From Candidatus Moraniibacteriota bacterium (GTDB lineage: Bacteria > Patescibacteriota > Minisyncoccia > Moranbacterales > GWC2-37-73): DNA of 64,000 nucleotides. Below, in pieces: positions 1-64,000 of the stretch. The DNA lies in the NCBI GenBank assembly GCA_013336225.1, contig JAAXUC010000002.1, forward strand, positions 74,634 through 138,633, given 5' to 3'. How positions within the stretch are numbered: position 1 is the stretch's first letter; the number at the start of each line of letters is the position of its first letter. The notes beneath the pieces were generated by a model. That model did no database searches. It had not been told where the DNA came from and saw only the letters and a program-made list of their open reading frames with translations. The position numbers were made by a program, and so were the translations under genes.

Positions 1-143
1 TGACTGGATTCGGAACATTCAAAACTTCCGACCGAGCTGCTCGCGAAGGAATCAATCCTCAAACGAAAGCTAAAATCCAAATCCCTGCAATGACAGTTCC
101 AAAATTCACTGCTGGAAAAGCTTTGAAAGAAGCTGTTAAATAA
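1..143 (+). CDS. hup: DNA-binding protein HU, 3' fragment (gene starts upstream of the window)
   Basis: Frame 3 reads ...[46 protein letters not shown] then a stop at 141-143. This matches the conserved C-terminal beta-arm of HU/IHF family proteins. A hairpin terminator follows. Confidence 0.7.
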
Positions 144-195
144 GGAATCATTCTATTGAAATATATTTTTTGAATATATCACAAAAGATGGAAAT

Positions 196-222
196 AAAAC
201 CCACCGCAAGGTGGGTTTTATT
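196..222 (+). terminator. Rho-independent terminator of hup
   Basis: AAAACCCACC-GCAA-GGTGGGTTTTATT: a GC-rich stem followed by a T-run. Confidence 0.6.
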
Positions 223-295
223 GTGGACAGGGTTAACTTTTTTAATGAAAAATGGATTATGCGTAATGTATGGTTCTGAAAAAAAGCGAGCAAGA

Positions 296-412
296 TTTTT
301 TGGTTTGAATGTTTCCTTTTTCGGCACGCTCGCAATCGAGGAGCTATGATTGCTTCGCTAAAACCTCGCTCTCGCTCGCTGTTGCCTCTAAAGAAAACAT
401 TCAAACCAAAAA
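296..412. repeat. Long imperfect inverted repeat element, resembling family B in architecture
   Basis: The arms TTTTTGGTTTGAATGTTTCCTTTT and AAAGAAAACATTCAAACCAAAAA are reverse complements. They enclose a CTCGCTCTCGCTCGCT core. The layout (long AT-rich arms around a CTCGCTCTCGCT core) parallels the family B repeats at 21.6, 24.4 and 30.3 kb. Confidence 0.4.
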
Positions 413-419
413 GCAATTT

Positions 420-558
420 TATTATCTAGCGAAACGAGCGAAATGATTTGTCAGCAGACAAGCATTTCCGAGTGAGCGACGATACCAAAAGGTTTAATAC
501 CTTGAGGCTTGCCTCGAAAACCCAGGGGGTCTAGGGCTCGCCCTGGGGTATTGACACC
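420..558 (+). repeat. Family A structured repeat, copy 1 (~138 nt, three hairpins)
   Basis: About 90% identical to the reverse complement of 7101-7238 and clearly homologous to 33061-33199. It contains three hairpins: GAAATGATTTGTC-AGC-AGACAAGCATTTC, TTGAGG-CTTG-CCTCGA and CAGGG..CCCTGG. Confidence 0.75.
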
Positions 559-560
559 TT

Positions 561-863
561 TTATTTTTCTCCGTCTATTTTGCGCACGATGTCGCGCATG
601 AGCAGGACGCCAGAGAGAAAGCAGATAGTGAAGAGCATACGCAGGATTTTCACGGCTAGCGTGAAAATAAGAGCATTGTCCGACACATAAAGATTGGTAA
701 CTTCGGCAAATAGAAGAAAAATGATGGCTGCGAGAAAAAATTTGTAGGAAATGTCCAATTCTTTTTCAACTCGCCAAACCACGCCGGCAGTATAGATGAT
801 AGAGAGAGCTAGGGCTCCAATGGTAATGGCGTTGATGGTGAGCAGTAATGTTTGATTATCCAT
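561..863 (-). CDS. Small integral membrane protein (3 predicted TM helices), hypothetical
   Basis: 100-aa ORF, strongly hydrophobic. It abuts the stop of the upstream 484-aa gene on the same strand. Confidence 0.45.
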   Translation of the reverse strand: MDNQTLLLTINAITIGALALSIIYTAGVVWRVEKELDISYKFFLAAIIFLLFAEVTNLYVSDNALIFTLAVKILRMLFTICFLSGVLLMRDIVRKIDGEK

Positions 864-864
864 A

Positions 865-2319
865 TTAGTATTTTCTTTTTTTAAGACTTATAAGGCCGAG
901 TGAGGCTAAATTTTCTTCTGTAATTTGACGTAGCGCATGCAGTGAGAGCCAATATTCACGAGAGAATAAAAATAGCCATAGTAGTAGGAGTAATAATGAT
1001 ATGGAAGCAATCAGACCGAGAGCGCTTAAAAATTCAGGATAGGTCATGAAGATTGACCCTCCCAGATTTAAAAATGGCTTTGGAGTGACGTGAAAGATGC
1101 GCTCTTGCTCAATGATAAAAGTGTCAAATTTCAAACTAGTTTTCAATTTGTAGGTTCCATCTTTTAGATAGGCAGGAAGCATGACGGTTTTTGCAATATT
1201 TTCTCCAGCAGCAAGAGTGATGGAATCTTCGTTGGTGAGAATTGAATTGCCTTTAGCATCGAGAACTTGATAGGCGAGAGCTGCAACTCGGCCATCGTAT
1301 TTTGAATCAAGCTCTTGGATTGAAACAATTGTGTCCAGATTTTTGCCTTGTACAAGAGAGTCATTTTTTAGTTCCAGCGAATAGGTGACTGGCTTGAGCT
1401 CTGGTTTTTCTTCTGGAATGACTGCTGGAGTGGTGTGATTTTTTGTGGGAGTTGATGGCAGCTGGGTTGTTGCTTTTTCTTTAGACTGGGCATGCTTGTT
1501 ATTATTGTCATTGTCATCTGTTGATGTCGAAGCAGCTTTAAAATCTATAATGAAATATAATTCTCCTGACACTGTTCGTGAAGAATCAAGTGGGTCTTGC
1601 ACCGTTACAAAAAGAGTGTGCACGCCATTGGTAATATCAAGCGGTGGATCCCAGCTCCAATAACCATTAAGATTGGCCAGCGTGTCACCATAAATTATTT
1701 GAGTGCTGTGAATTTGAAGATTGATGATTCCATAGGGAATGTTGGTGGTTCCTGAAAAACGTGGGCGCGTGGTGTCCAGAATGGTGTAGAAGCCATCATT
1801 GGGGCTTAGCGGTGCTAAGGTGATGGTTGGAGTTTCAGAATTGCTGCCACATAGTTGTGGAGAAGTGATGGTCACCGAATCTGAATCAGCAAAACCATTG
1901 CCCATTGGTCCATGTGCCGTCACGACATATGAATAGGTTGTATTGATAGTTGTATTTGTATCTAAATAGGAATTAAATGCTGTGCCCGTGACCAGCGGGA
2001 AGCCATTTCGATAGATATCAAAAAATGTTGAGTTTTCATCACTTGGCCAAGTTAGGTTGATGTTGAATTCGCCGGTATTGCAAGTTCCTGTAATTGAAAC
2101 AATTGGCTTGATGGGCGGAGCAAGAACTTTGGCAGTGATGGTCACAGCTTCATCAGCCAGAGCACTAAACTTGCTTTTAATGTCAGAGAATAAAAATTCA
2201 GGGCTATATGAAACTGACAAGATGACATAGGAAAAAAATAAAACCATGGAAACAATCGCATGCAAGCGACGAATTTTTTTCAACAGGATCTTCTTTTTGT
2301 TTTTACGTGGTTTTTTCAT
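865..2319 (-). CDS. Surface-anchored protein, hypothetical
   Basis: 484-aa ORF. It has a Lys-rich N-terminal tail with a signal-anchor helix, beta-rich Ig/fibronectin-like regions (inferred from composition), an acidic Asn/Asp linker and a C-terminal hydrophobic helix. Confidence 0.55.
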   Translation of the reverse strand: MKKPRKNKKKILLKKIRRLHAIVSMVLFFSYVILSVSYSPEFLFSDIKSKFSALADEAVTITAKVLAPPIKPIVSITGTCNTGEFNINLTWPSDENSTFFDIYRNGFPLVTGTAFNSYLDTNTTINTTYSYVVTAHGPMGNGFADSDSVTITSPQLCGSNSETPTITLAPLSPNDGFYTILDTTRPRFSGTTNIPYGIINLQIHSTQIIYGDTLANLNGYWSWDPPLDITNGVHTLFVTVQDPLDSSRTVSGELYFIIDFKAASTSTDDNDNNNKHAQSKEKATTQLPSTPTKNHTTPAVIPEEKPELKPVTYSLELKNDSLVQGKNLDTIVSIQELDSKYDGRVAALAYQVLDAKGNSILTNEDSITLAAGENIAKTVMLPAYLKDGTYKLKTSLKFDTFIIEQERIFHVTPKPFLNLGGSIFMTYPEFLSALGLIASISLLLLLLWLFLFSREYWLSLHALRQITEENLASLGLISLKKRKY

Positions 2320-2423
2320 GAGGATATCAACTTGTTTGCATGACTGAATTTATATTGACATTATACATCAAAAAGTAACTCGCGGCTATTGGAAAAAAAG
2401 CCTAAAAGAGTTATAATTTTTGT

Positions 2424-3485
2424 ATGTTAAGAGAAATAAAAATAAAATTAAAAAAACTTGCCAGTTTTTTATCCACATCAACCTTTGTTTTTTTATTGGT
2501 GATGCCAGCCAGCACGAATTATCAATTGAAGGATTTTGGTTTTGGCAGTGGAGGAACTAGCACGGCTTCATCCGGAAATTATTCTTTGGATGCAATTGCT
2601 GGTGAAATCAGCAGTGGGAAATTGTCTTCAGCAACTTTTGGAATTGGCAGTGGTTTGACCTATACAAATCAAGCCAATGTGCCGGTGGCGCCAACATTCA
2701 CCAATCCAAACAATTATTACAATAAATTGCAGCTCATCATTGATACTTCAGGAAATCCAGCTGATACTAAATTTGCCATCGCAATCAGCACGGACAACTT
2801 TGCAACCATTACAAACTATGTGCAAAGCGACAACACGGTTGGCACGGTTTTGGGAATTGAAGATTATCAAGCATATGCCAGCTGGGGAGGTGCAAGTGGA
2901 TTCTATGTTATTGGTCTGGCTGCCAATACAACATATCAAGTGAAAGTCAAAGCCATGCAAGGAAAATTCACTGAGACTGGATTTGGTTTGGTTTCAACTG
3001 CAGCCACCGTGAATCCGACAATGAGTTTTGGAATCAACATCAACACGATAAATTTCGGAAATCTTCCAGCGGGAACAGTTGTGAATAGCCCTCAAAGTGT
3101 TACAGCTAGTTTTGCAACCAACGGAGAAACGGGAGGAAAAGTGTATATCATCGGAAAAAATGCTGGACTCTTGAGCGCCTCAAAGAGTTATACAATTGCT
3201 TCAGCGACAGCTGATTTGTCTTCAGCTGCAGTGCAGGGCTTTGGCGCGCAGGGAACAAGTGCCACGCAAAGTTCTGGCGGCCCACTTTCAATTGTGGCGC
3301 CATACAACGTTGCTGCCAGCAATGTTGGAATTGTTGACACTGCTGTGCGGGAAATTTTTTCTTCTGCCAATCCAATTGTTGGTGGCAGCGGAATCTTTTT
3401 GCTCAAAGCAAAATCATTGGCACTGACTCCAGCCGCCAGTGATTATAGTGAGATTTTAACGGTGATTGCCTCAGGAAGCTTCTAA
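2424..3485 (+). CDS. Secreted Thr/Ser/Gly-rich surface protein, paralog 1
   Basis: 353 aa with an N-terminal signal peptide and a low-complexity T/S/G/A-rich body. The C-terminus DYSEILTVIASGSF is conserved with the next gene (DYTDTLTVIAAGRF). Confidence 0.6.
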   Translation: MLREIKIKLKKLASFLSTSTFVFLLVMPASTNYQLKDFGFGSGGTSTASSGNYSLDAIAGEISSGKLSSATFGIGSGLTYTNQANVPVAPTFTNPNNYYNKLQLIIDTSGNPADTKFAIAISTDNFATITNYVQSDNTVGTVLGIEDYQAYASWGGASGFYVIGLAANTTYQVKVKAMQGKFTETGFGLVSTAATVNPTMSFGININTINFGNLPAGTVVNSPQSVTASFATNGETGGKVYIIGKNAGLLSASKSYTIASATADLSSAAVQGFGAQGTSATQSSGGPLSIVAPYNVAASNVGIVDTAVREIFSSANPIVGGSGIFLLKAKSLALTPAASDYSEILTVIASGSF

Positions 3486-3701
3486 TCATCAATTATAGCT
3501 GATGTATTCTTTGAAAAGTTATCCACAGATTGCATAAAATGCATAGACGACTTTTCAAAAAAATGCTATAATTTAATTAATAAATGTTTCTATAAAAAAT
3601 AAAAAAAATAAGCACTTCGTGCTTGAAATTGCGTCGTTCGTCAGCAAATAAAAATATTGCACAATGCTTTCATTTGCTGACTCGCTAGCAATTATAAAAA
3701 T

Positions 3702-4778
3702 ATGCAACATAAAGTTGTAAAAAAAAGCTCAGTCCCGAATGTTTTGATGCTAGTTGTCATTGGTATTGCCACACTTGCTGTTTCTGGCAAAGCTCAAGCT
3801 GGTGGTCTCGGCAATGTTTCTGTGCGATTGGATCGAATGATGGCCGGTCAGGCAACTGGGGGCACAATTTGTGCTCGTCCAATTACTACAGATACTGAAA
3901 CATTAGTGAAAATAACATTCCCAACAGGTTTTACAGTGAATCCTACCGCTGCTAACTGGACGACAAGTGTTACAAATCTGCCGGCTAATCCAGCTGGCTA
4001 CACTGTGGCTGCTTGGCCTGGTATAGGTGCAGCTGCTCAAACGGCATCTGGACAGGATGTGACTTTTGTTAGTACTGATTTGACACCAGGAACCACAATC
4101 TATTGTTTTAATTTTTCAGGGACGACAACATTGACAACTGGCACCGCTTCAAATGCTTATGTTGGATCGGTGACAACGCAAAAAGCTGGCCCAACAACGA
4201 TTGATTCATCTTCTTATAATCTTTCAACAATTACTGACGACACAATTACTATTACGGCTGTGGTGCCACCAAATTTTAGTTTTTCAATCGCTGGTGGCAA
4301 TACCGATAGCTTTACAGGAAATCTTTCTACCAGTGTTGTTTCTACTACTGGAAAGACAGCTACAATTACCACTAATGCTGCCAATGGCTGGGTTGCTTGG
4401 GTAAAAAGCGCCAATGCTGGACTCACTTCGGCCAGTGCTTCAGCTAGTATCGCCACCGCAGGAACAGTCAATAACTCTACTGCTGATTCTGACTTAGCAA
4501 GTACTACGGGTTATGTTTTGGACGTATCCTTTACAGATAGCGCAACTGCTACAACCGGAACAGTGAGTCAAGCTGCTGGATATGGAGCTGAATATGCAGG
4601 AAACGGGACGAGTTCAGGAGGAACACTTTCAACAACATTTCAACCCATTGCTGCTGCAAGCGGTGTTACTGATGGAGATACGATAACTTTAAAAGAAAGA
4701 GCAAAAATTAGCGCTATTCAAAAAGCTGCTAATGACTATACTGATACGCTGACTGTGATTGCTGCTGGAAGATTTTAA
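3702..4778 (+). CDS. Secreted Thr/Ser/Ala-rich surface protein, paralog 2
   Basis: 358 aa. Signal peptide MQHKVVKKSSVPNVLMLVVIGIATLAVSGKAQA. It has the same composition and C-terminal motif as the 2424-3485 product. Confidence 0.6.
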   Translation: MQHKVVKKSSVPNVLMLVVIGIATLAVSGKAQAGGLGNVSVRLDRMMAGQATGGTICARPITTDTETLVKITFPTGFTVNPTAANWTTSVTNLPANPAGYTVAAWPGIGAAAQTASGQDVTFVSTDLTPGTTIYCFNFSGTTTLTTGTASNAYVGSVTTQKAGPTTIDSSSYNLSTITDDTITITAVVPPNFSFSIAGGNTDSFTGNLSTSVVSTTGKTATITTNAANGWVAWVKSANAGLTSASASASIATAGTVNNSTADSDLASTTGYVLDVSFTDSATATTGTVSQAAGYGAEYAGNGTSSGGTLSTTFQPIAAASGVTDGDTITLKERAKISAIQKAANDYTDTLTVIAAGRF

Positions 4779-4806
4779 ATAAACACATCAACAGCTCGTT
4801 CGTGTA

Positions 4807-4834
4807 AAAACCTCCCAATTCGGAGGTTTTTTAT
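4807..4834 (+). terminator. Rho-independent terminator
   Basis: AAAACCTCC-CAATTC-GGAGGTTTTTTATTT. Confidence 0.6.
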
Positions 4835-4861
4835 TTGTTAAAGAGCCATTTATAGTGTATA

Positions 4862-5848
4862 TTCAATATGAGATATAATAAAAAACTAACAAATCCCCGT
4901 ATGTCATTTAAGAAAACAATTGCCTTGATAGCCATCACAGTGTTGCTTAGTTTTGGAGAAACAACATCTGCTCAAACCACTGCAACCGACCTGCGCTTAA
5001 CAAGTTCACCACTCCCAATTAATCTGAAGGTTATTCCAGGCACCACCGTTTCAGCTAATATTAAAGTTAAGAATGATGGCATCAGTGCGGAAAACATCAG
5101 AATAACTTTGATGAAGTTTAAAGCTGATTCTGCTACGGGTGCTCCAAATCTTAGCGAAAGGCAAGCGGGAGATGACTACTTTGATTGGGTGACTTTTTCT
5201 GAAGATAAATTTGTGCTGCCAGTTAATGAATGGAAAACAATCACGGCAACCTTTAATGTTCCAGCCTCAGCCTCATTTGGATATTATTATGCAGTAGTTT
5301 TTACTCGCGCGCAGGAAAATGTTACTCAAAGTGAAAAGCAAACGATACTTGTCGGTGGTATGGCGACCTTGGTTTTGCTGGAAGCTCAAGTTCCAAATGC
5401 AAAAAGAGAAATCCAAGTGACAGATTTTTCAGTGGACAAATCAATGTTTGAATTTTTGCCTGCCACTTTTTCAATCAAACTAAAAAACACTGGCAATGTG
5501 CATCTCGCTCCACGCGGAAATATTTTTATCAGTAAAAGCGATCAAAAGGATGTTGCAATTTTGGAAGTCAATCCAAACAAAGGGTCAATCTTGCCTGATT
5601 CGCCAAGAACGTTTGAGGAAAGTTGGTCGGATGGTTTTCCATATTACATCGACAAGCAAGCAGACGGAAAAGTTGTTATTGATGGTAATGGTAAAACAGA
5701 ACAAGAATTGAAATGGAACTTTGCAGAGGCCTCAAAACTCAGATGGGGAAAGTATACCGCCAAGATGCTGCTTGTGTATGATGATGGCAAACGGGATGTT
5801 CCCGTTGAAGCAGAAGTGAGTTTTTGGATTATGCCATGGAGAGTGATT
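4862..5848 (+). repeat. Tandem direct repeat, unit 1 (987 bp)
   Basis: Apparently 100% identical to 5969-6955 (offset 1107 bp). Translated products and internal small ORFs are identical. Confidence 0.85.
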
Positions 5849-5956
5849 ATTTATGCAGTCTTGATTCCTTTGATTCCTGCCTTGTCCGTATACTTTTTCA
5901 TGAAATGGAGAATGAAAAAAGCTATGAATAGAGGGAAAAAGAATAAAAAGAAATAG
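4868..5956 (+). CDS. Secreted protein with C-terminal TM anchor and basic tail (NTGNVH-PRG family), tandem copy 1
   Basis: 362 aa with a signal peptide and a beta-rich body. The first 326 residues are identical to the next gene. C-terminal anchor IYAVLIPLIPALSVYFF followed by KKAMNRGKKNKKK. Confidence 0.7.
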   Translation: MRYNKKLTNPRMSFKKTIALIAITVLLSFGETTSAQTTATDLRLTSSPLPINLKVIPGTTVSANIKVKNDGISAENIRITLMKFKADSATGAPNLSERQAGDDYFDWVTFSEDKFVLPVNEWKTITATFNVPASASFGYYYAVVFTRAQENVTQSEKQTILVGGMATLVLLEAQVPNAKREIQVTDFSVDKSMFEFLPATFSIKLKNTGNVHLAPRGNIFISKSDQKDVAILEVNPNKGSILPDSPRTFEESWSDGFPYYIDKQADGKVVIDGNGKTEQELKWNFAEASKLRWGKYTAKMLLVYDDGKRDVPVEAEVSFWIMPWRVIIYAVLIPLIPALSVYFFMKWRMKKAMNRGKKNKKK

Positions 5957-5962
5957 ATGTGA

Positions 5963-7096
5963 ATGGTGTTCAATATGAGATATAATAAAAAACTAACAAA
6001 TCCCCGTATGTCATTTAAGAAAACAATTGCCTTGATAGCCATCACAGTGTTGCTTAGTTTTGGAGAAACAACATCTGCTCAAACCACTGCAACCGACCTG
6101 CGCTTAACAAGTTCACCACTCCCAATTAATCTGAAGGTTATTCCAGGCACCACCGTTTCAGCTAATATTAAAGTTAAGAATGATGGCATCAGTGCGGAAA
6201 ACATCAGAATAACTTTGATGAAGTTTAAAGCTGATTCTGCTACGGGTGCTCCAAATCTTAGCGAAAGGCAAGCGGGAGATGACTACTTTGATTGGGTGAC
6301 TTTTTCTGAAGATAAATTTGTGCTGCCAGTTAATGAATGGAAAACAATCACGGCAACCTTTAATGTTCCAGCCTCAGCCTCATTTGGATATTATTATGCA
6401 GTAGTTTTTACTCGCGCGCAGGAAAATGTTACTCAAAGTGAAAAGCAAACGATACTTGTCGGTGGTATGGCGACCTTGGTTTTGCTGGAAGCTCAAGTTC
6501 CAAATGCAAAAAGAGAAATCCAAGTGACAGATTTTTCAGTGGACAAATCAATGTTTGAATTTTTGCCTGCCACTTTTTCAATCAAACTAAAAAACACTGG
6601 CAATGTGCATCTCGCTCCACGCGGAAATATTTTTATCAGTAAAAGCGATCAAAAGGATGTTGCAATTTTGGAAGTCAATCCAAACAAAGGGTCAATCTTG
6701 CCTGATTCGCCAAGAACGTTTGAGGAAAGTTGGTCGGATGGTTTTCCATATTACATCGACAAGCAAGCAGACGGAAAAGTTGTTATTGATGGTAATGGTA
6801 AAACAGAACAAGAATTGAAATGGAACTTTGCAGAGGCCTCAAAACTCAGATGGGGAAAGTATACCGCCAAGATGCTGCTTGTGTATGATGATGGCAAACG
6901 GGATGTTCCCGTTGAAGCAGAAGTGAGTTTTTGGATTATGCCATGGAGAGTGATTGGTGCAGGAATCTTTGTTGCAATTTTTGTTTTCATTGGTCTTAAA
7001 TCAACTTCACAAAATTTCTGGAGAAGAATTAGGACAATGTTTGGCAAAGAAAAAGAAATCATTGGCAAGAAAAAACCTATCAATAAGAAGAAATAA
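5963..7096 (+). CDS. Secreted protein with C-terminal TM anchor and basic tail (NTGNVH-PRG family), tandem copy 2
   Basis: 377 aa. The likely true start is the ATG at 5975, which is homologous to the copy-1 start. Identical to copy 1 through ...SFWIMPWRVI, then a different anchor GAGIFVAIFVFIGL followed by a K-rich tail. Confidence 0.7.
   Translation: MVFNMRYNKKLTNPRMSFKKTIALIAITVLLSFGETTSAQTTATDLRLTSSPLPINLKVIPGTTVSANIKVKNDGISAENIRITLMKFKADSATGAPNLSERQAGDDYFDWVTFSEDKFVLPVNEWKTITATFNVPASASFGYYYAVVFTRAQENVTQSEKQTILVGGMATLVLLEAQVPNAKREIQVTDFSVDKSMFEFLPATFSIKLKNTGNVHLAPRGNIFISKSDQKDVAILEVNPNKGSILPDSPRTFEESWSDGFPYYIDKQADGKVVIDGNGKTEQELKWNFAEASKLRWGKYTAKMLLVYDDGKRDVPVEAEVSFWIMPWRVIGAGIFVAIFVFIGLKSTSQNFWRRIRTMFGKEKEIIGKKKPINKKK
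5969..6955 (+). repeat. Tandem direct repeat, unit 2 (987 bp)
   Basis: See unit 1. Divergence begins right after codon I of PWRVI in both copies. Confidence 0.85.
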
Positions 7097-7100
7097 AAGA

Positions 7101-7238
7101 GTATTAATACCCCAGGGCAAGCCCTGGACCCGATGGGTTTTCGAGGCAAGCCTCGAGGCATTAAACCTTTTGGTATCGTCACTCACTCGGAAATGATTGT
7201 CTGCTGACAAATCATTTCGCTCGTTTCGCTAGATAATA
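7101..7238 (-). repeat. Family A structured repeat, copy 2 (inverted relative to copy 1)
   Basis: The reverse complement aligns end-to-end with 420-558. Differences fall in hairpin stems and are compensatory (TCGAGG/CCTCGA versus TTGAGG/CCTCGA). Confidence 0.75.
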
Positions 7239-7307
7239 GAACATACGTATCTGCAGACAACAAAAAATACCTAAATTGTTTTAGGTATTTTTTGTTTTCT
7301 GCTATAA

Positions 7308-8237
7308 TTGTTGTATATGAAAAAGAAATTAACATATTTAACTTTAATATTGGTTGGCGCATTATTTTTTTCAAAAAATGCCTTGGCTGATGATCAAAAT
7401 TTTTCCATCAGTCCTTTTTTTCAAGAAATTAATTTGGAAAAAGAGCAAGAGAGAACGGATTTTGTATTGGAAATTGCCAATAACACCGGAGCTGCTGCAA
7501 CCTTGAAATTGTCGGTGCTTGATTTTGGAGCGCTGGACGAATCTGGTGGGGTGGCTTTTTTGGGCAGCGCTGAAGATTTGAAAAACAAATATGCTCTAGC
7601 TTCTTGGGTCAGCTTGGAAAAAGATTCAGTTGTAATTAATCCTGGTGAAAAACAAAATGTCCGAGTGATGATTGAAAACAAAGATTCTCTTTCGCCGGGT
7701 GGACATTATGCTGCTGTGATGGCCAATATGGCAAAGGAAGATGATGGAACTGGCAGTGAGTCATCAATTGTTGCGCTTGATCCATCATTTGCCTCACTCA
7801 TCTTCGTGCGCAAAGTTGGCGGTGAAATCTATGGTTTGAATTTGAAAGATCAAGAAATTGAAAAGAATTTTTTGAGCTTGCCAAGCAATGTGAGATTGCG
7901 TTTTCAAAATACTGGTAATGTCCATGTCAGTCCGCGCGGAATCATCAAGCTCACCGATCCGTTGGGACGAGAAATTGCCACTGGAATCATCAATGGTGAA
8001 TCGGCCATAGTTTTGCCAGAAACATTTCGCAAATTCCCAACTGAGTTCAAGCAAGCAGCCGTGGCTTTCATGCCAGGGAAGTATGAGCTTTCGGTGGCAT
8101 ATCGCTTTGACGGAAAAGAAGATTTTGTGACTCAGCAGCAAGTTGTCTATTTTTTCCCAATTAAGATAATGCTCGCAAGTATTTTCATGCTTGTATTGGT
8201 AGCCTTTAGCTGGAGAAGGTTTAGGAGAAGAAGGTAA
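7308..8237 (+). CDS. Secreted protein with C-terminal TM anchor and RRRR tail (NTGNVH-PRG family), third paralog
   Basis: 309 aa with a signal peptide. The motif FQNTGNVHVSPRGII matches LKNTGNVHLAPRGNIF in the tandem duplicates. C-terminal TM helix followed by WRRFRRRR. An alternative start lies at 7317. Confidence 0.65.
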   Translation: MLYMKKKLTYLTLILVGALFFSKNALADDQNFSISPFFQEINLEKEQERTDFVLEIANNTGAAATLKLSVLDFGALDESGGVAFLGSAEDLKNKYALASWVSLEKDSVVINPGEKQNVRVMIENKDSLSPGGHYAAVMANMAKEDDGTGSESSIVALDPSFASLIFVRKVGGEIYGLNLKDQEIEKNFLSLPSNVRLRFQNTGNVHVSPRGIIKLTDPLGREIATGIINGESAIVLPETFRKFPTEFKQAAVAFMPGKYELSVAYRFDGKEDFVTQQQVVYFFPIKIMLASIFMLVLVAFSWRRFRRRR

Positions 8238-8245
8238 CATATCGT

Positions 8246-8366
8246 GTCATTCCGGGCTTGACCCGGAATCCAGGTTCAATACTGTAGGCTTTGTGTGGTA
8301 ACAATTTGTGATAATATTTATACTCTCATTGTAATATCCTGGATTCCCGCTTTCGCGGGAATGACA
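8246..8366. repeat. Family C paired-hairpin element, copy 1
   Basis: GTCATTCCGGG-CTTGA-CCCGGAATCC, a ~70-nt spacer, then GGATTCCCGC-TTTC-GCGGGAATGAC. The outer GTCATTC/GAATGAC and CCAG/CTGG ends are complementary. A second copy lies at 45665-45746. Confidence 0.6.
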
Positions 8367-8406
8367 AATACAGCAATTTGTTTCAAGAATTAAGTTTGTT
8401 AATAAT

Positions 8407-9009
8407 ATGGCAGAACAAAAATCAACATTTAAAAAAGTTAGGAAATATTTTTTTTGGATAATCTTAATCTCTACCTTAGTGGTGGGATTTTTCTTTTGGC
8501 GACAACTTCAAAAGCCAGCTTCAGGTCGAATCAAAATGGTCACTCAAGCTCCAGCCTCAGTTATTCCTGTTGATGGTGCATTAGAACGTTTCGAGGGAGA
8601 ATATTTTTCTTTTGCACATGATGCAAAATATTTGCTCAAAAATCATCGAAAAGATTTTGAAAACAATGGCGTTATTCTTGAGAGTGCTTTTTTCGCCCAA
8701 GCAGATGTCAATTCAAAAAAGATTGCCGTCACAGTGGAAGATATTAGGGGGAGAGGCATGGCGGATACGGGAAACTTTTTGCTGCGCGAAAAAAATCCAA
8801 AAGTGTATGCGCAGGAAAAATTTGACATCAATGGTGCCGAGGGAATTTCTTTTTCGACCACAAATGAATCGGGTTTTTTGGAAAAAGTTTTCTTCATTCC
8901 AAAAGGTGAATATGTGGCAGAATTTGCCTTCACTCAGCCAATAACAGAGGATGGAAGCTCTGAATTGGAAATGACGGAAATTTTGAAAAGCATTCAATGG
9001 AAAAAGTGA
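8407..9009 (+). CDS. Membrane-anchored hypothetical protein
   Basis: 200 aa with one N-terminal TM helix and no recognisable domain. Confidence 0.5.
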   Translation: MAEQKSTFKKVRKYFFWIILISTLVVGFFFWRQLQKPASGRIKMVTQAPASVIPVDGALERFEGEYFSFAHDAKYLLKNHRKDFENNGVILESAFFAQADVNSKKIAVTVEDIRGRGMADTGNFLLREKNPKVYAQEKFDINGAEGISFSTTNESGFLEKVFFIPKGEYVAEFAFTQPITEDGSSELEMTEILKSIQWKK

Positions 9010-9120
9010 TTTGGTGCAGCAAAATGCTGACTGAAAAGGTGATTTTGAGGCTTAAACGAGGGATGATGGCATTGACTTTTTCAATTTTATAGTGTATAAT
9101 GGATCTATAAGGCTTTAGAT

Positions 9121-9155
9121 GAGCTGAAAGAATCGGGTGAAATACCCCGATTCTT
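9121..9155 (+). terminator. Candidate Rho-independent terminator
   Basis: AATCGGG-TGAAATAC-CCCGATT followed by CTTTTCTTTTTT. Confidence 0.45.
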
Positions 9156-9264
9156 TTCTTTTTTAAGGTCCTATAAAAAAACCGGGTGGTTTTGTATGAA
9201 TTTCATGCAAAACAACGCCCGGTTTTTGTTTCTTTAAATCCATCACATAAGCAAACCCTCCATC

Positions 9265-12231
9265 ATGTTTGCAAAAACAAAAACAAAATTTGAAATTCTC
9301 ACAATAACACTTATTCTAGTAAGTGGAGTTTTTGTTTTCTCTGCAAGTGATGCGAAGGCCGCCGCTGGAATTTTCAAACAAATCAATTTTCAAGGAAAGG
9401 TGGTCAATAAAACTGCTGGCACCAATGTGGCCAACGGAAACTATGATTTCACTTTCGTTTTATATGATGCAGCTAGTGGAGGCGCAACACTTTGGACAGA
9501 AACCAGAACTGGCGCAAATCAAGTTGCAGTGACCGATGGAATTTTTCAAGTGAACCTTGGATCAGTCACAGCTTTGCCAGCAACTGCCACTTTAAATGTC
9601 GACAACCTATATTTGGGAATCAATTTTGCTGGTGATGGTGAAATGACAACTCGCATGAGGTTTACGGCTGCACCATATGCTTTCAATGCTGACAATGCAA
9701 ACGCTCTTGCAGGTGGAACTTGGGCAGCGCCAGGAGCAATCGGCGGAACAACTGCTGCTGCTGGAACTTTCACAAATCTTTCAACCACCACTGGTGGTCT
9801 TTCGATTGCTGCTGGTCAGTCATACACTGGCGCAGGCGCAGTGACACTTTCTTCCACCACCAATGGACTTACTTTAAATTCTGGCAACAACACACTGACC
9901 GTTGATTCAACTGACACAGCGCTGACAGCTTCGGGCGTGACAACTTTGACTTTGGGAGCCAACACCACAATCACCAACGCTTCAGGCAACATCAGCTTGC
10001 AAGCAGCGGGAGTTGGCACTGCGAACATTCAAATCGGTGACGGCGGCACAACTTCAGCCACTCCCGATCTTTTCATTCTGGACATTGGTTCAGCAGAGCC
10101 AACTGGAACAATCGGTGCCATGTATTATTCGACTGCATTAGCCAAATTTCGTTGCTACCAAGGAGTGGCTTGGGCTGATTGTATTGGAGTCGGTGGCAGC
10201 GGATATGCAACCATTCAAGATGAAGGAGCTGCTCGCACTCAAAGAGCAATCTTGAACTTCATTGGGGCAGGAGTTTCCTGTGTAGATAACGCCGGCAATC
10301 TTTCAACTGATTGCACCATTACGGGAGGTGGATCATCTGATTTGCAGACAACATATAACAGCGATGCTGACGGAACAAACGCAAACATCATCATGACTGC
10401 CACTGATGGAAGCGTGGTGATGCAGAACACGACTGGCACTCAATTTCAAGTGACCATGGCCAGTGCCACTGCGGCAACTGTTGATTTGGCAAGCATTTTG
10501 AATTCTGGAGCCAGCCAGGGAGCAGCCACCACCGGAGTTGATGGACTCCAAATTGATTTTGCAAATGCTGGAGCTGCTGCGATTGACAATGCTGGTCTTC
10601 GCATCAACACCACTTCGACAAACAACAATGCTGGATCATTCTTGTCAGGACTATATATTGCAGGCATCACTCCGCAAGCCAATTCATATGAAACAGCGAT
10701 CAGAATTGGAGCTGGCTGGGATGATATTTTGAGAGTGGATGCAACCACTGCAAATTTCGATTTGAATAATGCTGCCAACAGCACCTTGAACATTGTCAAT
10801 GACGGAGCTGGCGTTGCATCTCTTTCAGTTGAAGCTGGCGGAAGTTACACTGGTGCCGGTGCAGTGACACTTTCTTCTGCTGCAGGCGCAGGTCTGACAA
10901 TCAATTCAGGCACAGTTGGTGCAATCAGCATTGGAGATGACGCTTCAAACGAAACAATCAATTTCGGAACAGGCGCAGCCATCAAAACACTCAACATTGG
11001 ATCACTCAATTCATCTTCAGTGACAACAATTCAATCAGGAACAGCTGGCATCACTTTACAAGTTGCAGGCGCAGGCACAACTGGCACAGTGCAAATTGGC
11101 GCTGGCACAGGCGCCAATGAAACTCCAGACCTCTTGTCTCTTGATTCAAAATTGAGCGCTGGAGATCCTGCCGGAACTGTTGGCGACATGTATTATAATG
11201 TTGGCGCTGCAAAATTCAGATGTTTTGAAGGTGCTGCTTGGAAAGATTGTGACACAGGTGGAGCAGGTGGATCACCTGCAGGTTCAGACACTCAAGTGCA
11301 ATACAACAACGCAGGCACATTCGGCGCAGATGCAGGCTTTAGCTTTAATAGTGCAACTCAAACCTTGGGATTAAATGGAACAGATGCAGAAATTAACATG
11401 AAAAGTATTACCAATGAGCCATCTGCTCCTGCTTCTGGAACATTAACTTGGTACTCAAAAGTGGTTGCTGGGCGCGTTATGCCAAAATGGAAAGCACCTT
11501 CAGGAGTTGATACTTCTTTTCAATCAAGCTTTGGATTTAATCGTATTGCCATGGTAACTCCATCTGGAACAGGAACCACTGTTCCTCAGGTTTGGGGAAC
11601 AACAATAACATCCGTTGGAAATCTTAGTCATCCCGCACTTGCTGCTACTAGTTTTTTGACTGCCACTCGTCGTTTTACGCTTACAACTAGTGCCACCGCC
11701 GCAGGGACATTAGTGTCGAGTAGAGCACCCGCAACAATGGCTTGGCGTGGAAATGTTGCTGGACTTGGCGGATTCTTTTTTACTCAACGTTTTTCTCTTG
11801 CTACTTTGGTGGCAGGCAACCGTGCTTTTGTTGGCCTGAGTGATTCCACTGCCGCACCTACTAACGTTGATCCAACGACAAGCACAACACCTGGAAAAAT
11901 TGGTTTGGCAATAAACACTAATACTGGAAATTGGAACTGGGTTAATAATATAACCGGAACAGCTCCTACCGTAACAGCTCTTGGCGCAAATTTTCCAATT
12001 AATATTACTGATATGTATGAATTGGTTATCTTTTCAGCGCCAAATGGGTCAAATATTACGTATCGAGTTACAAATCTGTCTACTGGTGCACAAACCAATA
12101 ACACTACAGTATCAGCAAATATACCTGCAGCTGCAACCTTTATGGTCCCGGTTTTTTGGATGACAAATAATGCTACAGTTGGAACTGTTGCCATGTCATC
12201 TGCTGGCTGGTACTTGGAAAGTGATCAATAA
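9265..12231 (+). CDS. Giant secreted repeat protein (Gly/Thr/Ala-rich), hypothetical surface protein or adhesin
   Basis: 988 aa with a signal peptide. It carries two copies of a module ending TPDL(F/L)xLD...G(A/D)MYY...AKFRC(Y/F)(Q/E)G(V/A)AW(A/K)DC. The last ~330 residues are non-repetitive. Confidence 0.65.
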   Translation: MFAKTKTKFEILTITLILVSGVFVFSASDAKAAAGIFKQINFQGKVVNKTAGTNVANGNYDFTFVLYDAASGGATLWTETRTGANQVAVTDGIFQVNLGSVTALPATATLNVDNLYLGINFAGDGEMTTRMRFTAAPYAFNADNANALAGGTWAAPGAIGGTTAAAGTFTNLSTTTGGLSIAAGQSYTGAGAVTLSSTTNGLTLNSGNNTLTVDSTDTALTASGVTTLTLGANTTITNASGNISLQAAGVGTANIQIGDGGTTSATPDLFILDIGSAEPTGTIGAMYYSTALAKFRCYQGVAWADCIGVGGSGYATIQDEGAARTQRAILNFIGAGVSCVDNAGNLSTDCTITGGGSSDLQTTYNSDADGTNANIIMTATDGSVVMQNTTGTQFQVTMASATAATVDLASILNSGASQGAATTGVDGLQIDFANAGAAAIDNAGLRINTTSTNNNAGSFLSGLYIAGITPQANSYETAIRIGAGWDDILRVDATTANFDLNNAANSTLNIVNDGAGVASLSVEAGGSYTGAGAVTLSSAAGAGLTINSGTVGAISIGDDASNETINFGTGAAIKTLNIGSLNSSSVTTIQSGTAGITLQVAGAGTTGTVQIGAGTGANETPDLLSLDSKLSAGDPAGTVGDMYYNVGAAKFRCFEGAAWKDCDTGGAGGSPAGSDTQVQYNNAGTFGADAGFSFNSATQTLGLNGTDAEINMKSITNEPSAPASGTLTWYSKVVAGRVMPKWKAPSGVDTSFQSSFGFNRIAMVTPSGTGTTVPQVWGTTITSVGNLSHPALAATSFLTATRRFTLTTSATAAGTLVSSRAPATMAWRGNVAGLGGFFFTQRFSLATLVAGNRAFVGLSDSTAAPTNVDPTTSTTPGKIGLAINTNTGNWNWVNNITGTAPTVTALGANFPINITDMYELVIFSAPNGSNITYRVTNLSTGAQTNNTTVSANIPAAATFMVPVFWMTNNATVGTVAMSSAGWYLESDQ

Positions 12232-12242
12232 AAAATAAAAAT

Positions 12243-12971
12243 ATGAAAAAAATAATCATAGTTTCAATCGTGCTACTTTTGCCTCTTAGAGCATTTGCCA
12301 GTGAAAACTGGACTCTTAAAGAAAACAAAAACATGCTTTCTTTGGAAGGATCTTGCAAAGGGCAGGGCGTGAAAATAGAGCTATATCCAGCCGGCAAAGG
12401 CGAATCGGTCTATTCAGCTAATGCTGCTTGCAAGGATGGAAAATTTCAATTTTCAGATAATCTTTTGCAATGGAGCAATTTGAGTGAAGGGGAATACGAA
12501 GTTGTTTTAAATGAAAAAGTGAATGAGGTTAAAAAAATTGAGATCAAAAGACCAGTTGCAGTCATCGATGCCGTCGTTGAGCTTGAAGCGGAAAAAGTGA
12601 TTGAAGAAGAAGTTAAGAGCCCCGAAATACAATTTCTTGGCGCGTTTGTCACTTTGCAAAAAACAATTTTGGACATGCGAAATTGGCTTGCACAGACCCA
12701 GTATCCATCCTTTATGAAAATTAGCCTCAATTTTGCGCTGGATGGAGTTGATCTTGCAGTCGGAAAAGTTTCCAATTTGGTTTTGTCTGGAGAAAATTCC
12801 AAAAAAGAATCAATTGAAAGCCTGGAAAGCATAGCGCCAGTTGCAGAAGTTTCTGATTTGCAAATGACAGAAGAAAAGAATGTTTCTGAAGTTGTTGAGG
12901 CAGCGCAAGATGAACAAGTGATGCAGGAGGAAGATGTCGCTGAAAATGGTGCTGCTCTAACCACGCAGTAA
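12243..12971 (+). CDS. Secreted hypothetical protein with an acidic C-terminus
   Basis: 242 aa with a signal peptide. It starts 12 nt after the 988-aa gene, so it is probably co-transcribed. Confidence 0.5.
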   Translation: MKKIIIVSIVLLLPLRAFASENWTLKENKNMLSLEGSCKGQGVKIELYPAGKGESVYSANAACKDGKFQFSDNLLQWSNLSEGEYEVVLNEKVNEVKKIEIKRPVAVIDAVVELEAEKVIEEEVKSPEIQFLGAFVTLQKTILDMRNWLAQTQYPSFMKISLNFALDGVDLAVGKVSNLVLSGENSKKESIESLESIAPVAEVSDLQMTEEKNVSEVVEAAQDEQVMQEEDVAENGAALTTQ

Positions 12972-13014
12972 AAAATTGAGAATATTGAAAGAGTTAAAAA
13001 TAGGAATAGAAATG

Positions 13015-13050
13015 GAAAAGTCGCCCCTGTGATGGAGGGCGACTTTTCAT
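13015..13050 (+). terminator. Rho-independent terminator
   Basis: AAAAGTCGCCC-CTGTGATGGA-GGGCGACTTTTCATTTTC. Confidence 0.7.
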
Positions 13051-13072
13051 TTTCCGGATTGTTTGTTATAAT
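13045..13072 (+). promoter_or_regulatory. Candidate sigma70-type promoter of the pilin gene (extended -10)
   Basis: TTTTCA, 16-nt spacer, then TGTTATAAT (TGn + TATAAT) about 35 nt upstream of the ATG at 13108. Confidence 0.3.
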
Positions 13073-13107
13073 AAAATTAATCTAAAGAATCTTTTTAAGA
13101 TATTGCA

Positions 13108-13575
13108 ATGAAAAATACAAAATCTGGTTTTACATTGGTTGAGCTTTTATTGGTAATCGGTATCATTGCCACTTTGGCGGTGGTTGTTTTTGTGGCGCTT
13201 GATCCAGCAAAAAGATTTGCTGATGCCCGCGACGCAAGAAGAACATCGGATGTGGAAACAATCTTAAGCGCAGTTCATCAATATGTTATTGACAGCAAAG
13301 GCTCTTTTCCTGCTGGTATTGATAATGCTGAAAGACAAATTGCAACAGCAACTGACACTTGTGGAGTTTCTGGGGGTGGATGTGGTGATGGAGGAGAAAC
13401 TGGTTGTGTTGACTTGAGCGGTCAGTTAGCAAAATATCTTAAAGAAATTCCATATGATCCAACTGCCGGAATCGGGCCAGATCATTCTCACTATACAATC
13501 GTGAAGGATGATAACGGAATTGTCACTGTGCGTGCTTGTGATGCGGAAGGTGGAGTGATTTCTGTTTCGCGGTAG
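13108..13575 (+). CDS. pilA: Type IV pilin (prepilin with class III signal peptide), candidate major pilin
   Basis: MKNTKSG then FTLVELLLVIGIIATLAVVVFVAL: a canonical G/F cleavage site, Glu at +5 and a hydrophobic N-terminal helix. 155 aa with a Cys-rich C-terminal region. It has its own promoter and terminator. Confidence 0.8.
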   Translation: MKNTKSGFTLVELLLVIGIIATLAVVVFVALDPAKRFADARDARRTSDVETILSAVHQYVIDSKGSFPAGIDNAERQIATATDTCGVSGGGCGDGGETGCVDLSGQLAKYLKEIPYDPTAGIGPDHSHYTIVKDDNGIVTVRACDAEGGVISVSR

Positions 13576-13616
13576 TCTTCATTGGAAAAATTAAAATCGT
13601 ATCTTGTTTGAAATAG

Positions 13617-13651
13617 AAAAAAGAGCTCAGATGTTACCGAGCTCTTTTTTG
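13617..13651 (+). terminator. Rho-independent terminator
   Basis: AAAAAAGAGCTC-AGATGTTACC-GAGCTCTTTTTTGG. Confidence 0.7.
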
Positions 13652-13663
13652 GTGTAATCTTTT

Positions 13664-14599
13664 TTGGTGAAATTTAAAAAAATATGGTATTATGTAAATG
13701 AAGAGAAATGTAAAAAACAAAAAAAACAAAAAAATATGGGAAAAATATCAAAAATAACCGAATCAGGAGAATCAATTGAGAAATTTTCTCCAAATGAGCA
13801 GGTTGCAGCAGAGGCAAAGACGACAAAGAAGTCCATAGGTACAACTTCAGAGAAAAAAAACAGTTGGGGAAAGAAAATTGCTTCAGTGGGATTGCTTTTG
13901 GTGGTGCTTGGATTGGGAGCAACTTCATATTATTTTTATCATAAATATAAATCTGTGCCCTCAGTGGAAACAGATGAGATCATTATTAAGGTTGGTAAAT
14001 TGATGGAGCTGCCAAGCAATGAAATTCCAACCTTGGCCACCGTGACTGACAAAGAAAAAATGAAAGAACAGCCATTTTTTGCAAAGTCTGAAAATGGAGA
14101 CAAAGTTCTGATCTATACTAAAGCGCAAAAAGCCATTTTGTATCGTCCATCACTAAACAAGATTGTGGAAGTGATGCAGCTTTCAATCAGTAAACCGACA
14201 GATGCAAAAACTGTGCAAAATGTTGATCAAGCAATCCCGCAAGAACAAGCAGTTCAGGATCAGGCTCAAACAACTGCGCCAGCGCAAAATGCTGAAAATC
14301 AAGCGCCAGTTGTGGCTGCTGAGCAAACAAAATTGAAAGTCGCCATATATAATGGCAGTGGCATCAAGGGAAAGGCCGGCACTTTGGCTGATGAAATTGT
14401 GAAAATTGAGGGATTGGAAGTGACTGAAAAAACCAATGCAACAGGCGGCTATGACAGCACGTTGGTGGTTGATCTTGCTGGTGGCAATGAAGTGATGGCG
14501 CAAAAGATTGCCGATGCTCTTGGTGCTGCAGTCGGACAATTGCCGGAAGGAGAAATGAAACCAGCAGCTGATGTGTTAGTGATTGGAGGGAAAAATTAA
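13664..14599 (+). CDS. Membrane protein with a C-terminal LytR_C (LytR/CpsA/Psr C-terminal) domain
   Basis: The C-terminus KLKVAIYNGSGIKGKAGTLADEIV...GYDSTLVVDLAGGNEVMAQKIADALGA...ADVLVIGGKN fits the LytR_C consensus (hhV.NGtg..G.A......L...G..........t.I.......A..la..lG.....lvvvG.d). It has one TM helix and a Lys-rich N-terminus. An alternative start lies at 13736. Confidence 0.6.
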   Translation: MVKFKKIWYYVNEEKCKKQKKQKNMGKISKITESGESIEKFSPNEQVAAEAKTTKKSIGTTSEKKNSWGKKIASVGLLLVVLGLGATSYYFYHKYKSVPSVETDEIIIKVGKLMELPSNEIPTLATVTDKEKMKEQPFFAKSENGDKVLIYTKAQKAILYRPSLNKIVEVMQLSISKPTDAKTVQNVDQAIPQEQAVQDQAQTTAPAQNAENQAPVVAAEQTKLKVAIYNGSGIKGKAGTLADEIVKIEGLEVTEKTNATGGYDSTLVVDLAGGNEVMAQKIADALGAAVGQLPEGEMKPAADVLVIGGKN

Positions 14600-14618
14600 A
14601 TATAAATTTACAAATCAC

Positions 14619-15032
14619 ATGACTTTTACTTTCATTTGGGATGAAAAATATAGTGTAGGGGTGGCAGAAATTGATGAGCAGCACAAGAAGTTGGTGGCAA
14701 CTATTGCCAAATTAAACGAAGCTATTTCTAAGGCTAAATCCATTGAAAAAGATGTGAAGAGCGTGCTAACTGAACTGAAGCAATACGTGGAGGTTCATTT
14801 CAGCACGGAAGAGAAATATTTCAAGGAATTTAATTATGAATTTGCTGAACAACATATCTTGGAACACCGAGAGTTTGCTAAAAAAATTGAATCTTTTTAT
14901 GAAAAATATGCAGGAAATGAAGTTGAAATTTCATTTGAGTTGATTGATTTTTTGGAGGATTGGCTGCTGGATCACATGATGACCCAAGATCGAAAATATA
15001 TGCATTGCTTCGCTGAAAATGGCTTGAAATAA
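14619..15032 (+). CDS. Bacteriohemerythrin (hemerythrin-like metal-binding protein)
   Basis: WDEKYSVGVAEIDEQHKKL...HFSTEEKYF...H..EH..F...WLLDHMMTQDRKY carries the His/Glu diiron ligand pattern of the hemerythrin domain. The ORF track starts at a TTG (14583). The ATG at 14619 is more plausible. Confidence 0.7.
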   Translation: MTFTFIWDEKYSVGVAEIDEQHKKLVATIAKLNEAISKAKSIEKDVKSVLTELKQYVEVHFSTEEKYFKEFNYEFAEQHILEHREFAKKIESFYEKYAGNEVEISFELIDFLEDWLLDHMMTQDRKYMHCFAENGLK

Positions 15033-15053
15033 AAAATTAAATAAAATCTTCAA

Positions 15054-16607
15054 ATGAAAATTCGTACTAAAGTTTTCCTGATCGTGGTGGCCATTTTCGG
15101 ACTGCTTTTTTTTGGCATCTCGCAGATTTTCACAGCAGTTGAATCAGCCAACTTTGAAAGATTGGAAAAGCAAAATGCATTTAAGGATATGAACAGGGTT
15201 GAGAAGGCTATTGCAAATGAAAATTCCAAGTTGGCGGAAATGATTGCTAGTTGGTCACATTGGAATGATGCTTATGCTTTTATTCAAGACGGAAATCAGA
15301 CATTTATCGACACCAATCTTAGCGCTGAGATCATAACTCAGCTGCAACTCAACTTCATCGCGATTAAGAATGATGTTGGAGAAAGCTTATTTGAAAAATA
15401 TGTGAATAAAGAAGGAAATGAGATGCCATTTCCGCAGGCGATCAAGGATGTGCTAAATGACACCAGAATTTCTGATGCAGCTAAACGCCCAATCCAATTG
15501 AATTTTTCAGGCATAGTTGAAACTGCTGACGGTCCATATGTGATAGCTATTCAATCGGTGACTTCTAGTGATGGTGGCGCCTCACCCAAGGGCTTGATGG
15601 CTTTTGGTTACAAAGCGGATGAGGATTTCATGGCGGCTTTGTCTGAGGCAACTTTGTTGCAATTGGACAGTGCCCCTTTGACTGAAATTGAAAAAATTGG
15701 AGCGCTGCTTGCTTTGCAGAAAAATCTCTCCATCACTGAGCGCATTTCAATTCAAAAAACAGCAGAATATGATTCAATTAATGTGTTTATGCTAACAGAC
15801 GATATTTTTGGCGAACCCGGAAGAATTTTCAAGGCTCAGATAAAGCGAGATGTCTATCTGGCTGGTCTTGATAACATTGCCAGAATAAATTTATTCTTGG
15901 TGGGAGTCGCATTCCTTATTGTGATTATTGTGTTGAGCTTGTTTGAGTTTTTTGTGCTCAGAAAAATCGATAAACTCATGAGTGGTGTTCAGCGAGTCGG
16001 CTCTTTGGACTATGTGGATGAGCAGCTGCTTGTTTCTGGCAAAGATGAGTTTGCCAAATTGGGCTTGGAGATTAATAAGATGCTGGACGCCGTGGAAAAA
16101 ACTCGTTTGGAAAAAAAGGAGACAGAAAAACGTTTTTTAAATATTGCTGATAGTGCTCCGGTGATGATTTGGATTTCAGATGAAAAAAACAAGATCGTAT
16201 ATGTGAATACCACTTTGACTGATTTTTTGGGTAAATCAGAGAAGGAGCTGTTTGGAGATGCTTGGATCAGTGTCATTCACCCTGAGGATAAGGAAAAAGT
16301 CTTGCTTGAATATGCTGATGCGGCAGCAAAAAAACAGAAAATTTCACTCAAATATCGAGTTATGAATGCAAAGAGTGAATATCGCTGGATTTTGGTGGAG
16401 GCAATAACCAGAATCACCCCGAGAGGACTTTTCAAGGGTTATACTGGCACAGCCATTGATGTCACTCAATTTGAAGAGTCAGATCAAAGGAAAATAAAAT
16501 ATATTGAAGAAATTGAAAAAATGAATAGGCTCATGGTTTCAAGGGAACTTAAGATGGTTGAGCTCAAGAAACAATTGCGAGATTGTGAAGTGCAGGAAAA
16601 GATGTAA
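15054..16607 (+). CDS. Membrane sensor protein with extracytoplasmic domain and cytoplasmic PAS domain, no kinase domain
   Basis: 517 aa. The layout is TM, a ~250-aa periplasmic region, TM, then a PAS-like region (MIWISDEKNKIVYVNTTLTDFLGKSEKELFGDAWISVIHPEDKEKV...YRWILVEA) and a C-terminal coiled coil. No HisKA or HATPase motifs. Confidence 0.6.
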   Translation: MKIRTKVFLIVVAIFGLLFFGISQIFTAVESANFERLEKQNAFKDMNRVEKAIANENSKLAEMIASWSHWNDAYAFIQDGNQTFIDTNLSAEIITQLQLNFIAIKNDVGESLFEKYVNKEGNEMPFPQAIKDVLNDTRISDAAKRPIQLNFSGIVETADGPYVIAIQSVTSSDGGASPKGLMAFGYKADEDFMAALSEATLLQLDSAPLTEIEKIGALLALQKNLSITERISIQKTAEYDSINVFMLTDDIFGEPGRIFKAQIKRDVYLAGLDNIARINLFLVGVAFLIVIIVLSLFEFFVLRKIDKLMSGVQRVGSLDYVDEQLLVSGKDEFAKLGLEINKMLDAVEKTRLEKKETEKRFLNIADSAPVMIWISDEKNKIVYVNTTLTDFLGKSEKELFGDAWISVIHPEDKEKVLLEYADAAAKKQKISLKYRVMNAKSEYRWILVEAITRITPRGLFKGYTGTAIDVTQFEESDQRKIKYIEEIEKMNRLMVSRELKMVELKKQLRDCEVQEKM

Positions 16608-16629
16608 ATTGATGTTGTTTGGATAATTT

Positions 16630-19431
16630 TTGCTTGTGATGGTAATAAAATCTCTCAAAAATAAAATAACAATTTTCGTGCTGTCAGCCATTTTATTTTT
16701 TGGCTTTTTGGCTGTGGCTTGGGTGGCTGCTTATGGCAATGAATCTTTGGTCGCTCAAAAAAAGAGTGAAACCGTTCTTGCCTTGGTGAGCATGGCTGAT
16801 CATGTTGAGGAATGGATGGATTTGGAACGTTATTCAGTTGAACTTACTGCGCACAACATTGTCCTGGTTGATGCCTTGGAGCAAGGAGAAAATTTGCTGG
16901 AAAATAATAAGTTGAGAATTTTTCTGGAGGAGCAGAAAAGAAAGGTTTCAGCGAAAGACATTGTGGTTCTCGATATAAATGGGAATGTATTGACAGCTAC
17001 CGGTGGGATATATTTCGGTCATAATTTCGGTTATCGGAATTATTTCAAGGATGCGCTGGCAAACGATGTTGCCTCTGAAGTTGTGATTGGTGCAATCAGT
17101 AATGATTCAAACTTTGTTTTCTCTCATCGCGTGGTGAATCGCGAGGGGAAAGCTTTAGGTGTGGCACTGCTCATCACTAAAACTGAAACCGCTATCAAGT
17201 CATTGTTTGGTGAAATGCAAGATGCTGACCAGCACAAACATATGTTGGTGGATGACAATGGAATAGTAGTGGCTTCAAATGACAACGAGATGGCTTTGAA
17301 AAGCATTGGGCAATTGCCATATCAAACTTTGCAAGATATCAATGCGGATAAGCGCTACGGCGACAGAGAAATCCAGTCTTTGCGATATAATAATGTGCTT
17401 GATGCGATTAAGGAAAAAGCGGGAGTCAGTGTATATGATTTTTTTGATAATAATAATGGAAAACAGGAGTTGGTTGGAGTGGCGCCAGTCCATAAATATC
17501 CCTATTCCGTGGTGATGGAGATTCAAGAAGTCGATCTTATTTGGCAGATTGCCAGGGTTTATTATACGCTTGGATTGGCCGTTCTGATTTCTTGTCTTTT
17601 GGCGGCAGTGGTCATCTATTACATGCTTAACAAGTTTCTGTCGCCACTGAAAGAATTGCGCAGAGTGGCTGAAAAAATAAGTAAAAATGAACTTGATTGC
17701 GAACTTTTCTTGAAAACGGGTGATGAGCTTGAGGAACTTAGCACAGCTTTCAATGTGATGATCAAGGGCCTGATGAGGACTAAAGATGACATTGAGAAGA
17801 GAGTTGAATTGCAAACTAGTGACATCAGAAATAAGCAGCTTGCCTTGGAAAATCAGGAAAAAGCTGCCATGAATATTCTGGAAGATATCACGGGAGAGAA
17901 AGAGAAGTCTGAAAAAATGGCCATTGATCTGGAGAAATTCAAACTTGCCATTGAAAACACTAATGATCAGGTTGTAATCACGGACAAGGATGGGGTTATT
18001 GTTTATTCAAACCCTGCCATGACAAAAATTACGGGATATTCAATGGAAGAAGCTATTGGAAAAACGCCTGCGCTTTGGGGAGGACAAATGAGTGATCAAT
18101 ATTATGGGGCTTTTTGGAAAACTATTAAAGAAAAGAATGAGGAATATGAAGGTGAATTGTATAATAAACGTAAAAATGGTTCCACTTTCTTGGCACATAT
18201 TCATGTTGCTCCGATTCTTGGCGATGGCGAGGAGGTTAAGTTCTTCGTGGGAGTCGTGCGTGACATTTCCAAAGAACGTGAATCGCAGCTGCAACTCAAG
18301 AAGGATGCCGAAGACTTGAAATCGGCAAATAGTTTGATTGCAAGCCAAAAGGAACGAGCTGAAAATATTTTGGCTTATTTGCAGTCAATTGGTGATGGCG
18401 TGATTGCAACTGATCTTGAGGGCAAAATCATCTTTTTCAATGAGGCAGCTGAGAAATTGACTGGTGCCACAAATGAAGAGGCTGTTGGAAAAAAATCAAA
18501 CGAAATTGTTTTTATTGCCGAAGAAAAGAATTCAAAAGTGTTGCAAGATTTGATTGGCGACGCACTTGCTGGCGGACATGTTCGAAAAAAAGTAGGCGAA
18601 CATTACTTGATAAAATCCAAGGAAGACTTGATTATGGCAATATCTTTCAGGCTTTCATTTATTTTTGATAAAAACAATAAGAAGCAAGGTTGCATTCTCG
18701 TGATGCGCGACGTGAGTGAACAAAGAGAAATCGAAAAAACTAAAGATGATTTCCTCTCTGTTGCAGCTCATCAATTAAGAACGCCGCTCACAGGTGTGAG
18801 GTGGTCCTTGGAGATGCTTTTGGATGGAGATTTGGGCGAATTGCCAGAGGCCGCGAAAGAGGCTTTGGATCAAATTTCCAAAAACAATAAGCGCTTGATC
18901 TTGTTGGTGAATGATTTGTTGGATGTTTCCAGAATCAATATGGGCAAATCAAAGGAGGAGCCTATTCCAGTGGATGTTTCTAGTGCATTGCAAGAATCTA
19001 TCAATACCTTGCACAGCTTGGCTGAAGAAAGGGGAATTAATATTGTGTTTGAACAAAAGGCAAAAGAAATTCCGATGATCAATATTGGTCCAAAACATCT
19101 TTTTCAATCTTTTGAAAATCTTCTGTCTAATGCTATAAAATATAGCCCAAATGGTGGAGCCGTTAAAGTTTTATTGGATTTTAAAAAGAATAAAGTTGTT
19201 ATCAATGTTTCTGATAATGGCATTGGAATTCCGAAAGAAGATCAAGAAAAAATCTTTGGCAAGTTTTTTAGAGCTTCAAATGCAGCGCTCAAAGAAACAG
19301 AGGGTTCCGGATTGGGATTGAATGTGGTAAAATCATTTATAGAAGATTTCGGTGGGAATGTTTCTTTTGTGAGCAAGGAAGGCAAAGGAACAACGTTCAC
19401 AATCGAATTACCAACTGATTTTAAGTCGTAA
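16630..19431 (+). CDS. Sensor histidine kinase (Cache-like sensor, HAMP, PAS x2, HisKA, HATPase_c)
   Basis: 933 aa. The H-box is SVAAHQLRTPLTGVRW. N, G1 and G2 boxes are present (LSNAIKYSP, DNGIGIP, GSGLGLNVV). HAMP-like and PAS regions lie between two TM segments and the kinase core. Confidence 0.8.
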   Translation: MLVMVIKSLKNKITIFVLSAILFFGFLAVAWVAAYGNESLVAQKKSETVLALVSMADHVEEWMDLERYSVELTAHNIVLVDALEQGENLLENNKLRIFLEEQKRKVSAKDIVVLDINGNVLTATGGIYFGHNFGYRNYFKDALANDVASEVVIGAISNDSNFVFSHRVVNREGKALGVALLITKTETAIKSLFGEMQDADQHKHMLVDDNGIVVASNDNEMALKSIGQLPYQTLQDINADKRYGDREIQSLRYNNVLDAIKEKAGVSVYDFFDNNNGKQELVGVAPVHKYPYSVVMEIQEVDLIWQIARVYYTLGLAVLISCLLAAVVIYYMLNKFLSPLKELRRVAEKISKNELDCELFLKTGDELEELSTAFNVMIKGLMRTKDDIEKRVELQTSDIRNKQLALENQEKAAMNILEDITGEKEKSEKMAIDLEKFKLAIENTNDQVVITDKDGVIVYSNPAMTKITGYSMEEAIGKTPALWGGQMSDQYYGAFWKTIKEKNEEYEGELYNKRKNGSTFLAHIHVAPILGDGEEVKFFVGVVRDISKERESQLQLKKDAEDLKSANSLIASQKERAENILAYLQSIGDGVIATDLEGKIIFFNEAAEKLTGATNEEAVGKKSNEIVFIAEEKNSKVLQDLIGDALAGGHVRKKVGEHYLIKSKEDLIMAISFRLSFIFDKNNKKQGCILVMRDVSEQREIEKTKDDFLSVAAHQLRTPLTGVRWSLEMLLDGDLGELPEAAKEALDQISKNNKRLILLVNDLLDVSRINMGKSKEEPIPVDVSSALQESINTLHSLAEERGINIVFEQKAKEIPMINIGPKHLFQSFENLLSNAIKYSPNGGAVKVLLDFKKNKVVINVSDNGIGIPKEDQEKIFGKFFRASNAALKETEGSGLGLNVVKSFIEDFGGNVSFVSKEGKGTTFTIELPTDFKS

Positions 19432-19448
19432 TAACTGTTGATACTATT

Positions 19449-19838
19449 ATGGAGAACAAATGCGAAGGACGAAAAGTGCTGGTAGCTGAAGACGATGTTT
19501 TTCTGTCTAATGTCTATAAGAGTAAATTGACCAAGGAGGGGTTTGAGGTTTTTATCGCCAAAAACGGGGAAGAAGCTGTTGAAATGGCCACAAAAAATAA
19601 ACCAGAGATCATTTTGCTGGATCTTATCATGCCGATTAAGAATGGTTTTGAAACATTGAAAGAATTGAAAGAATCAGCTGAAACTAAAGATATTAAGGTG
19701 GTTATCCTTTCAAATTTGAGTCAGGAAGAGGATGAGAAGAAGTTGTTGGCCATGGGTGCTATCGGTTATGTAGTAAAGGCCAATGTTTCTTTTCGCGAAA
19801 TCATTGAATTGGTCAAGCAGCATCTTGGTATTGAATAA
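19449..19838 (+). CDS. Response regulator, receiver domain only (CheY-like)
   Basis: 129 aa: KVLVAEDD...ILLDLIMP...K. No output domain. Confidence 0.8.
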   Translation: MENKCEGRKVLVAEDDVFLSNVYKSKLTKEGFEVFIAKNGEEAVEMATKNKPEIILLDLIMPIKNGFETLKELKESAETKDIKVVILSNLSQEEDEKKLLAMGAIGYVVKANVSFREIIELVKQHLGIE

Positions 19839-19852
19839 TTTAGGGTAAAAAT

Positions 19853-21556
19853 ATGAAATATTTGGCTTTCACAAATCAAGATATTGAAAAAATTCTTGGT
19901 GAGTCTGGCGTGGTTGATGAGGCAAAGGTTGCCAAAGCAGTGGCTAGTGCCAAGCTGGAAAATAGCTCACTTGCAGATGTCGCTGTCAATCAGGGGCTTG
20001 TTACTAATGAAGAATTGTCCAGATTGGTGGCGGATGCACTGGATATGCCATTTATGTCACTTGCTGGAAAACTTCCAACCAAAGAGACTTTGGCACTTAT
20101 TCCTGAATTAGTGGCCCGCAAGAAGCGCGTGGTGCCTTTTAGGTTGGATGAAAAGGGATTACATGTTGCAATGGCGGATCCCACTGATCTTGAAACACTC
20201 AATTTCATTGCTCGCAGGGAGGGCATGCATGCCATTGCCTATGCCACCACTGATCAAGATATTGATACTGTCCTGGAGCTGTATGGCGAAGGGTTGAACA
20301 ATTTGTTGGAAATAAAATCTGAAAAGTCTGGAAAAGTTGCTGGCAGCGAGGATGATTCTTCCATTATTCAGATTGTGAAAAAAGTTATTGTGGAGGCGTA
20401 TCGCAATCGCGCCTCTGATATTCATATTGAACCGCGCGAAGAAAGCGACAGTGTGATCAGATTTCGTATTGATGGAATTTTGCATGACGTCACCTTGATT
20501 CCAATGGAATTGCATGCCCAAATCATTTCGCGCATCAAAGTGATGGCAAAGTTGCGAACTGATGAACATCAAACTCCACAGGATGGAAAAATTTCTTTCA
20601 AGCTGGAGGATGACAATTCTGAAATGGATTTGCGTGTTTCAATCGTGCCGGTGACAGAAGGAGAAAAAGCAGTGCTGCGTCTTTTGGCTGAACGTTCTCG
20701 TCAATTTTCATTGGCTGGCATTGGCCTTAGTGAAAATAATCTGAAAAAAATTCAAGAGGCTTATGAAAAACCATATGGCATGGTTTTGTCGACTGGACCG
20801 ACTGGTTGTGGAAAAACCACAACATTGTATGCCATTTTGAAACTTTTGAATAAACGGCACGTGAACATCATGACCATTGAAGATCCGGTGGAATATGACA
20901 TTGATGGAGTGAGCCAAATTCAAGTCAATCCCAAAGCAAAGCTTACTTTTGCCTCAGGTTTGCGCAGCATTTTGCGTCAAGATCCGAACATCATTTTGGT
21001 GGGAGAAATTCGTGATCAAGAAACGGCTGGCATTGCAATCAATTTGGCGCTTACGGGACATCTGGTTTTATCAACCTTGCATACTAATGACAGCGCCACG
21101 GCCATTCCACGTTTCATTGATTTGGAAGTGGAACCATTTCTGATTGCTTCGACTGTCAGTGTCATCATCGCGCAACGTTTGGTGCGTAAAATCCATGATG
21201 GCTGCAAAGTGAGCGAGGAATTTAAAGCGGCTGACATCGCCAAGAAAATTGGTTGGGAGCTTACTGAAAAAATGTTTGGTGTCAAAAAATCCAATCCGGA
21301 TGGTACTGTGCGACTGTATCAAGGCAAAGGTTGTGAAGCTTGTCAGGGAACAGGTTTTCAGGGCAGAATCGGAATTTTTGAAGTGATGGTCATGGATGAT
21401 CAAATGCGACAAGCAATTTCTCAAAACAAAGATGCGGGCTTTTTGGAGGAGTTGGCGAAAAAGTCAGGCATGATTGGTCTCTTGGAAGATGGCTTGGGAA
21501 AAGTTAACATGGGAATTACAACTATTGATGAGATTTTGGGTGCCACGAAATTATAG
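19853..21556 (+). CDS. pilB: Type IV pilus assembly ATPase PilB/GspE family (locus 1)
   Basis: 567 aa with an N-terminal GspII_E-like domain. Walker A is GPTGCGKTT. The ATPase core begins ASDIHIEP and a tetracysteine motif follows (C...C...CEACQGTGFQGR). Confidence 0.85.
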   Translation: MKYLAFTNQDIEKILGESGVVDEAKVAKAVASAKLENSSLADVAVNQGLVTNEELSRLVADALDMPFMSLAGKLPTKETLALIPELVARKKRVVPFRLDEKGLHVAMADPTDLETLNFIARREGMHAIAYATTDQDIDTVLELYGEGLNNLLEIKSEKSGKVAGSEDDSSIIQIVKKVIVEAYRNRASDIHIEPREESDSVIRFRIDGILHDVTLIPMELHAQIISRIKVMAKLRTDEHQTPQDGKISFKLEDDNSEMDLRVSIVPVTEGEKAVLRLLAERSRQFSLAGIGLSENNLKKIQEAYEKPYGMVLSTGPTGCGKTTTLYAILKLLNKRHVNIMTIEDPVEYDIDGVSQIQVNPKAKLTFASGLRSILRQDPNIILVGEIRDQETAGIAINLALTGHLVLSTLHTNDSATAIPRFIDLEVEPFLIASTVSVIIAQRLVRKIHDGCKVSEEFKAADIAKKIGWELTEKMFGVKKSNPDGTVRLYQGKGCEACQGTGFQGRIGIFEVMVMDDQMRQAISQNKDAGFLEELAKKSGMIGLLEDGLGKVNMGITTIDEILGATKL

Positions 21557-21593
21557 ATATATATAAAAAACAAGAGCTATGCTAGATTAGGTG

Positions 21594-21725
21594 CTTTTGA
21601 TTTCTTATTTCCTTTTTTAGGAACATTTTTGACTGAAATTCATAGTCAAAAAACTTACTCGCTCTCGCTGCGTAGGTCCTAAAAAGAAAATAAGCAAATC
21701 AAAAGGTGAGTTAATTTTTGAAATC
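21594..21725 (+). repeat. Family B structured repeat, copy 1 (intergenic pilB-pilC)
   Basis: Outer arms TTTGATTTCTTATTTCCTTTTTTAGGAAC and GTAGGTCCTAAAAAGAAAATAAGCAAATCAAAA are complementary. The inner hairpin is TTTTTGACTGAAATTCATAGTCAAAAA. The core is CTCGCTCTCGCTGC. Homologous to 24344-24474 and 30273-30416. Confidence 0.7.
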
Positions 21726-21730
21726 ATATA

Positions 21731-22816
21731 TTGCCCATAATCAAAAAAATAAATATGAAAATATTCTCAGGACTCTCATACTTAGAAAAACTTTTTTTCA
21801 TCAAGCATCTTTCGATGTTTTTGAAATCAGGCATTCCGCTGGATGAAGCACTTGAAACATTGGCTGAAGGTGAGCAGAAAAGTTCTATTAGCAAAGTCGC
21901 GTTGTCAGTCAGGGCTCAGATTCAAAATGGGCAGCCACTGCATAAGGCTTTTGCCAAGGAATCCAGTTCATTTGATCTATTTTTCATTTCCATGGTGGAA
22001 ATTGGAGAAGTGTCTGGCACGCTGGAAAAAAGTTTGGATTTTTTGGTGGCCAAAATCACCAGAGAGGCGACGCTGCGAAAAAAAATTCAAGCCATGCTAT
22101 ATTATCCAGCTGTGGTGGTTGGCGCTGCAATCGTGATTGGAGGTTTTGTGAGTTTTTTCGTGTTGCCAAAATTGGGGGACATGTTCAAATCGTTTGATGT
22201 GCAATTGCCTCTTATAACCAGGATATTATTGGCTTTTGCTAATTGGGTGAAAGATTATGGTGCAATTGCGATGATATCTTTCATTGCGTTGCTGATTGTT
22301 TTTCGTGTGCTTATCGCTGCTTGGACGCGTCTGCGATTTTTTTGGCATAAAATCAAATTCAACCTGCCCATTACAGGCAAAGTCATCTTGGGCTCAGAGC
22401 TTTCGGCATTTTTTCGAAACATTGGAATCATGCTTTCCAGTGGACTTTCTTTGGAATATGCACTTGCCACTGAATCTAAAATTTCAGACAACCTTGTCAT
22501 GAAAAAAGTGGCAGCTGATTTGCACATGGCGGTGACTCAGGGGCGGCGCATGGGGGAAGAGTTGAAAAGTGAAAACAACACGATTTTCCCTCAGCTTTGC
22601 GCAAGAATGATTACGGTGGGTGAGATGTCTGGAAAACTGGAAGAATCATGCATGTATTTGGCTGATTATTTTGAAGATGAAACTGAGGTGCAAGCAAAAA
22701 ACATGGCTGCAATTTTGGAGCCAGCCTTGCTTTTAGGCATCGGAGCGATCGTGGCTTTCATCGCAATGGCTGTTATTTTGCCTATCTATTCTTTGACTGG
22801 TTCCATTCGTCGCTAA
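21731..22816 (+). CDS. pilC: Type IV pilus platform protein PilC/GspF family (locus 1)
   Basis: 361 aa with two GspF-like repeats and 3-4 TM helices. It sits immediately downstream of pilB. Confidence 0.75.
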   Translation: MPIIKKINMKIFSGLSYLEKLFFIKHLSMFLKSGIPLDEALETLAEGEQKSSISKVALSVRAQIQNGQPLHKAFAKESSSFDLFFISMVEIGEVSGTLEKSLDFLVAKITREATLRKKIQAMLYYPAVVVGAAIVIGGFVSFFVLPKLGDMFKSFDVQLPLITRILLAFANWVKDYGAIAMISFIALLIVFRVLIAAWTRLRFFWHKIKFNLPITGKVILGSELSAFFRNIGIMLSSGLSLEYALATESKISDNLVMKKVAADLHMAVTQGRRMGEELKSENNTIFPQLCARMITVGEMSGKLEESCMYLADYFEDETEVQAKNMAAILEPALLLGIGAIVAFIAMAVILPIYSLTGSIRR

Positions 22817-22834
22817 GATGTTGAAAAAAGTTAA

Positions 22835-23290
22835 ATGTCAAAAGTTAAATGTCAAATATTGCATAAGCAGGGATTTACTTTAATCGAATTACTTTTGGTG
22901 ATTGCGCTTGTTTTGATCGTGAGTGTTCCAACCGCTGCTTTTTCCACGCATTTCATTTATCAAATGTCTGTGCGCGATGCCTCTGAAGGTTTGGTTGGAA
23001 TGCTGCAAGAAGCGCAAGCACTTTCAATGCTGGGCAAAGAGAATTCAGCTTGGGGCGTGAAAAAGCAATCAGGAAAATTGATTCTTTTTCGGGGAGAAGA
23101 TTTTTCAAATCGCGATCAAGCATTTGATCAAGCGTTGAGCATAAATTCGCATGTGAATATGATAGGTTTTGATGAAATGAGTTTCTCGCGCTATGGAGGA
23201 TTTCCTTTGCAGCCAACTGGCTCAATTGTTGTGGCTTGGGGGAATGTGAACGAAATATTTAAATTAAATTCGGAAGGAGTTTTTGAATAA
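22835..23290 (+). CDS. Prepilin-type minor pilin (pseudopilin)
   Basis: ...HKQG then FTLIELLLVIALVLIV: a class III signal with G/F cleavage and Glu+5. Confidence 0.7.
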   Translation: MSKVKCQILHKQGFTLIELLLVIALVLIVSVPTAAFSTHFIYQMSVRDASEGLVGMLQEAQALSMLGKENSAWGVKKQSGKLILFRGEDFSNRDQAFDQALSINSHVNMIGFDEMSFSRYGGFPLQPTGSIVVAWGNVNEIFKLNSEGVFE

Positions 23291-23298
23291 TTATCAGC

Positions 23299-23769
23299 AT
23301 GAAAAAAGGAATATCACAAAAGCGAGGTTTTTCGGTGCTAGAAGTCATTTTAGCAGTGGCACTTTTTTCCATTTTTTCCACTACTGCTGTTTCCTTTGTG
23401 CTTGAATCGATGCAAGTGCAAGCTCAAGCCAGTCAATTTGAAAATGCCTCACTGTATGCCGAGGATGGCTTGGAAAAAATAAGAGCAGTGCGAGATGTTT
23501 CATTTGATGAATTGGTGGATGGGTCTGAATATGGATTGAACTTCAATGCTGGTAAGTGGGAATTGAAAAATGGCAGTGATGAATCTGAAATATACAAAAG
23601 AATCATCACAATCGAAACAGCCAAAAGAGACGGTGAGCTGAATATTGTTTCGGAAGACGGAGCAGATGATTTGAATATGAAAAAAATAATAGTAGATGTT
23701 TCCTGGAAAAATGCCACGGGCGAAAATGTTTCAACTCAGCTAGTGACTTATCTTTCTCGTTGGAAGTAA
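23299..23769 (+). CDS. Prepilin-type minor pilin (pseudopilin)
   Basis: MKKGISQKRG then FSVLEVILAVALFSIF: a class III signal. Confidence 0.7.
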   Translation: MKKGISQKRGFSVLEVILAVALFSIFSTTAVSFVLESMQVQAQASQFENASLYAEDGLEKIRAVRDVSFDELVDGSEYGLNFNAGKWELKNGSDESEIYKRIITIETAKRDGELNIVSEDGADDLNMKKIIVDVSWKNATGENVSTQLVTYLSRWK

Positions 23770-24293
23770 AAAATATGACAAATAAAACAAAAAAGGGCTT
23801 TACCTTCATTGAAACTATATTATATATAGCAATTTCGTCAGTTGTGGTTGGCGTGCTTTTTGCCTATGGTTGGAATATGGTCAGCGCGCGCACTAAAGCT
23901 GCCACCATGCGAGACACTGCTGCAAATGCCAGGCTCATCATGTTGCGCCTCAACAATGAAATTCGCATGGCAACTGATATTGATAAAAATAATTCTGTTT
24001 TTGAGGGCGAAAATGGAAAAATATCGCTGACCACTCCTCAAGGAAAGATCATGATCGAATCAATTGGAGATAGGATTTCCATTGCCAGAGGGGAAAATTC
24101 CCCGCAATTTCTTTCCGGAGAAAATGTGCGCGTGAGAAATTTTCAATTATCCAAACAAGAAAATGACGCTGGGAAAGTTCAATATGTGGGATTTTCTTTC
24201 ACAGTGGAAGCCTATTATCCTGAAGCGCTTAACAGTTATGAATACAATTATTCATTGCCAATTAATTCGGGAGCGGAGGTGAGAAGTCAGTAA
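23760..24293 (+). CDS. Prepilin-type minor pilin (pseudopilin)
   Basis: ...NKTKKG then FTFIETILYIAISSVVVG: a class III signal. The start is probably the ATG at 23775. Confidence 0.7.
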   Translation: MEVKNMTNKTKKGFTFIETILYIAISSVVVGVLFAYGWNMVSARTKAATMRDTAANARLIMLRLNNEIRMATDIDKNNSVFEGENGKISLTTPQGKIMIESIGDRISIARGENSPQFLSGENVRVRNFQLSKQENDAGKVQYVGFSFTVEAYYPEALNSYEYNYSLPINSGAEVRSQ

Positions 24294-24343
24294 AATTAAA
24301 TTATGTATGCATATAAAGGATGCATTGTTCCGTCATTAAGTAT

Positions 24344-24474
24344 TTTGCTTTGCTTATTTCCTTTTTTGACACATTTTTGACTGAAAATCATAGTCAAAAA
24401 ACTGATTCGCTCTCGCTGCATAGGGTCTAAAAAGAAAATAAGCAAAGCAAAATGGTGTGGATTAATTTTTGAAA
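24344..24474 (+). repeat. Family B structured repeat, copy 2 (between minor-pilin genes)
   Basis: Same arm/hairpin/core arrangement as 21594-21725, with scattered substitutions. Confidence 0.7.
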
Positions 24475-24488
24475 GCGCATGTTGCAAT

Positions 24489-24905
24489 ATGATCATATAT
24501 GAATCAGAAAATAAAAAAGGTTACGTGGTTATTTCAACAGTCTTGATCTTGCTTTTTGTTACCTTGGGAATCGCTGCCACGCTTTCATTTCTTTCAATTG
24601 GAAGCTCAAAAGTTTCGCAGTCTTTTGGCGAAGGGCGGCAAGCGTTGTTTCTTTCTGAATCTTGCCTGGAGGAAGGATTGTTGCGACTCAAAACTGACGT
24701 TGCCTATGCTGGCGGAACAATCAATTTTCCTGAAGAAAAAGTGTGTCATCTCAACATCACGAATGATGGCCAAATATATACGATGCAAGCCTACATGCTA
24801 GGGCAAAAAAAATATGTACGTTCTCTTGAGGTACATGTGAATATTGTTGATGGCATTTTGCAAATAATAAGTTGGGAAGAGAAACCTTTTGTGATAGAAT
24901 ATTAA
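24489..24905 (+). CDS. PilX-like minor pilin (PilX_N-type hydrophobic N-terminus)
   Basis: KKGYVVISTVLILLFVTLGIAATLSFLSIG...RQALFLSESCLEEGLLRL resembles the PilX N-terminal domain pattern. 138 aa. Confidence 0.5.
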   Translation: MIIYESENKKGYVVISTVLILLFVTLGIAATLSFLSIGSSKVSQSFGEGRQALFLSESCLEEGLLRLKTDVAYAGGTINFPEEKVCHLNITNDGQIYTMQAYMLGQKKYVRSLEVHVNIVDGILQIISWEEKPFVIEY

Positions 24906-24906
24906 T

Positions 24907-26268
24907 ATGTTTTTTCGCCATCACATCACTACCATCTTTGTAACTCGCGGCAAGATCACTTCCGCTGTTTTTTCGACTGGTGGAAAAAACATCAAAGCAG
25001 CGGCTGTGTATGATTGGAACGAGGAAAATCTCGCCCTTGTTCTTGCTGACATTGCAGCGCATGGTCCAAATGTGGTCAGGGTTGTTTTTGGAGAAGAATT
25101 CTCCTATGTTACCACACTTGATTCTTCCAAGGGTGATAGAGGAAGCATTTTGGAAAAGGCGCGCGAAGCGATTCCTGAGGAGCTGGGGGATAATTGGGAT
25201 TTTCGCAAAGAAAAGGATCAGCTCTTTTCCTCACAAGTGATTGCCGTTCAAGCTCAGCTGCTGAACATGTTTATTGAAAAATTGAAAGAAGCCGGCTTGC
25301 GCGTGGAAGCCATGGAGCCTCAATCAGTGGCAATTGCTCGCTTGCTTCCAAAAACTGGCTTGTTTCTTTTTGCCGTGAATGACGAGAAGTTTTTGATGGG
25401 GGCAGTGAGAAATGGCACAGTCATTGGAACTTTTGTGGCTGCAAAAAGCGATGACGCTTCAATGTTGGCGGGCTTTGTTGCTTCAGTGCGAAAAAAATGC
25501 AAAGAAGAACTTAGCACAGTCTTGATCGATAAATATATGCAAGTTGGGGACGATGTTTTTTTGGCCAATGGCTTGCAGCCTGAAATCATGGAGCTTGACC
25601 CCCTGTATTCAATTGCAGTAAAGAAACATCTTGTTGGTAGTGATTCACATGTCTTGAATATTTTGCCAGTTGATAAGAAAATTCTCAAGAAGCAGGCAAC
25701 AGAAAAATATTTATCAAAAATTGAAAACACTGCAACAGTGCAAGCTCCTGCTCGCTTTTCATTGCGCGAAAAAATATTGGCAATCTTTTTTGTTATAGGT
25801 CTTGTCGCAAGCGGATTCGTGTTGCTTAAAAAAATGCCACCCAAGAAACAAAGCATCTCATTGATTGCAACAGAAAAAAAGCAAGAAGTTGCCATGCAAA
25901 ATGATGTTATTCAAAATCCTTCAGCAACTGTGGAACAGCAAGCTTCTGCCGAAAAGGTTGTGCAAGATGTCGTTTCAACAAAAAGGCCTCAAGATTTGCA
26001 AATTTTGATTCTAAACGGCGGCGCAGCTGTTGGTAGCGCAGCAAAAGTTAAGGATATTTTGGTAGCCAAGAAGTATGTGAATATTGACGCTCAAAATGCG
26101 GAAAATAAGGATAATGTTGGAGTTGTCCTGTATTATCAAGCACAAAATGTGGAAAATATGGCTCAAATAAAAGCAGATTTACAAAAAACATATCCTAAAA
26201 TAGTAGCCAAGGAGGCGTCCTCAGCTGAGGAAAAATCTTCGGAAATCGTCATTATATTGGGGAAATAG
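24907..26268 (+). CDS. PilM-like actin-fold domain, TM helix, C-terminal LytR_C domain fusion protein
   Basis: The N-terminal ~280 aa resemble PilM (…SQVIAVQAQLLNMFIEKLKEAGLRVEAMEPQSVAIARLL…). A TM helix ILAIFFVIGLVASGFVLL follows. The C-terminus LQILILNGGAAVGSAAKVKDIL...VGVVLYY...IVIILGK matches LytR_C. Confidence 0.55.
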   Translation: MFFRHHITTIFVTRGKITSAVFSTGGKNIKAAAVYDWNEENLALVLADIAAHGPNVVRVVFGEEFSYVTTLDSSKGDRGSILEKAREAIPEELGDNWDFRKEKDQLFSSQVIAVQAQLLNMFIEKLKEAGLRVEAMEPQSVAIARLLPKTGLFLFAVNDEKFLMGAVRNGTVIGTFVAAKSDDASMLAGFVASVRKKCKEELSTVLIDKYMQVGDDVFLANGLQPEIMELDPLYSIAVKKHLVGSDSHVLNILPVDKKILKKQATEKYLSKIENTATVQAPARFSLREKILAIFFVIGLVASGFVLLKKMPPKKQSISLIATEKKQEVAMQNDVIQNPSATVEQQASAEKVVQDVVSTKRPQDLQILILNGGAAVGSAAKVKDILVAKKYVNIDAQNAENKDNVGVVLYYQAQNVENMAQIKADLQKTYPKIVAKEASSAEEKSSEIVIILGK

Positions 26269-26381
26269 GGCTTCAAAGATAGTGGCCGGAATCTTTTTTG
26301 TGCCATTTGCAGGCACAATATGGCTCAATATTGACTATAACAGCAAAATCGTTTAAGATAGGTATTAGTTGAGAAATTCCA

Positions 26382-26453
26382 CGGGGCGTGGTGTCAACGG
26401 TAGCACGAGTGATTTGGGATCATTTAGACAGGGTTCGAATCCCTGCGCCCCGA
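26382..26453 (+). tRNA. tRNA-Pro (anticodon TGG)
   Basis: Cloverleaf fold: acceptor CGGGGCG/CGCCCCG, D-stem GTGT/GCAC, anticodon stem AGTGA/TCATT with loop TTTGGGA, T-arm CAGGG-TTCGAAT-CCCTG, discriminator A. CCA is not encoded. Confidence 0.85.
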
Positions 26454-26456
26454 CAT

Positions 26457-26507
26457 AAAACAAAAACAGAGAGGACTTTTTGAGTCCTCTCTGTTTTTGT
26501 TTTATTT
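26457..26507 (+). terminator. Strong Rho-independent terminator after tRNA-Pro
   Basis: AAAACAAAAACAGAGAGGACT-TTTTG-AGTCCTCTCTGTTTTTGTTTTATTTT. Confidence 0.75.
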
Positions 26508-26508
26508 T

Positions 26509-26815
26509 GGATTGCCAGGGATTCGAACCGGTGGCAGTGAGCTAGAGAATTTTCAGCAGAAAATTGTCGCAGCGAACGCCGGTAAATGTGAGGAATACGA
26601 ACATTTAGCGCCACCGCGGACAAGGAGATTGTGAGCGACGGCGAACAAGCGACGCGGAAATCCCTGCTTCTCTGCGTACTCGCGAGAAAGTTCGGGGGAA
26701 GAGGAATCCCTCTCCTTATGGCATTTAGGAAGTACGAACATTCAGCTCTGCCGCGGACAACTAGCAATCAGCAAATTGCGAGGCGTAAATCTCTGCACCC
26801 ATTTGTATAAAAACC
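26509..26815. ncRNA. Candidate structured non-coding RNA region, identity unresolved (contains an inverted tRNA T-arm fragment)
   Basis: About 300 nt that is markedly more GC-rich than its surroundings. CCAGGGATTCGAACC is the reverse complement of a tRNA T-arm. Internal near-duplicate segments are GGAATACGAACATTTAGCGCCACCGCGGACAA and GGAAGTACGAACATTCAGCTCTGCCGCGGACAA. There is no convincing ORF and no full tRNA, tmRNA or RNase P fold. Confidence 0.3.
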
Positions 26816-26858
26816 CTTTTCGTGCTTAGATTAAAGCATAATTGTAAGATAATCAGAT

Positions 26859-27503
26859 ATGAGTTATCACGGAAAAATTGACAATAGAAAGAAGATTGCC
26901 TTGATTGTGGCGCGCGAGCTGCGAGCGCTTTTTCCGGATGCTAAAATTGCTCTTAATTTCAGCAATTCCTGGGAACTTTTAGTGGCGGTGATTTTGTCTG
27001 CGCAGTGCACTGATAAGAAAGTGAACGAAGTGACGGCCAAGCTTTTTCAAAAATATCCAATATTGGATGACTATGTGGCTGCCAACCAACTGGAATTTCA
27101 GCAAGATGTTTTTCAAACAGGTTTTTATCATAATAAAGCTAAGAACATTTTGGCTAGCGCCAAGATTGTTAAAGAGAAATATCAAGGTAAAGTTCCTTGT
27201 ACAATGCAGCAGCTCCTTGAACTGCCTGGCGTCGCCCGCAAGACCGCCAATGTGGTTTTGGGCAGTGCATGCGGCGTGCATGTGGGAATCGCGGTGGACA
27301 CGCATGTGCGAAGACTTTCCAATCTTTTGGGACTTAGTCCTGAAAAAAATCCTGATAAGATTGAAAGAGATTTGATGCAAATTTTTCCCAAACAGGAATG
27401 GCCAAAACTTTCCTACCGCTTGATTGAATATGGCCGCAAATATTGCAGTGCTAAAAAACATGATCACGAAAATTGTCCACTGACAAAAATTTTAAACAGC
27501 TAA
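26859..27503 (+). CDS. nth: Endonuclease III-like HhH-GPD DNA glycosylase
   Basis: Helix-hairpin-helix LPGVARKTANVVL with the catalytic D in VDTHVRRL. Only two Cys lie in the C-terminal region, where canonical Nth has a C-X6-C-X2-C-X5-C 4Fe-4S motif. Confidence 0.7.
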   Translation: MSYHGKIDNRKKIALIVARELRALFPDAKIALNFSNSWELLVAVILSAQCTDKKVNEVTAKLFQKYPILDDYVAANQLEFQQDVFQTGFYHNKAKNILASAKIVKEKYQGKVPCTMQQLLELPGVARKTANVVLGSACGVHVGIAVDTHVRRLSNLLGLSPEKNPDKIERDLMQIFPKQEWPKLSYRLIEYGRKYCSAKKHDHENCPLTKILNS

Positions 27504-27522
27504 ATTTTAGAAATTTAAAAAT

Positions 27523-28659
27523 ATGTTAAGTTATATTGAAATTTCAAAAGAAAATTTGCTACATAATTTTGCGATGATGAAATCATTGGTTGGGTCTGGA
27601 GTGAAAGTCATTTCCGTGATAAAAGCCAATGCTTATGGGCATGGTCAAAATGAGGTGGCTAAAATTTTGGAAGAAGTCACTGACTATTTTCAAGTTGATG
27701 ATCTGCAGGAACTTAAACTGCTGCGAGAGGTTTCGCAAAAACCTGTTTTAGTGCTGGGCTATATTGCCACAGATGAAATGAAAGAAGCGCTGAAGTTGGA
27801 TGGAATCCTGGGTGTCTATGACGAAGGTCAGATTCTGGCTTTAAACGAAATTGCCAAAGAGTTTGGAAAAAAAGTTTTGGTGCATGTGAAAATTGACGCC
27901 TATCTTGGGCGCCAGGGCGTGCTGCCTGAAAATGTCGAGGAAATTTCAAGGGTGCTTAAAAAATGTGAAAATCTGGTGGTGGATGGAATTTATTCACATT
28001 TTGCAAACATTGAAGACACTAGTGATTTTTCGCATGCTCAAAAACAAATTGATGCTTTTGCCAGAGCCGTGGAAGTTTTCAAAGAAAATGGTTTTGCAGA
28101 TTTGAAAACGCACATGTCGGCAAGCTCAGGAATCATGGTGTGGGAAAACGGACAAGGCAATTCTCACTTAGTGAGGCCAGGTATTAGTTTGTATGGCATG
28201 TGGCCATCTAATGAATTGAAAAATAAGCTTGATCCGCCAGCTGGCGGAAAAAACTTCAAGCTAAAACCGGTTGCGCGTTGGATTTCACATGTAGCACAGG
28301 TCAAAACCGTGCCAATTGGCTATTCGATCGGCTATGGACTTACGCACATTACAAAAAAAATAACCAAAATAGCTGTGATTCCTCAGGGATATAGTGACGG
28401 CTTTGATCGCGGACTTTCCAATTGTGGAGAGGTACTGGTCGGCGAAACAAGATGTCCAATCTTGGGGCGTGTGGCTATGAATATGTTCGTGGTGGATGTT
28501 TCACATTTAGAGGGAGTGATTGCTGGAGACGAAGTGGTTTTGTTGGGCAAGCAAGGAGAGCAAGAAATCATGGCTGAGGAAATTGCAGAAAAAATTGATA
28601 CGATTAATTATGAGATAACCACTCGAATTTCTCCATTGCTGAAAAGAATTGTTGTGTAG
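27523..28659 (+). CDS. alr: Alanine racemase
   Basis: PLP-lysine motif VIKANAYGHG near the N-terminus. 378 aa with the alanine racemase N- and C-domain pattern. Confidence 0.8.
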   Translation: MLSYIEISKENLLHNFAMMKSLVGSGVKVISVIKANAYGHGQNEVAKILEEVTDYFQVDDLQELKLLREVSQKPVLVLGYIATDEMKEALKLDGILGVYDEGQILALNEIAKEFGKKVLVHVKIDAYLGRQGVLPENVEEISRVLKKCENLVVDGIYSHFANIEDTSDFSHAQKQIDAFARAVEVFKENGFADLKTHMSASSGIMVWENGQGNSHLVRPGISLYGMWPSNELKNKLDPPAGGKNFKLKPVARWISHVAQVKTVPIGYSIGYGLTHITKKITKIAVIPQGYSDGFDRGLSNCGEVLVGETRCPILGRVAMNMFVVDVSHLEGVIAGDEVVLLGKQGEQEIMAEEIAEKIDTINYEITTRISPLLKRIVV

Positions 28660-28810
28660 GCATTGACGCTTAACTTTCTCTCAAATGCGTGCTATGCTTT
28701 GATGGTTGTAAAGTGGAAAAAAGATAAAAATTAAGCAGAGGTATGCACCTGAATTGAAAGGGTATTTGGATTGGTCGCGTATGAATTCATGTATACAGCT
28801 GGCGGGTTAA

Positions 28811-29422
28811 ATGAAAAGTGAAAATTTGAAAGAATTTAATAGTGCTGAGGATGTCGCAGAAATGTCAGATGAAGAGCTTGTTTTGTTGACCCTTGAAAAT
28901 CCCAATGCTTACGGTTTTTTGATTGAGCGTTATGAGGAGAAACTGACGAGATATATTCTGCGAATTTCTGGTGGTTCAAAAGAAGATGTGGAAGACACGT
29001 TGCAAGATGTTTTCATTAGTGCCTATAAGAACATCAATTCTTTTGATCAAGATCTCAAATTTTCATCTTGGATTTATCGAATTGCACATAATAAAGTCAT
29101 CAGTCATTTCCGAAAAATAACTGCCAGGCCAAAGACAGTGACCTATGAAGGAGACAATCAGTTGCTCAACATTCTGGCAAGCAGTGAAGATTTGGCCAAA
29201 GAACTGGAGCGGAAATATACTGGCGAAGAAGTGAGGTCACTTTTGGAGCAAATGGATGAACGCTACAAGGAGGTTTTGGTGCTCAAATTCTTGGAAGAAA
29301 AAGATTACAAGGAAATTTCAGATATTTTGGAGAAACCGATGGGAACAGTGGCAACCTTGATAAATAGGGCTAAGAAACAATTTAAAGAAAAAGCAATTAA
29401 GCGAGATTTAAAAAAAGTATGA
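28811..29422 (+). CDS. RNA polymerase sigma factor, ECF (sigma-70 regions 2 and 4)
   Basis: Region 2 is DTLQDVFISAYKNINSFD...FSSWIYRIAHNKVISHFRK. Region 4 is YKEVLVLKFLEEKDYKEISDILEKPMGTVATLINRAKKQF. Confidence 0.75.
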   Translation: MKSENLKEFNSAEDVAEMSDEELVLLTLENPNAYGFLIERYEEKLTRYILRISGGSKEDVEDTLQDVFISAYKNINSFDQDLKFSSWIYRIAHNKVISHFRKITARPKTVTYEGDNQLLNILASSEDLAKELERKYTGEEVRSLLEQMDERYKEVLVLKFLEEKDYKEISDILEKPMGTVATLINRAKKQFKEKAIKRDLKKV

Positions 29423-30135
29423 CTAAATTCAGCGAAGACATTATTGGAAAAATTAAATGCGATCATATCGCTCCTGTTCCTCGTTGGCATTTTTTATTTA
29501 AAAGATGCTGTTTTTGGATGCTTTTTGCCATCTCCATGATCCTGGGCAGCATTTCTTTTAGCGTTATTGTGCATGTTTTGAAATCTGGTGATTTTGATAT
29601 TGTGCATCATCTGCAGGGAAATCTGGCAACTTCAACTGTCATGTTGCTGCCATATTTCTGGCTGCTATTCTTGATTCTTTTTGCAGCAATTGCTTACACT
29701 AACTGGAAATGCACGAAACTGGGATATTGCTTCAAGCGCAGATGGATTGTTTTTGGCAGCTTTGCATTGAGCATTTTTTTGGGAAGTATTTTGTATGTAC
29801 TTGGCATGGGAAAATATATTGATAGGATGATGACAAGATCGATGCCATTTTATAATCAATCCAAGCATGATGCACTCAGAGAAATGTGGCTTCATCCTGA
29901 GAATGGTTTTTTGACTGGAAAAATTGTTGAAATAAATGAAGAGACAGAGGAGCTTGTTGTGATTGATGAAGAGGGTAGAAAATGGATCGTTGATGACGAT
30001 GGCATTTATTGGGAGAATGTTGAATTGGAAAAAAGGGGAAAGATTGTTAAAGTTATCGGCAGCAGGGAAGGTGAAAGTAACTTCAAGGCAAGAGAAATAC
30101 GAAGATGTGGAAACTGCGAAGATGATGAGGAATAA
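29419..30135 (+). CDS. Membrane protein co-transcribed with the ECF sigma factor (candidate anti-sigma factor)
   Basis: It overlaps the sigma gene stop by 4 nt. 238 aa with an N-terminal cytoplasmic segment, multiple TM helices and a Cys-containing acidic C-terminus. Confidence 0.4.
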   Translation: MTKFSEDIIGKIKCDHIAPVPRWHFLFKRCCFWMLFAISMILGSISFSVIVHVLKSGDFDIVHHLQGNLATSTVMLLPYFWLLFLILFAAIAYTNWKCTKLGYCFKRRWIVFGSFALSIFLGSILYVLGMGKYIDRMMTRSMPFYNQSKHDALREMWLHPENGFLTGKIVEINEETEELVVIDEEGRKWIVDDDGIYWENVELEKRGKIVKVIGSREGESNFKAREIRRCGNCEDDEE

Positions 30136-30213
30136 AAACATATAATCATGCAATCATACAAGCATTTAAACATGTAAGTGTAAGCATGAATGCAAAATGC
30201 AGAGAGCTCAAAT

Positions 30214-30248
30214 AAAAAAAGTCATGATGGAAATCATGACTTTTTTTG
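30214..30248 (+). terminator. Rho-independent terminator
   Basis: AAAAAAAGTCATGAT-GGAA-ATCATGACTTTTTTTGG. Confidence 0.7.
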
Positions 30249-30272
30249 GTTGCAGGACATTTTTTGATATCT

Positions 30273-30416
30273 TGTTTTGCTTATTTCCTTTTTTAGGAAC
30301 ATTTTTGACTGAAAATCAATAGTCAAAAAACTTACTCGCTTCCGCCAGCTGGCGGAGCATGCGTAGGTCCTAAAAAGAAAATAAGCAAATCAAAAAGTGC
30401 GAGTTAATTTTTGAAA
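30273..30416 (+). repeat. Family B structured repeat, copy 3 (with a 14-bp palindrome insertion)
   Basis: Same arms and inner hairpin as copies 1 and 2. The core CTCGCT is replaced by TCCGCCAGCTGGCGGAGCAT, which contains the perfect palindrome CCGCCAGCTGGCGG. Confidence 0.7.
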
Positions 30417-30430
30417 CCATATATTATTTA

Positions 30431-31627
30431 TTATTTTAACAATTCAGTTTTTTCCAGGGTTTCACTGATAAGTGTTGGAATGTCCAAAGCTTTTTCTGCC
30501 TCCAAAACCTCCCAAAGTTTTGCGCGCGTTTCAGGTTTCTTGGGCATCAGGCGCGTGCAGCAATCATCATGAGGCAAGATGGAAATATCATAGGTTCCGA
30601 TTGCTTTGGCTTTTTGCATGATTTCTTCCTTGTCCATTCCAATCAGTGGTCTGAAAATTGGCAAAGTGGCAGCCTGGCTGACAACCAAAATGTTTTCCAA
30701 GGTTTGCGAAGCAACTTGTCCGATCGAATCGCCCGTGATGAGTGCTAAACACTTTTCTTTTTTGGCCAGTGCTTCACTGATGCGCATCATCATGCGACGA
30801 TAGAGAATCACGCGAAATCTTTCCGGTGTTTTCATCATGATTTCCTGCTGCACGCTGGCAAAGGGAATGAGATATATTCTGGTGGAGCCACCAAACGTTT
30901 TCAGCTTTTGGCTCAGGGTGACAACTTTTTCAATGGAGGCTTTGGAAGTGTAGGGAGCAGAATGGAAATGGGCATAGCGAAGTTGCACGCCACGTCGCAT
31001 GATTTGAAAAGCAGCCACTGGAGAATCGAAACCACCTGAAAGCATCGCCATGGCCTTGTTGCCTGTGCCCACAGGCATGCCGCCCAGTCCTTGAATTTTC
31101 TGCAAGGAAATGAGAGCAAATTCATTGATGATGAAAATTTTGCATTCAAGCTCCGGATTTTTCATGCTGACTGCCTTTTTCCCATCAAGCTTATCGAAAA
31201 TATAGCCACCGACTTCTCGGTTGATTTCTTCAGAAGTCATGGGAAAATTCTTGTTTGATCGCTGAGTGGTGACGCGAAAAGTTTTAAAGTCTCCGCCAGC
31301 TGGCGGATAGATGGTATGTTTTACGATTTCCCAACAAGCAGTTTTCAAGGCTTCAATATCTTGTGTAACGCTCGTGGCGAAAGAGAAATTGGCAATGCCA
31401 AAAGTGTGCATCAGCGCGCCATGAATCAAGGTTTCATTTTCAATCCCTTTGGCGCTCAGTTTGATTAAAATTCCACCAGACATTCTTTTGACATAGTCAA
31501 AGCTGCCCTCACAAAAAGCATTCAATTGATTTTGAATGTTGGTGATTAATTGCGCTTCGAAAAAGTTGCGGTTTCCGCCTTTAAGCGCAATTTCTCCGTA
31601 GTGACAGAGGACGAATTCGTAATTCAT
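30431..31627 (-). CDS. thiI: tRNA 4-thiouridine(8) synthase ThiI (THUMP + PP-loop ATP pyrophosphatase)
   Basis: PP-loop motif LSGGFDSPVAAF. An N-terminal THUMP-like region is present. 398 aa. Confidence 0.8.
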   Translation of the reverse strand: MNYEFVLCHYGEIALKGGNRNFFEAQLITNIQNQLNAFCEGSFDYVKRMSGGILIKLSAKGIENETLIHGALMHTFGIANFSFATSVTQDIEALKTACWEIVKHTIYPPAGGDFKTFRVTTQRSNKNFPMTSEEINREVGGYIFDKLDGKKAVSMKNPELECKIFIINEFALISLQKIQGLGGMPVGTGNKAMAMLSGGFDSPVAAFQIMRRGVQLRYAHFHSAPYTSKASIEKVVTLSQKLKTFGGSTRIYLIPFASVQQEIMMKTPERFRVILYRRMMMRISEALAKKEKCLALITGDSIGQVASQTLENILVVSQAATLPIFRPLIGMDKEEIMQKAKAIGTYDISILPHDDCCTRLMPKKPETRAKLWEVLEAEKALDIPTLISETLEKTELLK

Positions 31628-31837
31628 GTATTTTGTGTATCGTATTTAGTATCTTGTATGGATGCAAAACGCAGAAATGCATCAAGTATTTATAGCACGT
31701 AATTTGGCAAAAGAAAAGGGCAAAACAATGAAATATGCTTAATTATTGCTTATTTTCATAATTTACGGTAGTATGTTTGAGTTAAAGGAAATTAATTAAC
31801 AAGGATGTATCTTATACAAAATACTAAATACAAATTT

Positions 31838-32890
31838 ATGGCTTTACAAATAGGAATCGTGGGATTGCCAAATGTGGGGAAATCAACCCTTTTTAAGGCA
31901 CTTACCAAAAATCCCGTGGAAATCAGCAACTATCCATTCTGCACCATTGAACCCAATGTTGGCGTGGTGAAAGTGCCAGACGAACGTTTGGACAAGCTTT
32001 CGGTGATGTCTGACACGGAAAAAATCGTGCCAGCCGTGGTGGAATTTGTGGATATTGCTGGAATTGTGAAAGGTGCCAGCGAGGGGGAGGGACTAGGAAA
32101 CAAATTTCTGGCTAATATTAGGGAAGTTGATGCCATTGCACAAGTTGTGCGAGTTTTTGAAAATTCCAACATCACCCATGTGCACAACAAAGTTGATCCC
32201 TTGGAGGACATTGAAATCATAAACACGGAACTTATTTTGGCTGACTTGGAAACCGTGACCAAAAGAATGGAGAGACTTGCCAAGGATGCGCGTGGAAATG
32301 ACAAAGATGCTCAATTTAAGCTGATAATTGCCGAAAAAATCAAGCATAATTTGGAAAAGGGGTTGTTGGCGAACACGGCTGACATTGATTTTGACGATGC
32401 AAACACTAAAATTGCCGTCAGGGAATTGCAATTGCTAACCATGAAGCCATTTTTATATGTCTATAATGTTTCTGACATCAATGAACAGTTGCCTGATATT
32501 TTGGAGAACAGGTTGCATGTGAAACTTGATATCAAGATTGAAGAGGAATTGATTGAAATGAGTGAAGAGGAAAAAGCTGAAATGGAACTAACTTCACACA
32601 TCAATGATTTGATAGTGAAAGCCTATGACCTTCTGGGACTGCAGACTTTCATCACCACTGGCAAAATTGAAACCCGCGCTTGGACCATTAAAAAGGGTGC
32701 CACTGCGCCAGAAGCAGGAGCTGCCATCCACACCGACTTTCAAGAAAAGTTCATTCGCGCTGACGTGATCATGTGGGACAAACTTTTGGAAATTGGATCT
32801 TGGGGAAAAGCCAAAGAATTGGGCGCCGTCAAAACTGTCGGCCGGGATTATGTGATGACAGACGGGGAGGTGGTTGAATTCAAGGTCTAA
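31838..32890 (+). CDS. ychF: Ribosome-binding ATPase YchF (Obg-family GTPase with TGS domain)
   Basis: [23 protein letters not shown] at the N-terminus, then ...[10 protein letters not shown]... and a C-terminal TGS-like region. The ORF track starts 11 codons upstream (31805). Confidence 0.85.
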
Positions 32891-32909
32891 AAAGTTTTCT
32901 TCAATAGTT

Positions 32910-32933
32910 TCCTCTCCTTTGATAAGGAGAGGA
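32910..32933 (+). terminator. Weak hairpin downstream of ychF
   Basis: CCTCTCCTT-TGAT-AAGGAGAGG with no clear T-run. Confidence 0.25.
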
Positions 32934-33060
32934 TGTCATGTATTCATGACAGGTGAGGTCGGATCGTAAGTAGTTTTTCAACTTTTTATAAAATATGCAT
33001 TAAAAACTGTTGGCCATGTGCTGGCAGTTTTTTTTGTTTAAATAGCGCTCAAATAGTTTT

Positions 33061-33199
33061 TATTATCGAACGTAGCGAGCGAAATGATTTGTCAGCAGAC
33101 AAAATCATTTCCGAGCGAGTGATGATAATAAATTGGTTAATATCTCGCGGCTTGCCGCGGAAACCCAGAGGGTTCGGGGCTTGCCCCGGGGTTAATACC
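33061..33199 (+). repeat. Family A structured repeat, copy 3 (diverged)
   Basis: Collinear with copy 1. All three hairpins are retained through compensatory substitutions (TCGCGG-CTTG-CCGCGA; CGGGGC-TTG-GCCCCG). Confidence 0.7.
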
Positions 33200-33357
33200 T
33201 ATTTATTTTTGTGCGGAAAAACAATTGCAACTTTTAAAATTAACACCAATGTGACTTGTTTTAATGCAAAAAATAAAAACTATTCTCGCTGTCTACTAAT
33301 AACGTTTAGATGTTAACAGCTCTTAACATATTTGTGTTGTATGGCATGTGGTTTTTG

Positions 33358-33366
33358 TGCTATAAT
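33358..33366 (+). promoter_or_regulatory. Candidate extended -10 promoter element upstream of the locus-2 histidine kinase
   Basis: TGCTATAAT (TGn + TATAAT) about 38 nt upstream of the ATG at 33405. Confidence 0.3.
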
Positions 33367-33404
33367 TATCTTAATAATATAAACATAAAATACCCAATAA
33401 AATT

Positions 33405-34391
33405 ATGATGCTTAAGTTAAGACAAAGGCTTTACGATGAACTTAATTTGAAAAAGCAAGCTGCTGATCTTGGGATAAGCGTCTGGCAAACTCCTAGTTTT
33501 TTGTTTATTGTGATGGGGGTGATTATTATTTCTGCCATGAGTGGAATTTACATTGTTTCCACTAACTATGATTCACCCGAGATAGTGGTGATCAGTGAAT
33601 CATTGGTGGTGATTTTGCTTTTGACAGTTGGAAATTCAATCATTAGAACAGTGGAAGAAGTGGCCAAGTCAAACAAGATGAAATCAGAATTCGTTTCAAT
33701 CGCTTCGCATCAGCTGAAGACTCCAATTTCAGAGATGAAATGGCAGATTGAATTGCTACTTTCAAAATTTACGGATGGACTTAGTGAGAAACAATTGGAA
33801 ATCATCAGTGAAGTTTCACATTCAGGGGAAAAAATGGGAAGATTGATTAATGACTTGTTGGATGTTGCCAGAATCGATCAAGGACAGTTGGCGCTTATTA
33901 ATGAGGAAATGAATTTTTGCACCATGGTGGACAGCGCAGTTATGGCTCAGCAATCTTTGGCCAAAGCCTCAAATGTGGAATTGATAGTGACATGTAATTT
34001 GAAAAAATTGGAAGTTGTTGTTGATAGGCGGAGAATAGCTGTGGTGTTGGATAATCTTATCACTAATGCAATTAAATATACTGATGGCAAAGGAAAAGTC
34101 GAAGTTATCGTGGAAGAGGCTGATGGTTTTGCGCAATTTTGCATTAGAGATAATGGAGTTGGAATTCCAAGAAATGAACAATCTAGTCTTTGCCAGAAAT
34201 TTTTCAGAAGCAATAATTCAATTAAGAATGAAACGGATGGCACAGGCTTAGGCTTATATATTGCCAAGAACATCGTGGAGCAGTCAGGTGGAAAACTTTG
34301 GTTTAAGTCTATTGAAAATGTTGGCAGTGAATTTTATTTCTCACTACCATTGATGACTGATGAGAAAAAAGGTTTAGGAATTTTAAAGTAA
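33405..34391 (+). CDS. Sensor histidine kinase (small, membrane-anchored)
   Basis: 328 aa with an H-box SIASHQLKTPISEMKW and N, G1 and G2 motifs (ITNAIKYT, DNGVGIP, GTGLGLYIAKNIV). Confidence 0.8.
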   Translation: MMLKLRQRLYDELNLKKQAADLGISVWQTPSFLFIVMGVIIISAMSGIYIVSTNYDSPEIVVISESLVVILLLTVGNSIIRTVEEVAKSNKMKSEFVSIASHQLKTPISEMKWQIELLLSKFTDGLSEKQLEIISEVSHSGEKMGRLINDLLDVARIDQGQLALINEEMNFCTMVDSAVMAQQSLAKASNVELIVTCNLKKLEVVVDRRRIAVVLDNLITNAIKYTDGKGKVEVIVEEADGFAQFCIRDNGVGIPRNEQSSLCQKFFRSNNSIKNETDGTGLGLYIAKNIVEQSGGKLWFKSIENVGSEFYFSLPLMTDEKKGLGILK

Positions 34392-34457
34392 AAATATTAA
34401 TAAATGTTATAATTGCTCAAGTGCAGACAGGATTTGCATTTGTTGCATCAAATTAGT

Positions 34458-34835
34458 ATGGCTGATAAAAAACTGCTGATTATCGAAGATGATTTGGTTT
34501 TGCAAAAAGCACTCAGTGAATATCTGATTGCGGAAGGTTTCAATGTTTTATCAGCAGGAGATGGTGAAACTGGTGTGCAGATGGCGCTTGGTGAATTGCC
34601 AGATTTGATTTTGCTCGACATTGTTTTGCCGAAAAAAGATGGATACACTGTACTTACGGAAGTTAGAGCTAATGAAGCTACAAAGCATGTTCCAATTGTG
34701 CTGCTGACTAATCTAGGAAGCATTTCTGACGTGGAAAAAGCCATTGAATTGGGCGCAACAACCTATCTCGTGAAAGCTGATTACAAATTGGAAGAAGTGA
34801 TGATGAAAGTTAAGGAAATTTTGAATATCAAATAA
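34458..34835 (+). CDS. Response regulator, receiver domain only
   Basis: MADKKLLIIEDD...LILLDIVLPKKDG...K. No output domain. The ORF track starts 15 codons upstream. Confidence 0.75.
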   Translation: MADKKLLIIEDDLVLQKALSEYLIAEGFNVLSAGDGETGVQMALGELPDLILLDIVLPKKDGYTVLTEVRANEATKHVPIVLLTNLGSISDVEKAIELGATTYLVKADYKLEEVMMKVKEILNIK

Positions 34836-34945
34836 AGCCATAAAGCCTCTAGTCAACCAAGCAGGCAGACAAAAAAATACAAAAACACAAAAAACCCCAG
34901 TTAAATTTTCGTCAAAAGCGAATTTAACGGGATAAATAAAAATAA

Positions 34946-36694
34946 ATGCAAATAGAAAACAAACAGCTCAAGGCGTTTCTTTTGGATTCAAATTTATTGA
35001 GTCTTGAGGTTGTGGAAGAAAATTTTAAACTCGCTTTGGAAACCAATCAAAAATTGGGCGATTTGTTGATAGAAAAAAAATTGATCAACGAAATTGAGCT
35101 CAAAAAGTTGTATTCATACATTCTGGGTATTCCATTTGTAAATCTTGAAAAAGAAACTATCACGGCTGATATTTTGCAAATTATACCGGAGCCGATTGCC
35201 AAAAAATATGGAATTATCGCTTTTGAAAAAAGCGGCAATGATTTGAAGGTTGCCATGAAGAATCCTGAAGATTTGCAAACCATTGATTTTATCAAAAAGA
35301 AAACTGGTCTTAAAATCATTCCATGCCTCACTAATGAAGAAAGCATTAAAGCCATTCTCAAGCAATATGAGAAGAGCTTGAAAGCTGAGTTTGGAGACAT
35401 CATCAGTAAAAATTCTGATGATGTTGATGCTGGAAATGATACTCAAGATTTGGAAAAAATTGCTCAAGATCTGCCGATTATTAAAATTGTGGACACGCTT
35501 TTAAAGCATGCCATTTTGCAATCAGCCAGTGATATTCATATTGAACCTGGAGAGAAAGAGGTGCGCGTCCGCTATCGCATCGATGGCGTGCTGCATGATG
35601 CGATGACCCTTCCAAAGCAAGTGCTGGAGGGATTGGTAGCTCGTATTAAAGTTTTGTCTAATTTGAAATTGGATGAACATCGCTTGCCGCAAGATGGTCG
35701 ATTTAAAATTGAAAAAGAAGGTTATAAAATTTCTTTTCGTGTCAGTATGTTGCCAGTTTTTGAAGGTGAAAAAATCGTGATGCGTTTGCTGGATGAAACT
35801 TCTAAGGGGCTGACTTTGGAAAAAATGGGACTGGCTGGCAAAGCCTTGGAAGTTGTGCATCGGCATGTGAAGCGTCCCAATGGAATGGTGTTGGTGACTG
35901 GGCCAACTGGTTCAGGTAAAACCACTACACTCTACACAATCATGGATATCTTGAACACGCCTGATGTGAACATCAGTACAGTGGAAGATCCAGTGGAATA
36001 TCGCATGGTTCGTGTTAATCAGACTCAAACGAATGCTAAAATAGGAATGACCTTTGCGGCGGCACTGCGCAGTCTTTTGCGTCAAGATCCTGACATCATC
36101 ATGGTGGGAGAAATTCGAGATGGAGAAACCATGCAAATTGCAGTGGAAGCTGCCATGACAGGACATCTCGTGCTTTCAACTTTGCACACCAACAGTGCGG
36201 CTGGAACTCTGCCTCGACTTTTGGACATGGGTGCAGAAGCTTTTTTGGTGGCATCCACTGTCAACGTGATTATTGGTCAACGACTTGTGCGAAAATTGTG
36301 CAATGAATGTAAAGTTGCCTATAAATTTAGTGAAAAAGAAATAGTGACACTTGGCAAAACTTTTGATATGGATGCTATGATGGCAATGCTCAAAGGGACT
36401 CCTGAAATGGCAGAGATGGTCACAGCTAAAAGCACCTGGAAAACAGTGGATTTCTATAAAGCCAAGGGATGTGAACAATGCAATCAAGAAGGATATCATG
36501 GTCGCTTGGGAATCTATGAAGTGCTTGAAATGGATGAAACTATCGGAAAATTGATCACCTCTAATGCCTCATCGGATGATATTGAGAAAAAAGCCAGAGA
36601 AAATGGTATGCGCACGATGGGAGAAGACGGATTTATCAAAGCAATTCAGGGAATCACTTCAATTGAAGAAGTGATGCGAGTAACCAAGGAGTAA
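34946..36694 (+). CDS. pilB: Type IV pilus assembly ATPase PilB/GspE family (locus 2 paralog)
   Basis: 582 aa with an N-terminal GspII_E-like domain. Walker A is GPTGSGKTT. ASDIHIEPGEKE is present, and so is a tetracysteine motif (CNEC...CEQCNQEGYHGR). Confidence 0.85.
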   Translation: MQIENKQLKAFLLDSNLLSLEVVEENFKLALETNQKLGDLLIEKKLINEIELKKLYSYILGIPFVNLEKETITADILQIIPEPIAKKYGIIAFEKSGNDLKVAMKNPEDLQTIDFIKKKTGLKIIPCLTNEESIKAILKQYEKSLKAEFGDIISKNSDDVDAGNDTQDLEKIAQDLPIIKIVDTLLKHAILQSASDIHIEPGEKEVRVRYRIDGVLHDAMTLPKQVLEGLVARIKVLSNLKLDEHRLPQDGRFKIEKEGYKISFRVSMLPVFEGEKIVMRLLDETSKGLTLEKMGLAGKALEVVHRHVKRPNGMVLVTGPTGSGKTTTLYTIMDILNTPDVNISTVEDPVEYRMVRVNQTQTNAKIGMTFAAALRSLLRQDPDIIMVGEIRDGETMQIAVEAAMTGHLVLSTLHTNSAAGTLPRLLDMGAEAFLVASTVNVIIGQRLVRKLCNECKVAYKFSEKEIVTLGKTFDMDAMMAMLKGTPEMAEMVTAKSTWKTVDFYKAKGCEQCNQEGYHGRLGIYEVLEMDETIGKLITSNASSDDIEKKARENGMRTMGEDGFIKAIQGITSIEEVMRVTKE

Positions 36695-36700
36695 GCAAAA

Positions 36701-36827
36701 ATTTCATTTTTGAAATCCAAAATCCAAAGGTCAAATAAATGACAAAAGGACTTAATGATAGAAGATTTGGATTTCGTGCTTGAGATTTTATTTGGATTTA
36801 AGATTTTGTCATTGAGATTTTTTAAAA
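36701..36827 (+). promoter_or_regulatory. Family E AT-rich upstream element, copy 1 (directly 5' of pilC2)
   Basis: Shares ...CAAAGGTCAAATAAATGACAAAAGG...GATTTTATTTGGATTTAAGATTTTGTCATTGAGATTTTTTAAAA with 59881-60010. It contains an AATGACAAAA/TTTTGTCATT inverted repeat and a TTGTCA -35-like hexamer. It ends 4 nt before the ATG. Confidence 0.45.
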
Positions 36828-36830
36828 CAC

Positions 36831-38054
36831 ATGCCTAAATATCTTTATACAGCTAAGAGCTATAATGGTGAAACCAAGGGTGGTGAAGCCACAGCTCAAG
36901 ATGAAAAAAATCTTGCTCAGCAATTGCGGGGAGAAGGGTTTTTAGTTACCTCTATATCATTGGTAAAAGAAGTTGACACGAATAGTGTGAGCGTGAAATT
37001 TCTGGATAAATTTAAATCTGTTCCACTCAAGGAAAAAATGATTTTCGCGAGGAATTTGAGTATCATGGTTGCATCAGGATTAACTGTTTCGCGAGCCCTT
37101 AATAATTTGGCCGTGCAAACTGAAAATAAAACATTCAAAAAGATCTTGTTGGATGTCTATGAAGAAGTTCAAGGTGGAAAAACTTTGAGCGACGGCTTGG
37201 CAAAATATCCTGGTATTTTTGGAGAACTTTTCATTAATATGGTGAGAGTGGGGGAAACTGCTGGAAATTTGGATGAAGTTTTGAAGATCGTGGCTGTGCA
37301 GTTGGAAAAGGAAAATGATTTGAAAAGCAAGGTGAAAGGTGCCATGATTTATCCTGGAGTTATTCTTACTGTGATGCTTATTATTGGCTATGTCATGTTA
37401 ACTTTCGTGCTTCCGAAATTGCTAGGAGTTTTTAAGGACATGGACGCTAAGCTTCCAGCTATGACGCAATTTATTGTGGATCTGAGTGACATCTTGCGCA
37501 ACAATGGAATTGCCACAGCCATTCTGTTGGTTGTTTTGATTTTTTTTATGAAATGGTTTTTAGGTCAAGAATCAGGGAAGAGAACCTTGAGTTTTGTGGC
37601 CATTAAATTTCCGGTGTTTAGTCCTTTGGTGAAGCAGATGAATTGTGCGCGTTTTGCTCGAATTTACAGCTCCTTGCTGAAAAGTGGAGTTGGGAGTGTG
37701 GAGGCTTTGAAAATCATTTCACGCACGCTGACAAACTATTATTATCAAAAAGTTCTACTGGACAGCGTGGAGGATATTCAAAAGGGAGTTAGTCTCAGCA
37801 AAATTTTGGCTGATCATCAAGATATTTTTCCAGTGCTGGTTTCACAAATCGTGCAAGTGGGAGAGGAGACTGGAAAAACGGAAACGGTGCTTTTGCAGTT
37901 GGCTGAATTTTATGAAGCGGAAGTTGACCAAATAACGAAAAATTTGTCCGCCATCATCGAACCTATTTTGATGGTGTTTATCGGTGGAGCGGTTGGGTTT
38001 TTCGCTGTCGCCATGCTGACGCCGATGTATAGTATGATGGATAGTGTGAAATGA
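36831..38054 (+). CDS. pilC: Type IV pilus platform protein PilC/GspF family (locus 2 paralog)
   Basis: 407 aa with two GspF-like repeats and TM helices. It lies downstream of pilB2. Confidence 0.8.
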   Translation: MPKYLYTAKSYNGETKGGEATAQDEKNLAQQLRGEGFLVTSISLVKEVDTNSVSVKFLDKFKSVPLKEKMIFARNLSIMVASGLTVSRALNNLAVQTENKTFKKILLDVYEEVQGGKTLSDGLAKYPGIFGELFINMVRVGETAGNLDEVLKIVAVQLEKENDLKSKVKGAMIYPGVILTVMLIIGYVMLTFVLPKLLGVFKDMDAKLPAMTQFIVDLSDILRNNGIATAILLVVLIFFMKWFLGQESGKRTLSFVAIKFPVFSPLVKQMNCARFARIYSSLLKSGVGSVEALKIISRTLTNYYYQKVLLDSVEDIQKGVSLSKILADHQDIFPVLVSQIVQVGEETGKTETVLLQLAEFYEAEVDQITKNLSAIIEPILMVFIGGAVGFFAVAMLTPMYSMMDSVK

Positions 38055-38130
38055 AAATCCAAAAATTTAGACAGTCAAAGATGAAGATAGTGTTTAATGC
38101 AAGAAGTGTGATATTTTTCATAGTAAGATT

Positions 38131-39507
38131 ATGCAAAAAACAATAACAAATAATAAAAAAGCTTTTTCCTTGATCGAAGTTTTAATCGTGACCTTTATTA
38201 TGGCCACGGTGTTTACTTCTTTCTATTCTGTTTCTACCGTTGGCACGAAATATATCATTGAATCAAAAAATAGATTAGCTGCAGTGGCTTTTGCTAATGA
38301 AAAAATGGAAATAGCGCGCAATCTTGAGTATTCAGATGTTGGTCTTATTAGTGGTATTCCTGTTGGTAATATGCCAGAAGATGAGGATGTCATGGCAAAT
38401 GGTCGAATGTTTCATGTGCACACTTTTGTTGAGGACATAGATGATCCGCTTGATGGAACTGGTCTTGCAGATGGAATTCCAAATGATTATAAACTTGTGA
38501 AGATAACAATATCTTGGAATGACAGCAATGGTGAGCAGCAAAAAGTTGTTTCCATTTCAAGGTTTGTGCCGCCAGGACTTGAAACAAGTGCTGGTGGAGC
38601 GCCAATGGCAATCAATGTCAAGGGAAGTGATGGCGTGGCTGTCGGTAGTGCAAGAGTGGACATAGTTAATAATGAAGTATTACCAGTAATTAATTATTCG
38701 CCCAATGTTGACAGTGAAGGTCATATGATGATTCCGGCTGCACCAGCTTCACTTGGCGGTTATCACTTAACAATTTCGAAAGCTGGGTATGAAACAGTTG
38801 CGACAATGGATTCACCATCCTTAGATTATTTAGGGAATCCATATACTCCAACGTATACCCATGCTAGCGTGCTTTTAAATGTGCTAAACATGTATGATTA
38901 CATTGTAGATGAATTATCCAGCCTTACTATTAAGGCGGTTGATTATCAAAATAATCCTATTGGAAATTTGGCTTTTACAGTTGATGGTGGAAAAGTTCTG
39001 GGTCGAGATATCTTGAATGTTGATGTTTTAAATATGCATGAGGCTGGCACTACTGATGCAGTAACTGGTGAAAAAAAATATGACAACATTAGTCCTGGCA
39101 ACTATAAAATAGTTTTGGCAGCCAATGCGCAATACGAATTTGTTGAATATAGTCCGAACCCTTCTCCAATAGCCTTGGTTCCTGGCACTGATTTGACATT
39201 TCAGGTTAATGTTGCAGACAAGGACGTGGATGGATTATTGGTGAATGTCATTGATAATGATACGAGCTCACCCGTGATTGATGCAAAAATTACACTCACT
39301 GACAGTGCTAGCGTGGAAGTTTTTTCAGGCAAAAGTGTTTCTGCTAATGGTATTTTATATTATCCAGACACTGCTGTGTCGCTTCCTGCTGGAAATTATA
39401 CCTTGAAAGTTGAAGCTACGAATTATGTCACACAAGATATTCCAGTTGTTATAGATAAATTAACAAAACCAGGTGATGCTGGAATTATTAAGCTAATTAA
39501 AACGTAA
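38131..39507 (+). CDS. Large prepilin-type protein with repeated beta-sandwich domains (candidate pilus tip or adhesin subunit)
   Basis: ...NNKKA then FSLIEVLIVTFIMATVF: a class III-like signal with Ala rather than Gly at -1. 458 aa. Repeated G(N/G)Y(T/K/H)L motifs (GGYHLTISKAGYETV, PGNYKIVLAANAQYEFV, AGNYTLKVEATNYVTQDIPVV) suggest carboxypeptidase-regulatory-like folds. Confidence 0.55.
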   Translation: MQKTITNNKKAFSLIEVLIVTFIMATVFTSFYSVSTVGTKYIIESKNRLAAVAFANEKMEIARNLEYSDVGLISGIPVGNMPEDEDVMANGRMFHVHTFVEDIDDPLDGTGLADGIPNDYKLVKITISWNDSNGEQQKVVSISRFVPPGLETSAGGAPMAINVKGSDGVAVGSARVDIVNNEVLPVINYSPNVDSEGHMMIPAAPASLGGYHLTISKAGYETVATMDSPSLDYLGNPYTPTYTHASVLLNVLNMYDYIVDELSSLTIKAVDYQNNPIGNLAFTVDGGKVLGRDILNVDVLNMHEAGTTDAVTGEKKYDNISPGNYKIVLAANAQYEFVEYSPNPSPIALVPGTDLTFQVNVADKDVDGLLVNVIDNDTSSPVIDAKITLTDSASVEVFSGKSVSANGILYYPDTAVSLPAGNYTLKVEATNYVTQDIPVVIDKLTKPGDAGIIKLIKT

Positions 39508-39508
39508 C

Positions 39509-40150
39509 ATGCAAAAAGAAAGAAATAAAATTATTTCAGGTTTTACACTCGTGGAAACATTGGTGGCACTTGCAATTTTCACCTTGGGAATTGCTGCGAC
39601 AGTGTTGGTTTTTTCCAAAACAATTAAAAATAAAGCCTATGCCTTGGAAATGGGTAAATCGTCCTTTGTTGTTTCTCGAAGTATGGGAGATTTGATTGGA
39701 TATTTGCGAAGAGTGAGACAATCTGACGCTGGTGCATATCCAATTGTCACTGCCAATAGCAATGAATTGGTTGTGTACTCAGATTATGATAAGGATGGAA
39801 AAACAGAAAGATTGCGCATTTCTTTGTCTGGTGGAAAAGTTTATTTGGAAATTCGCAGGCCATCTACAACTTTCCCTAAGACGTATGCTGCAGATTATGA
39901 ATCACCAATAGAATTGGCCAAGCAGATTGTAAATGACTCCATAAATGACCCGATGTTTTCATATTACAATAAAGATTATCCTGCTGATACAATCAATAAT
40001 CCAGTGGATGTCCCAGCAGATGTTTCACAGATTCGTTTGATAAAAATATTTTTGAAAATAAATATTGATCCAAATCGTGCACCAGACAACATCCAGCAAC
40101 AATCATTCGTTGAGCTTAGAAATCTTAATGATTATGATCGTATTTATTAA
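39509..40150 (+). CDS. Prepilin-type minor pilin (pseudopilin)
   Basis: ...KIISG then FTLVETLVALAIFTLGIAATV: a class III signal. Confidence 0.7.
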   Translation: MQKERNKIISGFTLVETLVALAIFTLGIAATVLVFSKTIKNKAYALEMGKSSFVVSRSMGDLIGYLRRVRQSDAGAYPIVTANSNELVVYSDYDKDGKTERLRISLSGGKVYLEIRRPSTTFPKTYAADYESPIELAKQIVNDSINDPMFSYYNKDYPADTINNPVDVPADVSQIRLIKIFLKINIDPNRAPDNIQQQSFVELRNLNDYDRIY

Positions 40151-40152
40151 AA

Positions 40153-41790
40153 TTGCTTATCATGAAAAAAGGATCTCAAAAAAATATTAAAACAAGAAAG
40201 GGGAGTGCTCTTGTCTTTGCTTTGGTTACAGTGATTATTGCTGCTATGACACTCACTTCACTTTTGACATATATAAGTTCCCAATTGCATTTCAGCAGTG
40301 ATCGAGTTGAGAGGGAGCGGGCATTTCAAATTGCAGAAGCGGGCGCCTATTATTATCGTTGGTATCTTGCACATCAAATTGCTGGAAAAACTGCTGAGCA
40401 AATCAAGGATTTTTGGGAGGACACAAGTCCTTATCCATTGGGAGTGGATGCTCCTGTTGAAGTTGAGTATATGGATCCGGAGAGCAGTGCTATTGGAAAA
40501 TATATGTTGGAAGTTGTGAAGCCTGCACTTGGTTCGACCATTGTGATTGTGAAATCAACGGGTTGGACATATGCAAAACCATCAATCAAAAGAGTTGTTC
40601 AAGTCAGATTTAGACGTCCATCCTGGAGCGAGAACAGTGTGTTGGCTGACGATAATATGCGATTTGGTGAGGGAACAGTTGTGACTGGAAAAATTCATTC
40701 GAATAAAGGTATAAGATTTGACGGAGTGGCTAATAATATTATCTCAAGTTCCTTGGCGAGTTATGATGATCTTGATCATAATGACACTGGAGCTGAAAAG
40801 CTTGAATTTGGAGTGCACACACATGTCACTGCTCCTCCTGGTTCAGGCGTTGTTGACACTTATAGACCCTTGGAAGTTCCGCCTGCCGTGGTTGCTCCAC
40901 GCACAGATGTTTTTCAGGCAGGGAGAACATTTCCAGCACCTCAATTGGATTTCAATTCAGTTGTTTCAGACATCTCCTTTATGCGTTCTCAGGCCACCAT
41001 TAAATTTGATAACACTGGAAAGGGAAGACATATCAAATTAAAAACTGATGGTACGATGGATGTTGCATCAGTCAATTCTTACAGTCCATATGTTAATAGT
41101 TTCACAGGATCAAATGGAATTATTAATTATAGTGGAATAACCATTGGAGCTATTGGAGGTTTTCTTGCAACGAATGGTTTGCCATGTTCATCTTTTACTA
41201 ATGCTACAACATTTTGCAACACCGTAGCCACTTGCAATTGGATCTCCAATACTAATCATAATCGGGGAAAATGTTCAACCATGACAAATCATAGTATTCC
41301 AAATAACGGGATTGTTTTTGTGGCGAATAATATTTGGCTTGAGGGAACTGTTGACAACAAAAAAGTTTCTTTTGTGGCAGCTGAACTCATAGATGAGCCA
41401 GGATATACTGGAGGTGGAAAAAGTGTTTTTTTGGGAACTGGAAATCTGTTGTATGCAAATTCCAATGGGCTTGCAGATGGATCTGATATTATTGGGGTTA
41501 TCGCACAAAAAAATGTCGAGGTTATTGAAAACAGTTTGGACACGTTGACGCTCGATGGCGCATTCTTGGCTAAAGAGGGACGTGTTGGCAGGGAATATTA
41601 TGGCAATACTAGAAATACCATCACCGTTAATGGTTCAATTGCAACATATTCACGCTATGGTTTTGCGTATACTGATGGAACAGGGTATCAAAACCGCAAC
41701 ATTAATTTTGACAATAATTTGCTGTATTATCCTCCGCCATATTTTCCAACTGGCACTGAATATGCCATCGATCAGTGGGATGAACTGTAG
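40153..41790 (+). CDS. PilX-like large minor pilin (PilX_N N-terminus, ~480-aa C-terminal domain)
   Basis: GSALVFALVTVIIAAMTLTSLLTYISSQLHFSSDRVERERAFQIAEAGAYYYRWYL matches the PilX N-terminal pattern. 545 aa. The start may be the ATG at 40162. Confidence 0.55.
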   Translation: MLIMKKGSQKNIKTRKGSALVFALVTVIIAAMTLTSLLTYISSQLHFSSDRVERERAFQIAEAGAYYYRWYLAHQIAGKTAEQIKDFWEDTSPYPLGVDAPVEVEYMDPESSAIGKYMLEVVKPALGSTIVIVKSTGWTYAKPSIKRVVQVRFRRPSWSENSVLADDNMRFGEGTVVTGKIHSNKGIRFDGVANNIISSSLASYDDLDHNDTGAEKLEFGVHTHVTAPPGSGVVDTYRPLEVPPAVVAPRTDVFQAGRTFPAPQLDFNSVVSDISFMRSQATIKFDNTGKGRHIKLKTDGTMDVASVNSYSPYVNSFTGSNGIINYSGITIGAIGGFLATNGLPCSSFTNATTFCNTVATCNWISNTNHNRGKCSTMTNHSIPNNGIVFVANNIWLEGTVDNKKVSFVAAELIDEPGYTGGGKSVFLGTGNLLYANSNGLADGSDIIGVIAQKNVEVIENSLDTLTLDGAFLAKEGRVGREYYGNTRNTITVNGSIATYSRYGFAYTDGTGYQNRNINFDNNLLYYPPPYFPTGTEYAIDQWDEL

Positions 41791-41942
41791 AAAAGTTTGT
41801 ATGATGTGGCTTGTGTGTTGTATACTGGATAGAGAATTGAAAACAGAAATAAAAGTAGCAATATAAAAATACAAAAGCAAATTGAATTGTTTAGTGCTGG
41901 CATAGATGCTTTGTGCTTGATGATTCGTGTTGCATAATCTTA

Positions 41943-43034
41943 ATGAGTTTTCTCAATAGAAAAATATTTAATAAGAATTGGGATGTCTTTGGCTTGGACC
42001 TTAGCGATTTGTCGGTTAAGGCTGTTATGCTTGAAAGTAACGGCACCTGTGAATATGTTGCCAGCTATGGCTCAGTCGCTTTTCCTGGTGGCTGCGTCAA
42101 TGAAGGAGAGATTTTGCAAAAAGAGCAAGTTGTTGCAGCCATTAAAAAAGTTATTGCCCTGGCTGGTCCTGAAAAAATAAAAACCAAAAAAGTCATCTGC
42201 TCTTTGCCTGAAACCAAGGCATTCTTGCGTATTGTTTCCATTCCAATGATGGATGATTCTGAGTTGAATGAGGCAGTGAAGTGGGAGATGGAAGCAAATA
42301 TTCCGCTTCCATTGGAGCAAGTGTATTATGATTGGCAGATAATTCCAGAAACTTTATTGTTGGAAAAAAATAAGATAAATTTGATTGTGGTTGCCATCGC
42401 CAAATCGGTGGTCGATCAAACGTTGGAAGTGCTTGCCTTGGCAGGACTTGATCCTGTCAGTCTGGAAATCGAATCAATAGCACAGGCTAGGAGTCTACTC
42501 TTGGAGAAAGATGAAAAAGCCACTGTGTTGGTGGTCGACATCGGTGACAGAAGAACCAGTCTTTCAATCACCAAGGGTGGTGTGCCATGTTTCACTTCCA
42601 GCATTCCACTATGTGGACAGTCACTCACGGATGTGATTTCCAAAGGAATGAATATTTCATTTGATCAAGCTGAAAAAGTTAAAATTTCCTATGGTATCGG
42701 TGATGCTTTCAAAAACGATGCTCTTTTCAAGGCTGTCACGCCAATTTTGGAAAATCTGGCACAGGAAATTGAGCGTTCAATAGATTTTTATGTGACAGGG
42801 CTTAAATATTCCGAGAGTGTGGATAAGATCATCATCTGTGGCGGCGGCGCAAACACCAAGGGTTTGGTGCCATATTTATCAAAAAAAATAGGTAGGGAAA
42901 TAGTGTTGGGCAACCCTTGGGTTAACATGAAGTTGGGCAAGACATTGCCTATAATTGAAAAGACTCAATCATTGCAATATTCAACAGCAATTGGACTCGC
43001 ATTAAAAGGTTTATATTATGAAGATATATCTTGA
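41943..43034 (+). CDS. pilM: Type IV pilus assembly protein PilM (actin-like ATPase fold)
   Basis: ...FGLDLSDLSVKAVMLE...VLVVDIGDRRTSLSI...IIICGGGAN... are PilM/FtsA-type phosphate motifs. The ORF track starts 10 codons upstream (41913). Confidence 0.8.
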   Translation: MSFLNRKIFNKNWDVFGLDLSDLSVKAVMLESNGTCEYVASYGSVAFPGGCVNEGEILQKEQVVAAIKKVIALAGPEKIKTKKVICSLPETKAFLRIVSIPMMDDSELNEAVKWEMEANIPLPLEQVYYDWQIIPETLLLEKNKINLIVVAIAKSVVDQTLEVLALAGLDPVSLEIESIAQARSLLLEKDEKATVLVVDIGDRRTSLSITKGGVPCFTSSIPLCGQSLTDVISKGMNISFDQAEKVKISYGIGDAFKNDALFKAVTPILENLAQEIERSIDFYVTGLKYSESVDKIIICGGGANTKGLVPYLSKKIGREIVLGNPWVNMKLGKTLPIIEKTQSLQYSTAIGLALKGLYYEDIS

Positions 43035-43572
43035 TTTGTTGCCAAAAGAAATAAAGACTGAACTCAAACGAAAAAAAAGATTTCGACGAATTTTACATGA
43101 GGAATTTTTGTTTTTACTTCCACTCGTCTTGTTTATTGTGATTTTGGGCAATATCTATTATTTGCTCATGCTTAGTCATAACACTTCCGTGGCAGCAAAA
43201 TCACAAGCTGAATCTCAGGACAAATATCAAGAGCTCAGTTCCTATGAGAAAAAATTCAAAGAAGTTAATGACAATTCAGCCAAATTGCTTAAAATTCAAT
43301 CTTTGCATTTATATTGGGCCAATATTTTCAATAAGGTTGGTACCATACTCCCAGATGGAATCTCAATAACAAATTTTTCAACTAAAGATTTTCAGATATT
43401 TTTGGTTGGAAAAGCCAGGAATCGCGACACCCTCTTGAATTTTAAGGCTGCACTTGAATCTGAAACATGTTTTGCAAATATCAATGTTCCACTGTCAAAT
43501 CTTGTTGTTAAGGAAAATATTGATTTTCAGATGGACTTAACCATAAATAAAGACTGCCTAAAGAAACAATAA
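43018..43572 (+). CDS. pilN: PilN-like pilus assembly protein
   Basis: A basic N-terminus, then a single TM (LFLLPLVLFIVILGNIYYLLML), then a periplasmic coiled-coil domain. It overlaps the pilM stop by 17 nt. Confidence 0.65.
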   Translation: MKIYLDLLPKEIKTELKRKKRFRRILHEEFLFLLPLVLFIVILGNIYYLLMLSHNTSVAAKSQAESQDKYQELSSYEKKFKEVNDNSAKLLKIQSLHLYWANIFNKVGTILPDGISITNFSTKDFQIFLVGKARNRDTLLNFKAALESETCFANINVPLSNLVVKENIDFQMDLTINKDCLKKQ

Positions 43573-43574
43573 AA

Positions 43575-44258
43575 ATGAAGAATTTTTTCCATAAACAACG
43601 TGAAATAATAGCAGTTTTGTCATTTGTGGCGATCGCTGCTGGTCTTGTTTATTTCGTGATTATGCCACTTATTGCACGCATCAGTGGAATCAATGATCAA
43701 ATTCAACAAGAAGTCATGAAACAAGAAGGTGTGAAAATGCAGATTGAACAATTGCCGAAAGTGCAAAAGCAATATCAAGCTTTGCAAGAAGGTGGTGATT
43801 TGGCAAATGTTTTTTTGGATCAAAATAAGGCGGTGGAGCTGATTGAAAGATTGGAAAAGCTGGCTGAGATCACAAACAATGTCATAACCATAGCTGTGCA
43901 AGAGAAAGCTCCTGAGGTTGCCAAGAAAACGACTTCCAGAAGCAGTGCGCCAACCGAAGAAACACTCATTTCGGGATTGCCAAGCCCTAATTATCTGCAG
44001 ATGAAAATAACTTTGATTGGGAATTATGATTCCATTGTTTCATTCATTGATGCTCTTGAAAAGTTTGAATATTATGCAGATATTGTGGCAATTCAGATGA
44101 ATAAGAATGATGAAGCTGACACTAGTTTTTCCGTTTCAAATATTGGGATGTTTGGCGTAGCAATGCCAAATGCGGCAGCAACACCTGAAGTGCAGCCGGT
44201 AATCATAAAAAATAGTGATGTGAAAGCTGTCATTGATAGTGTATTTTATACGAATTAA
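43575..44258 (+). CDS. pilO: PilO-like pilus assembly protein
   Basis: N-terminal TM IIAVLSFVAIAAGLVYFVIMPLIARI followed by a coiled-coil and a C-terminal domain. Its position after pilN is typical. Confidence 0.6.
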   Translation: MKNFFHKQREIIAVLSFVAIAAGLVYFVIMPLIARISGINDQIQQEVMKQEGVKMQIEQLPKVQKQYQALQEGGDLANVFLDQNKAVELIERLEKLAEITNNVITIAVQEKAPEVAKKTTSRSSAPTEETLISGLPSPNYLQMKITLIGNYDSIVSFIDALEKFEYYADIVAIQMNKNDEADTSFSVSNIGMFGVAMPNAAATPEVQPVIIKNSDVKAVIDSVFYTN

Positions 44259-44271
44259 CCATTTCTTATAT

Positions 44272-44592
44272 ATGAAATTTGATTTCAAAATTGGTTCAAA
44301 ATCAAAAAAACCGTTGCTTCCCGCGATTGGTTTATTCTGGCAAAAAATTTATAAAATTATTTTTCTCATCTTTTTACTTATTGCTCTTGCTCTTGGTTGG
44401 TATGTTTGGCACACCAGCTTGTCGGGAGGAGAGTGGAGTGCTGAAAAAAAGCAAGAGTATTTGAATTCACAGACTAAAGGCGTGGTTTTCAATGAAAATA
44501 ATTTCAAAAAAGTACTGCTGGATATTGAAGAAAGAAAACAATATGTCGTCAGCGATGATCAAACAAAAAAAGATATTTTTAAGAGTTACTAG
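44272..44592 (+). CDS. Small single-pass membrane protein, hypothetical
   Basis: About 106 aa from the ATG at 44272, with a TM helix IIFLIFLLIALALGWYVW. It is the last gene of the pilMNO run. Confidence 0.4.
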   Translation: MKFDFKIGSKSKKPLLPAIGLFWQKIYKIIFLIFLLIALALGWYVWHTSLSGGEWSAEKKQEYLNSQTKGVVFNENNFKKVLLDIEERKQYVVSDDQTKKDIFKSY

Positions 44593-44629
44593 CTGGATAT
44601 CGCGGACAGGTGGAATAAATAATGTCAGG

Positions 44630-45250
44630 ATGCGTATCAATGAATGTATGATTATAGCAGACGAAGAGCTGATTAAAAATTTTTTGGAAAAGGATGATGA
44701 AAAAGCACTTGAAGTGCTTATTTTACGCTATTTAAAGCCGCTATATAATTTTGTTCTGCAATTGACGGGCGATGGAAAAGCAGCTGAAGACATTGTGCAG
44801 GAGGTTTTTGTGAAAGTCTGGAAAAAAGCGGACTCTTTCGATTTGGATAAGAAATTCTCAACTTGGATTTATGCCATTGCCAAAAACGCAACTTTTGATC
44901 ACTTTAAAAAGAAAAAAACTTTGCCATTTGCTGCTTTTGAAAATGAGGACGGAACAAATGCTCTGGAAAATATTGAAGATCAAGCGATTTTGCATCCCAA
45001 TGCTTTGCTGGAAAGAATGGATGACGTTAGAAATGTTCATGAATTGTTGAACACACTTTCACCGAAACTGAAAACCATTCTACTTTTGCATCATAAACAA
45101 GGTTTTTCCTTGGTGGAAATCGCTGAAATTTTGGGCACTCCTTCAAACACGATCAAAAGCAATTATCGTCGCGCACTTATTTTTTTGAAAAAAACTTCTT
45201 CTCTGGGCAGTGCAAATGAAGATGCACCCAGAACGATCCCTGCTGCGTAA
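44630..45250 (+). CDS. RNA polymerase sigma factor, ECF (regions 2 and 4)
   Basis: Region 2 is AEDIVQEVFVKVWKKADSFDLDKKFSTWIYAIAKNATFDHFKKKK. Region 4 is ILLLHHKQGFSLVEIAEILGTPSNTIKSNYRRALIFLKK. The upstream part of the long track ORF overlaps the previous gene and is unlikely to be translated. Confidence 0.7.
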   Translation: MRINECMIIADEELIKNFLEKDDEKALEVLILRYLKPLYNFVLQLTGDGKAAEDIVQEVFVKVWKKADSFDLDKKFSTWIYAIAKNATFDHFKKKKTLPFAAFENEDGTNALENIEDQAILHPNALLERMDDVRNVHELLNTLSPKLKTILLLHHKQGFSLVEIAEILGTPSNTIKSNYRRALIFLKKTSSLGSANEDAPRTIPAA

Positions 45251-45257
45251 TACAAGC

Positions 45258-45680
45258 ATGGACAATAATTCAGATGAAATCACTAATAGTATTGTTGAGA
45301 TTGATCCGCCCAAGCACCTTGCGCAAGCGGTTTTTAGTCGTATTGCAAGAGAAAAAGCCAGGAGAATTTCCAGAAAGATTTTGTGGCTGCGCATCGGCTT
45401 TATTGTTTCTGGAATTTTGAGCATTGCCGCGCTGGGTGTTTTTGGCAAAATCATTTTGACATCAGAGTTTTCCATACTGCTTTCCTTGATCTTTTCTGAC
45501 CTGAAAACAGTTTTGATTGTATGGCAGGACTATGTGATATCGTTGCTGGAAACATTCCCAGTCATATCGGTTGTAGCGACGTTGTCTCCGTTTTTTGTTT
45601 TTCTGTTGCTAATTAAGCAATATGCGAAATTGGAAAGTGATCAGCAAATAAAAACAATACGTTTGTCATTCCGGACTTGA
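45258..45680 (+). CDS. Membrane protein immediately downstream of the ECF sigma factor (candidate anti-sigma factor)
   Basis: A cytoplasmic N-terminus, then 3 TM helices. The stop codon lies inside the family C repeat. The start is uncertain (45210-45258). Confidence 0.4.
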   Translation: MDNNSDEITNSIVEIDPPKHLAQAVFSRIAREKARRISRKILWLRIGFIVSGILSIAALGVFGKIILTSEFSILLSLIFSDLKTVLIVWQDYVISLLETFPVISVVATLSPFFVFLLLIKQYAKLESDQQIKTIRLSFRT

Positions 45681-45746
45681 TCCGGAATCCAGTTTTAGTA
45701 CCTTGGGCTGGCAAAGTTCTGGATTCCCGCTTTCGCGGGAATGACA
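45665..45746. repeat. Family C paired-hairpin element, copy 2
   Basis: GTCATTCCGGA-CTTGA-TCCGGAATCC, a spacer, then GGATTCCCGC-TTTC-GCGGGAATGAC. Versus copy 1, the first stem carries a compensatory G>A/C>T pair. Confidence 0.6.
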
Positions 45747-45775
45747 GGTAAAATAATAAATTTTCTGAAAAACAT

Positions 45776-46279
45776 ATGAATGAACTAAAAAAAATAACTG
45801 AATCAAAATATTTCATGTTAGTCCTGGGCACATCGGGTTTTTTAATTGCAGCGCTGATTATTTTTGCAGCGGGTGTGCACGTTGGGGAGCATCGCGCCAA
45901 ATATTCCTATCAATGGGGAGATAATTATCAGCGCAATTTTGTGGATGGTCCAAGGGAGATGATGGATGGACCGCGAGGCAGACCTGAAAGCATTGGACCT
46001 ATGGGTGCAGTGCCTGGTTTTGAAGGTCGTGGTTTTCGCAATGGTCATGGTGTTGCTGGCTTGATAACTTCAATTGCTGACAACAATATCATGATCAAGG
46101 ATCCAAGTGGCAAGGAAAACACCATTGCAGTCAATGATAAGACCCTCATTAAAATGGGTCAAAATGATATCAAGATTACAGACTTGAAAAATGATGAGAA
46201 TATTGTGGTGATTGGCAGGCCAGGCGATAATGGCATGATTAATGCGGACTTGATTCGTGTCTTTGAAGGATTGAAATAA
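45776..46279 (+). CDS. Secreted or membrane-anchored hypothetical protein
   Basis: 167 aa with an N-terminal TM/signal segment and a Gly/Arg/Pro-rich middle. Confidence 0.45.
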   Translation: MNELKKITESKYFMLVLGTSGFLIAALIIFAAGVHVGEHRAKYSYQWGDNYQRNFVDGPREMMDGPRGRPESIGPMGAVPGFEGRGFRNGHGVAGLITSIADNNIMIKDPSGKENTIAVNDKTLIKMGQNDIKITDLKNDENIVVIGRPGDNGMINADLIRVFEGLK

Positions 46280-46435
46280 TATTGTCCTGCACCAATTCCG
46301 AAATTTATTTTGCTGTGAATTTCTGAATGATGAGCGGAAACGCCTTCGGCTTAGTGGTATATAATTTAAAAGTTTAATAAAGAATTGGTGCAGGGATGCT
46401 CATTTTTGATAGCTTCTCGTACCTCGAAGACAAAA

Positions 46436-47608
46436 ATGGCAAATTATTGGAAAAAACACAAAGGACAAATTATTTTTATTTTACTGCTAATTATTGCTGG
46501 GGGCTATTATTGGTATGATAAATCACAGCAAACAACTGCTGTGATTAAATATAAAACAAAAGCAGCTGAAAATGGCAGCTTGGTGATTTCCGTTGCCGGC
46601 AGTGGCAATGTGGTTGTCGATCAGCTTGCAACAGTTGACCCAATCATCACTGGTACGGTTTCAAATTTAACAGTCAAAGTTGGAGACAATGTGCAGAAGG
46701 GTGCAACTTTGTTTACGATTATTAATAATGATTTGACGGTAAGCAATGATAAGTCAGCAGTTTCTTTGCAGCAAGCAAAAAATTCAATTGATTCTGCTGA
46801 GCTTGCAGTCAAGCAAGCAAAAGTCGAGCGAGAAGATGCAAAGGATGACGACAATGTTTCTTCTGATCAAAAAAAGATTTTGGATAAAAAAATAATTATT
46901 GCTAAAAATGGCTTGGTTTCAGCTCAAAAAAATTATGCTGCAACCTTGGCTGATTATAATAATCAGTTGGATAATGGAGCAAAGAGAACAGTAACTTCTC
47001 CAATAGATGGCACGGTGAGTGCTATCAATGTGAAAAATGGCGATGATTTGAGCAGGCTTTCTGCTAATAGTTCAAGCAGCGCCCCAATCATTATTGGCGA
47101 TCTCAAAACTCTTAAAGCACAAGTATCAGTCAATGAAGTTGATATTCCAAATGTTGCCATTGGTCAAAAAGTGATGATGAAATTTGGGGCTGTCGATAGT
47201 TTGAACATTTCAGGCAAGGTTGAAAAAATTGATGCACTTGGAACGCTTGCACAAGGTGTGGTCACATATAATGTGACCGTTAGTTTCGACAGTATCGATG
47301 CTCGTATTCGTCCGCAAATGAGCGTTTCTGCAAAAATCATCACTCAAATCAAACAAGACGTGATCACTGTTTCTAATGGCGCGCTGAAAACCCAAGGAAA
47401 TTCAACCTATATTGAGGTTTTGAAAGATGGTGCAGCTACTCCAGAAAAGCGGACAATCGAAATTGGAGCAGCAAACAACACTGACACCGAAATAGTTAGT
47501 GGAATAAGTGTTGGCGACAATGTTGTTGTGCAAACCATCAATCTAAATGCTAAAGCCACCACCACAAAAAGCACCGGATTCCCTGGGCTTGGTGGTGGAA
47601 GAGGATAG
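46436..47608 (+). CDS. Efflux periplasmic adaptor subunit (HlyD/MacA-like membrane fusion protein)
   Basis: N-terminal TM, a long coiled-coil region and a biotinyl/lipoyl-like ITGTVSNLTVKVGDNVQKGATLFTI hairpin. It is followed by ABC ATPase and FtsX-permease genes. Confidence 0.7.
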   Translation: MANYWKKHKGQIIFILLLIIAGGYYWYDKSQQTTAVIKYKTKAAENGSLVISVAGSGNVVVDQLATVDPIITGTVSNLTVKVGDNVQKGATLFTIINNDLTVSNDKSAVSLQQAKNSIDSAELAVKQAKVEREDAKDDDNVSSDQKKILDKKIIIAKNGLVSAQKNYAATLADYNNQLDNGAKRTVTSPIDGTVSAINVKNGDDLSRLSANSSSSAPIIIGDLKTLKAQVSVNEVDIPNVAIGQKVMMKFGAVDSLNISGKVEKIDALGTLAQGVVTYNVTVSFDSIDARIRPQMSVSAKIITQIKQDVITVSNGALKTQGNSTYIEVLKDGAATPEKRTIEIGAANNTDTEIVSGISVGDNVVVQTINLNAKATTTKSTGFPGLGGGRG

Positions 47609-47676
47609 TGAGCCGATACGAAACTACGAACAATTAATTTTTTCGGATGTGCGCTTTCGTAGCGCGTTATCATACT

Positions 47677-48363
47677 ATGATTGAATGTAAAAATTTGTCG
47701 AAAATTTATCAAAGTGGTGACATGCAAACAGTTGCCTTGAATGATGTTTCATTTAGCATTGAAAAAGGCGAGTTTGTGGCAATTATTGGTCCTTCTGGCT
47801 CAGGAAAATCAACTCTGATGCATATTCTTGGCGCGCTGGATTCACCAACCAAGGGAGAATATTTTCTGGATGGACAAGAAGTTTCCAAATTGGATGATGA
47901 TGAACTCTCGCAGCTTAGAAGAGATAAGATCGGTTTTGTTTTTCAAGCTTTCAATCTTTTGCCGCGTACCACTGTGCTTAGAAATGTGATGTTGCCATTG
48001 CTTTATTCCGACACAACAGATCAGCAGCGAGAGGACAGAGCAAAAGCATGCTTGGCTTATGCTGGCATGGAAGAATCAAAATTTCTCAATCTTTCCAATC
48101 AGCTTTCAGGAGGACAGATGCAGCGCGTGGCCATTGCACGGTCCTTAATTAATAATCCTGCAATTATTTTAGCAGATGAACCGACTGGAAATTTGGACAC
48201 CAAAACAAGCCAAGTTGTGATGAAAGCTTTTCAGGAATTGAATCAGAAAGGGCACACTATAGTTTTAATTACACATGAACAGGAAATAGCAGCCTTTGCG
48301 GAGCGGGTGATCTCAATTCGCGATGGAATAATTGAGAGTGATATTAAAAATACAAAAAAATGA
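47677..48363 (+). CDS. ABC transporter ATP-binding protein (MacB/LolD-type)
   Basis: Walker [10 protein letters not shown], signature [15 protein letters not shown], Walker [12 protein letters not shown]. Confidence 0.85.
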
Positions 48364-49580
48364 TTATAACGGATATTTTAAAAGAAACTTCCTGGTCACT
48401 TTCTGCCAACAAGGTTCGCAGCGGTTTGACAATTTTGGGAATCGTCATTGGAATTGCTTCTGTGATCACAATGGTTGCAATTGGGCAAGGCGCACAAGCA
48501 TCAATTGCCAGCAGCATTCAATCCATTGGATCAAACTTGATTATTGTCAGACCTGGCGCACAAAAAAGTGGCGGGGTGAGTAGTGGCGCGGGTAGTAGTG
48601 CAACACTTACGAATGATGATGCCAGCGCAATTAAAAATGAAATTGCCAATATTGCTGCTGTGGCGCCCGAAGATTCCAAGCGAGCGCAAGTCACAGCAAA
48701 AGGCACGAACACTAACACACAAATCGTGGGAACAGTCGCTGACTATGCAGTCGTGCGCAGTATTGTAATGGAATCAGGAACGTTTGTCACTGAAAATGCT
48801 GTAAAAGCCAATGCCAAAGTTGCCGTGCTTGGCGCAACCACGCGCGATGATTTGTTCGGAGCTGGCAGTGATCCGGTGGGAAAAATTATTCGCATTAAAA
48901 ATGTGGATTTTGATGTCATTGGGGTGACTGTTGCCAAGGGTGGATCTGGATTTACAAACCCAGATGATAGTATTTATATTCCTATCACAAGTTCACAGCA
49001 TTTCATCACGGGCAATACTTTTGTAAGTACAATAAGTGTTGCTGCAAGTGACCAAAGCTCGATGGCTGATGTCCAAAACAATATTTCTGACTTGCTGCTC
49101 AAGCGCCACAATATTTCAGATCCAGAGCAAGCAGATTTCAGTCTGACAAATCAGGCTGATATTATTGCAACTGCTTCAAGCATCACGGGAACATTCACAA
49201 TCCTGCTATCTTCTATTGCTGGGATATCTTTGCTGGTAGGAGGCATAGGAATTATGAACATGATGCTCACCACTGTGACGGAAAGAACGCGCGAAATTGG
49301 ACTTCGTAAAGCCGTTGGCATCAAGAAAGCCTATATCAATATGCAATTTTTGGCAGAAGCGGTGGCACTGACATTTTTTGGAGGATTTTTGGGGGTGGTG
49401 TTGGGCTGGGGAGCATCACTGCTGGTTTCCAAGCTCGTGCCTTCACTGACAACTCAAGTTTCAATGTCTTCAGTCTTGTTGGCTTTTGGTGTCTCGACTG
49501 CGGTCGGAATTGTTTTTGGTTTTTATCCAGCACGCCGCGCGGCAAATTTGAGTCCCATGGAGGCACTCCGATATGAATAG
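48360..49580 (+). CDS. ABC transporter permease (MacB_PCD + FtsX domain)
   Basis: 406 aa. The layout is an N-terminal TM, a large periplasmic domain and three C-terminal TM helices (FtsX-like). The start overlaps the ATPase stop. Confidence 0.8.
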   Translation: MIITDILKETSWSLSANKVRSGLTILGIVIGIASVITMVAIGQGAQASIASSIQSIGSNLIIVRPGAQKSGGVSSGAGSSATLTNDDASAIKNEIANIAAVAPEDSKRAQVTAKGTNTNTQIVGTVADYAVVRSIVMESGTFVTENAVKANAKVAVLGATTRDDLFGAGSDPVGKIIRIKNVDFDVIGVTVAKGGSGFTNPDDSIYIPITSSQHFITGNTFVSTISVAASDQSSMADVQNNISDLLLKRHNISDPEQADFSLTNQADIIATASSITGTFTILLSSIAGISLLVGGIGIMNMMLTTVTERTREIGLRKAVGIKKAYINMQFLAEAVALTFFGGFLGVVLGWGASLLVSKLVPSLTTQVSMSSVLLAFGVSTAVGIVFGFYPARRAANLSPMEALRYE

Positions 49581-49676
49581 AAATGTTATATGAAAAGTGG
49601 TATGAAAAAATGGTTGCAAGAGGGCAATCATTTTTTTGTTTGACTAACATGAATATTTGTATGATGATTTGGATAT

Positions 49677-50885
49677 ATGGAAAAACAACAAAATACAAAT
49701 AGCGCTCCATTGGCTGACAGAATTCGTCCTCAAACACTGGAGGATTTTTTTGGGCAGCAAGAATTGATTGGAGAAGAAACCTTTTTGCGCAAAGCTATTG
49801 TTGATGACCAGGTGCCATCCATGATTTTGTGGGGCCCGCCTGGCTCAGGCAAAACCACACTGGCAGCCATCATTGCCAATGAAACGAATGCTGATTTCAT
49901 TAAGCTAAGCGCAGTGACCAGTGGAATCAAAGAGCTCAGAAAAACAATTTCCCAGGCACAGGAAAATCAATGGCAAAAGAAAAAGACCATTTTATTTGTG
50001 GATGAAATTCATCGCTGGAACAAAGCGCAGCAAGATGCGCTGCTTCCGCATGTCGAACAAGGCCTGCTGACTTTGATTGGAGCGACCACGGAAAACCCCA
50101 GCTTTGAAGTGAATTCTGCGCTCGTTTCACGTTCGCGTGTTTTTGTTCTATACAAACTTGAAGTGAACGACTTGGAAAAGATTATTAGCAAGGCACTTGC
50201 TGACAAGGAACATGGTCTGGGAAACAAGCAAATTGAAATCGCGTCTGAAATTATTAAGGAAATTGCCACCCTGGCCAATGGCGATGCGCGCATGGCACTT
50301 AACACTTTGGAAGCCGCAGCCAACCAAAGTAAAATTATTACTAGAGAATTGCTGAAGCAAATCATTCAGAAGTCGCATTTGTATTATGATAAAAATGGAG
50401 AGGAGCATTACAATATCATTTCCGCACTGCATAAATCCATGCGTGGTGGCGACGCAGATGCCAGTGTGTATTGGTTGGCGCGCATGATTGAAGGCGGAGA
50501 ACAGCCGACGTATATTGCGCGCAGACTTTTGCGTTTTGCCTCTGAAGACATTGGCTTGGCTGATAATTTTGCTTTGGTGCTGGCCAATAATGTTTTTGAT
50601 GCTTGTCACAAGTTGGGATATCCTGAATGCTCAGTGCATTTGGCACAATTGGTTGTCTATATGGCCAAGTCGCCGAAAAGTGTGGCTACATATTTTGCAT
50701 ATAATAAAGCCAAAAAAGACGTGGAAGAATTTGGGAATCTGCCTGTGCCCATGCACATTCGCAATGCCCCCACCAAGTTAATGGAAAAACTGGGCTACGG
50801 CAAAGGCTATAAATACACACCAGTGGAGGGAAGTGAGGGGCAGGAATATTTACCTAAGGAAATTAAAAATAAAAAGTATCTTTAA
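49677..50885 (+). CDS. rarA: Replication-associated recombination protein A (AAA+ ATPase RarA/MgsA)
   Basis: Walker A GPPGSGKTT, VDEIHRWNKAQQDALLP, and the C-terminal MgsA-specific domains. Confidence 0.85.
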   Translation: MEKQQNTNSAPLADRIRPQTLEDFFGQQELIGEETFLRKAIVDDQVPSMILWGPPGSGKTTLAAIIANETNADFIKLSAVTSGIKELRKTISQAQENQWQKKKTILFVDEIHRWNKAQQDALLPHVEQGLLTLIGATTENPSFEVNSALVSRSRVFVLYKLEVNDLEKIISKALADKEHGLGNKQIEIASEIIKEIATLANGDARMALNTLEAAANQSKIITRELLKQIIQKSHLYYDKNGEEHYNIISALHKSMRGGDADASVYWLARMIEGGEQPTYIARRLLRFASEDIGLADNFALVLANNVFDACHKLGYPECSVHLAQLVVYMAKSPKSVATYFAYNKAKKDVEEFGNLPVPMHIRNAPTKLMEKLGYGKGYKYTPVEGSEGQEYLPKEIKNKKYL

Positions 50886-51141
50886 TTGAAATCATTGCAA
50901 CACCAAAATATTTTTGCTTATAAATCCATTACTAACCGGATTCATTAGCGATTCCAAAATCATTTTTTGCGGATATGTTGAGATTGGCAAAAACATTAAT
51001 TAGTTTTAAACTTGCAACATGAAATTAGATATTTTTCACCTAAGACCCAGTTGAGTCTTTTTTGGTATAATTTTTTAAATTAGGGCAGTTGTTTTTTTTA
51101 TTGTTAATATGCATAAATAGTAAATATAAAAATATTTTGGT

Positions 51142-51981
51142 ATGTTTGGAATAATACTGATTTCAATAGGAACATTCTTTGAAGAAATTTCTGAGTCAAT
51201 TAGTAAAATAAAAATCAATAATGGCGAAGCAAGTGTCCTCACTATGGCATTTCTAAGTTTATTTTGGGGTGCTATTTTCTATGTACTTATTGGCATTTCT
51301 AAAAACGACGAGTTTATTTTTAAAATTGCGTCTTTGCCAACCTTTACTATTAGAGCTTTTTTTGAAATAATCCAGGCATACGTTTCTGTTTTAGCTGTAG
51401 TCAGTGCTGACAGGACTACTTATAGTTTTGTAAGGACAATTACAATCCCACTTCTTGTTATCGTTGATCTTATTTTAGGTTATAAGATGAATATATTGCC
51501 AATAACTGGCATATTTATCATTTTGATTTCCATACTGGTGTTATTTATGAATAAGAAAATAGGGAAAAAAGGAATTGGCCTTGCTCTTTTTTCCGCAGTT
51601 AATGCTGTGGTGACTATCTCTCTTTTTAAATATGATATAACTCATTACAATTCTGTGGCAGCCGAGCAATTATTCATAAGTTTAATTTTATTGATATTTT
51701 TTGCAATATTCTCAATAGTTAGGGCGAAAGAAAACCCATTTATTTTCCTAACTAAACCAGTGTTTTTTTACCAATCATTCTCAGTTGGCATTGGTGGAGT
51801 AATAGAAAGCTTTGGTTACAACTATGGAGCCGCTTCTATAATGACTGCAGCTAAGCGATCATCAGCCTTATTTTGGTCAGTTTTATCTGGGAAGGTTTAT
51901 TTTAAAGAAGATAATATTAAATTGAAAATTATAGTAATGAACTTGCTGGTCTTAGGATTGGTTTTATTGGCATTAAATTGA
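51142..51981 (+). CDS. Polytopic membrane protein (about 10 TM; DMT/EamA-like, tentative)
   Basis: 279 aa, almost entirely hydrophobic. The gene and flanks are noticeably more AT-rich than neighbouring loci. Confidence 0.45.
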   Translation: MFGIILISIGTFFEEISESISKIKINNGEASVLTMAFLSLFWGAIFYVLIGISKNDEFIFKIASLPTFTIRAFFEIIQAYVSVLAVVSADRTTYSFVRTITIPLLVIVDLILGYKMNILPITGIFIILISILVLFMNKKIGKKGIGLALFSAVNAVVTISLFKYDITHYNSVAAEQLFISLILLIFFAIFSIVRAKENPFIFLTKPVFFYQSFSVGIGGVIESFGYNYGAASIMTAAKRSSALFWSVLSGKVYFKEDNIKLKIIVMNLLVLGLVLLALN

Positions 51982-52103
51982 TTAAAATATGTTGATCAAC
52001 CAAATTTAGCGCTGCAGTAGAAAGACCCAGAGTTTAAATTATTTCATTAGAAAGTTCTTGTTTATAGATCCAGCGCTAATCGCACTCACTAGCCAGCTCG
52101 TGC

Positions 52104-52133
52104 AAAAACAAAAAGCTCCACTTTAATGTGGAG
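52104..52133. terminator. Bidirectional Rho-independent terminator
   Basis: AAAAAGCTCCAC-TTTAA-TGTGGAGCTTTTT, with A/T runs on both sides. It lies between the convergent membrane-protein and RND genes. Confidence 0.7.
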
Positions 52134-52152
52134 CTTTTTAATACGCAAAAAA

Positions 52153-55100
52153 TTAGAATCTTTCTTTTTCGCCAATAAAAGTCATGTATAAAGTTGGGAT
52201 AATGAACAGGGTGAAGAAGGATGAAATGGAGAGTCCAAAGATTACGGCTGATCCCAAGGCAGTCCAAGTTGCATTGGAAAGGGTGATTGGGATGATGCCG
52301 GCAATGGTCACAATGGAAGTGATGAAAATTGCTTCCAATCTGGATTTTCCAGCATCAATAATGGAATCATTGAAGGGGATGCCAGTTTCAATGTTGAGAT
52401 TTATTTTGTCGATCAAAATGATGGCATTTTTAACCACAATTCCAAAGAGTGCCAGAATACCAATGAGCCCTGGGAAGCTCAAGGTCACACCTAAAAGCGC
52501 CATACCTATAAACACTCCAATCAGGGCCAAGGGAAGTGTGACAAGCACGATGATGGCTTTTTTGAATGAATTGAATTGAATAACTAAGGTTGAAATGATC
52601 AAGAGCGCGGCAATGGCCATGGCGCGAATGATAGAAAGCACTGACTGGGCATTTTGCTCGTTTTCGCCGCCATAGGCGATGACATATCCCTCAGGCAAGG
52701 AATATTCATTGGTAATTTTATCTTGAAATTGCTTGACCACTTCATTTGAGCTGGTGGTCCCGGTGACATCCGCAGTGAGCAGCACTGTTCTTTTTTGATC
52801 AATGCGTTTGATGGAGTCGACTGATGGCGTGAGAGTGACGGTCGCAACATCTTTGATGAAAACCGGTTGTTTTTTTGTGTTTAGAATCTGCAGGTTTTGG
52901 ATGGCTTCCAAGGTTGGAATTTTGTCTTTCCCATAGCGCGCCAACACATCAACGTTCTTATTATCGCGAATGACAGTGGTCACTGTGGTGCCTGAAATTG
53001 CACTGCGCAACGCGGTGCCAACCATGGCGGCATTCAGATCATAGAGCTCCATCTTGGTTTGATCTAGTGAGAAAGTGTATTCTGCTGGAGCGTCTTTGAG
53101 TGAAATGTCAGAATTGATTGTGCCAGTCACGGAATCGATGAGCGGTTTTAAATCATTGGCAATCTTATCTAGGGTTTGCAAATTTTCTCCACTGATTTGC
53201 GCTTGAAAAGCACTGCCAGATGGCGGCCCACCACGCGGCGCGGAAACTGTGATGGTGGCATCTTGAATGTCAGCAAGGGAATCGCGAATTTCCTCAGCAA
53301 TATCATAGGCCTTGATGTCGCGATTTTCCATTGGGATAAGTTTGATTGTGATTGAAGCAGTGTTTGAATTGTTTGAGCCGCCACTCATGCTGCTACCTCC
53401 AGAGCCAGCATTGCCAACAATGGTTGAAAAATTGACAATGTTTGGTATTGCAAGCAAACGTTTTTCAACTTCATTGGCAATCTTGTCGGTTTGATCCAAG
53501 CTTAAGCCGACAGGTCCGCGCAGGCTGACATAGAGCGCATCTCCATCCGCAGCTGGAAAAAATTCTGACTTCACGACTCCTGTGATTGGAAGTGAAATTG
53601 CGAAAATAAAAAGTGCCAAAGTTGAAAGCAGTGTGACGATCCTGCGTTTTTTTGAGCTGGTTGCTAAGCGCAGATATTTTTCATAGACAGGTAAAACCTT
53701 GTCAAAGTGAATGACACCATGAATCAACTTGCTGGCCAAGCTAGCATTCTCGCGGTCACCTTGCGCGAGCAGTTTTTGTTTGATGAGTTCGTCGCTGTCC
53801 CATTCTTTTTCAGCCAGCATGAAATTTTCTTCAAGTGTTTTTTTGCCAGTATTGAAATACCAGGAAATCATCCAGGCAACAACCACAAAAGAAAGCGTTG
53901 CAAAAACGTAGCCGAAAGCGGCATGTTGCATTGCAGAAAAAAGACCAATGCCAAGGGTTGAAAATAGGATTAGCCAGAAAAATTTCTTGGTCAGTCTGAT
54001 CCTTTCGAGCACGGCTGCCAAGGGATGATTGATGGCCAGTGCAATCAGCAAAGAAGAAATAAGGGTCACAGAAACAGTAATAGGAATTGATTTAATAAAT
54101 TGTCCGATCATGCCTGAGGCCATGAGTAGCGGCAAAAATGCCCACACAGTTGCAAGCGTGGTGGAGACAAGCACGACTTTGAAATCATGCAAAACCAGTA
54201 GCACTGCTTCTTCGGGAGTGTATTTGCCTGTTTTCATATATTGCTTGGTTGCGCTGACCACCACAATTGCATCGTCAACCAGAAGGCCAAGTGAAAGCAG
54301 GAGAGCAAAAATGGAAAGAAAATTGAGCGATGTTCCAGTCACTTGCATAACTCCGAAGGTGACAAAGAAAACCAAAGGAATGGCAATGCCAGCCACAAAA
54401 GCTTCTTTCAAACCAACGATAAGAAATAGAATTCCCACCACTAAAATTAAAGTCAAAAGAAAATCATGAGTTAATTGATTGAAGTCTTTTTCAATTCGAT
54501 CAGCTTGATTGACCGTGTCGGCATAGGTCATGCCCGTGGGAAAAGTTTTCAGTAGTGCATCGATTTTTGCACGAGCATTGTCAACAGTGCTGGTGATGTT
54601 TCCACCAGTTCTTTTGACGACTTGCAAAGTGACCGCATTTTGTGGAATTTCTCCATTGCTTGAAAAACGCGAATAGATGGTTTTTTCAATGGCTTTTTCC
54701 TCAACCTTTGCAATGTCTTTCAAATACACGATGGCTCCTTGCGCAGTGTGCAAAACAGCAATATCGCCCAGTTTTTGGGCGTCGTAAAATCGGCCATCTG
54801 TGCGGACGGGATAATTAAACTCAGATCCTTGAAAATTTCCAGCTGGGATTGCACGATTGGTGGCTGAAATAGCTGCATTGGCTTGGTCAGTAGTGATTCC
54901 ATAAGACACTAATTTCATTGGGTCATAGGCAACTTCAAATTCACTTTCATCTCCTCCGGAGATGTTGACTTCGCGAATGCCAGGAATTTTCTCCAGTTCG
55001 TCTTGAATTTTTTCGCCATATTCTCGCAAAGTGAATCCATCATAAGGACCAACCAAGGCAAACGTCACAATCGGTGTGTCATCAAGTGAAATTTCTTTGA

Positions 55101-55560
55101 CTTGTGGATCATTGGCGTCAGAGGGAATGTCGTTTCGGATTGTTGGCAATTTATCTCGCAATTTTCTGACACTGTCATCCACATTTTGCTTGGCATCAAA
55201 TTCGACCACCACGGTGGAAAAAGAATTGGCTGAAGTAGAAGTGATTTTGTTGATTCCACTGACACCTGAAATGGCAGTTTCGATTTTTTTAGTGACCAGT
55301 TCCTCCATGTCAGAAGGGGACACTCCAGGATAGGAGGCGGTGATGATAGCAGTGGCAATTTTCACTTCCGGGTTTGATTCGCGCGGAAGTTGCGTGAAAG
55401 AATATATGCCCCAAAGTGAGATGAGCATGATCAGCAAGATGACAACTCTGAAATTTGAAACAAAGAAATTCAGCCAGGTGTTTCTTTTGTCTGGCGTGAA
55501 TTCGAGTTTATCCAAATAGGCACTGTCAGTTGATTGAAATTTATTTTCTGGATTTTCCAT
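52153..55560 (-). CDS. RND family efflux transporter permease (AcrB/HAE1-like)
   Basis: 1135 aa with 12 TM helices in a 1+5/1+5 arrangement and two large periplasmic loops. Confidence 0.8.
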   Translation of the reverse strand: MENPENKFQSTDSAYLDKLEFTPDKRNTWLNFFVSNFRVVILLIMLISLWGIYSFTQLPRESNPEVKIATAIITASYPGVSPSDMEELVTKKIETAISGVSGINKITSTSANSFSTVVVEFDAKQNVDDSVRKLRDKLPTIRNDIPSDANDPQVKEISLDDTPIVTFALVGPYDGFTLREYGEKIQDELEKIPGIREVNISGGDESEFEVAYDPMKLVSYGITTDQANAAISATNRAIPAGNFQGSEFNYPVRTDGRFYDAQKLGDIAVLHTAQGAIVYLKDIAKVEEKAIEKTIYSRFSSNGEIPQNAVTLQVVKRTGGNITSTVDNARAKIDALLKTFPTGMTYADTVNQADRIEKDFNQLTHDFLLTLILVVGILFLIVGLKEAFVAGIAIPLVFFVTFGVMQVTGTSLNFLSIFALLLSLGLLVDDAIVVVSATKQYMKTGKYTPEEAVLLVLHDFKVVLVSTTLATVWAFLPLLMASGMIGQFIKSIPITVSVTLISSLLIALAINHPLAAVLERIRLTKKFFWLILFSTLGIGLFSAMQHAAFGYVFATLSFVVVAWMISWYFNTGKKTLEENFMLAEKEWDSDELIKQKLLAQGDRENASLASKLIHGVIHFDKVLPVYEKYLRLATSSKKRRIVTLLSTLALFIFAISLPITGVVKSEFFPAADGDALYVSLRGPVGLSLDQTDKIANEVEKRLLAIPNIVNFSTIVGNAGSGGSSMSGGSNNSNTASITIKLIPMENRDIKAYDIAEEIRDSLADIQDATITVSAPRGGPPSGSAFQAQISGENLQTLDKIANDLKPLIDSVTGTINSDISLKDAPAEYTFSLDQTKMELYDLNAAMVGTALRSAISGTTVTTVIRDNKNVDVLARYGKDKIPTLEAIQNLQILNTKKQPVFIKDVATVTLTPSVDSIKRIDQKRTVLLTADVTGTTSSNEVVKQFQDKITNEYSLPEGYVIAYGGENEQNAQSVLSIIRAMAIAALLIISTLVIQFNSFKKAIIVLVTLPLALIGVFIGMALLGVTLSFPGLIGILALFGIVVKNAIILIDKINLNIETGIPFNDSIIDAGKSRLEAIFITSIVTIAGIIPITLSNATWTALGSAVIFGLSISSFFTLFIIPTLYMTFIGEKERF

Positions 55561-55578
55561 AAAAGTGTTTTCTTTAAT

Positions 55579-56685
55579 TTAATTTTGCAAAGCAATGGTT
55601 TCTCCACCTCGCAGTAGCTTGTTGCCATCTATGATGATGAGTGTTTCATTTGAAATCGAAGATGCTATTTCAGCATTTTCCCCATCAACTTTCACGATTT
55701 GCACAACCTGTTTTTTTGCAACATTATTTTCAGCCACGAAAATATAACTTTCATTTTGGCCAGTGCCAATGGCGGAAAGTGGCAAAATCAGATTGCCAGT
55801 CATTTTTGGTTTAGTGATCGTTTCAATGTTGACAGTCGCAATCGTGCCAGCCAACAACGTTGTCTGCCCCTGTTTTTCGGGATAAGCCTCAATCAAAAAA
55901 CGTTTGGTCATCTGATCAGCTGAGACGGAAATATTTCTTATCAACAAAGAGATTGAATTTCCAGTGGCATCAAAGGCTGCAATTCTTTGTCCACGGATCA
56001 AGTTGTTGCGCTGCTCTTGCTCGACAAAAAATTGAATTTTAATGTTCGCTGATTTACTGATGGTGGCAAGCTGTTGTCCAGCTGAAACAGAATCTCCCAC
56101 GGAAACAGTTTTATTGGTGATCACTCCGGCAATAGGGCTGAGCATGAGATGATTGTCAATTGAACCACTAAGTCCGAGCAAAGTGTTTTCATATTGCAAT
56201 CTGGCAATGTCTCGTTGAGCTTTGGCGTTGTCTTTTTGTGTCCTGGTTGCTGAAGACGAATCCTTAATGTCATTGTAGATATCTTTTGCTAGACTGTATG
56301 ATTTTTTGGCTTGCTCTGATGCTATATTGGCCTGCTGAACCATGATACTTTTGAGTCCATCTTCTCCAATGTTAAGCGTGCCAGTGTCATCAATCTTGGC
56401 CAGCAATGTTCCAACATTCACTCTGTCCCCAATGTTTCCAGGGGCAACCACAATTGTCCCAGCTGATTTGGCGGTGATTTTAACTTCCTGATCCCCAACA
56501 ACATTGGCAGGATATTGTTTTTTTTGTAAAAATTCTTTGCTGTCAGCAGCTGATTTTGCTGTGACGGAAATGGGCTTCTTGATTGTCTCTTTCGTTGGTT
56601 CAATATTTTTGCTTTGATAACGCAAAGCAAAAATAAAAAGCAATAAGACTGCTGAAATGGCTGCGATGATTTTTTTCTTGTTCAT
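55579..56685 (-). CDS. RND efflux periplasmic adaptor subunit (AcrA/HlyD family)
   Basis: 368 aa with an N-terminal TM/signal, then coiled-coil, lipoyl and beta-barrel segments. It lies upstream of the RND permease on the same strand. Confidence 0.75.
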   Translation of the reverse strand: MNKKKIIAAISAVLLLFIFALRYQSKNIEPTKETIKKPISVTAKSAADSKEFLQKKQYPANVVGDQEVKITAKSAGTIVVAPGNIGDRVNVGTLLAKIDDTGTLNIGEDGLKSIMVQQANIASEQAKKSYSLAKDIYNDIKDSSSATRTQKDNAKAQRDIARLQYENTLLGLSGSIDNHLMLSPIAGVITNKTVSVGDSVSAGQQLATISKSANIKIQFFVEQEQRNNLIRGQRIAAFDATGNSISLLIRNISVSADQMTKRFLIEAYPEKQGQTTLLAGTIATVNIETITKPKMTGNLILPLSAIGTGQNESYIFVAENNVAKKQVVQIVKVDGENAEIASSISNETLIIIDGNKLLRGGETIALQN

Positions 56686-56694
56686 AAAATTTTT

Positions 56695-57165
56695 CTAAGA
56701 CTTAAATATTTTTGCTAATTCGTGTTCTCCATTGTCGAGTATGACAGACAGCTTCTTGAAGAAAGCTTTGTGTTGAGCAATTTCATTTTTGGTGAATTTT
56801 TTTTCAAAAGATATCTGCGCTTTTTGCAATCTTTTTTCCAAATCAGTCAGTCTTCTTTTGCCAGAGGCGGTGAGCTTGATTATTACTTTGCGCTTGTCGC
56901 CAGTATTCTCTGCGTGGGTGCGGGTGACATAGTCTTCTTTTTCGAGGAAACTCAGTCGTTGACTCATGTTGGATTTAGTGGCGCTGGTAATTCTTATCAG
57001 ATCACTGGAGGTGAGTGGCCCACTAGTTGCCAATGACTTTAAAATCTTCATGCTCATATGCGAAAATCCCATGGGCTGAAAAACATATTTGTTGGCGATG
57101 GCTTCAAGTCGATGAGTGATGCAAATGATCGGCTCGATTGGTGAGGATGTATCATTTTTTTTCAT
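56695..57165 (-). CDS. MarR family transcriptional regulator
   Basis: Winged-helix region LTSSDLIRITSATKSNMSQRLSFLEKEDYVTRT. It is the first gene of the RND operon. The likely start is MKKNDTSSP. The track ORF extends to 57228. Confidence 0.65.
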   Translation of the reverse strand: MKKNDTSSPIEPIICITHRLEAIANKYVFQPMGFSHMSMKILKSLATSGPLTSSDLIRITSATKSNMSQRLSFLEKEDYVTRTHAENTGDKRKVIIKLTASGKRRLTDLEKRLQKAQISFEKKFTKNEIAQHKAFFKKLSVILDNGEHELAKIFKS

Positions 57166-57287
57166 ATTGGCGAAATCTTTAAGAAAGTTAATGCCTAAAC
57201 AGTTTAGCAGTAAACTATATTTTGTCAAGAGTGAAGCAAATTTTTTTCAAGATGATGCATCCCGGCCAACAAAAGAGTTCTTTCGGC

Positions 57288-57316
57288 TTGACTTTTGTCT
57301 CAGATGGGTGTATACT
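57288..57316 (+). promoter_or_regulatory. Candidate sigma70 promoter (TTGACT, 17-nt spacer, TATACT) for the 57382 gene
   Basis: A good -35/-10 pair with 17-nt spacing. The small hairpin AACGGGTGAAAGCCCGTTTTT lies in the predicted leader. Confidence 0.4.
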
Positions 57317-57381
57317 AGAGTTATTGGAATAGATAGAGTCGAAACGGGTGAAAGCCCGTTTTTGCTTGTTTCCAAAAAAAT

Positions 57382-58188
57382 ATGAAAAAAAATACTAAAA
57401 AACAACTAAATAAGAAAAAAGTTATTCCTTCAAAGAAAAAGAAGAATGTTTTAGTTGAGCCAAAAAAGAAAAACTTGAAGAGAGTTGTAAAGAAGGCAAA
57501 AGTTAAAACAAAAGCGGCTTCAAAGAAAACAGCCAAGGCTGTGTTAAAGCAAAAAACAAAAAATGTTGTCAAAAAATCCATCAGAAGAGCTGGCAAACAA
57601 GATAATCATGTGCTTACTTTTGGAGAAATTCATCCAGCAAGTGGAAAAATTCTGTTGTTGATAATCTTAATCATCATTGCTTTTTCAATCTTCCTGGTTC
57701 AAAGCATGACCAGGGTTGAAGTCAAAAAAGAGCAGCCAAAGGTTGCTGGAATCACTAGCACAAGAAATATTGCCAGAGAAAAAGAAATAAACGACATGGT
57801 GCAAGGATATCCTATTGAAAAAATGACGCGTTATATTGCCAAACAAGAACCAAAAGTGGCAGCTTTCATGATTGCAATTGCAAAAAAAGAAAGTGCCTGG
57901 GGAGACAGAAAGCCAGTTTTGGATGGAGAGGATTGTTATAACTATTGGGGATTTCGTTTGAAATCTGACAGAATGGGCTCTGGCGGTCACACTTGTTTTG
58001 ACTCACCGGAGGAAGCAGTGGCAATTGTGGGAACTCGCATTAGTCACTTGGTTAATGAGGAAAAAATAGATACGCCAAAAGAGATGGTTATTTGGAAATG
58101 TGGATATTCATGTGATGGTCCAGCAGCTGCAGGCTCAGAGAAGTGGATCAAAGATGTGGATTATTATTATAAACAAATGATTAATTAG
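57382..58188 (+). CDS. Membrane-anchored protein with a Lys-rich histone-like N-terminal tail and Cys-containing extracytoplasmic domain, hypothetical
   Basis: 268 aa. About 85 N-terminal residues are K/A/V-rich, then a TM helix ILLLIILIIIAFSIFLV, then a C-domain with CYNYWGF...HTCF...CGYSCDG. Confidence 0.5.
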   Translation: MKKNTKKQLNKKKVIPSKKKKNVLVEPKKKNLKRVVKKAKVKTKAASKKTAKAVLKQKTKNVVKKSIRRAGKQDNHVLTFGEIHPASGKILLLIILIIIAFSIFLVQSMTRVEVKKEQPKVAGITSTRNIAREKEINDMVQGYPIEKMTRYIAKQEPKVAAFMIAIAKKESAWGDRKPVLDGEDCYNYWGFRLKSDRMGSGGHTCFDSPEEAVAIVGTRISHLVNEEKIDTPKEMVIWKCGYSCDGPAAAGSEKWIKDVDYYYKQMIN

Positions 58189-58200
58189 AGATAAGCCAAA

Positions 58201-58270
58201 ACCCGTCACTCACGAGTGACAGGTAAAAACAAAAACCAAAACAAAACCTGTCATTCACGAATGACGGGTA
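58201..58270. repeat. Tandem pair of related hairpins (family C-like GTCAYTC/GARTGAC stems)
   Basis: ACCCGTCACTC-ACG-AGTGACAGGT and ACCTGTCATTC-ACG-AATGACGGGT are separated by an A-rich spacer. Each is approximately the reverse complement of the other. Confidence 0.5.
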
Positions 58271-58284
58271 AAAACAAAAAAATT

Positions 58285-58318
58285 GGTGCGCGCGATAATT
58301 ACGCGGCACCTTTTTTGT
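58285..58318 (+). terminator. Rho-independent terminator
   Basis: GGTGCGCGCG-ATAATTA-CGCGGCACCTTTTTTGTTTT. Confidence 0.6.
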
Positions 58319-58396
58319 TTTTTAATTTTGTGCTATGCTGTAAAAACGTTGCGGATAAAGCTCGTTACGTATAATTAATAACTAACAACAACACAA

Positions 58397-58771
58397 ATGC
58401 AAAACATTCAAGATGTTTTCAATCACATTCGTGAGATGAAAAAAGAACAAAAAGATTTGCGAGATATGTATAAGGATGCCCTTATTCAAGCTGATGAATA
58501 TGAGGAAATTGTGGAGGAGATCAAAGTTTTGCGTGAGAAAAAACAAGCCATTGAAGCTCGCATTCAGCTTCAACTTGGACGTGCCTATGAAAAATTCGAG
58601 GATTTGAAGCATGAGGTGGAAACTGAGAAAGAAATGATGAACGACATTGCACTTTCAACTTTGATGAAAGGTGAGACTGTGGTGGTGAAAGATGAATGGG
58701 ACAATGAATATGAACCAAGCTGGAAAGTTGGATTTAAAAAAGCTAATGGCGGAACAACAACAGGGGAATAG
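58397..58771 (+). CDS. Small coiled-coil protein, hypothetical
   Basis: 124 aa, highly charged, predicted helical. Confidence 0.4.
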   Translation: MQNIQDVFNHIREMKKEQKDLRDMYKDALIQADEYEEIVEEIKVLREKKQAIEARIQLQLGRAYEKFEDLKHEVETEKEMMNDIALSTLMKGETVVVKDEWDNEYEPSWKVGFKKANGGTTTGE

Positions 58772-58825
58772 TAAATAGCTTTTTAGGCTTTAGCTTGTTA
58801 GCTTTTTAGGAAAAATGCAGAATAC

Positions 58826-58852
58826 AAAAGTCCCCATGCAAATGGGGCTTTT
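58826..58852 (+). terminator. Rho-independent terminator
   Basis: AAAAGTCCCCA-TGCAAA-TGGGGCTTTTGCTT. Confidence 0.55.
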
Positions 58853-58891
58853 GCTTGCTAAAAGCATCGAAATAAGACAATAATGAAATAT

Positions 58892-59857
58892 ATGAAAAAG
58901 AATTTTTGGGAAAAAATGCAAAAGCCATTTTTTGTGTTGGCACCGATGGCGGATGTGACTGACTTTGCGCAAAGGCAAATGCTTGTTAAATATGGAAAAC
59001 CTGATGTTTTATATACTGAATTTGTCAGCGCAGATGGCTTGGCCAGTGAAAAAGGTCGCAAGGCTTTGCTGCGCGACATGCGCTTTGAGGAAAATGAACA
59101 TCCGATTGTGGCGCAAATCTTCGGTGCAAATCCGGAAAACATTAAAAAGGCCACGGAGATTCTGTGCGAGCTTGGTTTTGATGGTATTGAGATAAATATG
59201 GGCTGTCCTGATCGCAGCGTGGAAAAACAAGGCGCTGGGTCGGCGCTAATGAAAAATCCCAAGCTTGCCAGGGAATTGATTCGCGCAGCCAAAGCTGGGG
59301 CGGGGGAGATTCCAATTTCAGTAAAAACTCGTCTTGGCTATAATAAAAATGAAATTGAAACTTGGCTGCCGGAAATTTTGGCTGAGCAACCTGCTGTGCT
59401 CACAGTGCACCTGCGCACGCGCAAGGAGATGTCAGAGGTTGCTGCTCATTGGGAATTGGCTCCGCGCATCGCAGCGCTTGCCAGGGAGCACGGGGTGATT
59501 ATTGTGGGCAATGGAGATGTGCAAAGTTTGCAGGATGGAAAACAAAAAGCCAAAGATTCTGGCATGGATGGAATCATGGTGGGGCGCGGAATTTTTGGTA
59601 ATCCCTGGTTTTTCAATAAAAAGATTTCCATTGATGACATTCCACTCTCAGAAAGATTCGCTGTGATGATTGAACATGCTAAACTTTTTGAAAAAGAACT
59701 TGCAAGTAAGAAAATCAAAGGTTTTCACGTGATGAAAAAGCATTTCAAGGCATATGTGGGTGGTTTTGACGGCGCCAAAGAATTGCGCGCTAAACTGATG
59801 GAAACAGAGAGCGTGAAAGAAGTTGAAGATATAGTTAGTGGCTACTTTAATAAATGA
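58892..59857 (+). CDS. dus: tRNA-dihydrouridine synthase (Dus family, FMN TIM barrel)
   Basis: FFVLAPMADVTDFAQRQM, GFDGIEINMGCP and a catalytic Cys in the context of NMGCPD. 321 aa. The track ORF starts 3 codons upstream. Confidence 0.8.
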   Translation: MKKNFWEKMQKPFFVLAPMADVTDFAQRQMLVKYGKPDVLYTEFVSADGLASEKGRKALLRDMRFEENEHPIVAQIFGANPENIKKATEILCELGFDGIEINMGCPDRSVEKQGAGSALMKNPKLARELIRAAKAGAGEIPISVKTRLGYNKNEIETWLPEILAEQPAVLTVHLRTRKEMSEVAAHWELAPRIAALAREHGVIIVGNGDVQSLQDGKQKAKDSGMDGIMVGRGIFGNPWFFNKKISIDDIPLSERFAVMIEHAKLFEKELASKKIKGFHVMKKHFKAYVGGFDGAKELRAKLMETESVKEVEDIVSGYFNK

Positions 59858-59880
59858 GTTTCTTATTTTATTTTTTGTAA

Positions 59881-60010
59881 ATCAAAAATCTAAATTTCAA
59901 ATGTCAAATAAAGTTCAAAATCAGGATGATTAAACTTTTAGTTTTTTTGTCATTAAGATTTTATTTGAAATTTGGATTTTGACATTGAGATTTTTTTAAA
60001 TAGAATATAT
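59881..60010 (+). promoter_or_regulatory. Family E AT-rich upstream element, copy 2 (5' of holin-like gene)
   Basis: Homologous to 36701-36827. It contains AAATGTCAAA/TTTGACATT and TTGACA-17nt-TAGAAT, a good sigma70-like promoter. Confidence 0.45.
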
Positions 60011-60044
60011 ACTAAATATATAATACTTAAACAATATTAAATTT

Positions 60045-60413
60045 ATGCGTATTATCCTGCATTGGTTCTTGCGAGCGTTGGCAATCATGATTACTGCTTA
60101 TCTGCTGCCCGGAATTATTTTAAAAAGTTTTTTTGTGGCGCTGGTGGTGGCTGTGGTGTTGGGAATTTTTAACACAATTTTGAAACCGATTTTAATCATT
60201 CTGACTTTGCCAATCACGATTTTAACCTTGGGACTTTTCACTTTGGTTATTAATGCTGGCATGATTATGCTCACAAGCAGATTTGTGGATGGTTTCCATG
60301 TCCCAAGTTTCTGGACAGCACTTTTATTCAGTTTGATTCTTTCTTTGGTTAATGCGATTTTACATGCACTTGAGCCAAGCAAGAATCATCATGCTGAAAA
60401 TAAAAATGAATAG
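60045..60413 (+). CDS. Phage holin family 4-like membrane protein (YvlD-type, 4 TM)
   Basis: MRIILHWFLRALAIMITAYLLPGI...ILKPILIILTLPITILTLGLFTLVINAGMIMLTS closely follows the YvlD/PF04020 pattern (...AYLLPGI...PILLILTLPITILTLGLF.FVINA.ML.LTS). Confidence 0.65.
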   Translation: MRIILHWFLRALAIMITAYLLPGIILKSFFVALVVAVVLGIFNTILKPILIILTLPITILTLGLFTLVINAGMIMLTSRFVDGFHVPSFWTALLFSLILSLVNAILHALEPSKNHHAENKNE

Positions 60414-60431
60414 AAATTTTTGAAAAAAATT

Positions 60432-60465
60432 AAAAGGCGCGCTAGATTTTTCTAGTGCGCCTTTT
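60432..60465. terminator. Bidirectional Rho-independent terminator
   Basis: AAAAGGCGCGCTAGA-TTTT-TCTAGTGCGCCTTTT, between convergent genes. Confidence 0.7.
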
Positions 60466-60487
60466 GTATTTGACTAATGTTGGAGCT

Positions 60488-60949
60488 TTAAGCTGTTTGT
60501 TCCAAGTGGAGCTGAAGCTCCTGGAAATAGTTTATTCTGCGATCAATTTTCCGCAGAAGATGAAAGATGTTATCCATTGTGTTGAGATAGTCACTAATAT
60601 TCTCCGGATCCGCTTCTAATTTTGCTGGTAAGAAAGCAAAATATTCCAAGCAATCTGAGGCAATCGTTTTGCTCACTTCCAGACGATCAATTCTTCTTTT
60701 GCGTGCAATGCTCTTGATTGCTTTGTCTCCGCTTAATAAATAAGCTTCGATAGCATCAAAGACTTGCTGGGTGTACTCCTGGTTTTTAAAACGATTGGAT
60801 GGAATTTTCGTGATGGTCCAGTGCATCAGTTGAATTGCTTTTTTGCAAGCATCTTGCTTGCCAGTCAAAACATCATCCACCACCGGGCTCAATATCTCAG
60901 TGAGTTTGATAAAACAATGATTATTTTTTCTGCTAAAATAATACTTCAT
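60488..60949 (-). CDS. Hypothetical cytoplasmic protein (predicted all-alpha)
   Basis: 153 aa with no recognisable motif. It lies downstream of obg on the same strand. Confidence 0.45.
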   Translation of the reverse strand: MKYYFSRKNNHCFIKLTEILSPVVDDVLTGKQDACKKAIQLMHWTITKIPSNRFKNQEYTQQVFDAIEAYLLSGDKAIKSIARKRRIDRLEVSKTIASDCLEYFAFLPAKLEADPENISDYLNTMDNIFHLLRKIDRRINYFQELQLHLEQTA

Positions 60950-60984
60950 TGCAAACCTCCTTTTTTTGTGGTGATAAGAACTAT

Positions 60985-61947
60985 CTACTTCTCCTTGTCC
61001 AATTCGTTCAAGATTTCTTTGACAACTTGAATTTGCTCCCAGTTATGAATTGAAATTGGCGCAGCATTTTTATTAATCTTCTTGGCTTTGGTTAGGATTT
61101 TCTTGAGTTGTTTTTCGTCGACAGTGTCAGAGCGGGAAACAAGGATGTATTCAGGTTTTTCCAAGAGGGCAGGATTGAAAGCTTTCAGTTCGGCGCGGAT
61201 GGTTTTGTAATCTGCCACAATATCCTCGCTGTCAGCAGCCAGGAAATGAAAAATAATTTTAGTGCGTTCAACATGCCTTAAGAATTTTATTCCAAGTCCT
61301 TTGCCATCTGAAGCACCTTCAATAAGTCCAGGAATGTCAGCCAGAATCAAACTGTAATACACGCCAAGGTTTGGTTCAAGTGTGGTGAATTGATAGTTGG
61401 CCACTTTTACATTGGCGTTGGTAAGTTCATTTAAAAGGGAAGATTTTCCAAGATTAGGTAGACCCACGAATCCGATGTCAGCAATCATTTTAAGTTCCAA
61501 ACGTAATTCGCATTCCTGTCCAGGCTTTCCTTCCTCGAATTCTTTGGGGGTGGTGTTTTTGCTGCCGCGGAATTGAAAATTGCCTCTGCCTCCTCGTCCG
61601 CCTTTGGCAATCAAAATTTCCTGTCCAACTTTGGTGATTTCGCAGTCTTCGCCGGTGGTCAAATTGTGAATCACGGTTCCCACTGGAATTTTGATCATTT
61701 CATCTTTGGCATCTGGTCCATCACAAAACTGACCTTTTCCTTCGCGGCCATTTTCTGCATTAACTTGCTTTCGGAAACGAAATTGTCCGAGCGCATTAAG
61801 ATCGGAAACACCAATAAAAATGACGCTTCCGCCTTTGCCGCCACTTCCGCCAGCTGGCCCAAGACTCATCAGGTTCTTGTTGAATGCCACGCAGCCTTTT
61901 CCGCCATGTCCGGCAGCCACTTCAATTTTAATATCGTCGATCAACAT
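60985..61947 (-). CDS. obg: GTPase Obg (N-terminal Obg fold + G domain; no C-terminal extension)
   Basis: Gly-rich Obg fold (...GPAGGSGGKGGSVIF...GGRGGRGN). G1 is GLPNLGKSS. DIPGLIEGAS is present. 320 aa. Confidence 0.8.
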   Translation of the reverse strand: MLIDDIKIEVAAGHGGKGCVAFNKNLMSLGPAGGSGGKGGSVIFIGVSDLNALGQFRFRKQVNAENGREGKGQFCDGPDAKDEMIKIPVGTVIHNLTTGEDCEITKVGQEILIAKGGRGGRGNFQFRGSKNTTPKEFEEGKPGQECELRLELKMIADIGFVGLPNLGKSSLLNELTNANVKVANYQFTTLEPNLGVYYSLILADIPGLIEGASDGKGLGIKFLRHVERTKIIFHFLAADSEDIVADYKTIRAELKAFNPALLEKPEYILVSRSDTVDEKQLKKILTKAKKINKNAAPISIHNWEQIQVVKEILNELDKEK

Positions 61948-62053
61948 ACAAAAGTTATAAAGTTTGTAAAGTTATAAAGTTCATAAAGCAGGTAAGCTTT
62001 AGTGAAAATATAGAATAACACAATATTCTAGGCATGTAAAGGCTGTCGGATTC

Positions 62054-62290
62054 TCACTTAATTTCATCTAAGGATTTTTGCAAACGTTCACTTTCCTTGG
62101 CAATACTGTCATTGATATTGTTTTCCATCGCATTTTTGCGGTCGATGGCGTCTGGCACATAGTTGGCAGTTTTTTCCAAGGTGTCTTTGGTTTCTTTTAT
62201 CATTGATGGTTGTTGGCTTTTAATGGAAATATATTTCCAAACGCCAAATCCTGCTGTCAACAATAAAACAATTGTGATAATTTTTTTCAT
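62054..62290 (-). CDS. Small secreted or membrane-anchored hypothetical protein
   Basis: 78 aa with an N-terminal signal/anchor MKKIITIVLLLTAGFGVW and then a charged helical segment. Confidence 0.4.
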   Translation of the reverse strand: MKKIITIVLLLTAGFGVWKYISIKSQQPSMIKETKDTLEKTANYVPDAIDRKNAMENNINDSIAKESERLQKSLDEIK

Positions 62291-62402
62291 AGATTTAAAA
62301 TTAATATTTGATAAGTATATTATAGCATGAAGCTCGGTTTGACTTTTATTTAATTATATGTCATTATGTAATTTATCAATAATGTAGAAGATATCTAAAA
62401 AT

Positions 62403-63689
62403 ATGAGTTCAAAAAAACTGATTGAAGAACAATTTGATGTGGTGGTGATCGGTGCTGGTCCAGCTGGGATGATGGCTGCTTTTGCTGCTGCCAAAAAAGG
62501 CGCTCGTGTGGCCTTGGTGGACAAGAAAGAAGAGCCGGGTAAGAAGCTTTTGATGGCAGGTAATGGCCGCTGTAACATTACTCAGGATGAGAATAACATC
62601 GTGGAACTTTCCAATCTCTATAAGAATGGTAGGTTTTTGCTCTCTGCTTTCGGTGCATTTCGTCCTGGCAATGTGCAAGAATTTTTTGCCAATCACGGCG
62701 TGCCAACGAAAGTTGAAAAAAATGGCAAAGTCTATCCAGTCAGTGATAAGGCGCAGGATGTGCTGGATGCTTTGATGAGCGTGCTCAAAGAAAACAACAT
62801 CACTTTTCTATACAAAGCGCATGTGGTTGATTTTTCTTTGGACAGCGAAAACAAAATCAGCAAAATCAAACTCAAGAAGCGGGAACTTTTTCCTGCCAAG
62901 GTGATCATTGCCACGGGCGGAAAATCATATCCAGCCACCGGCTCAATGGGAGATGGATATGAATGGGCAGCAAAAATGGGACACAAAATTATTGAGCCAT
63001 TGCCAGCTTTAGTGCCAATCAAAATTTTGGAAGATTGGGTGGGTGAGCTTCAGGGCGTGAGTGCAGGCTCTGTTGGAATTACCGTGTTTCAAGGTGGCAA
63101 AAAGAAATTCACAGATGCTGGCGACCTGATGTTTGCGCATTATGGTCTTTCTGGTCCATTGGCACTCAACATGAGTCGTGGAATTGGAAAATTGATTTCT
63201 CAAAGTGATGAAAATATAAAACTAGTCTTGGATTTAAAACCATATTTAACTGCTGAGCAATTGGATGAAATCATTCTGACTGATTTTGAAAGAAATGCTG
63301 ACAAGAAATTGTCGAACTGTTTGTTTGATGTTTTTTCTCCAAAACTGCTGGATTTCATTTTGCGCTATTCGGGACTTGATCTGGAAAAGCATGCAGCCAA
63401 AATTTCTCGTAAAGAAAGACATATATTGGTTAATCTCTGTAAGAATTTGGAAATGAACTTTGACAGCTTGTTTGGTTTTGAAAAAGCGATGGTGACGAGT
63501 GGGGGAGTTGCGACCAAAGAAATTGATTCACGAACTATGCAATCAAAAATCGTGCCCAATCTTTATTTCGCTGGTGAAATCATCGATGTCGATGGTCCAA
63601 CAGGGGGCTATAATTTGCAAATGTGTTGGTCAACCGGACATTTGGCTGGCGAAAGCGCAGCCAAGAATCTCATTGACATTAAGGCCTAG
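62403..63689 (+). CDS. NAD(P)/FAD-binding flavoprotein, HI0933/YhiN (aminoacetone oxidase-like) family
   Basis: Dinucleotide-binding motif DVVVIGAGPAGMMAA...RVALVDKKEEPGKKLLMAGNGRCNIT. 428 aa. Confidence 0.75.
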   Translation: MSSKKLIEEQFDVVVIGAGPAGMMAAFAAAKKGARVALVDKKEEPGKKLLMAGNGRCNITQDENNIVELSNLYKNGRFLLSAFGAFRPGNVQEFFANHGVPTKVEKNGKVYPVSDKAQDVLDALMSVLKENNITFLYKAHVVDFSLDSENKISKIKLKKRELFPAKVIIATGGKSYPATGSMGDGYEWAAKMGHKIIEPLPALVPIKILEDWVGELQGVSAGSVGITVFQGGKKKFTDAGDLMFAHYGLSGPLALNMSRGIGKLISQSDENIKLVLDLKPYLTAEQLDEIILTDFERNADKKLSNCLFDVFSPKLLDFILRYSGLDLEKHAAKISRKERHILVNLCKNLEMNFDSLFGFEKAMVTSGGVATKEIDSRTMQSKIVPNLYFAGEIIDVDGPTGGYNLQMCWSTGHLAGESAAKNLIDIKA

Positions 63690-63799
63690 TTGCTGTATGC
63701 TAGGGTTAATTGTAAGTGTCTTACTGGTTTTCGCCTTTGGTGCGTAAAATTAAGAGAGGAGGTCGCCTTACATGTTTAATAAGCACAAAGCGAAAAACT

Positions 63800-64000
63800 A
63801 TGGCAACAAAACTTTACGTTGGTGGTCTTCCATATTCAACTACGGAAGATGCACTTAAAGACCTTTTTGCACAAGCAGGTTCTGTAACTTCTGCAACAAT
63901 CATCATGGATAAAATGACTGGTCGTTCAAAAGGATTCGGATTCGTTGAAATGTCTGCTGACGCAGAAGCGCAAGCAGCAATCGAAATGTTTGACAAAAAA
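63800..64000 (+). CDS. RNA-binding protein with RRM domain, 5' fragment (continues beyond window)
   Basis: MATKLYVGGLPYSTTEDALKDLF...KGFGFVEM carries the RNP-2 and RNP-1 motifs. A GAGGAGG Shine-Dalgarno sequence lies upstream. Confidence 0.7.
   Translation, partial: MATKLYVGGLPYSTTEDALKDLFAQAGSVTSATIIMDKMTGRSKGFGFVEMSADAEAQAAIEMFDKK

Follow-up and report, generated by a model that had tools for sequence, protein, structure and literature searches.

The 64-kb stretch of DNA analysed here (hereafter the window) carries three copies of Family A, a real structured repeat of ~146 nt that is non-coding and occupies varied intergenic sites in Candidatus Moranbacteria (CPR/Patescibacteria). Family A is most likely a small mobile element, possibly IS200/IS605-like, and any function is a candidate only. 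We favour, at a probability of roughly 0.55, a non-coding, non-autonomous dispersed element that has spread by insertion. The window copies and their parts are as follows:

420-564, plus strand: copy 1, whole element (sequence, repeat finder, and covariance model at 177 bits)
420-486, plus strand: copy 1, domain 1 (91.9 bits with the domain-1 model)
423-426 and 481-484: copy 1, domain-1 base helix TATC/GATA, followed by GC/GC and AC/GU with G/A-rich internal loops between
440-468: copy 1, apical hairpin H1, loop AGCA
487-564, plus strand: copy 1, domain 2, four-way junction
487-501 paired with 547-562: copy 1, closing helix P1
502-517: copy 1, hairpin H2, loop CTTG
520-530: copy 1, mini-hairpin
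531-546: copy 1, hairpin H3, loop CTCG
7093-7238, minus strand: copy 2, whole element (covariance model, 178 bits), with domain 1 at 7238-7172 and domain 2 at 7171-7093
33061-33206, plus strand: copy 3, whole element (covariance model, 163 bits), with domain 1 at 33061-33129 and domain 2 at 33130-33206

The three copies noticed in the sequence-only reading were recovered in three ways. The 22-mer GAAATGATTTGTCAGCAGACAA occurred exactly three times in the window and was absent from 100 shuffles. The repeat finder matched 417-567 to 7091-7241 (151 nt, 90% complementary) and both to 33058-33210, and the covariance model, run with filters off, returned only three matches in the 64 kb, scoring 163-178 bits. 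The positions given earlier were correct, but the 3' ends had been placed short, and the element extends ~8-10 nt further 3'. It runs from TATTATC to TTTTAT, with copy 3 ending in TATTTAT; copy 1 has the 5' flank TTT(TAT), starts with TATTATC, and closes with CCTTTTAT. Copy 3 represents a diverged subfamily with 77-81% identity to the other copies.

Family A folds into two dissimilar domains; the sole likeness is between H2 and H3, which both belong to the right half. Domain 1 forms an irregular hairpin whose internal loops are G/A-rich and conserved, and its hairpin 1 is closed by the base helix TATC/GATA, GC/GC, and AC/GU. A K-turn was considered for these loops, which may contain tandem G·A pairs, and was rejected on sequence inspection because there is no 3-nt bulge. 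Domain 2 is a four-way junction whose long closing helix, AAAAGGTTTAATACC / GGTATTAATACC(C)TTTT, encloses hairpins 2-4, namely two G(CUUG)C hairpins and a mini-hairpin of the pattern CCC-nnn-GGG. The closing helix is flanked by A4 and T4. In copy 3 the two flanks changed jointly to AAAT/ATTT, consistent with their pairing with each other and not forming a free U-tract. The cloverleaf is the minimum free energy fold of the diverged copy L059, while that of copies 1-3 is an alternative in which the 5' half of H2 pairs with the 3' half of H3. We rejected the alternative since L059 and L062 cannot form it yet retain the cloverleaf.

The fold proposed from the sequence alone had contained three hairpins, all of which are retained here; it was incomplete, as the fourth small hairpin, the domain-1 base helix, and the junction-closing helix had been overlooked. 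The compensatory series reported for H2 stood as described, with TTGAGG/CCTCGA in copy 1, TCGAGG/CCTCGA in copy 2, and TCGCGG/CCGCGA in copy 3. For the third stem, CGGGGC/GCCCCG was correct in copy 3, but the CAGGGC given for copy 1 is really TAGGGC/GCCCTG, which contains a U·G pair, and its loop in that copy is CTCG instead of CTTG. Hairpin 1, said to be identical in all copies, reads GACAAGCATTTC in copy 1, producing an A·G mismatch.

Pairing statistics were computed over 48 pairs in 13 distinct aligned copies, consisting of the window copies and 10 from other genomes. Across these, 95.5% of cells were paired. Compensatory double changes were found in 16 of the 48 pairs; shuffling gave 5.1 ± 1.6 (0/500), and slid controls never exceeded 5. 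For domain 1 alone, with the diverged modules included, double changes affected nine pairs and 17 cells, against 3.2 and 3.7, respectively. In L059, L062, and L071, H1 and H2 have been swapped for unrelated sequences that still pair. The earlier proposal of selection on pairing thus holds and is strengthened by the 10 copies from other genomes; the additional copies preserve the stems, contrary to the refuting condition set beforehand. The pairing is also strand-specific. G·U occurred in 31 cells (19 pairs) but A·C in only four cells (four pairs), which identifies the strand written out in the sequence-only reading as the one that folds, and this top strand folds 6-13 kcal/mol better than its complement. 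The data support selection on pairing in a single-stranded nucleic acid.

We identified 11 further independent copies in metagenomes and metagenome-assembled genomes (MAGs) of Candidatus Moranbacteria, giving 14 independent insertions together with the window, with covariance-model scores of 110-178 bits. A scan of genome contigs with the hairpin-1 pattern returned 15 stretches, of which only L011 (MAG ELA218) was real; the other 14 were chance or coding matches in unrelated phyla. Similarly, just nine of 41 stretches from the metagenome scan were real by the covariance model. No copies were found in viral contigs searched with three patterns or in phage and plasmid collections searched with blastn, suggesting that Family A is not an obvious phage or plasmid element. 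Its distribution is best explained by restriction to a clade of Candidatus Moranbacteria. Copy density was three in the 64-kb window and zero to one per 21-kb syntenic locus in relatives. The Rfam comparison that had been proposed gave no match (4227 models, Rfam 15): at the gathering threshold the whole window yielded tRNA-Pro only, and in E-value mode copies 1 and 3 gave only noise (E ~0.5-8). ARAGORN found no tRNA or tmRNA in the copies, and full-text literature searches returned no description of such an element in CPR bacteria or Moranbacteria.

We also found modules resembling domain 1 by itself:

3590-3700, minus strand: possible distant relative, a domain-1-like module with a weak score of ~19-20 bits, left out of the family
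L074 2327-2426, minus strand, and L042 2037-2125, minus strand: same architecture as 3590-3700

The module at 3590-3700 has a base helix AATTGC/GCAATT and loops UAGCGAG / CGAACGAC, and it carries a small hairpin followed by T8 in place of domain 2. For two of the domain-1-like variants, 3-5 nt separate the beginning of the module from the start codon of a gene that diverges from it.

The sequence of Family A is conserved far above the neutral level. Copies in different genomes at non-orthologous sites were 82-94% identical, whereas third codon positions of ychF were only 45-68% identical. Such identity where synonymous sites are nearly saturated implies that something reads the sequence as well as the fold, the candidate readers being a transposase, a nuclease, or a host RNA-binding protein. 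Copies within a genome were no more alike than copies between genomes, so the family does not have the appearance of a recent burst.

All 14 copies are intergenic, and nearly all adjoin the 3' end of a gene. As had been noticed before, their orientation relative to neighbouring genes varies: copy 2 and L018 each adjoin a single gene 3' end, to which they are antisense, and most others are co-oriented. In copy 1, copy 2, L038, and L071, four independent cases, the TAA of the convergent gene coincides with the same bases of the terminal TTTTAT. In copy 1 the last TTA (561-563) is the antisense of the TAA stop of the minus-strand ORF 561-863, and in copy 2 the plus-strand ORF 5963-7096 has its TAA stop in the terminal TTA (7096-7094, minus strand), the element lying between this stop and a hairpin with a T-run at ~7256-7290. 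At the other end, mnmA runs three codons into the 5' end of the element and stops at its TAG. Several copies begin 0-20 nt after a terminator T-run; copy 3, in the gap separating ychF from a histidine-kinase gene, lies 17 nt past the ychF terminator (hairpin at 33002-33032 and T-run). In L023, glmS starts 7 nt past the 3' end of the element, inside an apparent operon. An exact-protein look-up returned no record for YchF or the 377-aa protein, and the 100-aa ORF matched only a 3-kb contig that ends inside the element.

Alignments of the ychF-kinase and thiI intergenic regions revealed presence and absence of the element, with flanks too diverged to fix the junctions. The ychF-kinase site is occupied in the window only, and relatives have no element there. 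At the site 3' of thiI, L038 and L059 carry the element in the same orientation as thiI, and L062 and L071 carry it inverted; in the window, L058, L061, L067-L070, and L074 this site is either vacant or taken by another repeat. The 5' flank was TTAT in 11 of the 14 copies, CTAT in two, and TTAG in one, and TTTAT preceded 10 of the 14. The 3' end was TTTTAT in 13 of 14, while 5'-flank positions -4 to -6 were variable, which excludes a duplication longer than 3-4 nt. There may be a fixed TAT/TTAT duplication, and the TTAT may be either target sequence or part of the element. No terminal inverted repeats (TIRs) were detected when the first 40 nt were compared with the reverse complement of the last 40 nt (local scores 5-6; shuffle mean ~6, with 63-95% of shuffles scoring equal or higher). 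Strand specificity, sharp ends, lack of TIRs, and differing occupancy of orthologous sites are thus features of the family, with the exact ends putative.

The mobile element that we favour would insert into AT-rich intergenic DNA, typically just after TTAT/TTTAT, and this targeting would often place it on or beside a stop codon or just past a terminator hairpin. One strand, that of the sequence-only reading, would have to fold into the irregular hairpin with G/A-rich internal loops plus the four-way junction, and this fold may be the substrate of the copying or moving machinery. A single-stranded DNA (or RNA) intermediate would presumably be handled in trans by an enzyme encoded elsewhere. Insertions would be tolerated at gene ends because of the stop codons near the element ends and the helix flanked by A4/T4. 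The nearest mechanistic model may be the 'peel-and-paste' transposition of IS200/IS605, which acts 3' of a short motif, on one strand, and with neither inverted repeats nor target duplication. IS200/IS605 elements insert 3' of a transposon-adjacent motif such as TTTAT without duplication, as single-stranded DNA with folded ends, and have gene-less derivatives termed PATEs (PMC10055086).

Other dispersed repeats share fewer features with Family A. REP/BIME/REPIN sequences, mobilised by RAYT, are likewise intergenic, structured, conserved across relatives, and often located at 3' ends or between convergent genes. However, REPs are GTAG-headed palindromes of 20-40 nt that number in the hundreds, whereas Family A is ~146 nt long with two different domains and low copy number, and GTAG is present in copy 3 only. 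TIR-type MITEs (Correia/CREE, ERIC, RUP, and Rickettsia RPE) resemble Family A in their 100-170 nt length, strong folding, tolerance at gene ends, and supply of stop codons, but they possess TIRs, usually a TA or longer duplication, and one long hairpin, while Family A has no inverted repeats.

The evidence leans towards the mobile element on account of presence and absence at orthologous sites, sharp ends, stop-codon overlap, and the lack of a conserved promoter. Nevertheless, both classes named in the sequence-only reading, a REP/MITE-like element and an sRNA gene family, remain live. No transposase, HUH nuclease, reverse transcriptase, or RAYT gene was found within the window, and the ~0.5 Mb examined revealed no longer element with domain 1 and domain 2 as its boundaries; nor did the domain-1-only and whole-family models reveal a domain-1...domain-2 pair enclosing a gene. 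The low apparent copy number and the lack of a recent-burst pattern also count against mobility. Flanking GC skew in element orientation was positive for nine copies and negative for five, a bias weaker than strict insertion into the lagging-strand template predicts. In addition, the two-domain fold, the G(CUUG)C tetraloops, and the G/A-rich loops are at least as typical of a functional RNA.

The leading alternative, possible though improbable in our judgement, is a multi-copy sRNA gene family whose copies are paralogous genes or 3'-UTR-derived sRNAs and not insertions, with domain 1 possibly functional (binding protein or RNA) and domain 2 possibly an elaborated Rho-independent terminator built on the A4/U4-flanked helix. 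Family A shares with terminator-bearing sRNA genes, including 3'-UTR-derived ones, a structured domain on the 5' side and, after it, a helix ending in a U-rich tail. The distant variants (3590-3700(-), L074, and L042) have the classic sRNA layout of a domain-1-like module plus a plain terminator hairpin and T-run. Low copy number, the absence of excess similarity within genomes, conservation across species well above neutral, and a strand-specific fold with many G·U pairs fit this reading as well, as do the G(CUUG)C tetraloops, which are a class known to be stable in RNA. However, the upstream flanks are unrelated, and promoter-like matches occur at chance level. The sole conserved -10-like hexamer, TATTAT, overlaps the covarying base helix and so cannot be the promoter of an RNA containing that helix. 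Copies 0-20 nt past a T-run and variants 3-5 nt from a divergent start codon leave no room for a promoter. A consensus terminator scan called no site inside any of the three window copies, and the joint change of the flanks in copy 3 points to pairing instead of a free U-tract. There is no Rfam family match, positions differ between relatives, and four convergent genes stopping at the same base of the element are more easily explained by insertion than by gene arrangement.

A narrower form of mobility, which we hold doubtful, would make Family A a PATE mobilised in trans by a Y1 HUH TnpA; the preceding TTAT might then serve as the transposon-adjacent motif and the terminal TTAT as the transposon-encoded motif, perhaps with an omega-RNA-like scaffold. 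PATEs and Family A are alike in being small and non-coding, in lacking TIRs, and in lying next to a short motif, and they appear to share folded ends, use of one strand, and the absence of a variable target duplication; TTAT stands before 11 of 14 copies and at the end of 13, and the excess of G·U over A·C (31 against 4) agrees with strand-specific pairing. The transposon-adjacent motif of ISGst2 is TTTAT, and PATEs often carry omega-RNAs (PMC10055086). However, no tnpA or tnpB was found near any copy, and the window and the examined loci yielded no full-length insertion sequence sharing these ends. Left and right hairpins of IS200/IS605 resemble each other, while the two end structures of Family A are dissimilar and form two closed domains, one of them the four-way junction. 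The orientation bias is weak (9:5), and the domain-1 base helix directly follows TTAT, so that a DNA guide segment would have no evident place unless recognition involves H1 and H3.

We regard it as unlikely that Family A and its domain-1-bearing relatives make up a novel class of structured and mobile RNA/DNA of CPR bacteria. Such a class could consist of gene-less transposon ends doubling as omega-RNA-like guide scaffolds for a nuclease or recombinase whose gene lies elsewhere, or of trans-acting RNAs whose conserved G/A-rich internal loops could bind a lineage-specific protein. Either form would give Moranbacteria their first described structured non-coding RNA/mobile-element system.

Still less probable is a cis-acting RNA module kept by the host at gene ends, perhaps a bidirectional terminator, 3'-UTR stabiliser, or processing signal that was spread by recombination and might now be held in place by selection. 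The intergenic location of all 14 copies, nearly all beside a gene 3' end, the conservation well above neutral, and the A4/T4 flanks of the closing helix, which resemble those of bidirectional terminators, are consistent with such a role. However, the fold is specific to one strand, yet in copy 2 and L018 it runs antisense to the sole gene that ends alongside, and efficient termination in L023, 7 nt upstream of glmS, would silence that gene. Furthermore, orthologous genes in close relatives manage without the element, and several copies sit downstream of an ordinary terminator. Chance similarity or degraded coding remnants have virtually no standing: the 22-mer occurs three times against none expected, scores reach 110-178 bits with covariation along the helices, nearly every frame contains stops, and indels of 1-2 nt that break frame separate the copies. 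Hammerhead and other ribozymes, group II intron domain V, DGR template/variable repeats, attC sites, and TIGR arrays were rejected on grounds of Rfam, size, difference pattern, or tandem/array context.

The tiny genomes of CPR/Patescibacteria are considered to contain little mobile DNA and few known regulatory RNAs. Family A, which we favour as a mobile element, rewrites gene ends in these genomes by supplying stop codons and altering the C-terminus of MnmA, and it breaks their short-read assemblies: contigs L057, L060, L072, and L073 terminate inside the element. The covariance model (R3) provides a handle for finding a partner enzyme and for testing RNA status in complete genomes and metatranscriptomes. 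The family also marks hot-spot intergenic sites contested by several repeat families, and in this genome other repeat families coexist with it at the same sites. TIR-type long-hairpin elements are present in the same window (297-412 and 21595-21708) and look quite unlike Family A.

Moranbacteria carry a new structured repeat of ~146 nt, Family A, which is non-coding and strand-specific, is supported by covariation and is absent from Rfam. Three copies are present in the window, given here from one conserved end (TATTATC) to the other (TTTTAT; TATTTAT in copy 3):

420-564, plus strand: copy 1
7238-7093, minus strand: copy 2
33061-33206, plus strand: copy 3

The three copies are alignable over ~151 nt. 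A repeat finder matched 417-567 with 7091-7241 (151 nt, 90% complementarity) and linked 33058-33210 to both, and the 22-mer at the apex of hairpin 1 had three occurrences in the window against none in 100 shuffles. A covariance model trained on the copies and searched against the window with filters off recovered these three alone (163-178 bits), the other matches being opposite-strand echoes or weak hairpins. Alignment, repeat finder and covariance model thus confirm the three copies claimed by the sequence-only reading, which placed them correctly and drew their 3' ends 8-10 nt short. Hairpin 1, described there as the same in all copies, has an A·G mismatch in copy 1, and the third stem of copy 1, described as CAGGGC/GCCCTG, is TAGGGC/GCCCTG with loop CTCG.

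RNAalifold and single-sequence folds gave two closed domains per copy, which in copy 1 lie as follows:

420-486, plus strand: domain 1, with a base helix, internal loops and an apical hairpin (H1)
487-564, plus strand: domain 2, a four-way junction with H2, a mini-hairpin and H3

Above the base helix of domain 1 (TATC/GATA), GC/GC and AC/GU pairs stand between internal loops of conserved sequence (5' strand UA-GC-GAA-AC-GA-GC, 3' strand C-GA-GU-GA-GC-GAC). Judging from these strands, tandem G·A pairs could form in each loop. The apical hairpin has the loop AGCA. Domain 2 is closed by a long helix, AAAAGGTTTAATACC / GGTATTAATACC(C)TTTT; H2 and H3 both have G(CUUG)C loops, and the mini-hairpin is CCC-nnn-GGG with a freely varying loop. 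A CC linker and 2-3 nt at each end are all that the fold leaves unpaired. In the minimum free energy structures of copies 1-3 the 5' arm of H2 pairs with the 3' arm of H3, an alternative that we rejected since it is impossible in the diverged copies of contigs L059 and L062, where the cloverleaf is kept. The L062 copy (8337-8513, Moranbacteria GW2011_GWC2_37_8; also L063-L065) is a 177-nt variant with an extra 35-nt hairpin (CCUGCCC...GGGCGGG) within the 3' side of domain 1, which thus becomes a three-way junction.

Covariation was counted across 13 distinct copies after alignment to the model. In this alignment, which is model-fitted and so biased towards structure, and whose copies are mutually related, 95.5% of the cells were paired, and 16 of the 48 pairs (26 cells) showed changes on both sides; shuffles gave 5.1 ± 1.6 such pairs (0/500) and slid controls <=5. 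When domain 1 was aligned on a MAFFT basis together with three diverged modules, 9 such pairs and 17 cells were counted (shuffles: 3.2 pairs and 3.7 cells, 0/500). Domain 2 alone was weaker, with 4 pairs vs 1.6 in shuffles (12/500) and 93.7% of cells paired. Replacement of entire helices provides the strongest cases. H1, which is GAUUUGUC-AGCA-GACAAUC in most copies, is replaced by GAAAAU-AGUA-AUUUUU in L059 and by GAAAAU-GAA-UUUUCG in L071; H2 occurs as CUCGAGG/CCUCGA, CGCAGC/GCUGCG and UUGCA/UGCAA, and the base helix of domain 1 as UAUC/GAUA, UGUC/GACA and UUUC/GAAA. Domain 2 has A4/T4 flanks, which in copy 3 have jointly become AAAU/AUUU and are therefore part of the helix. Selection on structure, as proposed by the sequence-only reading, is supported and sharpened by these counts. 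An A·C mismatch on one strand is a G·U pair on the other; G·U (31 cells, 19 pairs) was far more frequent than A·C (4 cells, 4 pairs) in the copies, indicating that the strand first read is the folded one.

The window is ordinary chromosome, carrying thiI, ychF, two-component systems, two type IV pilus clusters, efflux pumps and Dus, and no transposase, HUH nuclease or reverse transcriptase was found within it. Homologues 90-96% identical to its YchF are annotated as Candidatus Moranbacteria. One scan of 185,579 species genomes returned a single real copy, in MAG ELA218 (L011), a Moranbacterium whose YchF is 93% identical to that of the window. A metagenome scan combined with the covariance model gave nine full copies, and syntenic contigs reached through YchF homologues gave three further full-length copies, some diverged (L059, L062, L071), and a variant in L074 with a plain hairpin in place of domain 2. 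With the proposed search of other genomes, the total stands at 14 independent insertions. No copies were found in the viral contigs, phages and plasmids searched, comparison with Rfam (also proposed earlier) returned no matching family, and the full-text literature searched held no description of a similar element in CPR or Moranbacteria. Four independently assembled Logan contigs end inside the element (L057 3069-3158; L060 1-74; L072 and L073 1-31), as is typical of repeats that break short-read assembly. Family A breaks short-read assemblies of Moranbacteria genomes and may therefore be under-represented in MAGs.

Between these genomes ychF DNA is 77-88% identical (L061 and L070, which represent the same population, excepted), with 45-68% identity at third codon positions, and intergenic flanks are unalignable. 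Canonical copies from different genomes and different sites are 82-94% identical; copy 3, L059 and L062 represent more distant subtypes (60-81%). Two copies in the same genome resemble each other no more than they resemble copies in other genomes. The high identity could reflect purifying selection on sequence plus pairing, and movement between lineages is another possible reading.

The two ends of the element show no inverted-repeat similarity beyond shuffles. Both are sharp, and flanks are unrelated except for a T-rich 5' flank, which carries TTAT in 11 of the 14 copies, CTAT in two and TTAG in one; the 3' end is TTTTAT in 13/14. In four independent cases the TAA of a convergent gene is the TTA within the terminal TTTTAT:

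ORF 561-863: overlaps the end of copy 1
ORF 5963-7096: overlaps the end of copy 2
gene ending at L038:587: overlaps the end of the copy there
thiI in L071: overlaps the end of the copy there

The reading frame of mnmA in L017/L011 extends into the 5' end by three codons and terminates at the TAG there, glmS of L023 starts 7 nt past the 3' end, and several copies start 0-20 nt past a terminator hairpin and T-run. In the region 3' of thiI, Family A has the orientation of thiI in L038/L043 and L059/L060 and the opposite one in L062-L065 and L071; the window, L058, L061, L067-L070 and L074 are empty there or hold an unrelated long-hairpin repeat. Among the related loci compared, the ychF-kinase spacer carries Family A only in the window.

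The insertion-like behaviour of the copies, their sharp ends, their close fit against stop and start codons and the lack of a conserved promoter upstream make a non-autonomous mobile element more likely than a group of sRNA genes. TATTAT, the sole conserved -10-like hexamer, overlaps the covarying base helix and so cannot drive an RNA containing that helix. sRNA genes are the less probable alternative. In their favour, distant variants join a domain-1-like module to a plain terminator hairpin, copy number is low, and the overall fold, its CUUG tetraloops and the G/A-rich loops with their possible tandem G·A pairs are RNA-like. Family A fails the tests for TIR-type (terminal inverted repeat) MITEs and for REPs. 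A coding sequence was rejected given stop codons in nearly every frame and the 1-2-nt indels that distinguish the copies.

For a mobile element, the closest mechanistic model would be the 'peel-and-paste' transposition of IS200/IS605 and their gene-less derivatives, PATEs. These lack inverted repeats and target duplication, use one strand with folded ends, and insert 3' of a short motif (TTTAT in ISGst2; PMC10055086). Family A likewise lacks inverted repeats and folds on one strand, and its candidate motif would be TTAT. The flank motif and the last four bases of Family A are both TTAT, so that a copy inserted beside the antisense of ATAA would restore a TAA stop, which would explain the four stop-codon overlaps. 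Unlike in IS200/IS605, the two end structures differ from each other. Orientation relative to GC skew is only 9:5 among the 14 copies, and the window and the examined loci yielded no TnpA, TnpB or full-length partner. These three points count against membership: Family A resembles a PATE and is at most a candidate member of that group. In kind it belongs to the bacterial interspersed structured elements, an already known class; it is a useful find, and a mildly unexpected one in CPR genomes, which are streamlined, and would be a surprise in kind only if it turned out to carry a guide RNA or to function in another way as an RNA.

Domain-1-like modules without domain 2 suggest a wider modular superfamily:

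3590-3700 of the window, minus strand: followed by a plain hairpin and T-run
L074 2327-2426, minus strand: followed by a plain hairpin and T-run
L042 2037-2125, minus strand: followed by a plain hairpin
L042 7388-7463, minus strand: no such hairpin noted

The plain hairpin of L074, AAAAAGUC-AGCA-GACUUUUU, reuses the hairpin 1 apex, and two of the modules lie 3-5 nt from the start codon of an opposite-strand gene. Upstream of copy 1, at a distance of 5 nt, is a MITE-like long hairpin (297-412, ~116 nt; z = -5.7 and -7.7) bounded by terminal inverted repeats of 23-30 nt (TTTTTGGTTTGAATGTTT... / ...AAACATTCAAACCAAAAA). On its minus strand, UAGCGAA ... GCGAGCG motifs recall the domain 1 loops. A second repeat family consists of long hairpins (~110-125 nt) whose ends are inverted repeats and which contain the motif GCGAGAGCGAG:

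21595-21708, 24343-24456 and 30277-30399 of the window
L058 8500-8640

A member occupies the thiI 3' intergenic site in the window and L058, and Family A is found there in four other genomes, which makes the site an insertion hot spot.

Smaller repeats include the hairpin CTGGATTCCCGC-TTTC-GCGGGAATGACA in two intergenic regions (8339-8377 and 45719-45757, 87% identical), a tandem pair of CAAAACCCGTCACTCACGAGTGACAGGTAAAAAC hairpins (58197-58235 and 58242-58280, 90% identical) after an ORF ending at 58188, and a T-rich 56-nt direct repeat in two intergenic regions (36772-36827 and 59945-60000, 82% identical). Copy 2 stands at the end of an array of four tandem paralogous genes (2424-7096; 353-377 aa, weak Fn3-like matches). 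The last of these, the one whose translation was inspected, encodes a signal-like segment at the N terminus and a hydrophobic stretch at the C terminus. In the last two, 300 nt of the 5' part are 100% identical (4862-5161 = 5969-6268), pointing to a probable recent duplication or gene conversion. The two type IV pilus/T2SS-like clusters (19853-24293 and 34946-44258) contain PilB/T2SSE, PilC/T2SSF, several prepilin-like genes and PilM/N, and their paralogous pilB genes are 71% identical (20775-21024 vs 35880-36129).

Follow-up and report, generated by a model that had tools for sequence, protein, structure and literature searches.

Paralogous genes such as tufA/tufB and the human alpha-globin pair HBA1/HBA2 are near-identical in their coding regions owing to gene conversion, and this identity drops sharply where homology ends. 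A form of this process restricted to one domain has been described for mtrA-1/mtrA-2 of the Methanococcales and Methanomicrobiales: these genes go back to an ancient duplication within one operon, after which the non-membrane domain was homogenised by long-lasting gene conversion and distinct transmembrane domains were kept (Wang et al. 2015, PMC4632066). Two further systems are of relevance for their architecture. The first is the Pam pilus of the CPR, which has membrane-anchored PapD/FimC-like chaperones. The Pam operons are CPR-specific and code for proteins with signal peptides, among them Ig-fold pilins and the two-domain PapD/FimC-like PamC and PamD, each with a C-terminal transmembrane helix; the report describing them makes no mention of duplicated or identical chaperone genes (bioRxiv 10.64898/2026.03.03.709456). 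The second is WxLIP from the WxL clusters of Firmicutes, which combines DUF916, DUF3324 and a transmembrane helix (Hassan et al. 2023, PMC10599100; PDB 9i25, 9i1y).

The locus considered here lies within a 64,000-nucleotide stretch of DNA, analysed as a whole (hereinafter the window), and comprises two adjacent genes, A and B, on a 139,649-bp contig of a Candidatus Moranbacteria MAG. In our assessment, these are very probably an ancient tandem pair with an ectodomain homogenised by recombination (gene conversion or unequal exchange) and anchors that have stayed distinct. Exact comparison confirms the base-for-base identity that an earlier note had claimed: positions 4862-5848 and 5969-6955, offset by 1107, agree at every one of 987 bp (0 mismatches), and the match extends no further on either side. 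This value of 100.0% is, however, an upper bound if the contig is a short-read graph assembly in which one edge was written twice. A repeat search within the window seeds the same pair of segments, and a perfect match of this length cannot have arisen by chance. At the same offset, the flanks are at the level of unrelated sequence, with 26% identity over the 100 nt to the left and 33% over the 120 nt to the right.

All features of the pair lie on the plus strand. The first copy of the repeat (4862..5848) comprises a 6-nt leader, the start codon, the predicted signal peptide and both predicted Ig-like domains, up to the residues ...FWIMPWRVI. It is followed by a type-A transmembrane anchor with a basic tail (IYAVLIPLIPALSVYFFMKWRMKKAMNRGKKNKKK) and the stop codon (5849..5956), which complete gene A (4868..5956; 362 aa). 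A unique 12-nt spacer (5957..5968) leads from this stop codon to the second copy (5969..6955), which has the same 987 bases and continues into a type-B transmembrane anchor with an amphipathic basic tail (GAGIFVAIFVFIGLKSTSQNFWRRIRTMFGKEKEIIGKKKPINKKK) and stop codon (6956..7096), completing gene B (5975..7096; 373 aa). Because the junction between gene A and the second copy, including the spacer, is unique, the tandem topology is secure even under the graph-assembly caveat. Counted from the common ATG, the first 327 residues of the two ORFs are the same, one more than the 326 of the earlier note; its description of unrelated anchors thereafter is correct, the proteins continuing as IYAVLIPLIPALSVYFFMKWRMKK... 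and GAGIFVAIFVFIGLKSTSQNFWRRIR..., respectively. In GenBank, both genes start at the internal Met11 (NTW26924.1, 351 aa, annotated from 4898; NTW26925.1, 362 aa, annotated from 6005).

A consensus scan recovered a promoter-like site (TTGTTA-17-TATATT; 4835..4863, plus strand), a pattern match only, which ends where the first copy begins, and a terminator-like hairpin (4806..4831, plus strand) 3' of the pilin genes. The same scan found no promoter-like site before gene B; therefore, we infer that A and B are co-transcribed. Across the whole window, Rfam recovers one tRNA and nothing else.

In its evolutionary logic the pair is the same as mtrA-1/mtrA-2. Domain-limited concerted evolution is thus already known, and A/B is a further case of it, in another protein family, with another function (mtrA-1/mtrA-2 encode a methyltransferase subunit) and in another domain of life. 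Unlike mtrA-1/mtrA-2, the A/B family has up to three copies per locus, which are immediately adjacent, usually 99-100% identical at the nucleotide level and equipped with at least five anchor types (A, B, C, D and E). The copies of tufA/tufB and HBA1/HBA2, for their part, encode the same protein, whereas in A/B the homogenised segment is joined in each copy to a different module that is conserved in its own right.

Besides the window, 20 of 80 related loci carry tandem copies with ectodomain DNA 99.1-100% identical within the genome, in the form of direct repeats of 869-968 bp that cover the same gene region. One of these loci (L016) has three copies in the order A-D-B, all 99.1-99.5% identical to each other. 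Between genomes, ectodomain identity is only 45-92% at the protein level, and the high-identity tracts are only 71-81% identical at the nucleotide level to their nearest counterpart in another genome. The identity of pairs is bimodal, being either at least 99.1% or at most 80%, with none between, and the members of diverged tandem pairs are likewise nearer to each other than to any other genome. The family offers a well-replicated bacterial case of domain-limited concerted evolution, in which the identity of a pair is either "locked" or "escaped".

The ectodomains and the anchors have opposite histories. Among the 59 genes in multi-copy loci, the nearest relative of the ectodomain is the tandem partner in 53; in contrast, the nearest relative of the anchor is the tandem partner in none (0/59) and always belongs to another genome, mostly with the same anchor type. 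The window anchors conform to this: against HMMs built from other genomes only, with the window anchors left out, anchor A scores 59 bits with the model of 17 A-type anchors and -0.8 bits with the B-type model, and anchor B scores 55 bits with the model of 39 B-type anchors and -3.9 bits with the A-type model. At the amino-acid level the two are 27% identical to each other. Moreover, the gene order with A (or D) first and B last recurs where the ectodomains are only ~47-72% identical to those of the window. On these comparisons, both window anchors are old, conserved types found in many Patescibacteria (CPR) genomes, in the same order and operon, and the duplication is older than the divergence of the compared genomes.

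This bears directly on the origin of the identity. The earlier note had listed a very recent duplication, ongoing gene conversion and an artefact of assembly, and had preferred a real, very recent tandem duplication with replacement of the anchor module in one copy, which the zero divergence across 987 bp would suit, as would the reach of the identity to 6 nt upstream of the start codon, giving the appearance of a whole-gene copy. Nevertheless, we find this scenario scarcely credible. Each anchor belongs to a type that is conserved across genomes, and so is their order; many diverged genomes have a pair with these two types, and the same state is seen in at least 20 genomes diverged by 20-50%. 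That all of these should have duplicated independently and equally recently, each time ending up with the same two anchors arranged alike, is implausible. Further, a simple tandem duplication cannot give each copy a different, non-homologous 3' end (33% nucleotide identity). Hence, neither the recent duplication nor the swap of anchors stands: as the earlier note had itself foreseen as an outcome contrary to its proposal, the homologs point to an ancient duplication in which only the nucleotide identity is anomalous. It was right, however, in taking the event as real, the same tandem being present on a complete chromosome and on very long contigs, and gene conversion, one of the three options it listed, provides the best explanation.

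The boundaries of the identical tracts are informative in this regard. In all high-identity pairs with a locatable copy of the conserved FWxxPWR motif, the 3' boundary falls between -1 and +22 nt from the end of that motif. The 5' boundary varies: it usually lies 45-90 nt into the signal peptide and is found at the start codon in the window and two other loci (L003, L018). In a further locus (L044), which is mosaic, 363 nt of 100% identity give way to sequence at ~60-70%. Thus, in these pairs the identical tract stops at the junction between ectodomain and transmembrane segment, and the boundaries and the mosaic together indicate recombination rather than whole-gene copying. Briefly, we envisage the following mechanism, which the pattern of identity suggests. 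The ectodomain copies form a homologous direct repeat of ~0.9-1 kb, with only ~0.1-0.25 kb between them, and homologous recombination (gene conversion and/or unequal sister exchange) would keep overwriting one copy by the other. The anchors, being mutually non-homologous and presumably kept distinct by selection, would not admit the tract, and this would be why it stops at the junction. The cell would then make one ectodomain on two membrane anchors, co-transcribed from one promoter.

An alternative within the same framework is that homogenisation proceeds mainly by cycles of unequal crossing-over, in which the 1107-bp unit is lost and re-amplified and selection restores A-B, rather than by non-reciprocal conversion. 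Direct repeats of ~1 kb separated by ~120 bp are ideal substrates for this, copy number among related genomes is 1, 2 or 3, and two loci at 92% ectodomain identity differ in having D-B (L031) and B only (L035). The related loci with a single copy, of which there are many, nearly always retain the last (B) anchor, as repeat-to-repeat deletion predicts; however, such a locus may truly have one gene, may have lost another by deletion, or may owe its single copy to a collapsed assembly, and the frequency of pairs is accordingly uncertain. On the other hand, such a deletion loses the first anchor irreversibly and cannot by itself regenerate A-B. For the internal mosaic of L044, exchange must have taken place within the gene, as it can under either mechanism. 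On balance, we consider it unlikely that crossing-over cycles are the principal route, and favour conversion between ectodomains acting on an old pair. Protein-level selection as the cause of the identity was rejected, for it cannot account for identity at synonymous sites. We likewise set aside the idea of a diversity-generating retroelement or a shufflon-type switch: the copies are identical and not variable, each anchor comes with its own full gene, and there is no obvious recombinase or reverse-transcriptase gene among the conserved synteny neighbours.

Given that the source is a MAG contig, the identity could also be an artefact of assembly, with one copy or two diverged copies in reality and either a graph edge written twice or strain variants linearised into a tandem. 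A repeat resolved in a graph would be identical by construction, and the 100% pairs in other genomes are mostly on contigs with SPAdes-style NODE_ names. Nonetheless, several observations make an artefact very unlikely. The junction of the anchor-A tail, the 12-nt spacer and the repeat start is unique sequence that must exist in the reads, and allelic variants would yield a bubble and not a loop; a strain-variant bubble is excluded by this junction. Elsewhere, the tandem copies differ by 1 mismatch in 898 on a complete 1.19-Mb chromosome (L061), by 1 mismatch in 905 on a 717-kb contig (L040) and by 3-6 mismatches in the three-copy locus L016; such differences (1-6 mismatches) on a complete chromosome or very long contigs imply that the copies were assembled independently. 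Five of the NODE_-named pairs, too, differ by 1-4 mismatches, and the diverged pairs (74-80%) display the tandem A-B architecture without any repeat problem. Two further observations point the same way: three metagenome contigs of ~1.2 kb (L081, L082 and L084) have terminal overlaps of 127-139 nt, the graph loop expected from such a tandem, and MEGAHIT-style (k141) contigs break inside the gene (L006, L037).

As for the encoded proteins, the prediction for A and B is a signal peptide followed by two Ig-like domains and, lastly, a transmembrane helix. The N-terminus is hydrophobic, ending in ...TSA|Q, and the medium-confidence AF2 model of gene A (pLDDT 76.6, pTM 0.48) has strands at 44-147 and 165-321 and a helix at 324-361, which is followed by the basic tail. 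None of the curated models in Pfam or NCBIfam gives a score at its cutoff or above, and PDB sequences searched with a profile of the family alignment yielded no match. In Foldseek searches with the model, the top PDB matches are the Enterococcus faecium WxLIP structures 9i25_C and 9i1y (E 8e-10 to 3e-9, ~300 aligned columns), with WxLIP as the best match (E 8e-10) at 10-11% identity to the PDB chains. Also recovered, with probability 1.00 but low TM-scores of 0.25-0.45 for a model of pTM 0.48, were the chaperone-usher chaperones CfaA, CsuC, YadV and DraB. A further match is RbmA, whose fold is the one assigned to the pilus terminator PamR, and A/B may correspond to this RbmA-like fold instead of PamC/PamD.

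The likeness to WxLIP extends to the order of parts (signal peptide, two IgG-like domains, C-terminal transmembrane helix) and to the gene neighborhood: the WxLIP gene adjoins those of the secreted proteins that WxLIP binds, and A/B are likewise beside genes for secreted proteins. In genes A and B there is no match to the Pfam models of WxLIP (PF06030 DUF916 and DUF3324). A third, diverged paralog (7317..8237, plus strand; 306 aa; ~22% identity to A/B) in which this order of parts recurs lies directly 3' of the tandem copies in nearly all related loci, and gives a weak match to WxLIP_PGBD/DUF916 (PF06030) of 18.2 bits, below the cutoff of 27.3. The upstream neighbors have no Pfam match to a WxL domain, their C-termini being of the form ...LTVIA(S/A)G(S/R)F.

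These genes are part of an operon with synteny kept across ~70 loci in the following order: two pilin-like genes come first, then one to three A/B-type copies and the diverged paralog, and the last two genes encode a small membrane protein and a giant protein that is secreted. In the window, it begins with pilin-like secreted protein 1 (2424..3485, plus strand; 353 aa), with its position directly upstream kept in nearly all 80 related loci and with an invariant C-terminus, ...TVIASGSF. The AF2 model of this protein (mean pLDDT 79) has two Ig/Fn3-like beta-sandwiches, and its low-confidence segment, 19-82, overlaps an N-terminal stretch that is conserved in the sequence alignment; Foldseek gives generic Fn3/Ig matches only, a CfaB pilin fusion among them. 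Pilin-like secreted protein 2 (3702..4778, plus strand; 358 aa; C-terminus ...TVIAAGRF) is a paralog with ~34% identity to protein 1 across the C-terminal half and conserved synteny, and has no Pfam or NCBIfam match. Downstream of the third paralog, synteny also identifies a conserved membrane protein (8407..9009, plus strand; 200 aa) with no family match in Pfam or NCBIfam and a Gly/Ala/Thr-rich secreted protein (9265..12231, plus strand; 988 aa) with no match to a Pfam family.

Taken together, this conserved surface-filament operon of Patescibacteria resembles the Pam pilus operon of the CPR. By prediction, it has the same kinds of parts, including the signal peptide and C-terminal transmembrane helix in A/B. 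Curated models established no link to Pam at the sequence level: a weak match of the N-terminus of pilin-like protein 1 to the NCBIfam model CPR_pilus_PamT (26 bits against a cutoff of 240) is the only NCBIfam match across the window proteins, eight Saccharibacteria homologs and the operon neighbors in L074. The Pam pilin structures are not among the PDB matches, and the Pam pilins are reported mainly from Saccharimonadia and Microgenomatia, whereas the window comes from Moranbacteria.

In functional terms, the predicted fold and the operon context suggest that the ectodomain, tethered to the membrane, may serve the pilin-like proteins encoded upstream as a chaperone or assembly factor. The finding draws attention to chaperone-like, membrane-anchored proteins in a surface-filament operon of the CPR, a kind only recently described, and furnishes a lead on the assembly of host-contact filaments in organisms for which neither an outer membrane nor an usher is expected. 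The pattern also suggests that the transmembrane anchors are individually selected modules with a shared extracellular part, and they might direct one and the same ectodomain to different partners in the membrane or to different roles. More speculatively, and as a possibility that we do not favor, arrays of one ectodomain on several anchors might be a built-in design of usher-less pilus or surface-filament assembly in Patescibacteria: subunit-binding heads kept identical by conversion would co-evolve with the pilins, and the anchor types (A-E) would decide which membrane complex the head joins or which role it takes, for example in initiation as against elongation or termination; alternatively, a heteromeric transmembrane pair could unite two chaperone-subunit complexes for donor-strand exchange.

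Such loci also have a practical side. What looks like a perfect recent duplication would be an old pair under continuous homogenisation, and annotation and evolutionary pipelines would misread it. In addition, the repeat causes the metagenome assemblies of many CPR genomes to break or collapse here; therefore, copy number and the anchor repertoire are probably under-counted in MAG catalogues.

Within the window, exact comparison shows no mismatch between positions 4862–5848 and 5969–6955 (987 bp; offset 1107 nt), this perfect identity and the copy number being as assembled in a Candidatus Moranbacteria MAG (139,649-bp contig), with flanking stretches of 100–120 nt that are unrelated at the same offset (26–33% identity). 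This bears out the base-for-base identity reported in an earlier note. The repeat encodes the common ectodomain (signal peptide and two Ig-like domains) of two adjacent forward-strand genes, A (4868–5956; 362 aa; NTW26924.1) and B (5975–7096; 373 aa; NTW26925.1). Their products share residues 1–327 exactly, rather than the 326 previously counted, and then diverge, as was also noted: each ends in a hydrophobic segment and a basic tail unrelated to those of the other. Beginning 6 nt 5' of the ATG, the repeat lies right behind a promoter-like site (4835–4863, +; a pattern match) near a terminator-like hairpin (4806–4831, +), both from a consensus scan. Since only 18 nt separate the stop of gene A from the start codon of gene B, and the scan returned no promoter-like site between them, the two genes are probably co-transcribed.

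The C-termini of the best 120 of 1,062 homologs represent a small number of conserved types: A (..IPxxPALxVYxxMKWRMKK), B (..FVxIGLKSTLQNxWxKI..), C (..FFAGRLSxKI) and D (..NxxLIxGLxLYVIRLRR). Against HMMs of 17 A-type and 39 B-type anchors, all from other genomes, the window anchors score 59 bits (A) and 55 bits (B) with their own type, versus cross scores of about −4 and −1 bits. They are unremarkable representatives of these two types, and both are old; that each type is so strongly conserved suggests specific membrane partners.

Scanning a single genome for each species yielded 80 loci (handles prefixed L). In nearly all of them two pilin-like genes (1 and 2) come first, followed in order by one to three copies of the ectodomain gene, a diverged paralog, a membrane protein of ~200 aa and a very large secreted protein. 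In two-copy loci an A or D anchor usually comes first and a B anchor last; L047 pairs an A anchor with a following fifth type. Single-copy loci are nearly all B-type, including those of close relatives of two-copy genomes (e.g., L035 vs L031). Locus L016 carries a three-copy array (10001–13073) in the order A-D-B, with ectodomains all 99.1–99.5% identical; a frameshift that could be a sequencing indel or mark a pseudogene splits its third copy in the assembly.

Self-comparison of each multi-copy locus revealed direct repeats of 869–968 bp, with 99.1–100% identity, in 20 genomes beyond the window. These genomes are far apart, as the nearest inter-genome nucleotide identity of the repeat tracts is 71–81% and their ectodomains share 47–76% protein identity with those of the window. 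Among the genes of the multi-copy loci, the nearest relative of the ectodomain is its tandem partner in 53 of 59, the exceptions being from three closely related Saccharimonas genomes with copies diverged to ~55% identity; for the anchor, this holds in 0 of 59. This discordance is the hallmark of an ancient duplication under concerted evolution. Copy–copy identity is bimodal, being either at least 99.1% or 64–80% with no intermediates, which is consistent with a self-reinforcing regime of pairs that are "locked or escaped". The earlier note had correctly observed the repeat but preferred a recent duplication with an anchor swap; given the conservation of the anchors across genomes and the recurrence of near-identity in so many diverged ones, we replace that reading with concerted evolution.

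In these co-oriented adjacent genes the homologous 5' 0.9–1 kb is kept identical, and the non-homologous 3' anchors constitute separate orthologous lineages. In every high-identity pair with a locatable FWxxPWR motif, the 3' tract end falls between −1 and +22 nt relative to the motif's end, where the non-homologous anchors start. The 5' end is variable: usually it falls 45–90 nt inside the signal peptide, but the tracts of the window, L003 and L018 extend to the start codon; the shorter tracts probably reflect edge erosion of the homogenised region. In L044, the two copies are 100% identical over 363 nt at their 5' ends (2801–3163 and 3865–4227) and then fall to ~60–70%; such a mosaic requires an exchange point within the gene. 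Gene conversion, which the earlier note had listed as an option, is the probable cause. We advance the following probable mechanism: RecA-type recombination between the direct repeats, by gene conversion and/or unequal sister exchange, would continually overwrite one copy, with the 3' boundary being fixed both by the absence of homology beyond it and by selection for the anchors. Repeat-to-repeat deletion would then yield a single gene bearing the last anchor; the B-type single-copy loci agree with this prediction, as would loci collapsed in assembly. The closest evolutionary precedent is the mtrA-1/mtrA-2 pair of methanogens, an ancient in-operon duplication in which long-lasting conversion homogenised the soluble domain and the transmembrane domains stayed distinct (Wang et al. 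2015, PMC4632066). Among the top literature matches on concerted evolution, gene conversion and CPR, nothing concerned the present case.

An identical tandem might also be created by the assembler, a possibility the earlier note had raised and that we reject. The passage from the anchor-A tail through the spacer to the repeat start is a unique-sequence junction, and strain variants with alternative anchors would be expected to produce a bubble rather than a loop. Further, copies differ by 1 mismatch in 898 on a complete 1.19-Mb chromosome (L061), by 1 in 905 on a 717-kb contig (L040) and by 3–6 mismatches plus indels in L016; thus, they were assembled independently and are still ~99.1–99.9% identical. 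Five pairs on SPAdes-style NODE_ contigs likewise show 1–4 mismatches each. Contigs with MEGAHIT-style names (L006, L037) break off within the gene, and a Logan contig (L083) stops within the signal-peptide sequence, close to the repeat start of most other loci. Three contigs from other metagenomes, L081 (1255 bp), L082 (1209 bp) and L084 (1238 bp), each hold one A-anchor gene between identical termini of 127–139 nt and are the de Bruijn loop contigs that a perfect tandem predicts. The repeat pair is a real feature and an unusually well-replicated case of a known evolutionary pattern. Many further homolog-search matches lie on contigs of 1.1–1.26 kb.

An AF2 model of the gene A product built on a 22-sequence alignment (mean pLDDT 76.6) shows a signal-peptide helix, two beta-sandwich domains (residues ~44–147 and 165–321) and a C-terminal helix at 324–361. 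In Foldseek searches against the PDB, the top matches are to the E. faecium WxLIP (9i25_C, with a bound long WxL protein; 9i1y), followed by the chaperone-usher chaperones CfaA, CsuC, YadV and DraB, and also RbmA, all with probability 1.0 but low TM-scores. Pfam returned only sub-threshold matches, to fn3_5 for genes A and B and to WxLIP_PGBD for the third paralog (7317–8237, +; 306 aa). In the family alignment, R43 of ORF A (approximately mature position 8) is nearly invariant and K123 in the first domain is invariant; the two are reminiscent of the clamp, Arg8/Lys112, with which PapD-like chaperones hold the subunit carboxylate. With moderate confidence, we propose that the product of genes A and B acts in the manner of a chaperone or assembly factor tethered to the membrane in a Pam/WxL-like system. 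The CPR-specific Pam pilus relies on donor-strand exchange for its assembly, which involves PapD/FimC-like chaperones bearing a C-terminal transmembrane helix (PamC, PamD) and an RbmA-like membrane-anchored terminator (PamR); its description makes no mention of identical or duplicated chaperone genes (bioRxiv 10.64898/2026.03.03.709456). The window operon has equivalent kinds of parts, but its only NCBIfam match, to the PamT model, reaches 26 bits against a cutoff of 240, which does not establish membership by sequence, and we leave genes A and B unassigned to PamC or PamD.

The two-domain Ig-like pilin-like proteins 1 and 2 (2424–3485 and 3702–4778, both +) share an invariant C-terminus, ...Y-x-E-x-L-T-V-I-A-x-G-x-F, and the first has a conserved N-terminal segment (STNYQLKDFGFGxGG), modeled with low AF2 confidence, that might serve as an element of a donor or acceptor strand. 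The intergenic stretch that follows gene B and precedes the third paralog (7097–7316) is strongly structured (MFE −74.7 kcal/mol; z = −6.4 vs shuffles) and has no match in Rfam; it contains two short G+C-rich hairpins with a common GCAA loop (CCAGGGCAAGCCCTGG, TCGAGGCAAGCCTCGA) and a near-perfect 23-bp hairpin (7253–7302). A Gly/Ala/Thr-rich secreted protein of 988 aa (9265–12231, +; local GC 0.47 vs ~0.40 for the window), which has no family match, is conserved at the operon's 3' side in most loci. Downstream of the operon, within 13108–13575 and 15054–24293, lies a type IV pilus cluster with a T2SSE/PilB-like ATPase (19853–21556), a T2SSF/PilC protein (21731–22816) and a number of prepilin-type N-methylation proteins. 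Ahead of this cluster, at 15054–19431, come a CHASE4-PAS protein and a Cache-HAMP-PAS histidine kinase; thus, two different filament systems adjoin. In a Saccharibacteria MAG (L077; 15253–17361, minus strand), the pilin and ectodomain genes recur as a second, inverted and diverged set (34% identity) at a distance of ~5 kb from the main operon. Finally, the CPR-type operon occurs in many TPA MAG records titled "uncultured Bdellovibrionales", "Gammaproteobacteria", "Terrimonas", "Fimivivens" or "Limnocylindria" (L003, L008–L011 and many others), probably reflecting taxonomic mislabels or bin contamination.

What the first reader, a model, noticed from the sequence alone, without database searches (positions are those of the whole stretch)
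13108..26268. Type IV pilus locus 1 carries its own embedded sensory module: hemerythrin, kinase-less PAS membrane sensor, hybrid sensor kinase and a CheY-like receiver
The gene order is pilin, LytR_C protein, bacteriohemerythrin, a 517-aa two-TM sensor with a periplasmic domain and a cytoplasmic PAS but no kinase, a 933-aa Cache/HAMP/PAS/HisKA/HATPase kinase, a receiver-only response regulator, then pilB, pilC, four pseudopilins, a PilX-like protein and a PilM-LytR_C fusion. All are co-directional with short spacers. A receiver-only regulator cannot bind DNA, so the output is probably protein-protein control of the PilB motor or platform (a PilG/PilH-like arrangement). The hemerythrin plus PAS pairing suggests an O2/NO/redox input gating pilus activity. 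That is plausible for an episymbiotic or attachment-dependent lifestyle, although the lifestyle itself is an inference.
Basis: partly seen in the sequence, partly recalled or inferred. Interest (0 to 1): 0.55.

Follow-up and report, generated by a model that had tools for sequence, protein, structure and literature searches.

The report
Pilus gene cluster with built-in sensor
A type IV pilus gene cluster of an uncultured Moranbacteria (CPR) bacterium carries, directly in front of its motor gene, a sensor kinase, a detached co-sensor, an oxygen/iron-binding hemerythrin and an output-less receiver. The kinase-receiver-motor order is conserved in relatives and gives testable candidates for how these tiny symbionts control their pili.

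Summary
Window 13108-26268 is one co-directional type IV pilus cluster of a Candidatus Moranbacteria MAG: pilin, TM-LytR_C, bacteriohemerythrin, CHASE4-HAMP-PAS sensor without output, dCache-HAMP-PAS-PAS-HisKA-HATPase kinase, receiver-only regulator, PilB, PilC, three pseudopilins, a PilX-like protein and PilM-like-TM-LytR_C.

Corrections:
- The kinase is not hybrid.
- There are three canonical pseudopilins, not four.
- The pilin has its own terminator.
- Two larger gaps hold a repeated ~135-nt element.

Kinase, then receiver, then PilB is conserved in 6 of 7 PilB relatives (59-74% identity) and in 2 of 3 receiver-centred contexts, against 2 of 40 non-CPR PilB loci. The second pilus locus in the window has the same triad, which is also seen in Saccharibacteria.

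The accessory sensors vary. The CHASE4 protein always sits directly before the kinase, and it exists fused to such a kinase elsewhere. It is therefore best read as a detached sensor of that kinase.

The hemerythrin has an intact diiron site but occurs in only 3 loci.

Direct control of PilB by the receiver is plausible, with precedents in EmvR, DrdR and PixG/H, but it is untested.

All these CPR kinases carry His-Gln instead of His-Glu/Asp. In model kinases that change abolishes autokinase activity but not phosphatase activity.

Verdict: a new variant of a known kind, of moderate interest.

The parts
13015..13048 (.). G+C-rich hairpin after the upstream gene (bidirectional terminator-like); 5' boundary of the cluster
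13044..13072 (+). Promoter-like site (TTTTCA-17-TGtTATAAT) 36 nt before the pilin start
   Evidence: consensus match only
13108..13575 (+). Major-pilin candidate, 155 aa, with prepilin motif KSG/FTLVE
   Evidence: Pfam N_methyl 26.1 bits; NCBIfam IV_pilin_GFxxxE
13617..13650 (+). Intrinsic-terminator-like hairpin (AAAAAAGAGCTC-loop-GAGCTCTTTTTT) after the pilin gene
   Evidence: not found by the simple scan because the loop is 10 nt
13664..13693 (+). Promoter-like site (TTGGTG-18-TGgTATTAT) in front of the LytR_C gene and the sensory genes
   Evidence: read from the sequence; inference
13736..14599 (+). Bitopic membrane protein with a C-terminal LytR_C domain (287 aa from ATG 13736; the ORF opens at 13664)
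   Evidence: Pfam LytR_C 28.7 bits. Orthologues sit next to the pilin in L002, L083 and L084
14619..15032 (+). Single-domain bacteriohemerythrin, 137 aa, with intact diiron ligands
   Evidence: It is 47% and 44% identical to the hemerythrins in L083 and L169
15054..16607 (+). Output-less membrane sensor: TM, CHASE4, TM, HAMP, PAS, then a conserved C-terminal helix (NxLMVxRELKMxELKK). Read as a detached co-sensor of the next kinase
16630..19431 (+). Sensor histidine kinase, 933 aa: TM, dCache-like, TM, HAMP, PAS, PAS, HisKA (H714-Q715), HATPase_c. Not hybrid
19449..19838 (+). Receiver-only response regulator, 129 aa (D58, S88, K110)
19853..21556 (+). PilB-type assembly ATPase, 567 aa (MshEN + T2SSE)
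21590..21725 (+). Copy 1 of a ~135-nt structured repeat with long terminal inverted repeats, in the pilB-pilC gap
21755..22816 (+). PilC platform protein, short form (353 aa, ComGB-like length)
   Evidence: relatives have 350-353 aa
22835..24293 (+). Three pseudopilin genes (22835-23290, 23299-23769, 23760-24293)
   Evidence: Pfam N_methyl for each
24337..24480 (+). Copy 2 of the ~135-nt repeat, in the gap before the 138-aa gene
24489..24905 (+). 138-aa PilX/GspK-like non-canonical pseudopilin (hydrophobic N-terminus, no Glu5)
   Evidence: No Pfam or NCBIfam match. ORFs of 122-152 aa sit at the same position in relatives
24907..26268 (+). PilM-like cytoplasmic domain, TM, LytR_C fusion; 453 aa
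   Evidence: hhalign to a PilM profile: probability 95.8%, E 7e-9. LytR_C 30 bits. The single-sequence AF2 model was unusable
26382..26454 (+). tRNA-Pro(TGG)
26457..26503 (+). Strong terminator hairpin (20 pairs plus a T-run); 3' boundary
33405..38054 (+). Parallel module at the head of pilus locus 2: short intramembrane-type kinase (33405-34391, H102-Q103), receiver-only regulator (ORF 34413-34835, probable start 34458), PilB2 (34946-36694), PilC2 (36831-38054)
   Evidence: Same order in Saccharibacteria L007 and L009

Best explanation
Window 13108-26268 is a monoderm-type type IV pilus cluster of a Candidatus Moranbacteria (CPR) bacterium. It has no PilT, PilQ or PilN/O. A dedicated phosphotransfer module is built into it.

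Proposed pathway:
1. Signals are sensed outside the cell by the kinase's own Cache-like domain and by a separate CHASE4-HAMP-PAS membrane protein.
2. That CHASE4 protein is a detached sensor half of the same kinase family. It most likely talks to the kinase through its conserved C-terminal helix.
3. The kinase sets the phosphorylation state of D58 of the 129-aa receiver, by phosphorylating it, dephosphorylating it, or both.
4. The receiver has no output domain and is encoded 14 nt before pilB, so it acts by protein-protein contact on the pilus machine. The most likely target is the PilB ATPase; PilC or PilM are alternatives. This would switch pilus assembly on or off.
5. The hemerythrin is an optional accessory input (O2, iron or redox) used by only some lineages.

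Shown here: the domain content, the intact catalytic and ligand residues, the operon-like layout, the conservation of the kinase-receiver-PilB order, and the fused and split forms of the CHASE4 sensor and the kinase.

Inferred: the contact between the CHASE4 protein and the kinase, the target of the receiver, the sign of the regulation, and the signals.
For: Organism: the window's PilB is 100% identical to a protein of a 'Candidatus Moranbacteria bacterium' MAG.

Layout:
- Spacers are 14-22 nt from the hemerythrin gene through to pilB.
- There is no terminator-like site between the sensory genes and pilB.
- The only internal terminator-like hairpin follows the pilin gene.

Conservation of kinase + receiver-only gene directly upstream of PilB-PilC:
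- It is present in the contexts of P0003, P0005, P0008, P0015, P0019 and P0027. It is absent in the context of P0012.
- It is also present in the receiver-centred contexts of P0128 and P0236 and in the CHASE4-centred context of P0245.
- In Roizmanbacteria L003 the order is kinase, receiver, PilC, with PilB 3.8 kb further on.
- All 120 best receiver homologues are receiver-only proteins of 117-159 aa. At least 20 of them share a contig length with a listed PilB homologue.
- Background: 2 of 40 non-CPR PilB loci.
- Locus 2 repeats the triad with paralogues that are 38%, 41% and 32% identical. Saccharibacteria L007 and L009 share that arrangement.

CHASE4 protein:
- At least 16 cluster representatives at 50% identity are collinear and 509-539 aa long, so the lack of an output domain is not a truncation.
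- The C-terminal helix is the best conserved part. In L169 it is retained although the PAS domain is lost.
- In all 7 contexts where the downstream gene is visible, the next kinase gene is of the HK1 type.
- In L088, L089 and L169 that kinase has no membrane sensor of its own. In L089 and L169 the two genes overlap.
- Longer collinear homologues are CHASE4-HAMP-PAS-(PAS)-HisKA-HATPase kinases. One of them, P0357, carries an HK1-type transmitter.

Precedents for a receiver acting on PilB: EmvR (PMC11973254), DrdR (PMC13507683) and the PATAN receivers of Synechocystis.
Against: - No physical evidence exists for a receiver-PilB or a CHASE4-kinase contact. Gene adjacency is compatible with other targets.
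- One close relative (P0012, 66% PilB identity) has the pilus genes without any sensory gene.
- Two kinase-receiver pairs of the same family are not followed by pil genes: L086 and the short contig L089.
- In L003 the receiver gene precedes pilC, not pilB.
- The kinase has Gln715 where HisKA kinases need Glu or Asp for autophosphorylation. The direction of phosphate flow is therefore uncertain.
- The sample of relatives is small, about 13 contexts. Several come from the same metagenome.
Confidence: 0.55

Rival explanations
1. The kinase works mainly as a signal-controlled phosphatase. The receiver would be phosphorylated by acetyl phosphate or by another donor, and the sensors would control how fast it is dephosphorylated. 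The target is still the pilus machine, so this is a variant of the main explanation and not exclusive of it.
For: - HK1 and HK2 have H-Q-L-R/K-T in place of H-E/D-x-x-T/N. The same H-Q is found in 11 of 11 kinases of this type in related CPR loci and in 0 of 34 other H-box kinases in the fetched loci.
- In CrdS (E372Q), NtrB (E140Q) and HK853 (E261A), loss of the acidic residue abolishes autokinase activity but not phosphatase activity (PMC3510030).
- HK853 is the closest solved homologue.
- The Thr of the phosphatase motif (T718) is kept.
Against: - The ATP-binding domain is well conserved (HATPase_c 104.8 bits), which argues for retained ATP use.
- A naturally conserved Gln may be compensated by other residues.
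- No biochemical data exist for any H-Q kinase of this group.
Confidence: 0.25
2. The two-component pair is a general envelope or nutrient sensor that merely travels with the pilus genes. Its receiver would act on targets unrelated to the pilus.
For: - The same kinase-receiver family occurs without pil genes in L086, and apparently also in L089.
- P0012 has the pilus genes without the pair.
- The neighbours upstream of the kinase differ widely: PstS-like PBP, SSF-like membrane protein, FIST, PAS-only proteins.
- The kinase core resembles WalK, PnpS and PhoR.
Against: - The pair sits between pilus genes, not at the edge of the cluster.
- The order is kept down to 53-59% identity and across Moranbacteria, other Patescibacteria and Roizmanbacteria.
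- A paralogous pair heads the second pilus locus, and also heads such loci in Saccharibacteria.
- The background rate is 2 of 40.
Confidence: 0.15
3. The receiver is a phosphate sink, or a DivK-like allosteric partner of kinases, or the first step of a relay. The real output would go through another regulator.
For: - Relatives carry a second PAS-only protein plus a receiver-only gene, or a lone receiver, at the far end of the cluster: L002, L084, L169.
- Single-domain receivers such as PilH have been proposed to act as phosphate sinks (review PMC11656802).
Against: - No Hpt protein and no second regulator is encoded in locus 1 of the window.
- The receiver gene is the one invariably placed next to the kinase.
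Confidence: 0.12
4. One reading: hemerythrin plus PAS form an O2/NO/redox input that gates pilus activity.
For: - The hemerythrin has all seven diiron ligands and scores above the NCBIfam bacteriohemerythrin cut-off.
- It has the same position, directly before the CHASE4 gene, in the window and in L169. It lies in the same cluster in L083. The three proteins are 44-47% identical.
Against: - It is present in only 3 of about 13 related loci. In the others, different accessory proteins take that place or none does.
- It is a free-standing protein with no signalling domain.
- The PAS domains show no recognisable heme, flavin or LOV signature. The HK1 PAS1 has 'TPALWGGQ' where LOV domains have 'GRNCRFLQG' (read from the sequence, compared with my own knowledge of LOV motifs).
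Confidence: 0.2
5. PilS-PilR-like transcriptional control: the pair regulates transcription of the pilin or pil operon.
For: - Two-component systems embedded in pil clusters classically regulate pilA transcription, as PilSR does.
- The pilin gene has its own promoter-like and terminator-like sites.
Against: - The receiver has no DNA-binding or AAA+ domain. All 120 closest homologues are also receiver-only.
- No transcription factor gene lies in the cluster.
Confidence: 0.08

Closest known systems
EmvR (Xanthomonas oryzae) and DrdR (X. campestris): receiver-only regulators that bind PilB
   Same: These are output-less receiver proteins that act post-translationally on the PilB (and PilT) ATPase. 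The phospho-acceptor Asp is needed for function (PMC11973254, PMC13507683).
   Different: - EmvR and DrdR are orphan genes, not encoded next to pilB or next to a dedicated kinase.
- DrdR has two receiver domains.
- The organisms are diderm Proteobacteria with PilT.
- Here the receiver is operon-embedded with its kinase, directly before pilB, in a CPR bacterium.
- The interaction is not shown here.
PixG/PixH, PixE and LsiR of Synechocystis (PATAN-receiver regulators acting on PilB1)
   Same: Phosphorylation-dependent receivers that contact the pilus extension motor (PMC11181946 and bioRxiv 10.1101/2021.06.11.447907).
   Different: Those carry a PATAN domain and belong to chemotaxis-like or photoreceptor systems with a CheA-type kinase. 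Here there is a 129-aa bare receiver and a HisKA transmembrane kinase.
Pil-Chp system (PilG/PilH, ChpA, PilJ) of Pseudomonas
   Same: CheY-like single-domain receivers controlling type IV pilus function.
   Different: No CheA-, CheW- or MCP-like gene is present in the locus. The kinase is a classical sensor kinase. The 'PilG/PilH-like arrangement' is therefore only a loose functional analogy.
PilS-PilR
   Same: A two-component system encoded inside pil clusters. The locus-2 kinase, like PilS, has only membrane segments as its sensor.
   Different: PilR is an NtrC-type sigma-54 activator with AAA+ and HTH domains. The regulators here have neither.
HK853-RR468 of Thermotoga maritima
   Same: This is the closest solved homologue of both the kinase core (E 6e-37) and the receiver (E 1.4e-19). 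RR468 is also a receiver-only protein.
   Different: HK853 has the canonical H-E box, whereas HK1 has H-Q. HK853 has no Cache, PAS or CHASE4 partner. I know of no pilus link for it.
Single-chain CHASE4-HAMP-PAS-HisKA-HATPase kinases (for example P0357, P0380, P0313)
   Same: They are collinear with the 517-aa sensor over CHASE4, HAMP and PAS. P0357 continues into an HK1-type PAS-HisKA-HATPase with the same SAHQLRTPL box.
   Different: In the window the sensor and the transmitter are separate proteins. The transmitter protein has additionally acquired its own Cache-HAMP-PAS sensor.

Membership tests
Two-component system (HisKA kinase + receiver) | HisKA domain with a phospho-accepting His, and an HATPase_c ATP-binding domain | tested here: met
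   HisKA 62.2 bits, HATPase_c 104.8 bits, H714 in FLSVAAHQLRTPL
Two-component system (HisKA kinase + receiver) | Acidic residue (E/D) next to the His, in the H-E/D-x-x-T/N motif needed for autokinase activity | tested here: not met
   Q715 in HK1 and Q103 in HK2, and the same in 11 of 11 related CPR kinases. The role of the acidic residue is described in PMC3510030. T718 of the motif is present
Two-component system (HisKA kinase + receiver) | Receiver with an acidic pocket, a phospho-acceptor Asp, a Ser/Thr and a Lys | tested here: met
   E14, D15, D16, D58, S88, K110. These are invariant or nearly invariant in 29 homologues
Hybrid histidine kinase | Receiver domain fused to the kinase | tested here: not met
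   No Response_reg match in the 933-aa protein. HATPase_c ends at residue 929
Pil-Chp chemosensory system (PilG/PilH) | CheA-type kinase (ChpA), CheW (PilI) and MCP (PilJ) encoded with the CheY-like receivers | tested here: not met
   Pfam scans of every ORF of locus 1 and of most ORFs of the window show none
PilS-PilR | NtrC-type regulator with a sigma-54 AAA+ domain and an HTH domain | tested here: not met
   The receivers are 129 and about 125 aa and match Response_reg only
PATAN-receiver regulators (PixG type) | N-terminal PATAN domain | tested here: not met
   The receiver domain spans residues 10-122 of 129
Single-domain receivers that bind PilB (EmvR type) | Physical binding to PilB and an effect on its ATPase activity | not testable with these tools
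   No complex prediction or experiment is available. Only adjacency (a 14-nt spacer) and conservation
Bacteriohemerythrin | Four-helix protein with seven diiron ligands (H, H, E, H, H, H, D) | tested here: met
   All ligand positions align with DcrH-Hr 2avk. NCBIfam NF033749 scores 126.7 bits against a cut-off of 84
Type IV pilus / type IV filament cluster | PilB-type ATPase, PilC platform, prepilins with a class III signal motif, and a PilM-like protein | tested here: met
   T2SSE 421.7 bits, T2SSF 175 bits, four N_methyl proteins, PilM by hhalign 95.8%
Type IVa pilus with retraction (twitching type) | PilT retraction ATPase; PilN and PilO; PilQ secretin | tested here: not met
   None in locus 1. 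PilB-PilT-PilC clusters of other CPR lack the kinase-receiver pair
MshE-type c-di-GMP-binding PilB | N-terminal c-di-GMP binding motif | tested here: inconclusive
   NCBIfam c-di-GMP_motif scores 20 bits against a cut-off of 38. The MshEN fold is present
CHASE4 sensors | Extracytoplasmic CHASE4 domain between two membrane segments | tested here: met
   Pfam CHASE4 98.6 bits (cut-off 26.2). The profile matches the solved diguanylate cyclase sensor 9p50 at E 1.5e-18

The most novel reading that the evidence does not exclude
CPR bacteria may gate each of their non-retractile pilus machines post-translationally through its own operon-embedded signalling pair. That pair would consist of an atypical His-Gln kinase/phosphatase and a bare receiver that docks on the PilB motor or platform. 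Inputs would be exchangeable, supplied by detachable sensor proteins: the CHASE4 co-sensor with a docking helix, hemerythrin, PstS-like, FIST and SSF-like proteins.

The pair would be ancient, duplicated together with the pilus systems, and shared by Moranbacteria, Roizmanbacteria and Saccharibacteria. It would be the decision point for attachment to a host cell.
Probability: 0.3. Interest if true: 0.7.

Novelty: new variant of a known kind. Interest (0 to 1): 0.5.

Why it matters
Type IV pili are central to how CPR/Patescibacteria attach to their hosts. The recent Saccharibacteria study names the regulation of extension and retraction as an open question, and it does not mention any kinase or regulator (PMC11623550).

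This analysis names concrete candidates, all conserved next to the motor gene:
- a kinase;
- a bare receiver;
- a detached co-sensor.

A paralogous pair heads a second pilus locus, and that arrangement also occurs in Saccharibacteria, a group with cultivated members in which pilin genes have already been targeted experimentally. The question becomes directly testable there.

Two further points matter beyond pili:
- The natural His-Gln kinases are a test case for the kinase/phosphatase balance of HisKA enzymes.
- The fused, overlapping and separate forms of the CHASE4 sensor and the kinase form a clean example of a split sensor kinase.

Tried and rejected
- A scan of genome contigs with the single PilB sequence found no relative.
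- The scan with a PilB alignment used universal Walker-type patterns. It returned a phylogenetically random set of PilB loci, useful only as a background set and for a few CPR loci.
- The AlphaFold2 single-sequence model of the PilM-like-LytR_C protein was unusable (pLDDT 39). I used hhalign on loci-derived alignments instead.
- BLASTP of that protein against PilM of locus 2 was only marginal (E 0.02).
- A metagenome scan for the core of the repeated element gave no hit.
With six sequences it returned mostly generic PAS proteins, and only L089 was informative.
- Rfam found nothing in the locus except tRNA-Pro. The weak matches to the repeat element are far below their thresholds.
- c-di-GMP binding by the PilB N-terminus is not supported (20 bits against a cut-off of 38).
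- Literature searches for CPR pili together with kinases or regulators returned nothing describing this arrangement.
- I considered that the 517-aa sensor is a frameshifted or truncated kinase. I rejected this because at least 16 divergent homologues keep the same length and the same conserved C-terminal helix.
- I considered a truncated PilC. I rejected this because all relatives have 350-353 aa and the protein aligns to ComGB from its position 3.

Full report
**What is there.** The ORF map and the Pfam/NCBIfam scans confirm a run of co-directional + strand genes from 13108 to 26268:
- pilin (155 aa, prepilin motif KSG/FTLVE);
- a bitopic protein with a C-terminal LytR_C domain (probable start 13736);
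- a 137-aa bacteriohemerythrin (probable start 14619);
- a 517-aa membrane protein with CHASE4 (98.6 bits), a weak HAMP, one PAS and no output domain;
- a 933-aa kinase with a weak dCache_1 match, HAMP, two PAS, HisKA and HATPase_c;
- a 129-aa receiver-only protein;
- PilB (MshEN + T2SSE);
- a short PilC (353 aa);
- three N_methyl pseudopilins;
- a 138-aa non-canonical pseudopilin-like protein;
- a 453-aa protein with a C-terminal LytR_C domain.

The N-terminal half of the 453-aa protein is PilM-like. A profile of it and five orthologues aligns to a PilM profile with probability 95.8% and E 7e-9. The single-sequence structure model was useless (pLDDT 39).

The window's PilB is 100% identical to a protein of a 'Candidatus Moranbacteria bacterium' MAG, on a contig of 139,649 bp.

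**Corrections to the observation.**
- The kinase is not hybrid, because it has no receiver domain.
- There are three canonical pseudopilins plus one PilX/GspK-like protein.
- 'Short spacers' holds for the sensory genes and pilB (14-22 nt), but not everywhere.
- After the pilin gene there is a terminator-like hairpin (13617-13650: GAGCTC stem, U-run). A promoter-like site with an extended -10 follows at 13664-13693. The pilin is therefore probably its own transcript, and the rest starts or reads through there.
- The cluster is bounded by a hairpin at 13015-13048 on the 5' side. On the 3' side it is bounded by tRNA-Pro (26382-26454) and a strong terminator (26457-26503).
- The two large internal gaps each hold one copy of a ~135-nt structured repeat (see 'Other things seen').

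**Conservation.** I looked at gene neighbourhoods of PilB homologues.

| PilB homologue | Identity to window PilB | Kinase + receiver-only gene directly upstream of PilB-PilC |
|---|---|---|
| P0003 | 74% | yes |
| P0005 | 70% | yes |
| P0008 | 68% | yes |
| P0012 | 66% | no sensory genes |
| P0015 | 62% | yes |
| P0019 | 61% | yes |
| P0027 | 59% | yes |

Starting from the receiver instead, all 120 best homologues (50-70% identity) are receiver-only proteins of 117-159 aa. At least 20 of them share a contig length with a listed PilB homologue. Of three contexts opened, two show kinase-receiver-PilB-PilC (P0128, P0236) and one does not (P0170/L086, whose downstream genes are not pilins).

In a Roizmanbacteria genome (L003) the order is kinase, receiver, PilC, with PilB 3.8 kb further on.

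As a background I used 80 PilB loci from many phyla. Among the 40 non-CPR loci with at least 3 kb of upstream sequence, only two (both Deltaproteobacteria) have a kinase plus a small receiver in front of pilB.

**The same theme in locus 2.** The second pilus locus of the window starts with four genes:
- a 328-aa kinase that has only two membrane segments as its sensor;
- a receiver-only protein;
- PilB2;
- PilC2.

Receiver, PilB and kinase core are 38%, 41% and 32% identical to their locus-1 counterparts. Saccharibacteria loci L007 and L009 have the same short kinase-receiver-PilB2 arrangement, and L015 has the kinase only. CPR clusters of the PilB-PilT-PilC type have no such pair.

**The 517-aa 'kinase-less' sensor.**
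- It is a real family. At least 16 representatives at 50% identity are collinear and 509-539 aa long.
- Their most conserved stretch outside the domains is the C-terminal helix NxLMVxRELKMxELKK.
- In all seven contexts where the downstream gene is visible, the next kinase gene is of the HK1 type. These are the window, P0003, P0245, P0008, P0128, L088, L089 and L169.
- In L088, L089 and L169 that kinase has no membrane sensor of its own. In L089 and L169 the two genes overlap.
- In L169 the CHASE4 protein has lost its PAS domain but kept the helix, which is 67% identical.
- Longer collinear homologues are single-chain CHASE4-HAMP-PAS-(PAS)-HisKA-HATPase kinases. One of them, P0357, carries an HK1-type transmitter.

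Fused, overlapping and separate forms of the same two parts are classical evidence that the parts work together. I therefore read the 517-aa protein as a detached sensor of the neighbouring kinase. In the window that kinase also has its own Cache-like sensor.

**The hemerythrin.** All seven iron ligands align with DcrH-Hr, and the NCBIfam bacteriohemerythrin score is above its cut-off. Orthologues that are 44-47% identical lie in the clusters of L083 and L169. In L169 the gene has the same position, directly before the CHASE4 gene.

Most related loci lack it. In that region they have a PstS-like binding protein, an SSF-like membrane protein, FIST or PAS-only proteins, or nothing. It is best seen as one of several exchangeable accessory inputs. 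The proposed O2/NO/redox signal is plausible but weakly supported.

**The receiver and its likely target.** The phospho-acceptor pocket (E14, D15, D16, D58, S88, K110) is intact and conserved. The closest solved relative is RR468, itself a stand-alone receiver. The kinase core is closest to its partner HK853.

With no output domain, the receiver must act by protein contact. Its gene ends 14 nt before pilB, and 1-57 nt before pilB in relatives.

Published cases show that bare or PATAN-linked receivers can bind PilB and change its ATPase activity or localisation:
- EmvR (PMC11973254);
- DrdR (PMC13507683);
- PixG/PixH and PixE (PMC11181946 and a 2021 bioRxiv preprint).

PilB is therefore the best guess, with PilC or the PilM-like protein as alternatives; L003 places the receiver gene before pilC. 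Nothing here tests the contact.

This is not a PilG/PilH (Chp) system, because no CheA-, CheW- or MCP-like gene is present. It is not PilS-PilR, because there is no AAA+ or HTH domain.

**An unexpected feature.** Both kinases of the window have Gln directly after the phospho-accepting His: HK1 has H714-Q715 and HK2 has H102-Q103. All 11 related CPR kinases in the fetched loci have the same. All 34 other H-box kinases found in the remaining fetched loci have Glu.

In CrdS (E372Q), NtrB (E140Q) and HK853 (E261A), loss of this acidic residue abolishes autophosphorylation but leaves phosphatase activity (PMC3510030). The ATP-binding domain is well conserved. Either these enzymes use another catalytic arrangement, or they are phosphatase-biased. 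This leaves the direction of signalling open.

**Other things seen.**
- A ~135-nt element occurs twice, in the same orientation, in the two large gaps of the cluster (about 21590-21725 and 24337-24480).
  - The two copies are 86% identical.
  - They share an exact 30-mer core found nowhere else in the window.
  - They have long terminal inverted repeats with one compensatory change.
  - The folding z-score is -4.5.
  - There is no Rfam family for it and no copy in the fetched loci or in the metagenome collection.
  - It looks like a miniature mobile or REP-like element, but a regulatory role is not excluded.
- Locus 1 has no PilN or PilO. It does have two LytR_C-domain bitopic proteins.
- PilC is of ComGB length.

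**Literature.** Searches of the held library found no description of kinase-receiver pairs in CPR pilus loci. The Saccharibacteria pilus study and the CPR protein-family study mention neither kinases nor regulators. A 2024 review of PilB cofactors does not cover CPR.

**Verdict.** The module is embedded and conserved, and the receiver probably acts on the pilus machine, but the target, the signals and even the direction of phosphate flow are inferred. All parts belong to known families, and two-component control of pili is known. The operon-embedded kinase-receiver-PilB triad, the split CHASE4 sensor and the His-Gln kinases make it a new variant of a known kind, of moderate interest.

Noticed in passing
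window 21590-21725 and 24337-24480: A ~135-nt structured repeat occurs twice, both copies on the + strand, in the two largest intergenic gaps of the cluster. The copies are 86% identical and share an exact 30-mer core found nowhere else in the 64 kb. They have long terminal inverted repeats with one compensatory change (GATTT/AAATC against GCTTT/AAAGC). There is no Rfam family for it and no copy in 87 loci or in the metagenome collection. It is MITE- or REP-like, or a cis-regulatory element.
   Followed up: partly
window 18769-18774 (HK1 H714-Q715) and 33708-33713 (HK2 H102-Q103); L002, L003, L007, L009, L083-L087, L089, L169: All pilus-linked CPR kinases have His-Gln instead of the canonical His-Glu/Asp in the H-box: 11 of 11 in related loci, against 0 of 34 other kinases in the fetched loci. 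In model HisKA kinases this substitution gives kinase-minus, phosphatase-plus enzymes (PMC3510030).
   Followed up: partly
window 33405-44258: Pilus locus 2 begins with its own short kinase (two membrane segments, no sensor domain) and a receiver-only regulator. These are followed by PilB2, PilC2, pilins, a PilX-like protein and PilM/N/O. The same head arrangement occurs in Saccharibacteria L007 and L009.
   Followed up: partly
window 13617-13650 and 13664-13693: A terminator-like hairpin lies right after the pilin gene, followed by a promoter-like site with an extended -10. This suggests a separate, highly expressed pilin transcript and a second start for the sensory and assembly genes.
   Followed up: partly
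window 26382-26503: tRNA-Pro(TGG) sits between the last pilus gene and the strong terminator. A promoter-like site at 26331-26359 precedes it.
   Followed up: no
window 13736-14599 and 24907-26268: Locus 1 has no PilN or PilO but has two bitopic proteins with extracytoplasmic LytR_C domains, one of them fused to the PilM-like domain. They may replace the PilN/PilO alignment proteins. In relatives the PilM-like protein is 297-324 aa without LytR_C, except in L087 (501 aa with LytR_C).
   Followed up: partly
window 28811-30135 and 44492-45680: Each pilus locus is followed, at some distance, by an ECF-type sigma factor gene and then a small gene without any Pfam match (a possible anti-sigma factor).
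   Followed up: no
window 865-9009; L001 19130-21725: There is a family of roughly 350-480-aa paralogous proteins with Big_13 or fn3_5 domains upstream of the cluster. Similar proteins lie next to the pilus cluster of relative L001. They may be pilus-associated surface proteins.
   Followed up: no
L002 12207-13288; L084 16319-17370; L169 15859-16245: Relatives carry a second small PAS-only protein plus a receiver-only gene, or a lone receiver, at the far end of the pilus cluster. This is absent from the window.
   Followed up: no
contexts of P0003, P0005 (L083 4963-7125), P0008 and P0170 (L086 3425-5590): A roughly 715-721-aa membrane protein recurs directly upstream of the sensor or kinase genes in relatives. 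It is annotated SSF in L086. It may be another accessory input, and it is absent from the window.
   Followed up: no
window 32890-33405: A 515-nt intergenic region before locus 2 contains several G+C-rich palindromic stretches. There is no Rfam match at the gathering threshold.
   Followed up: no
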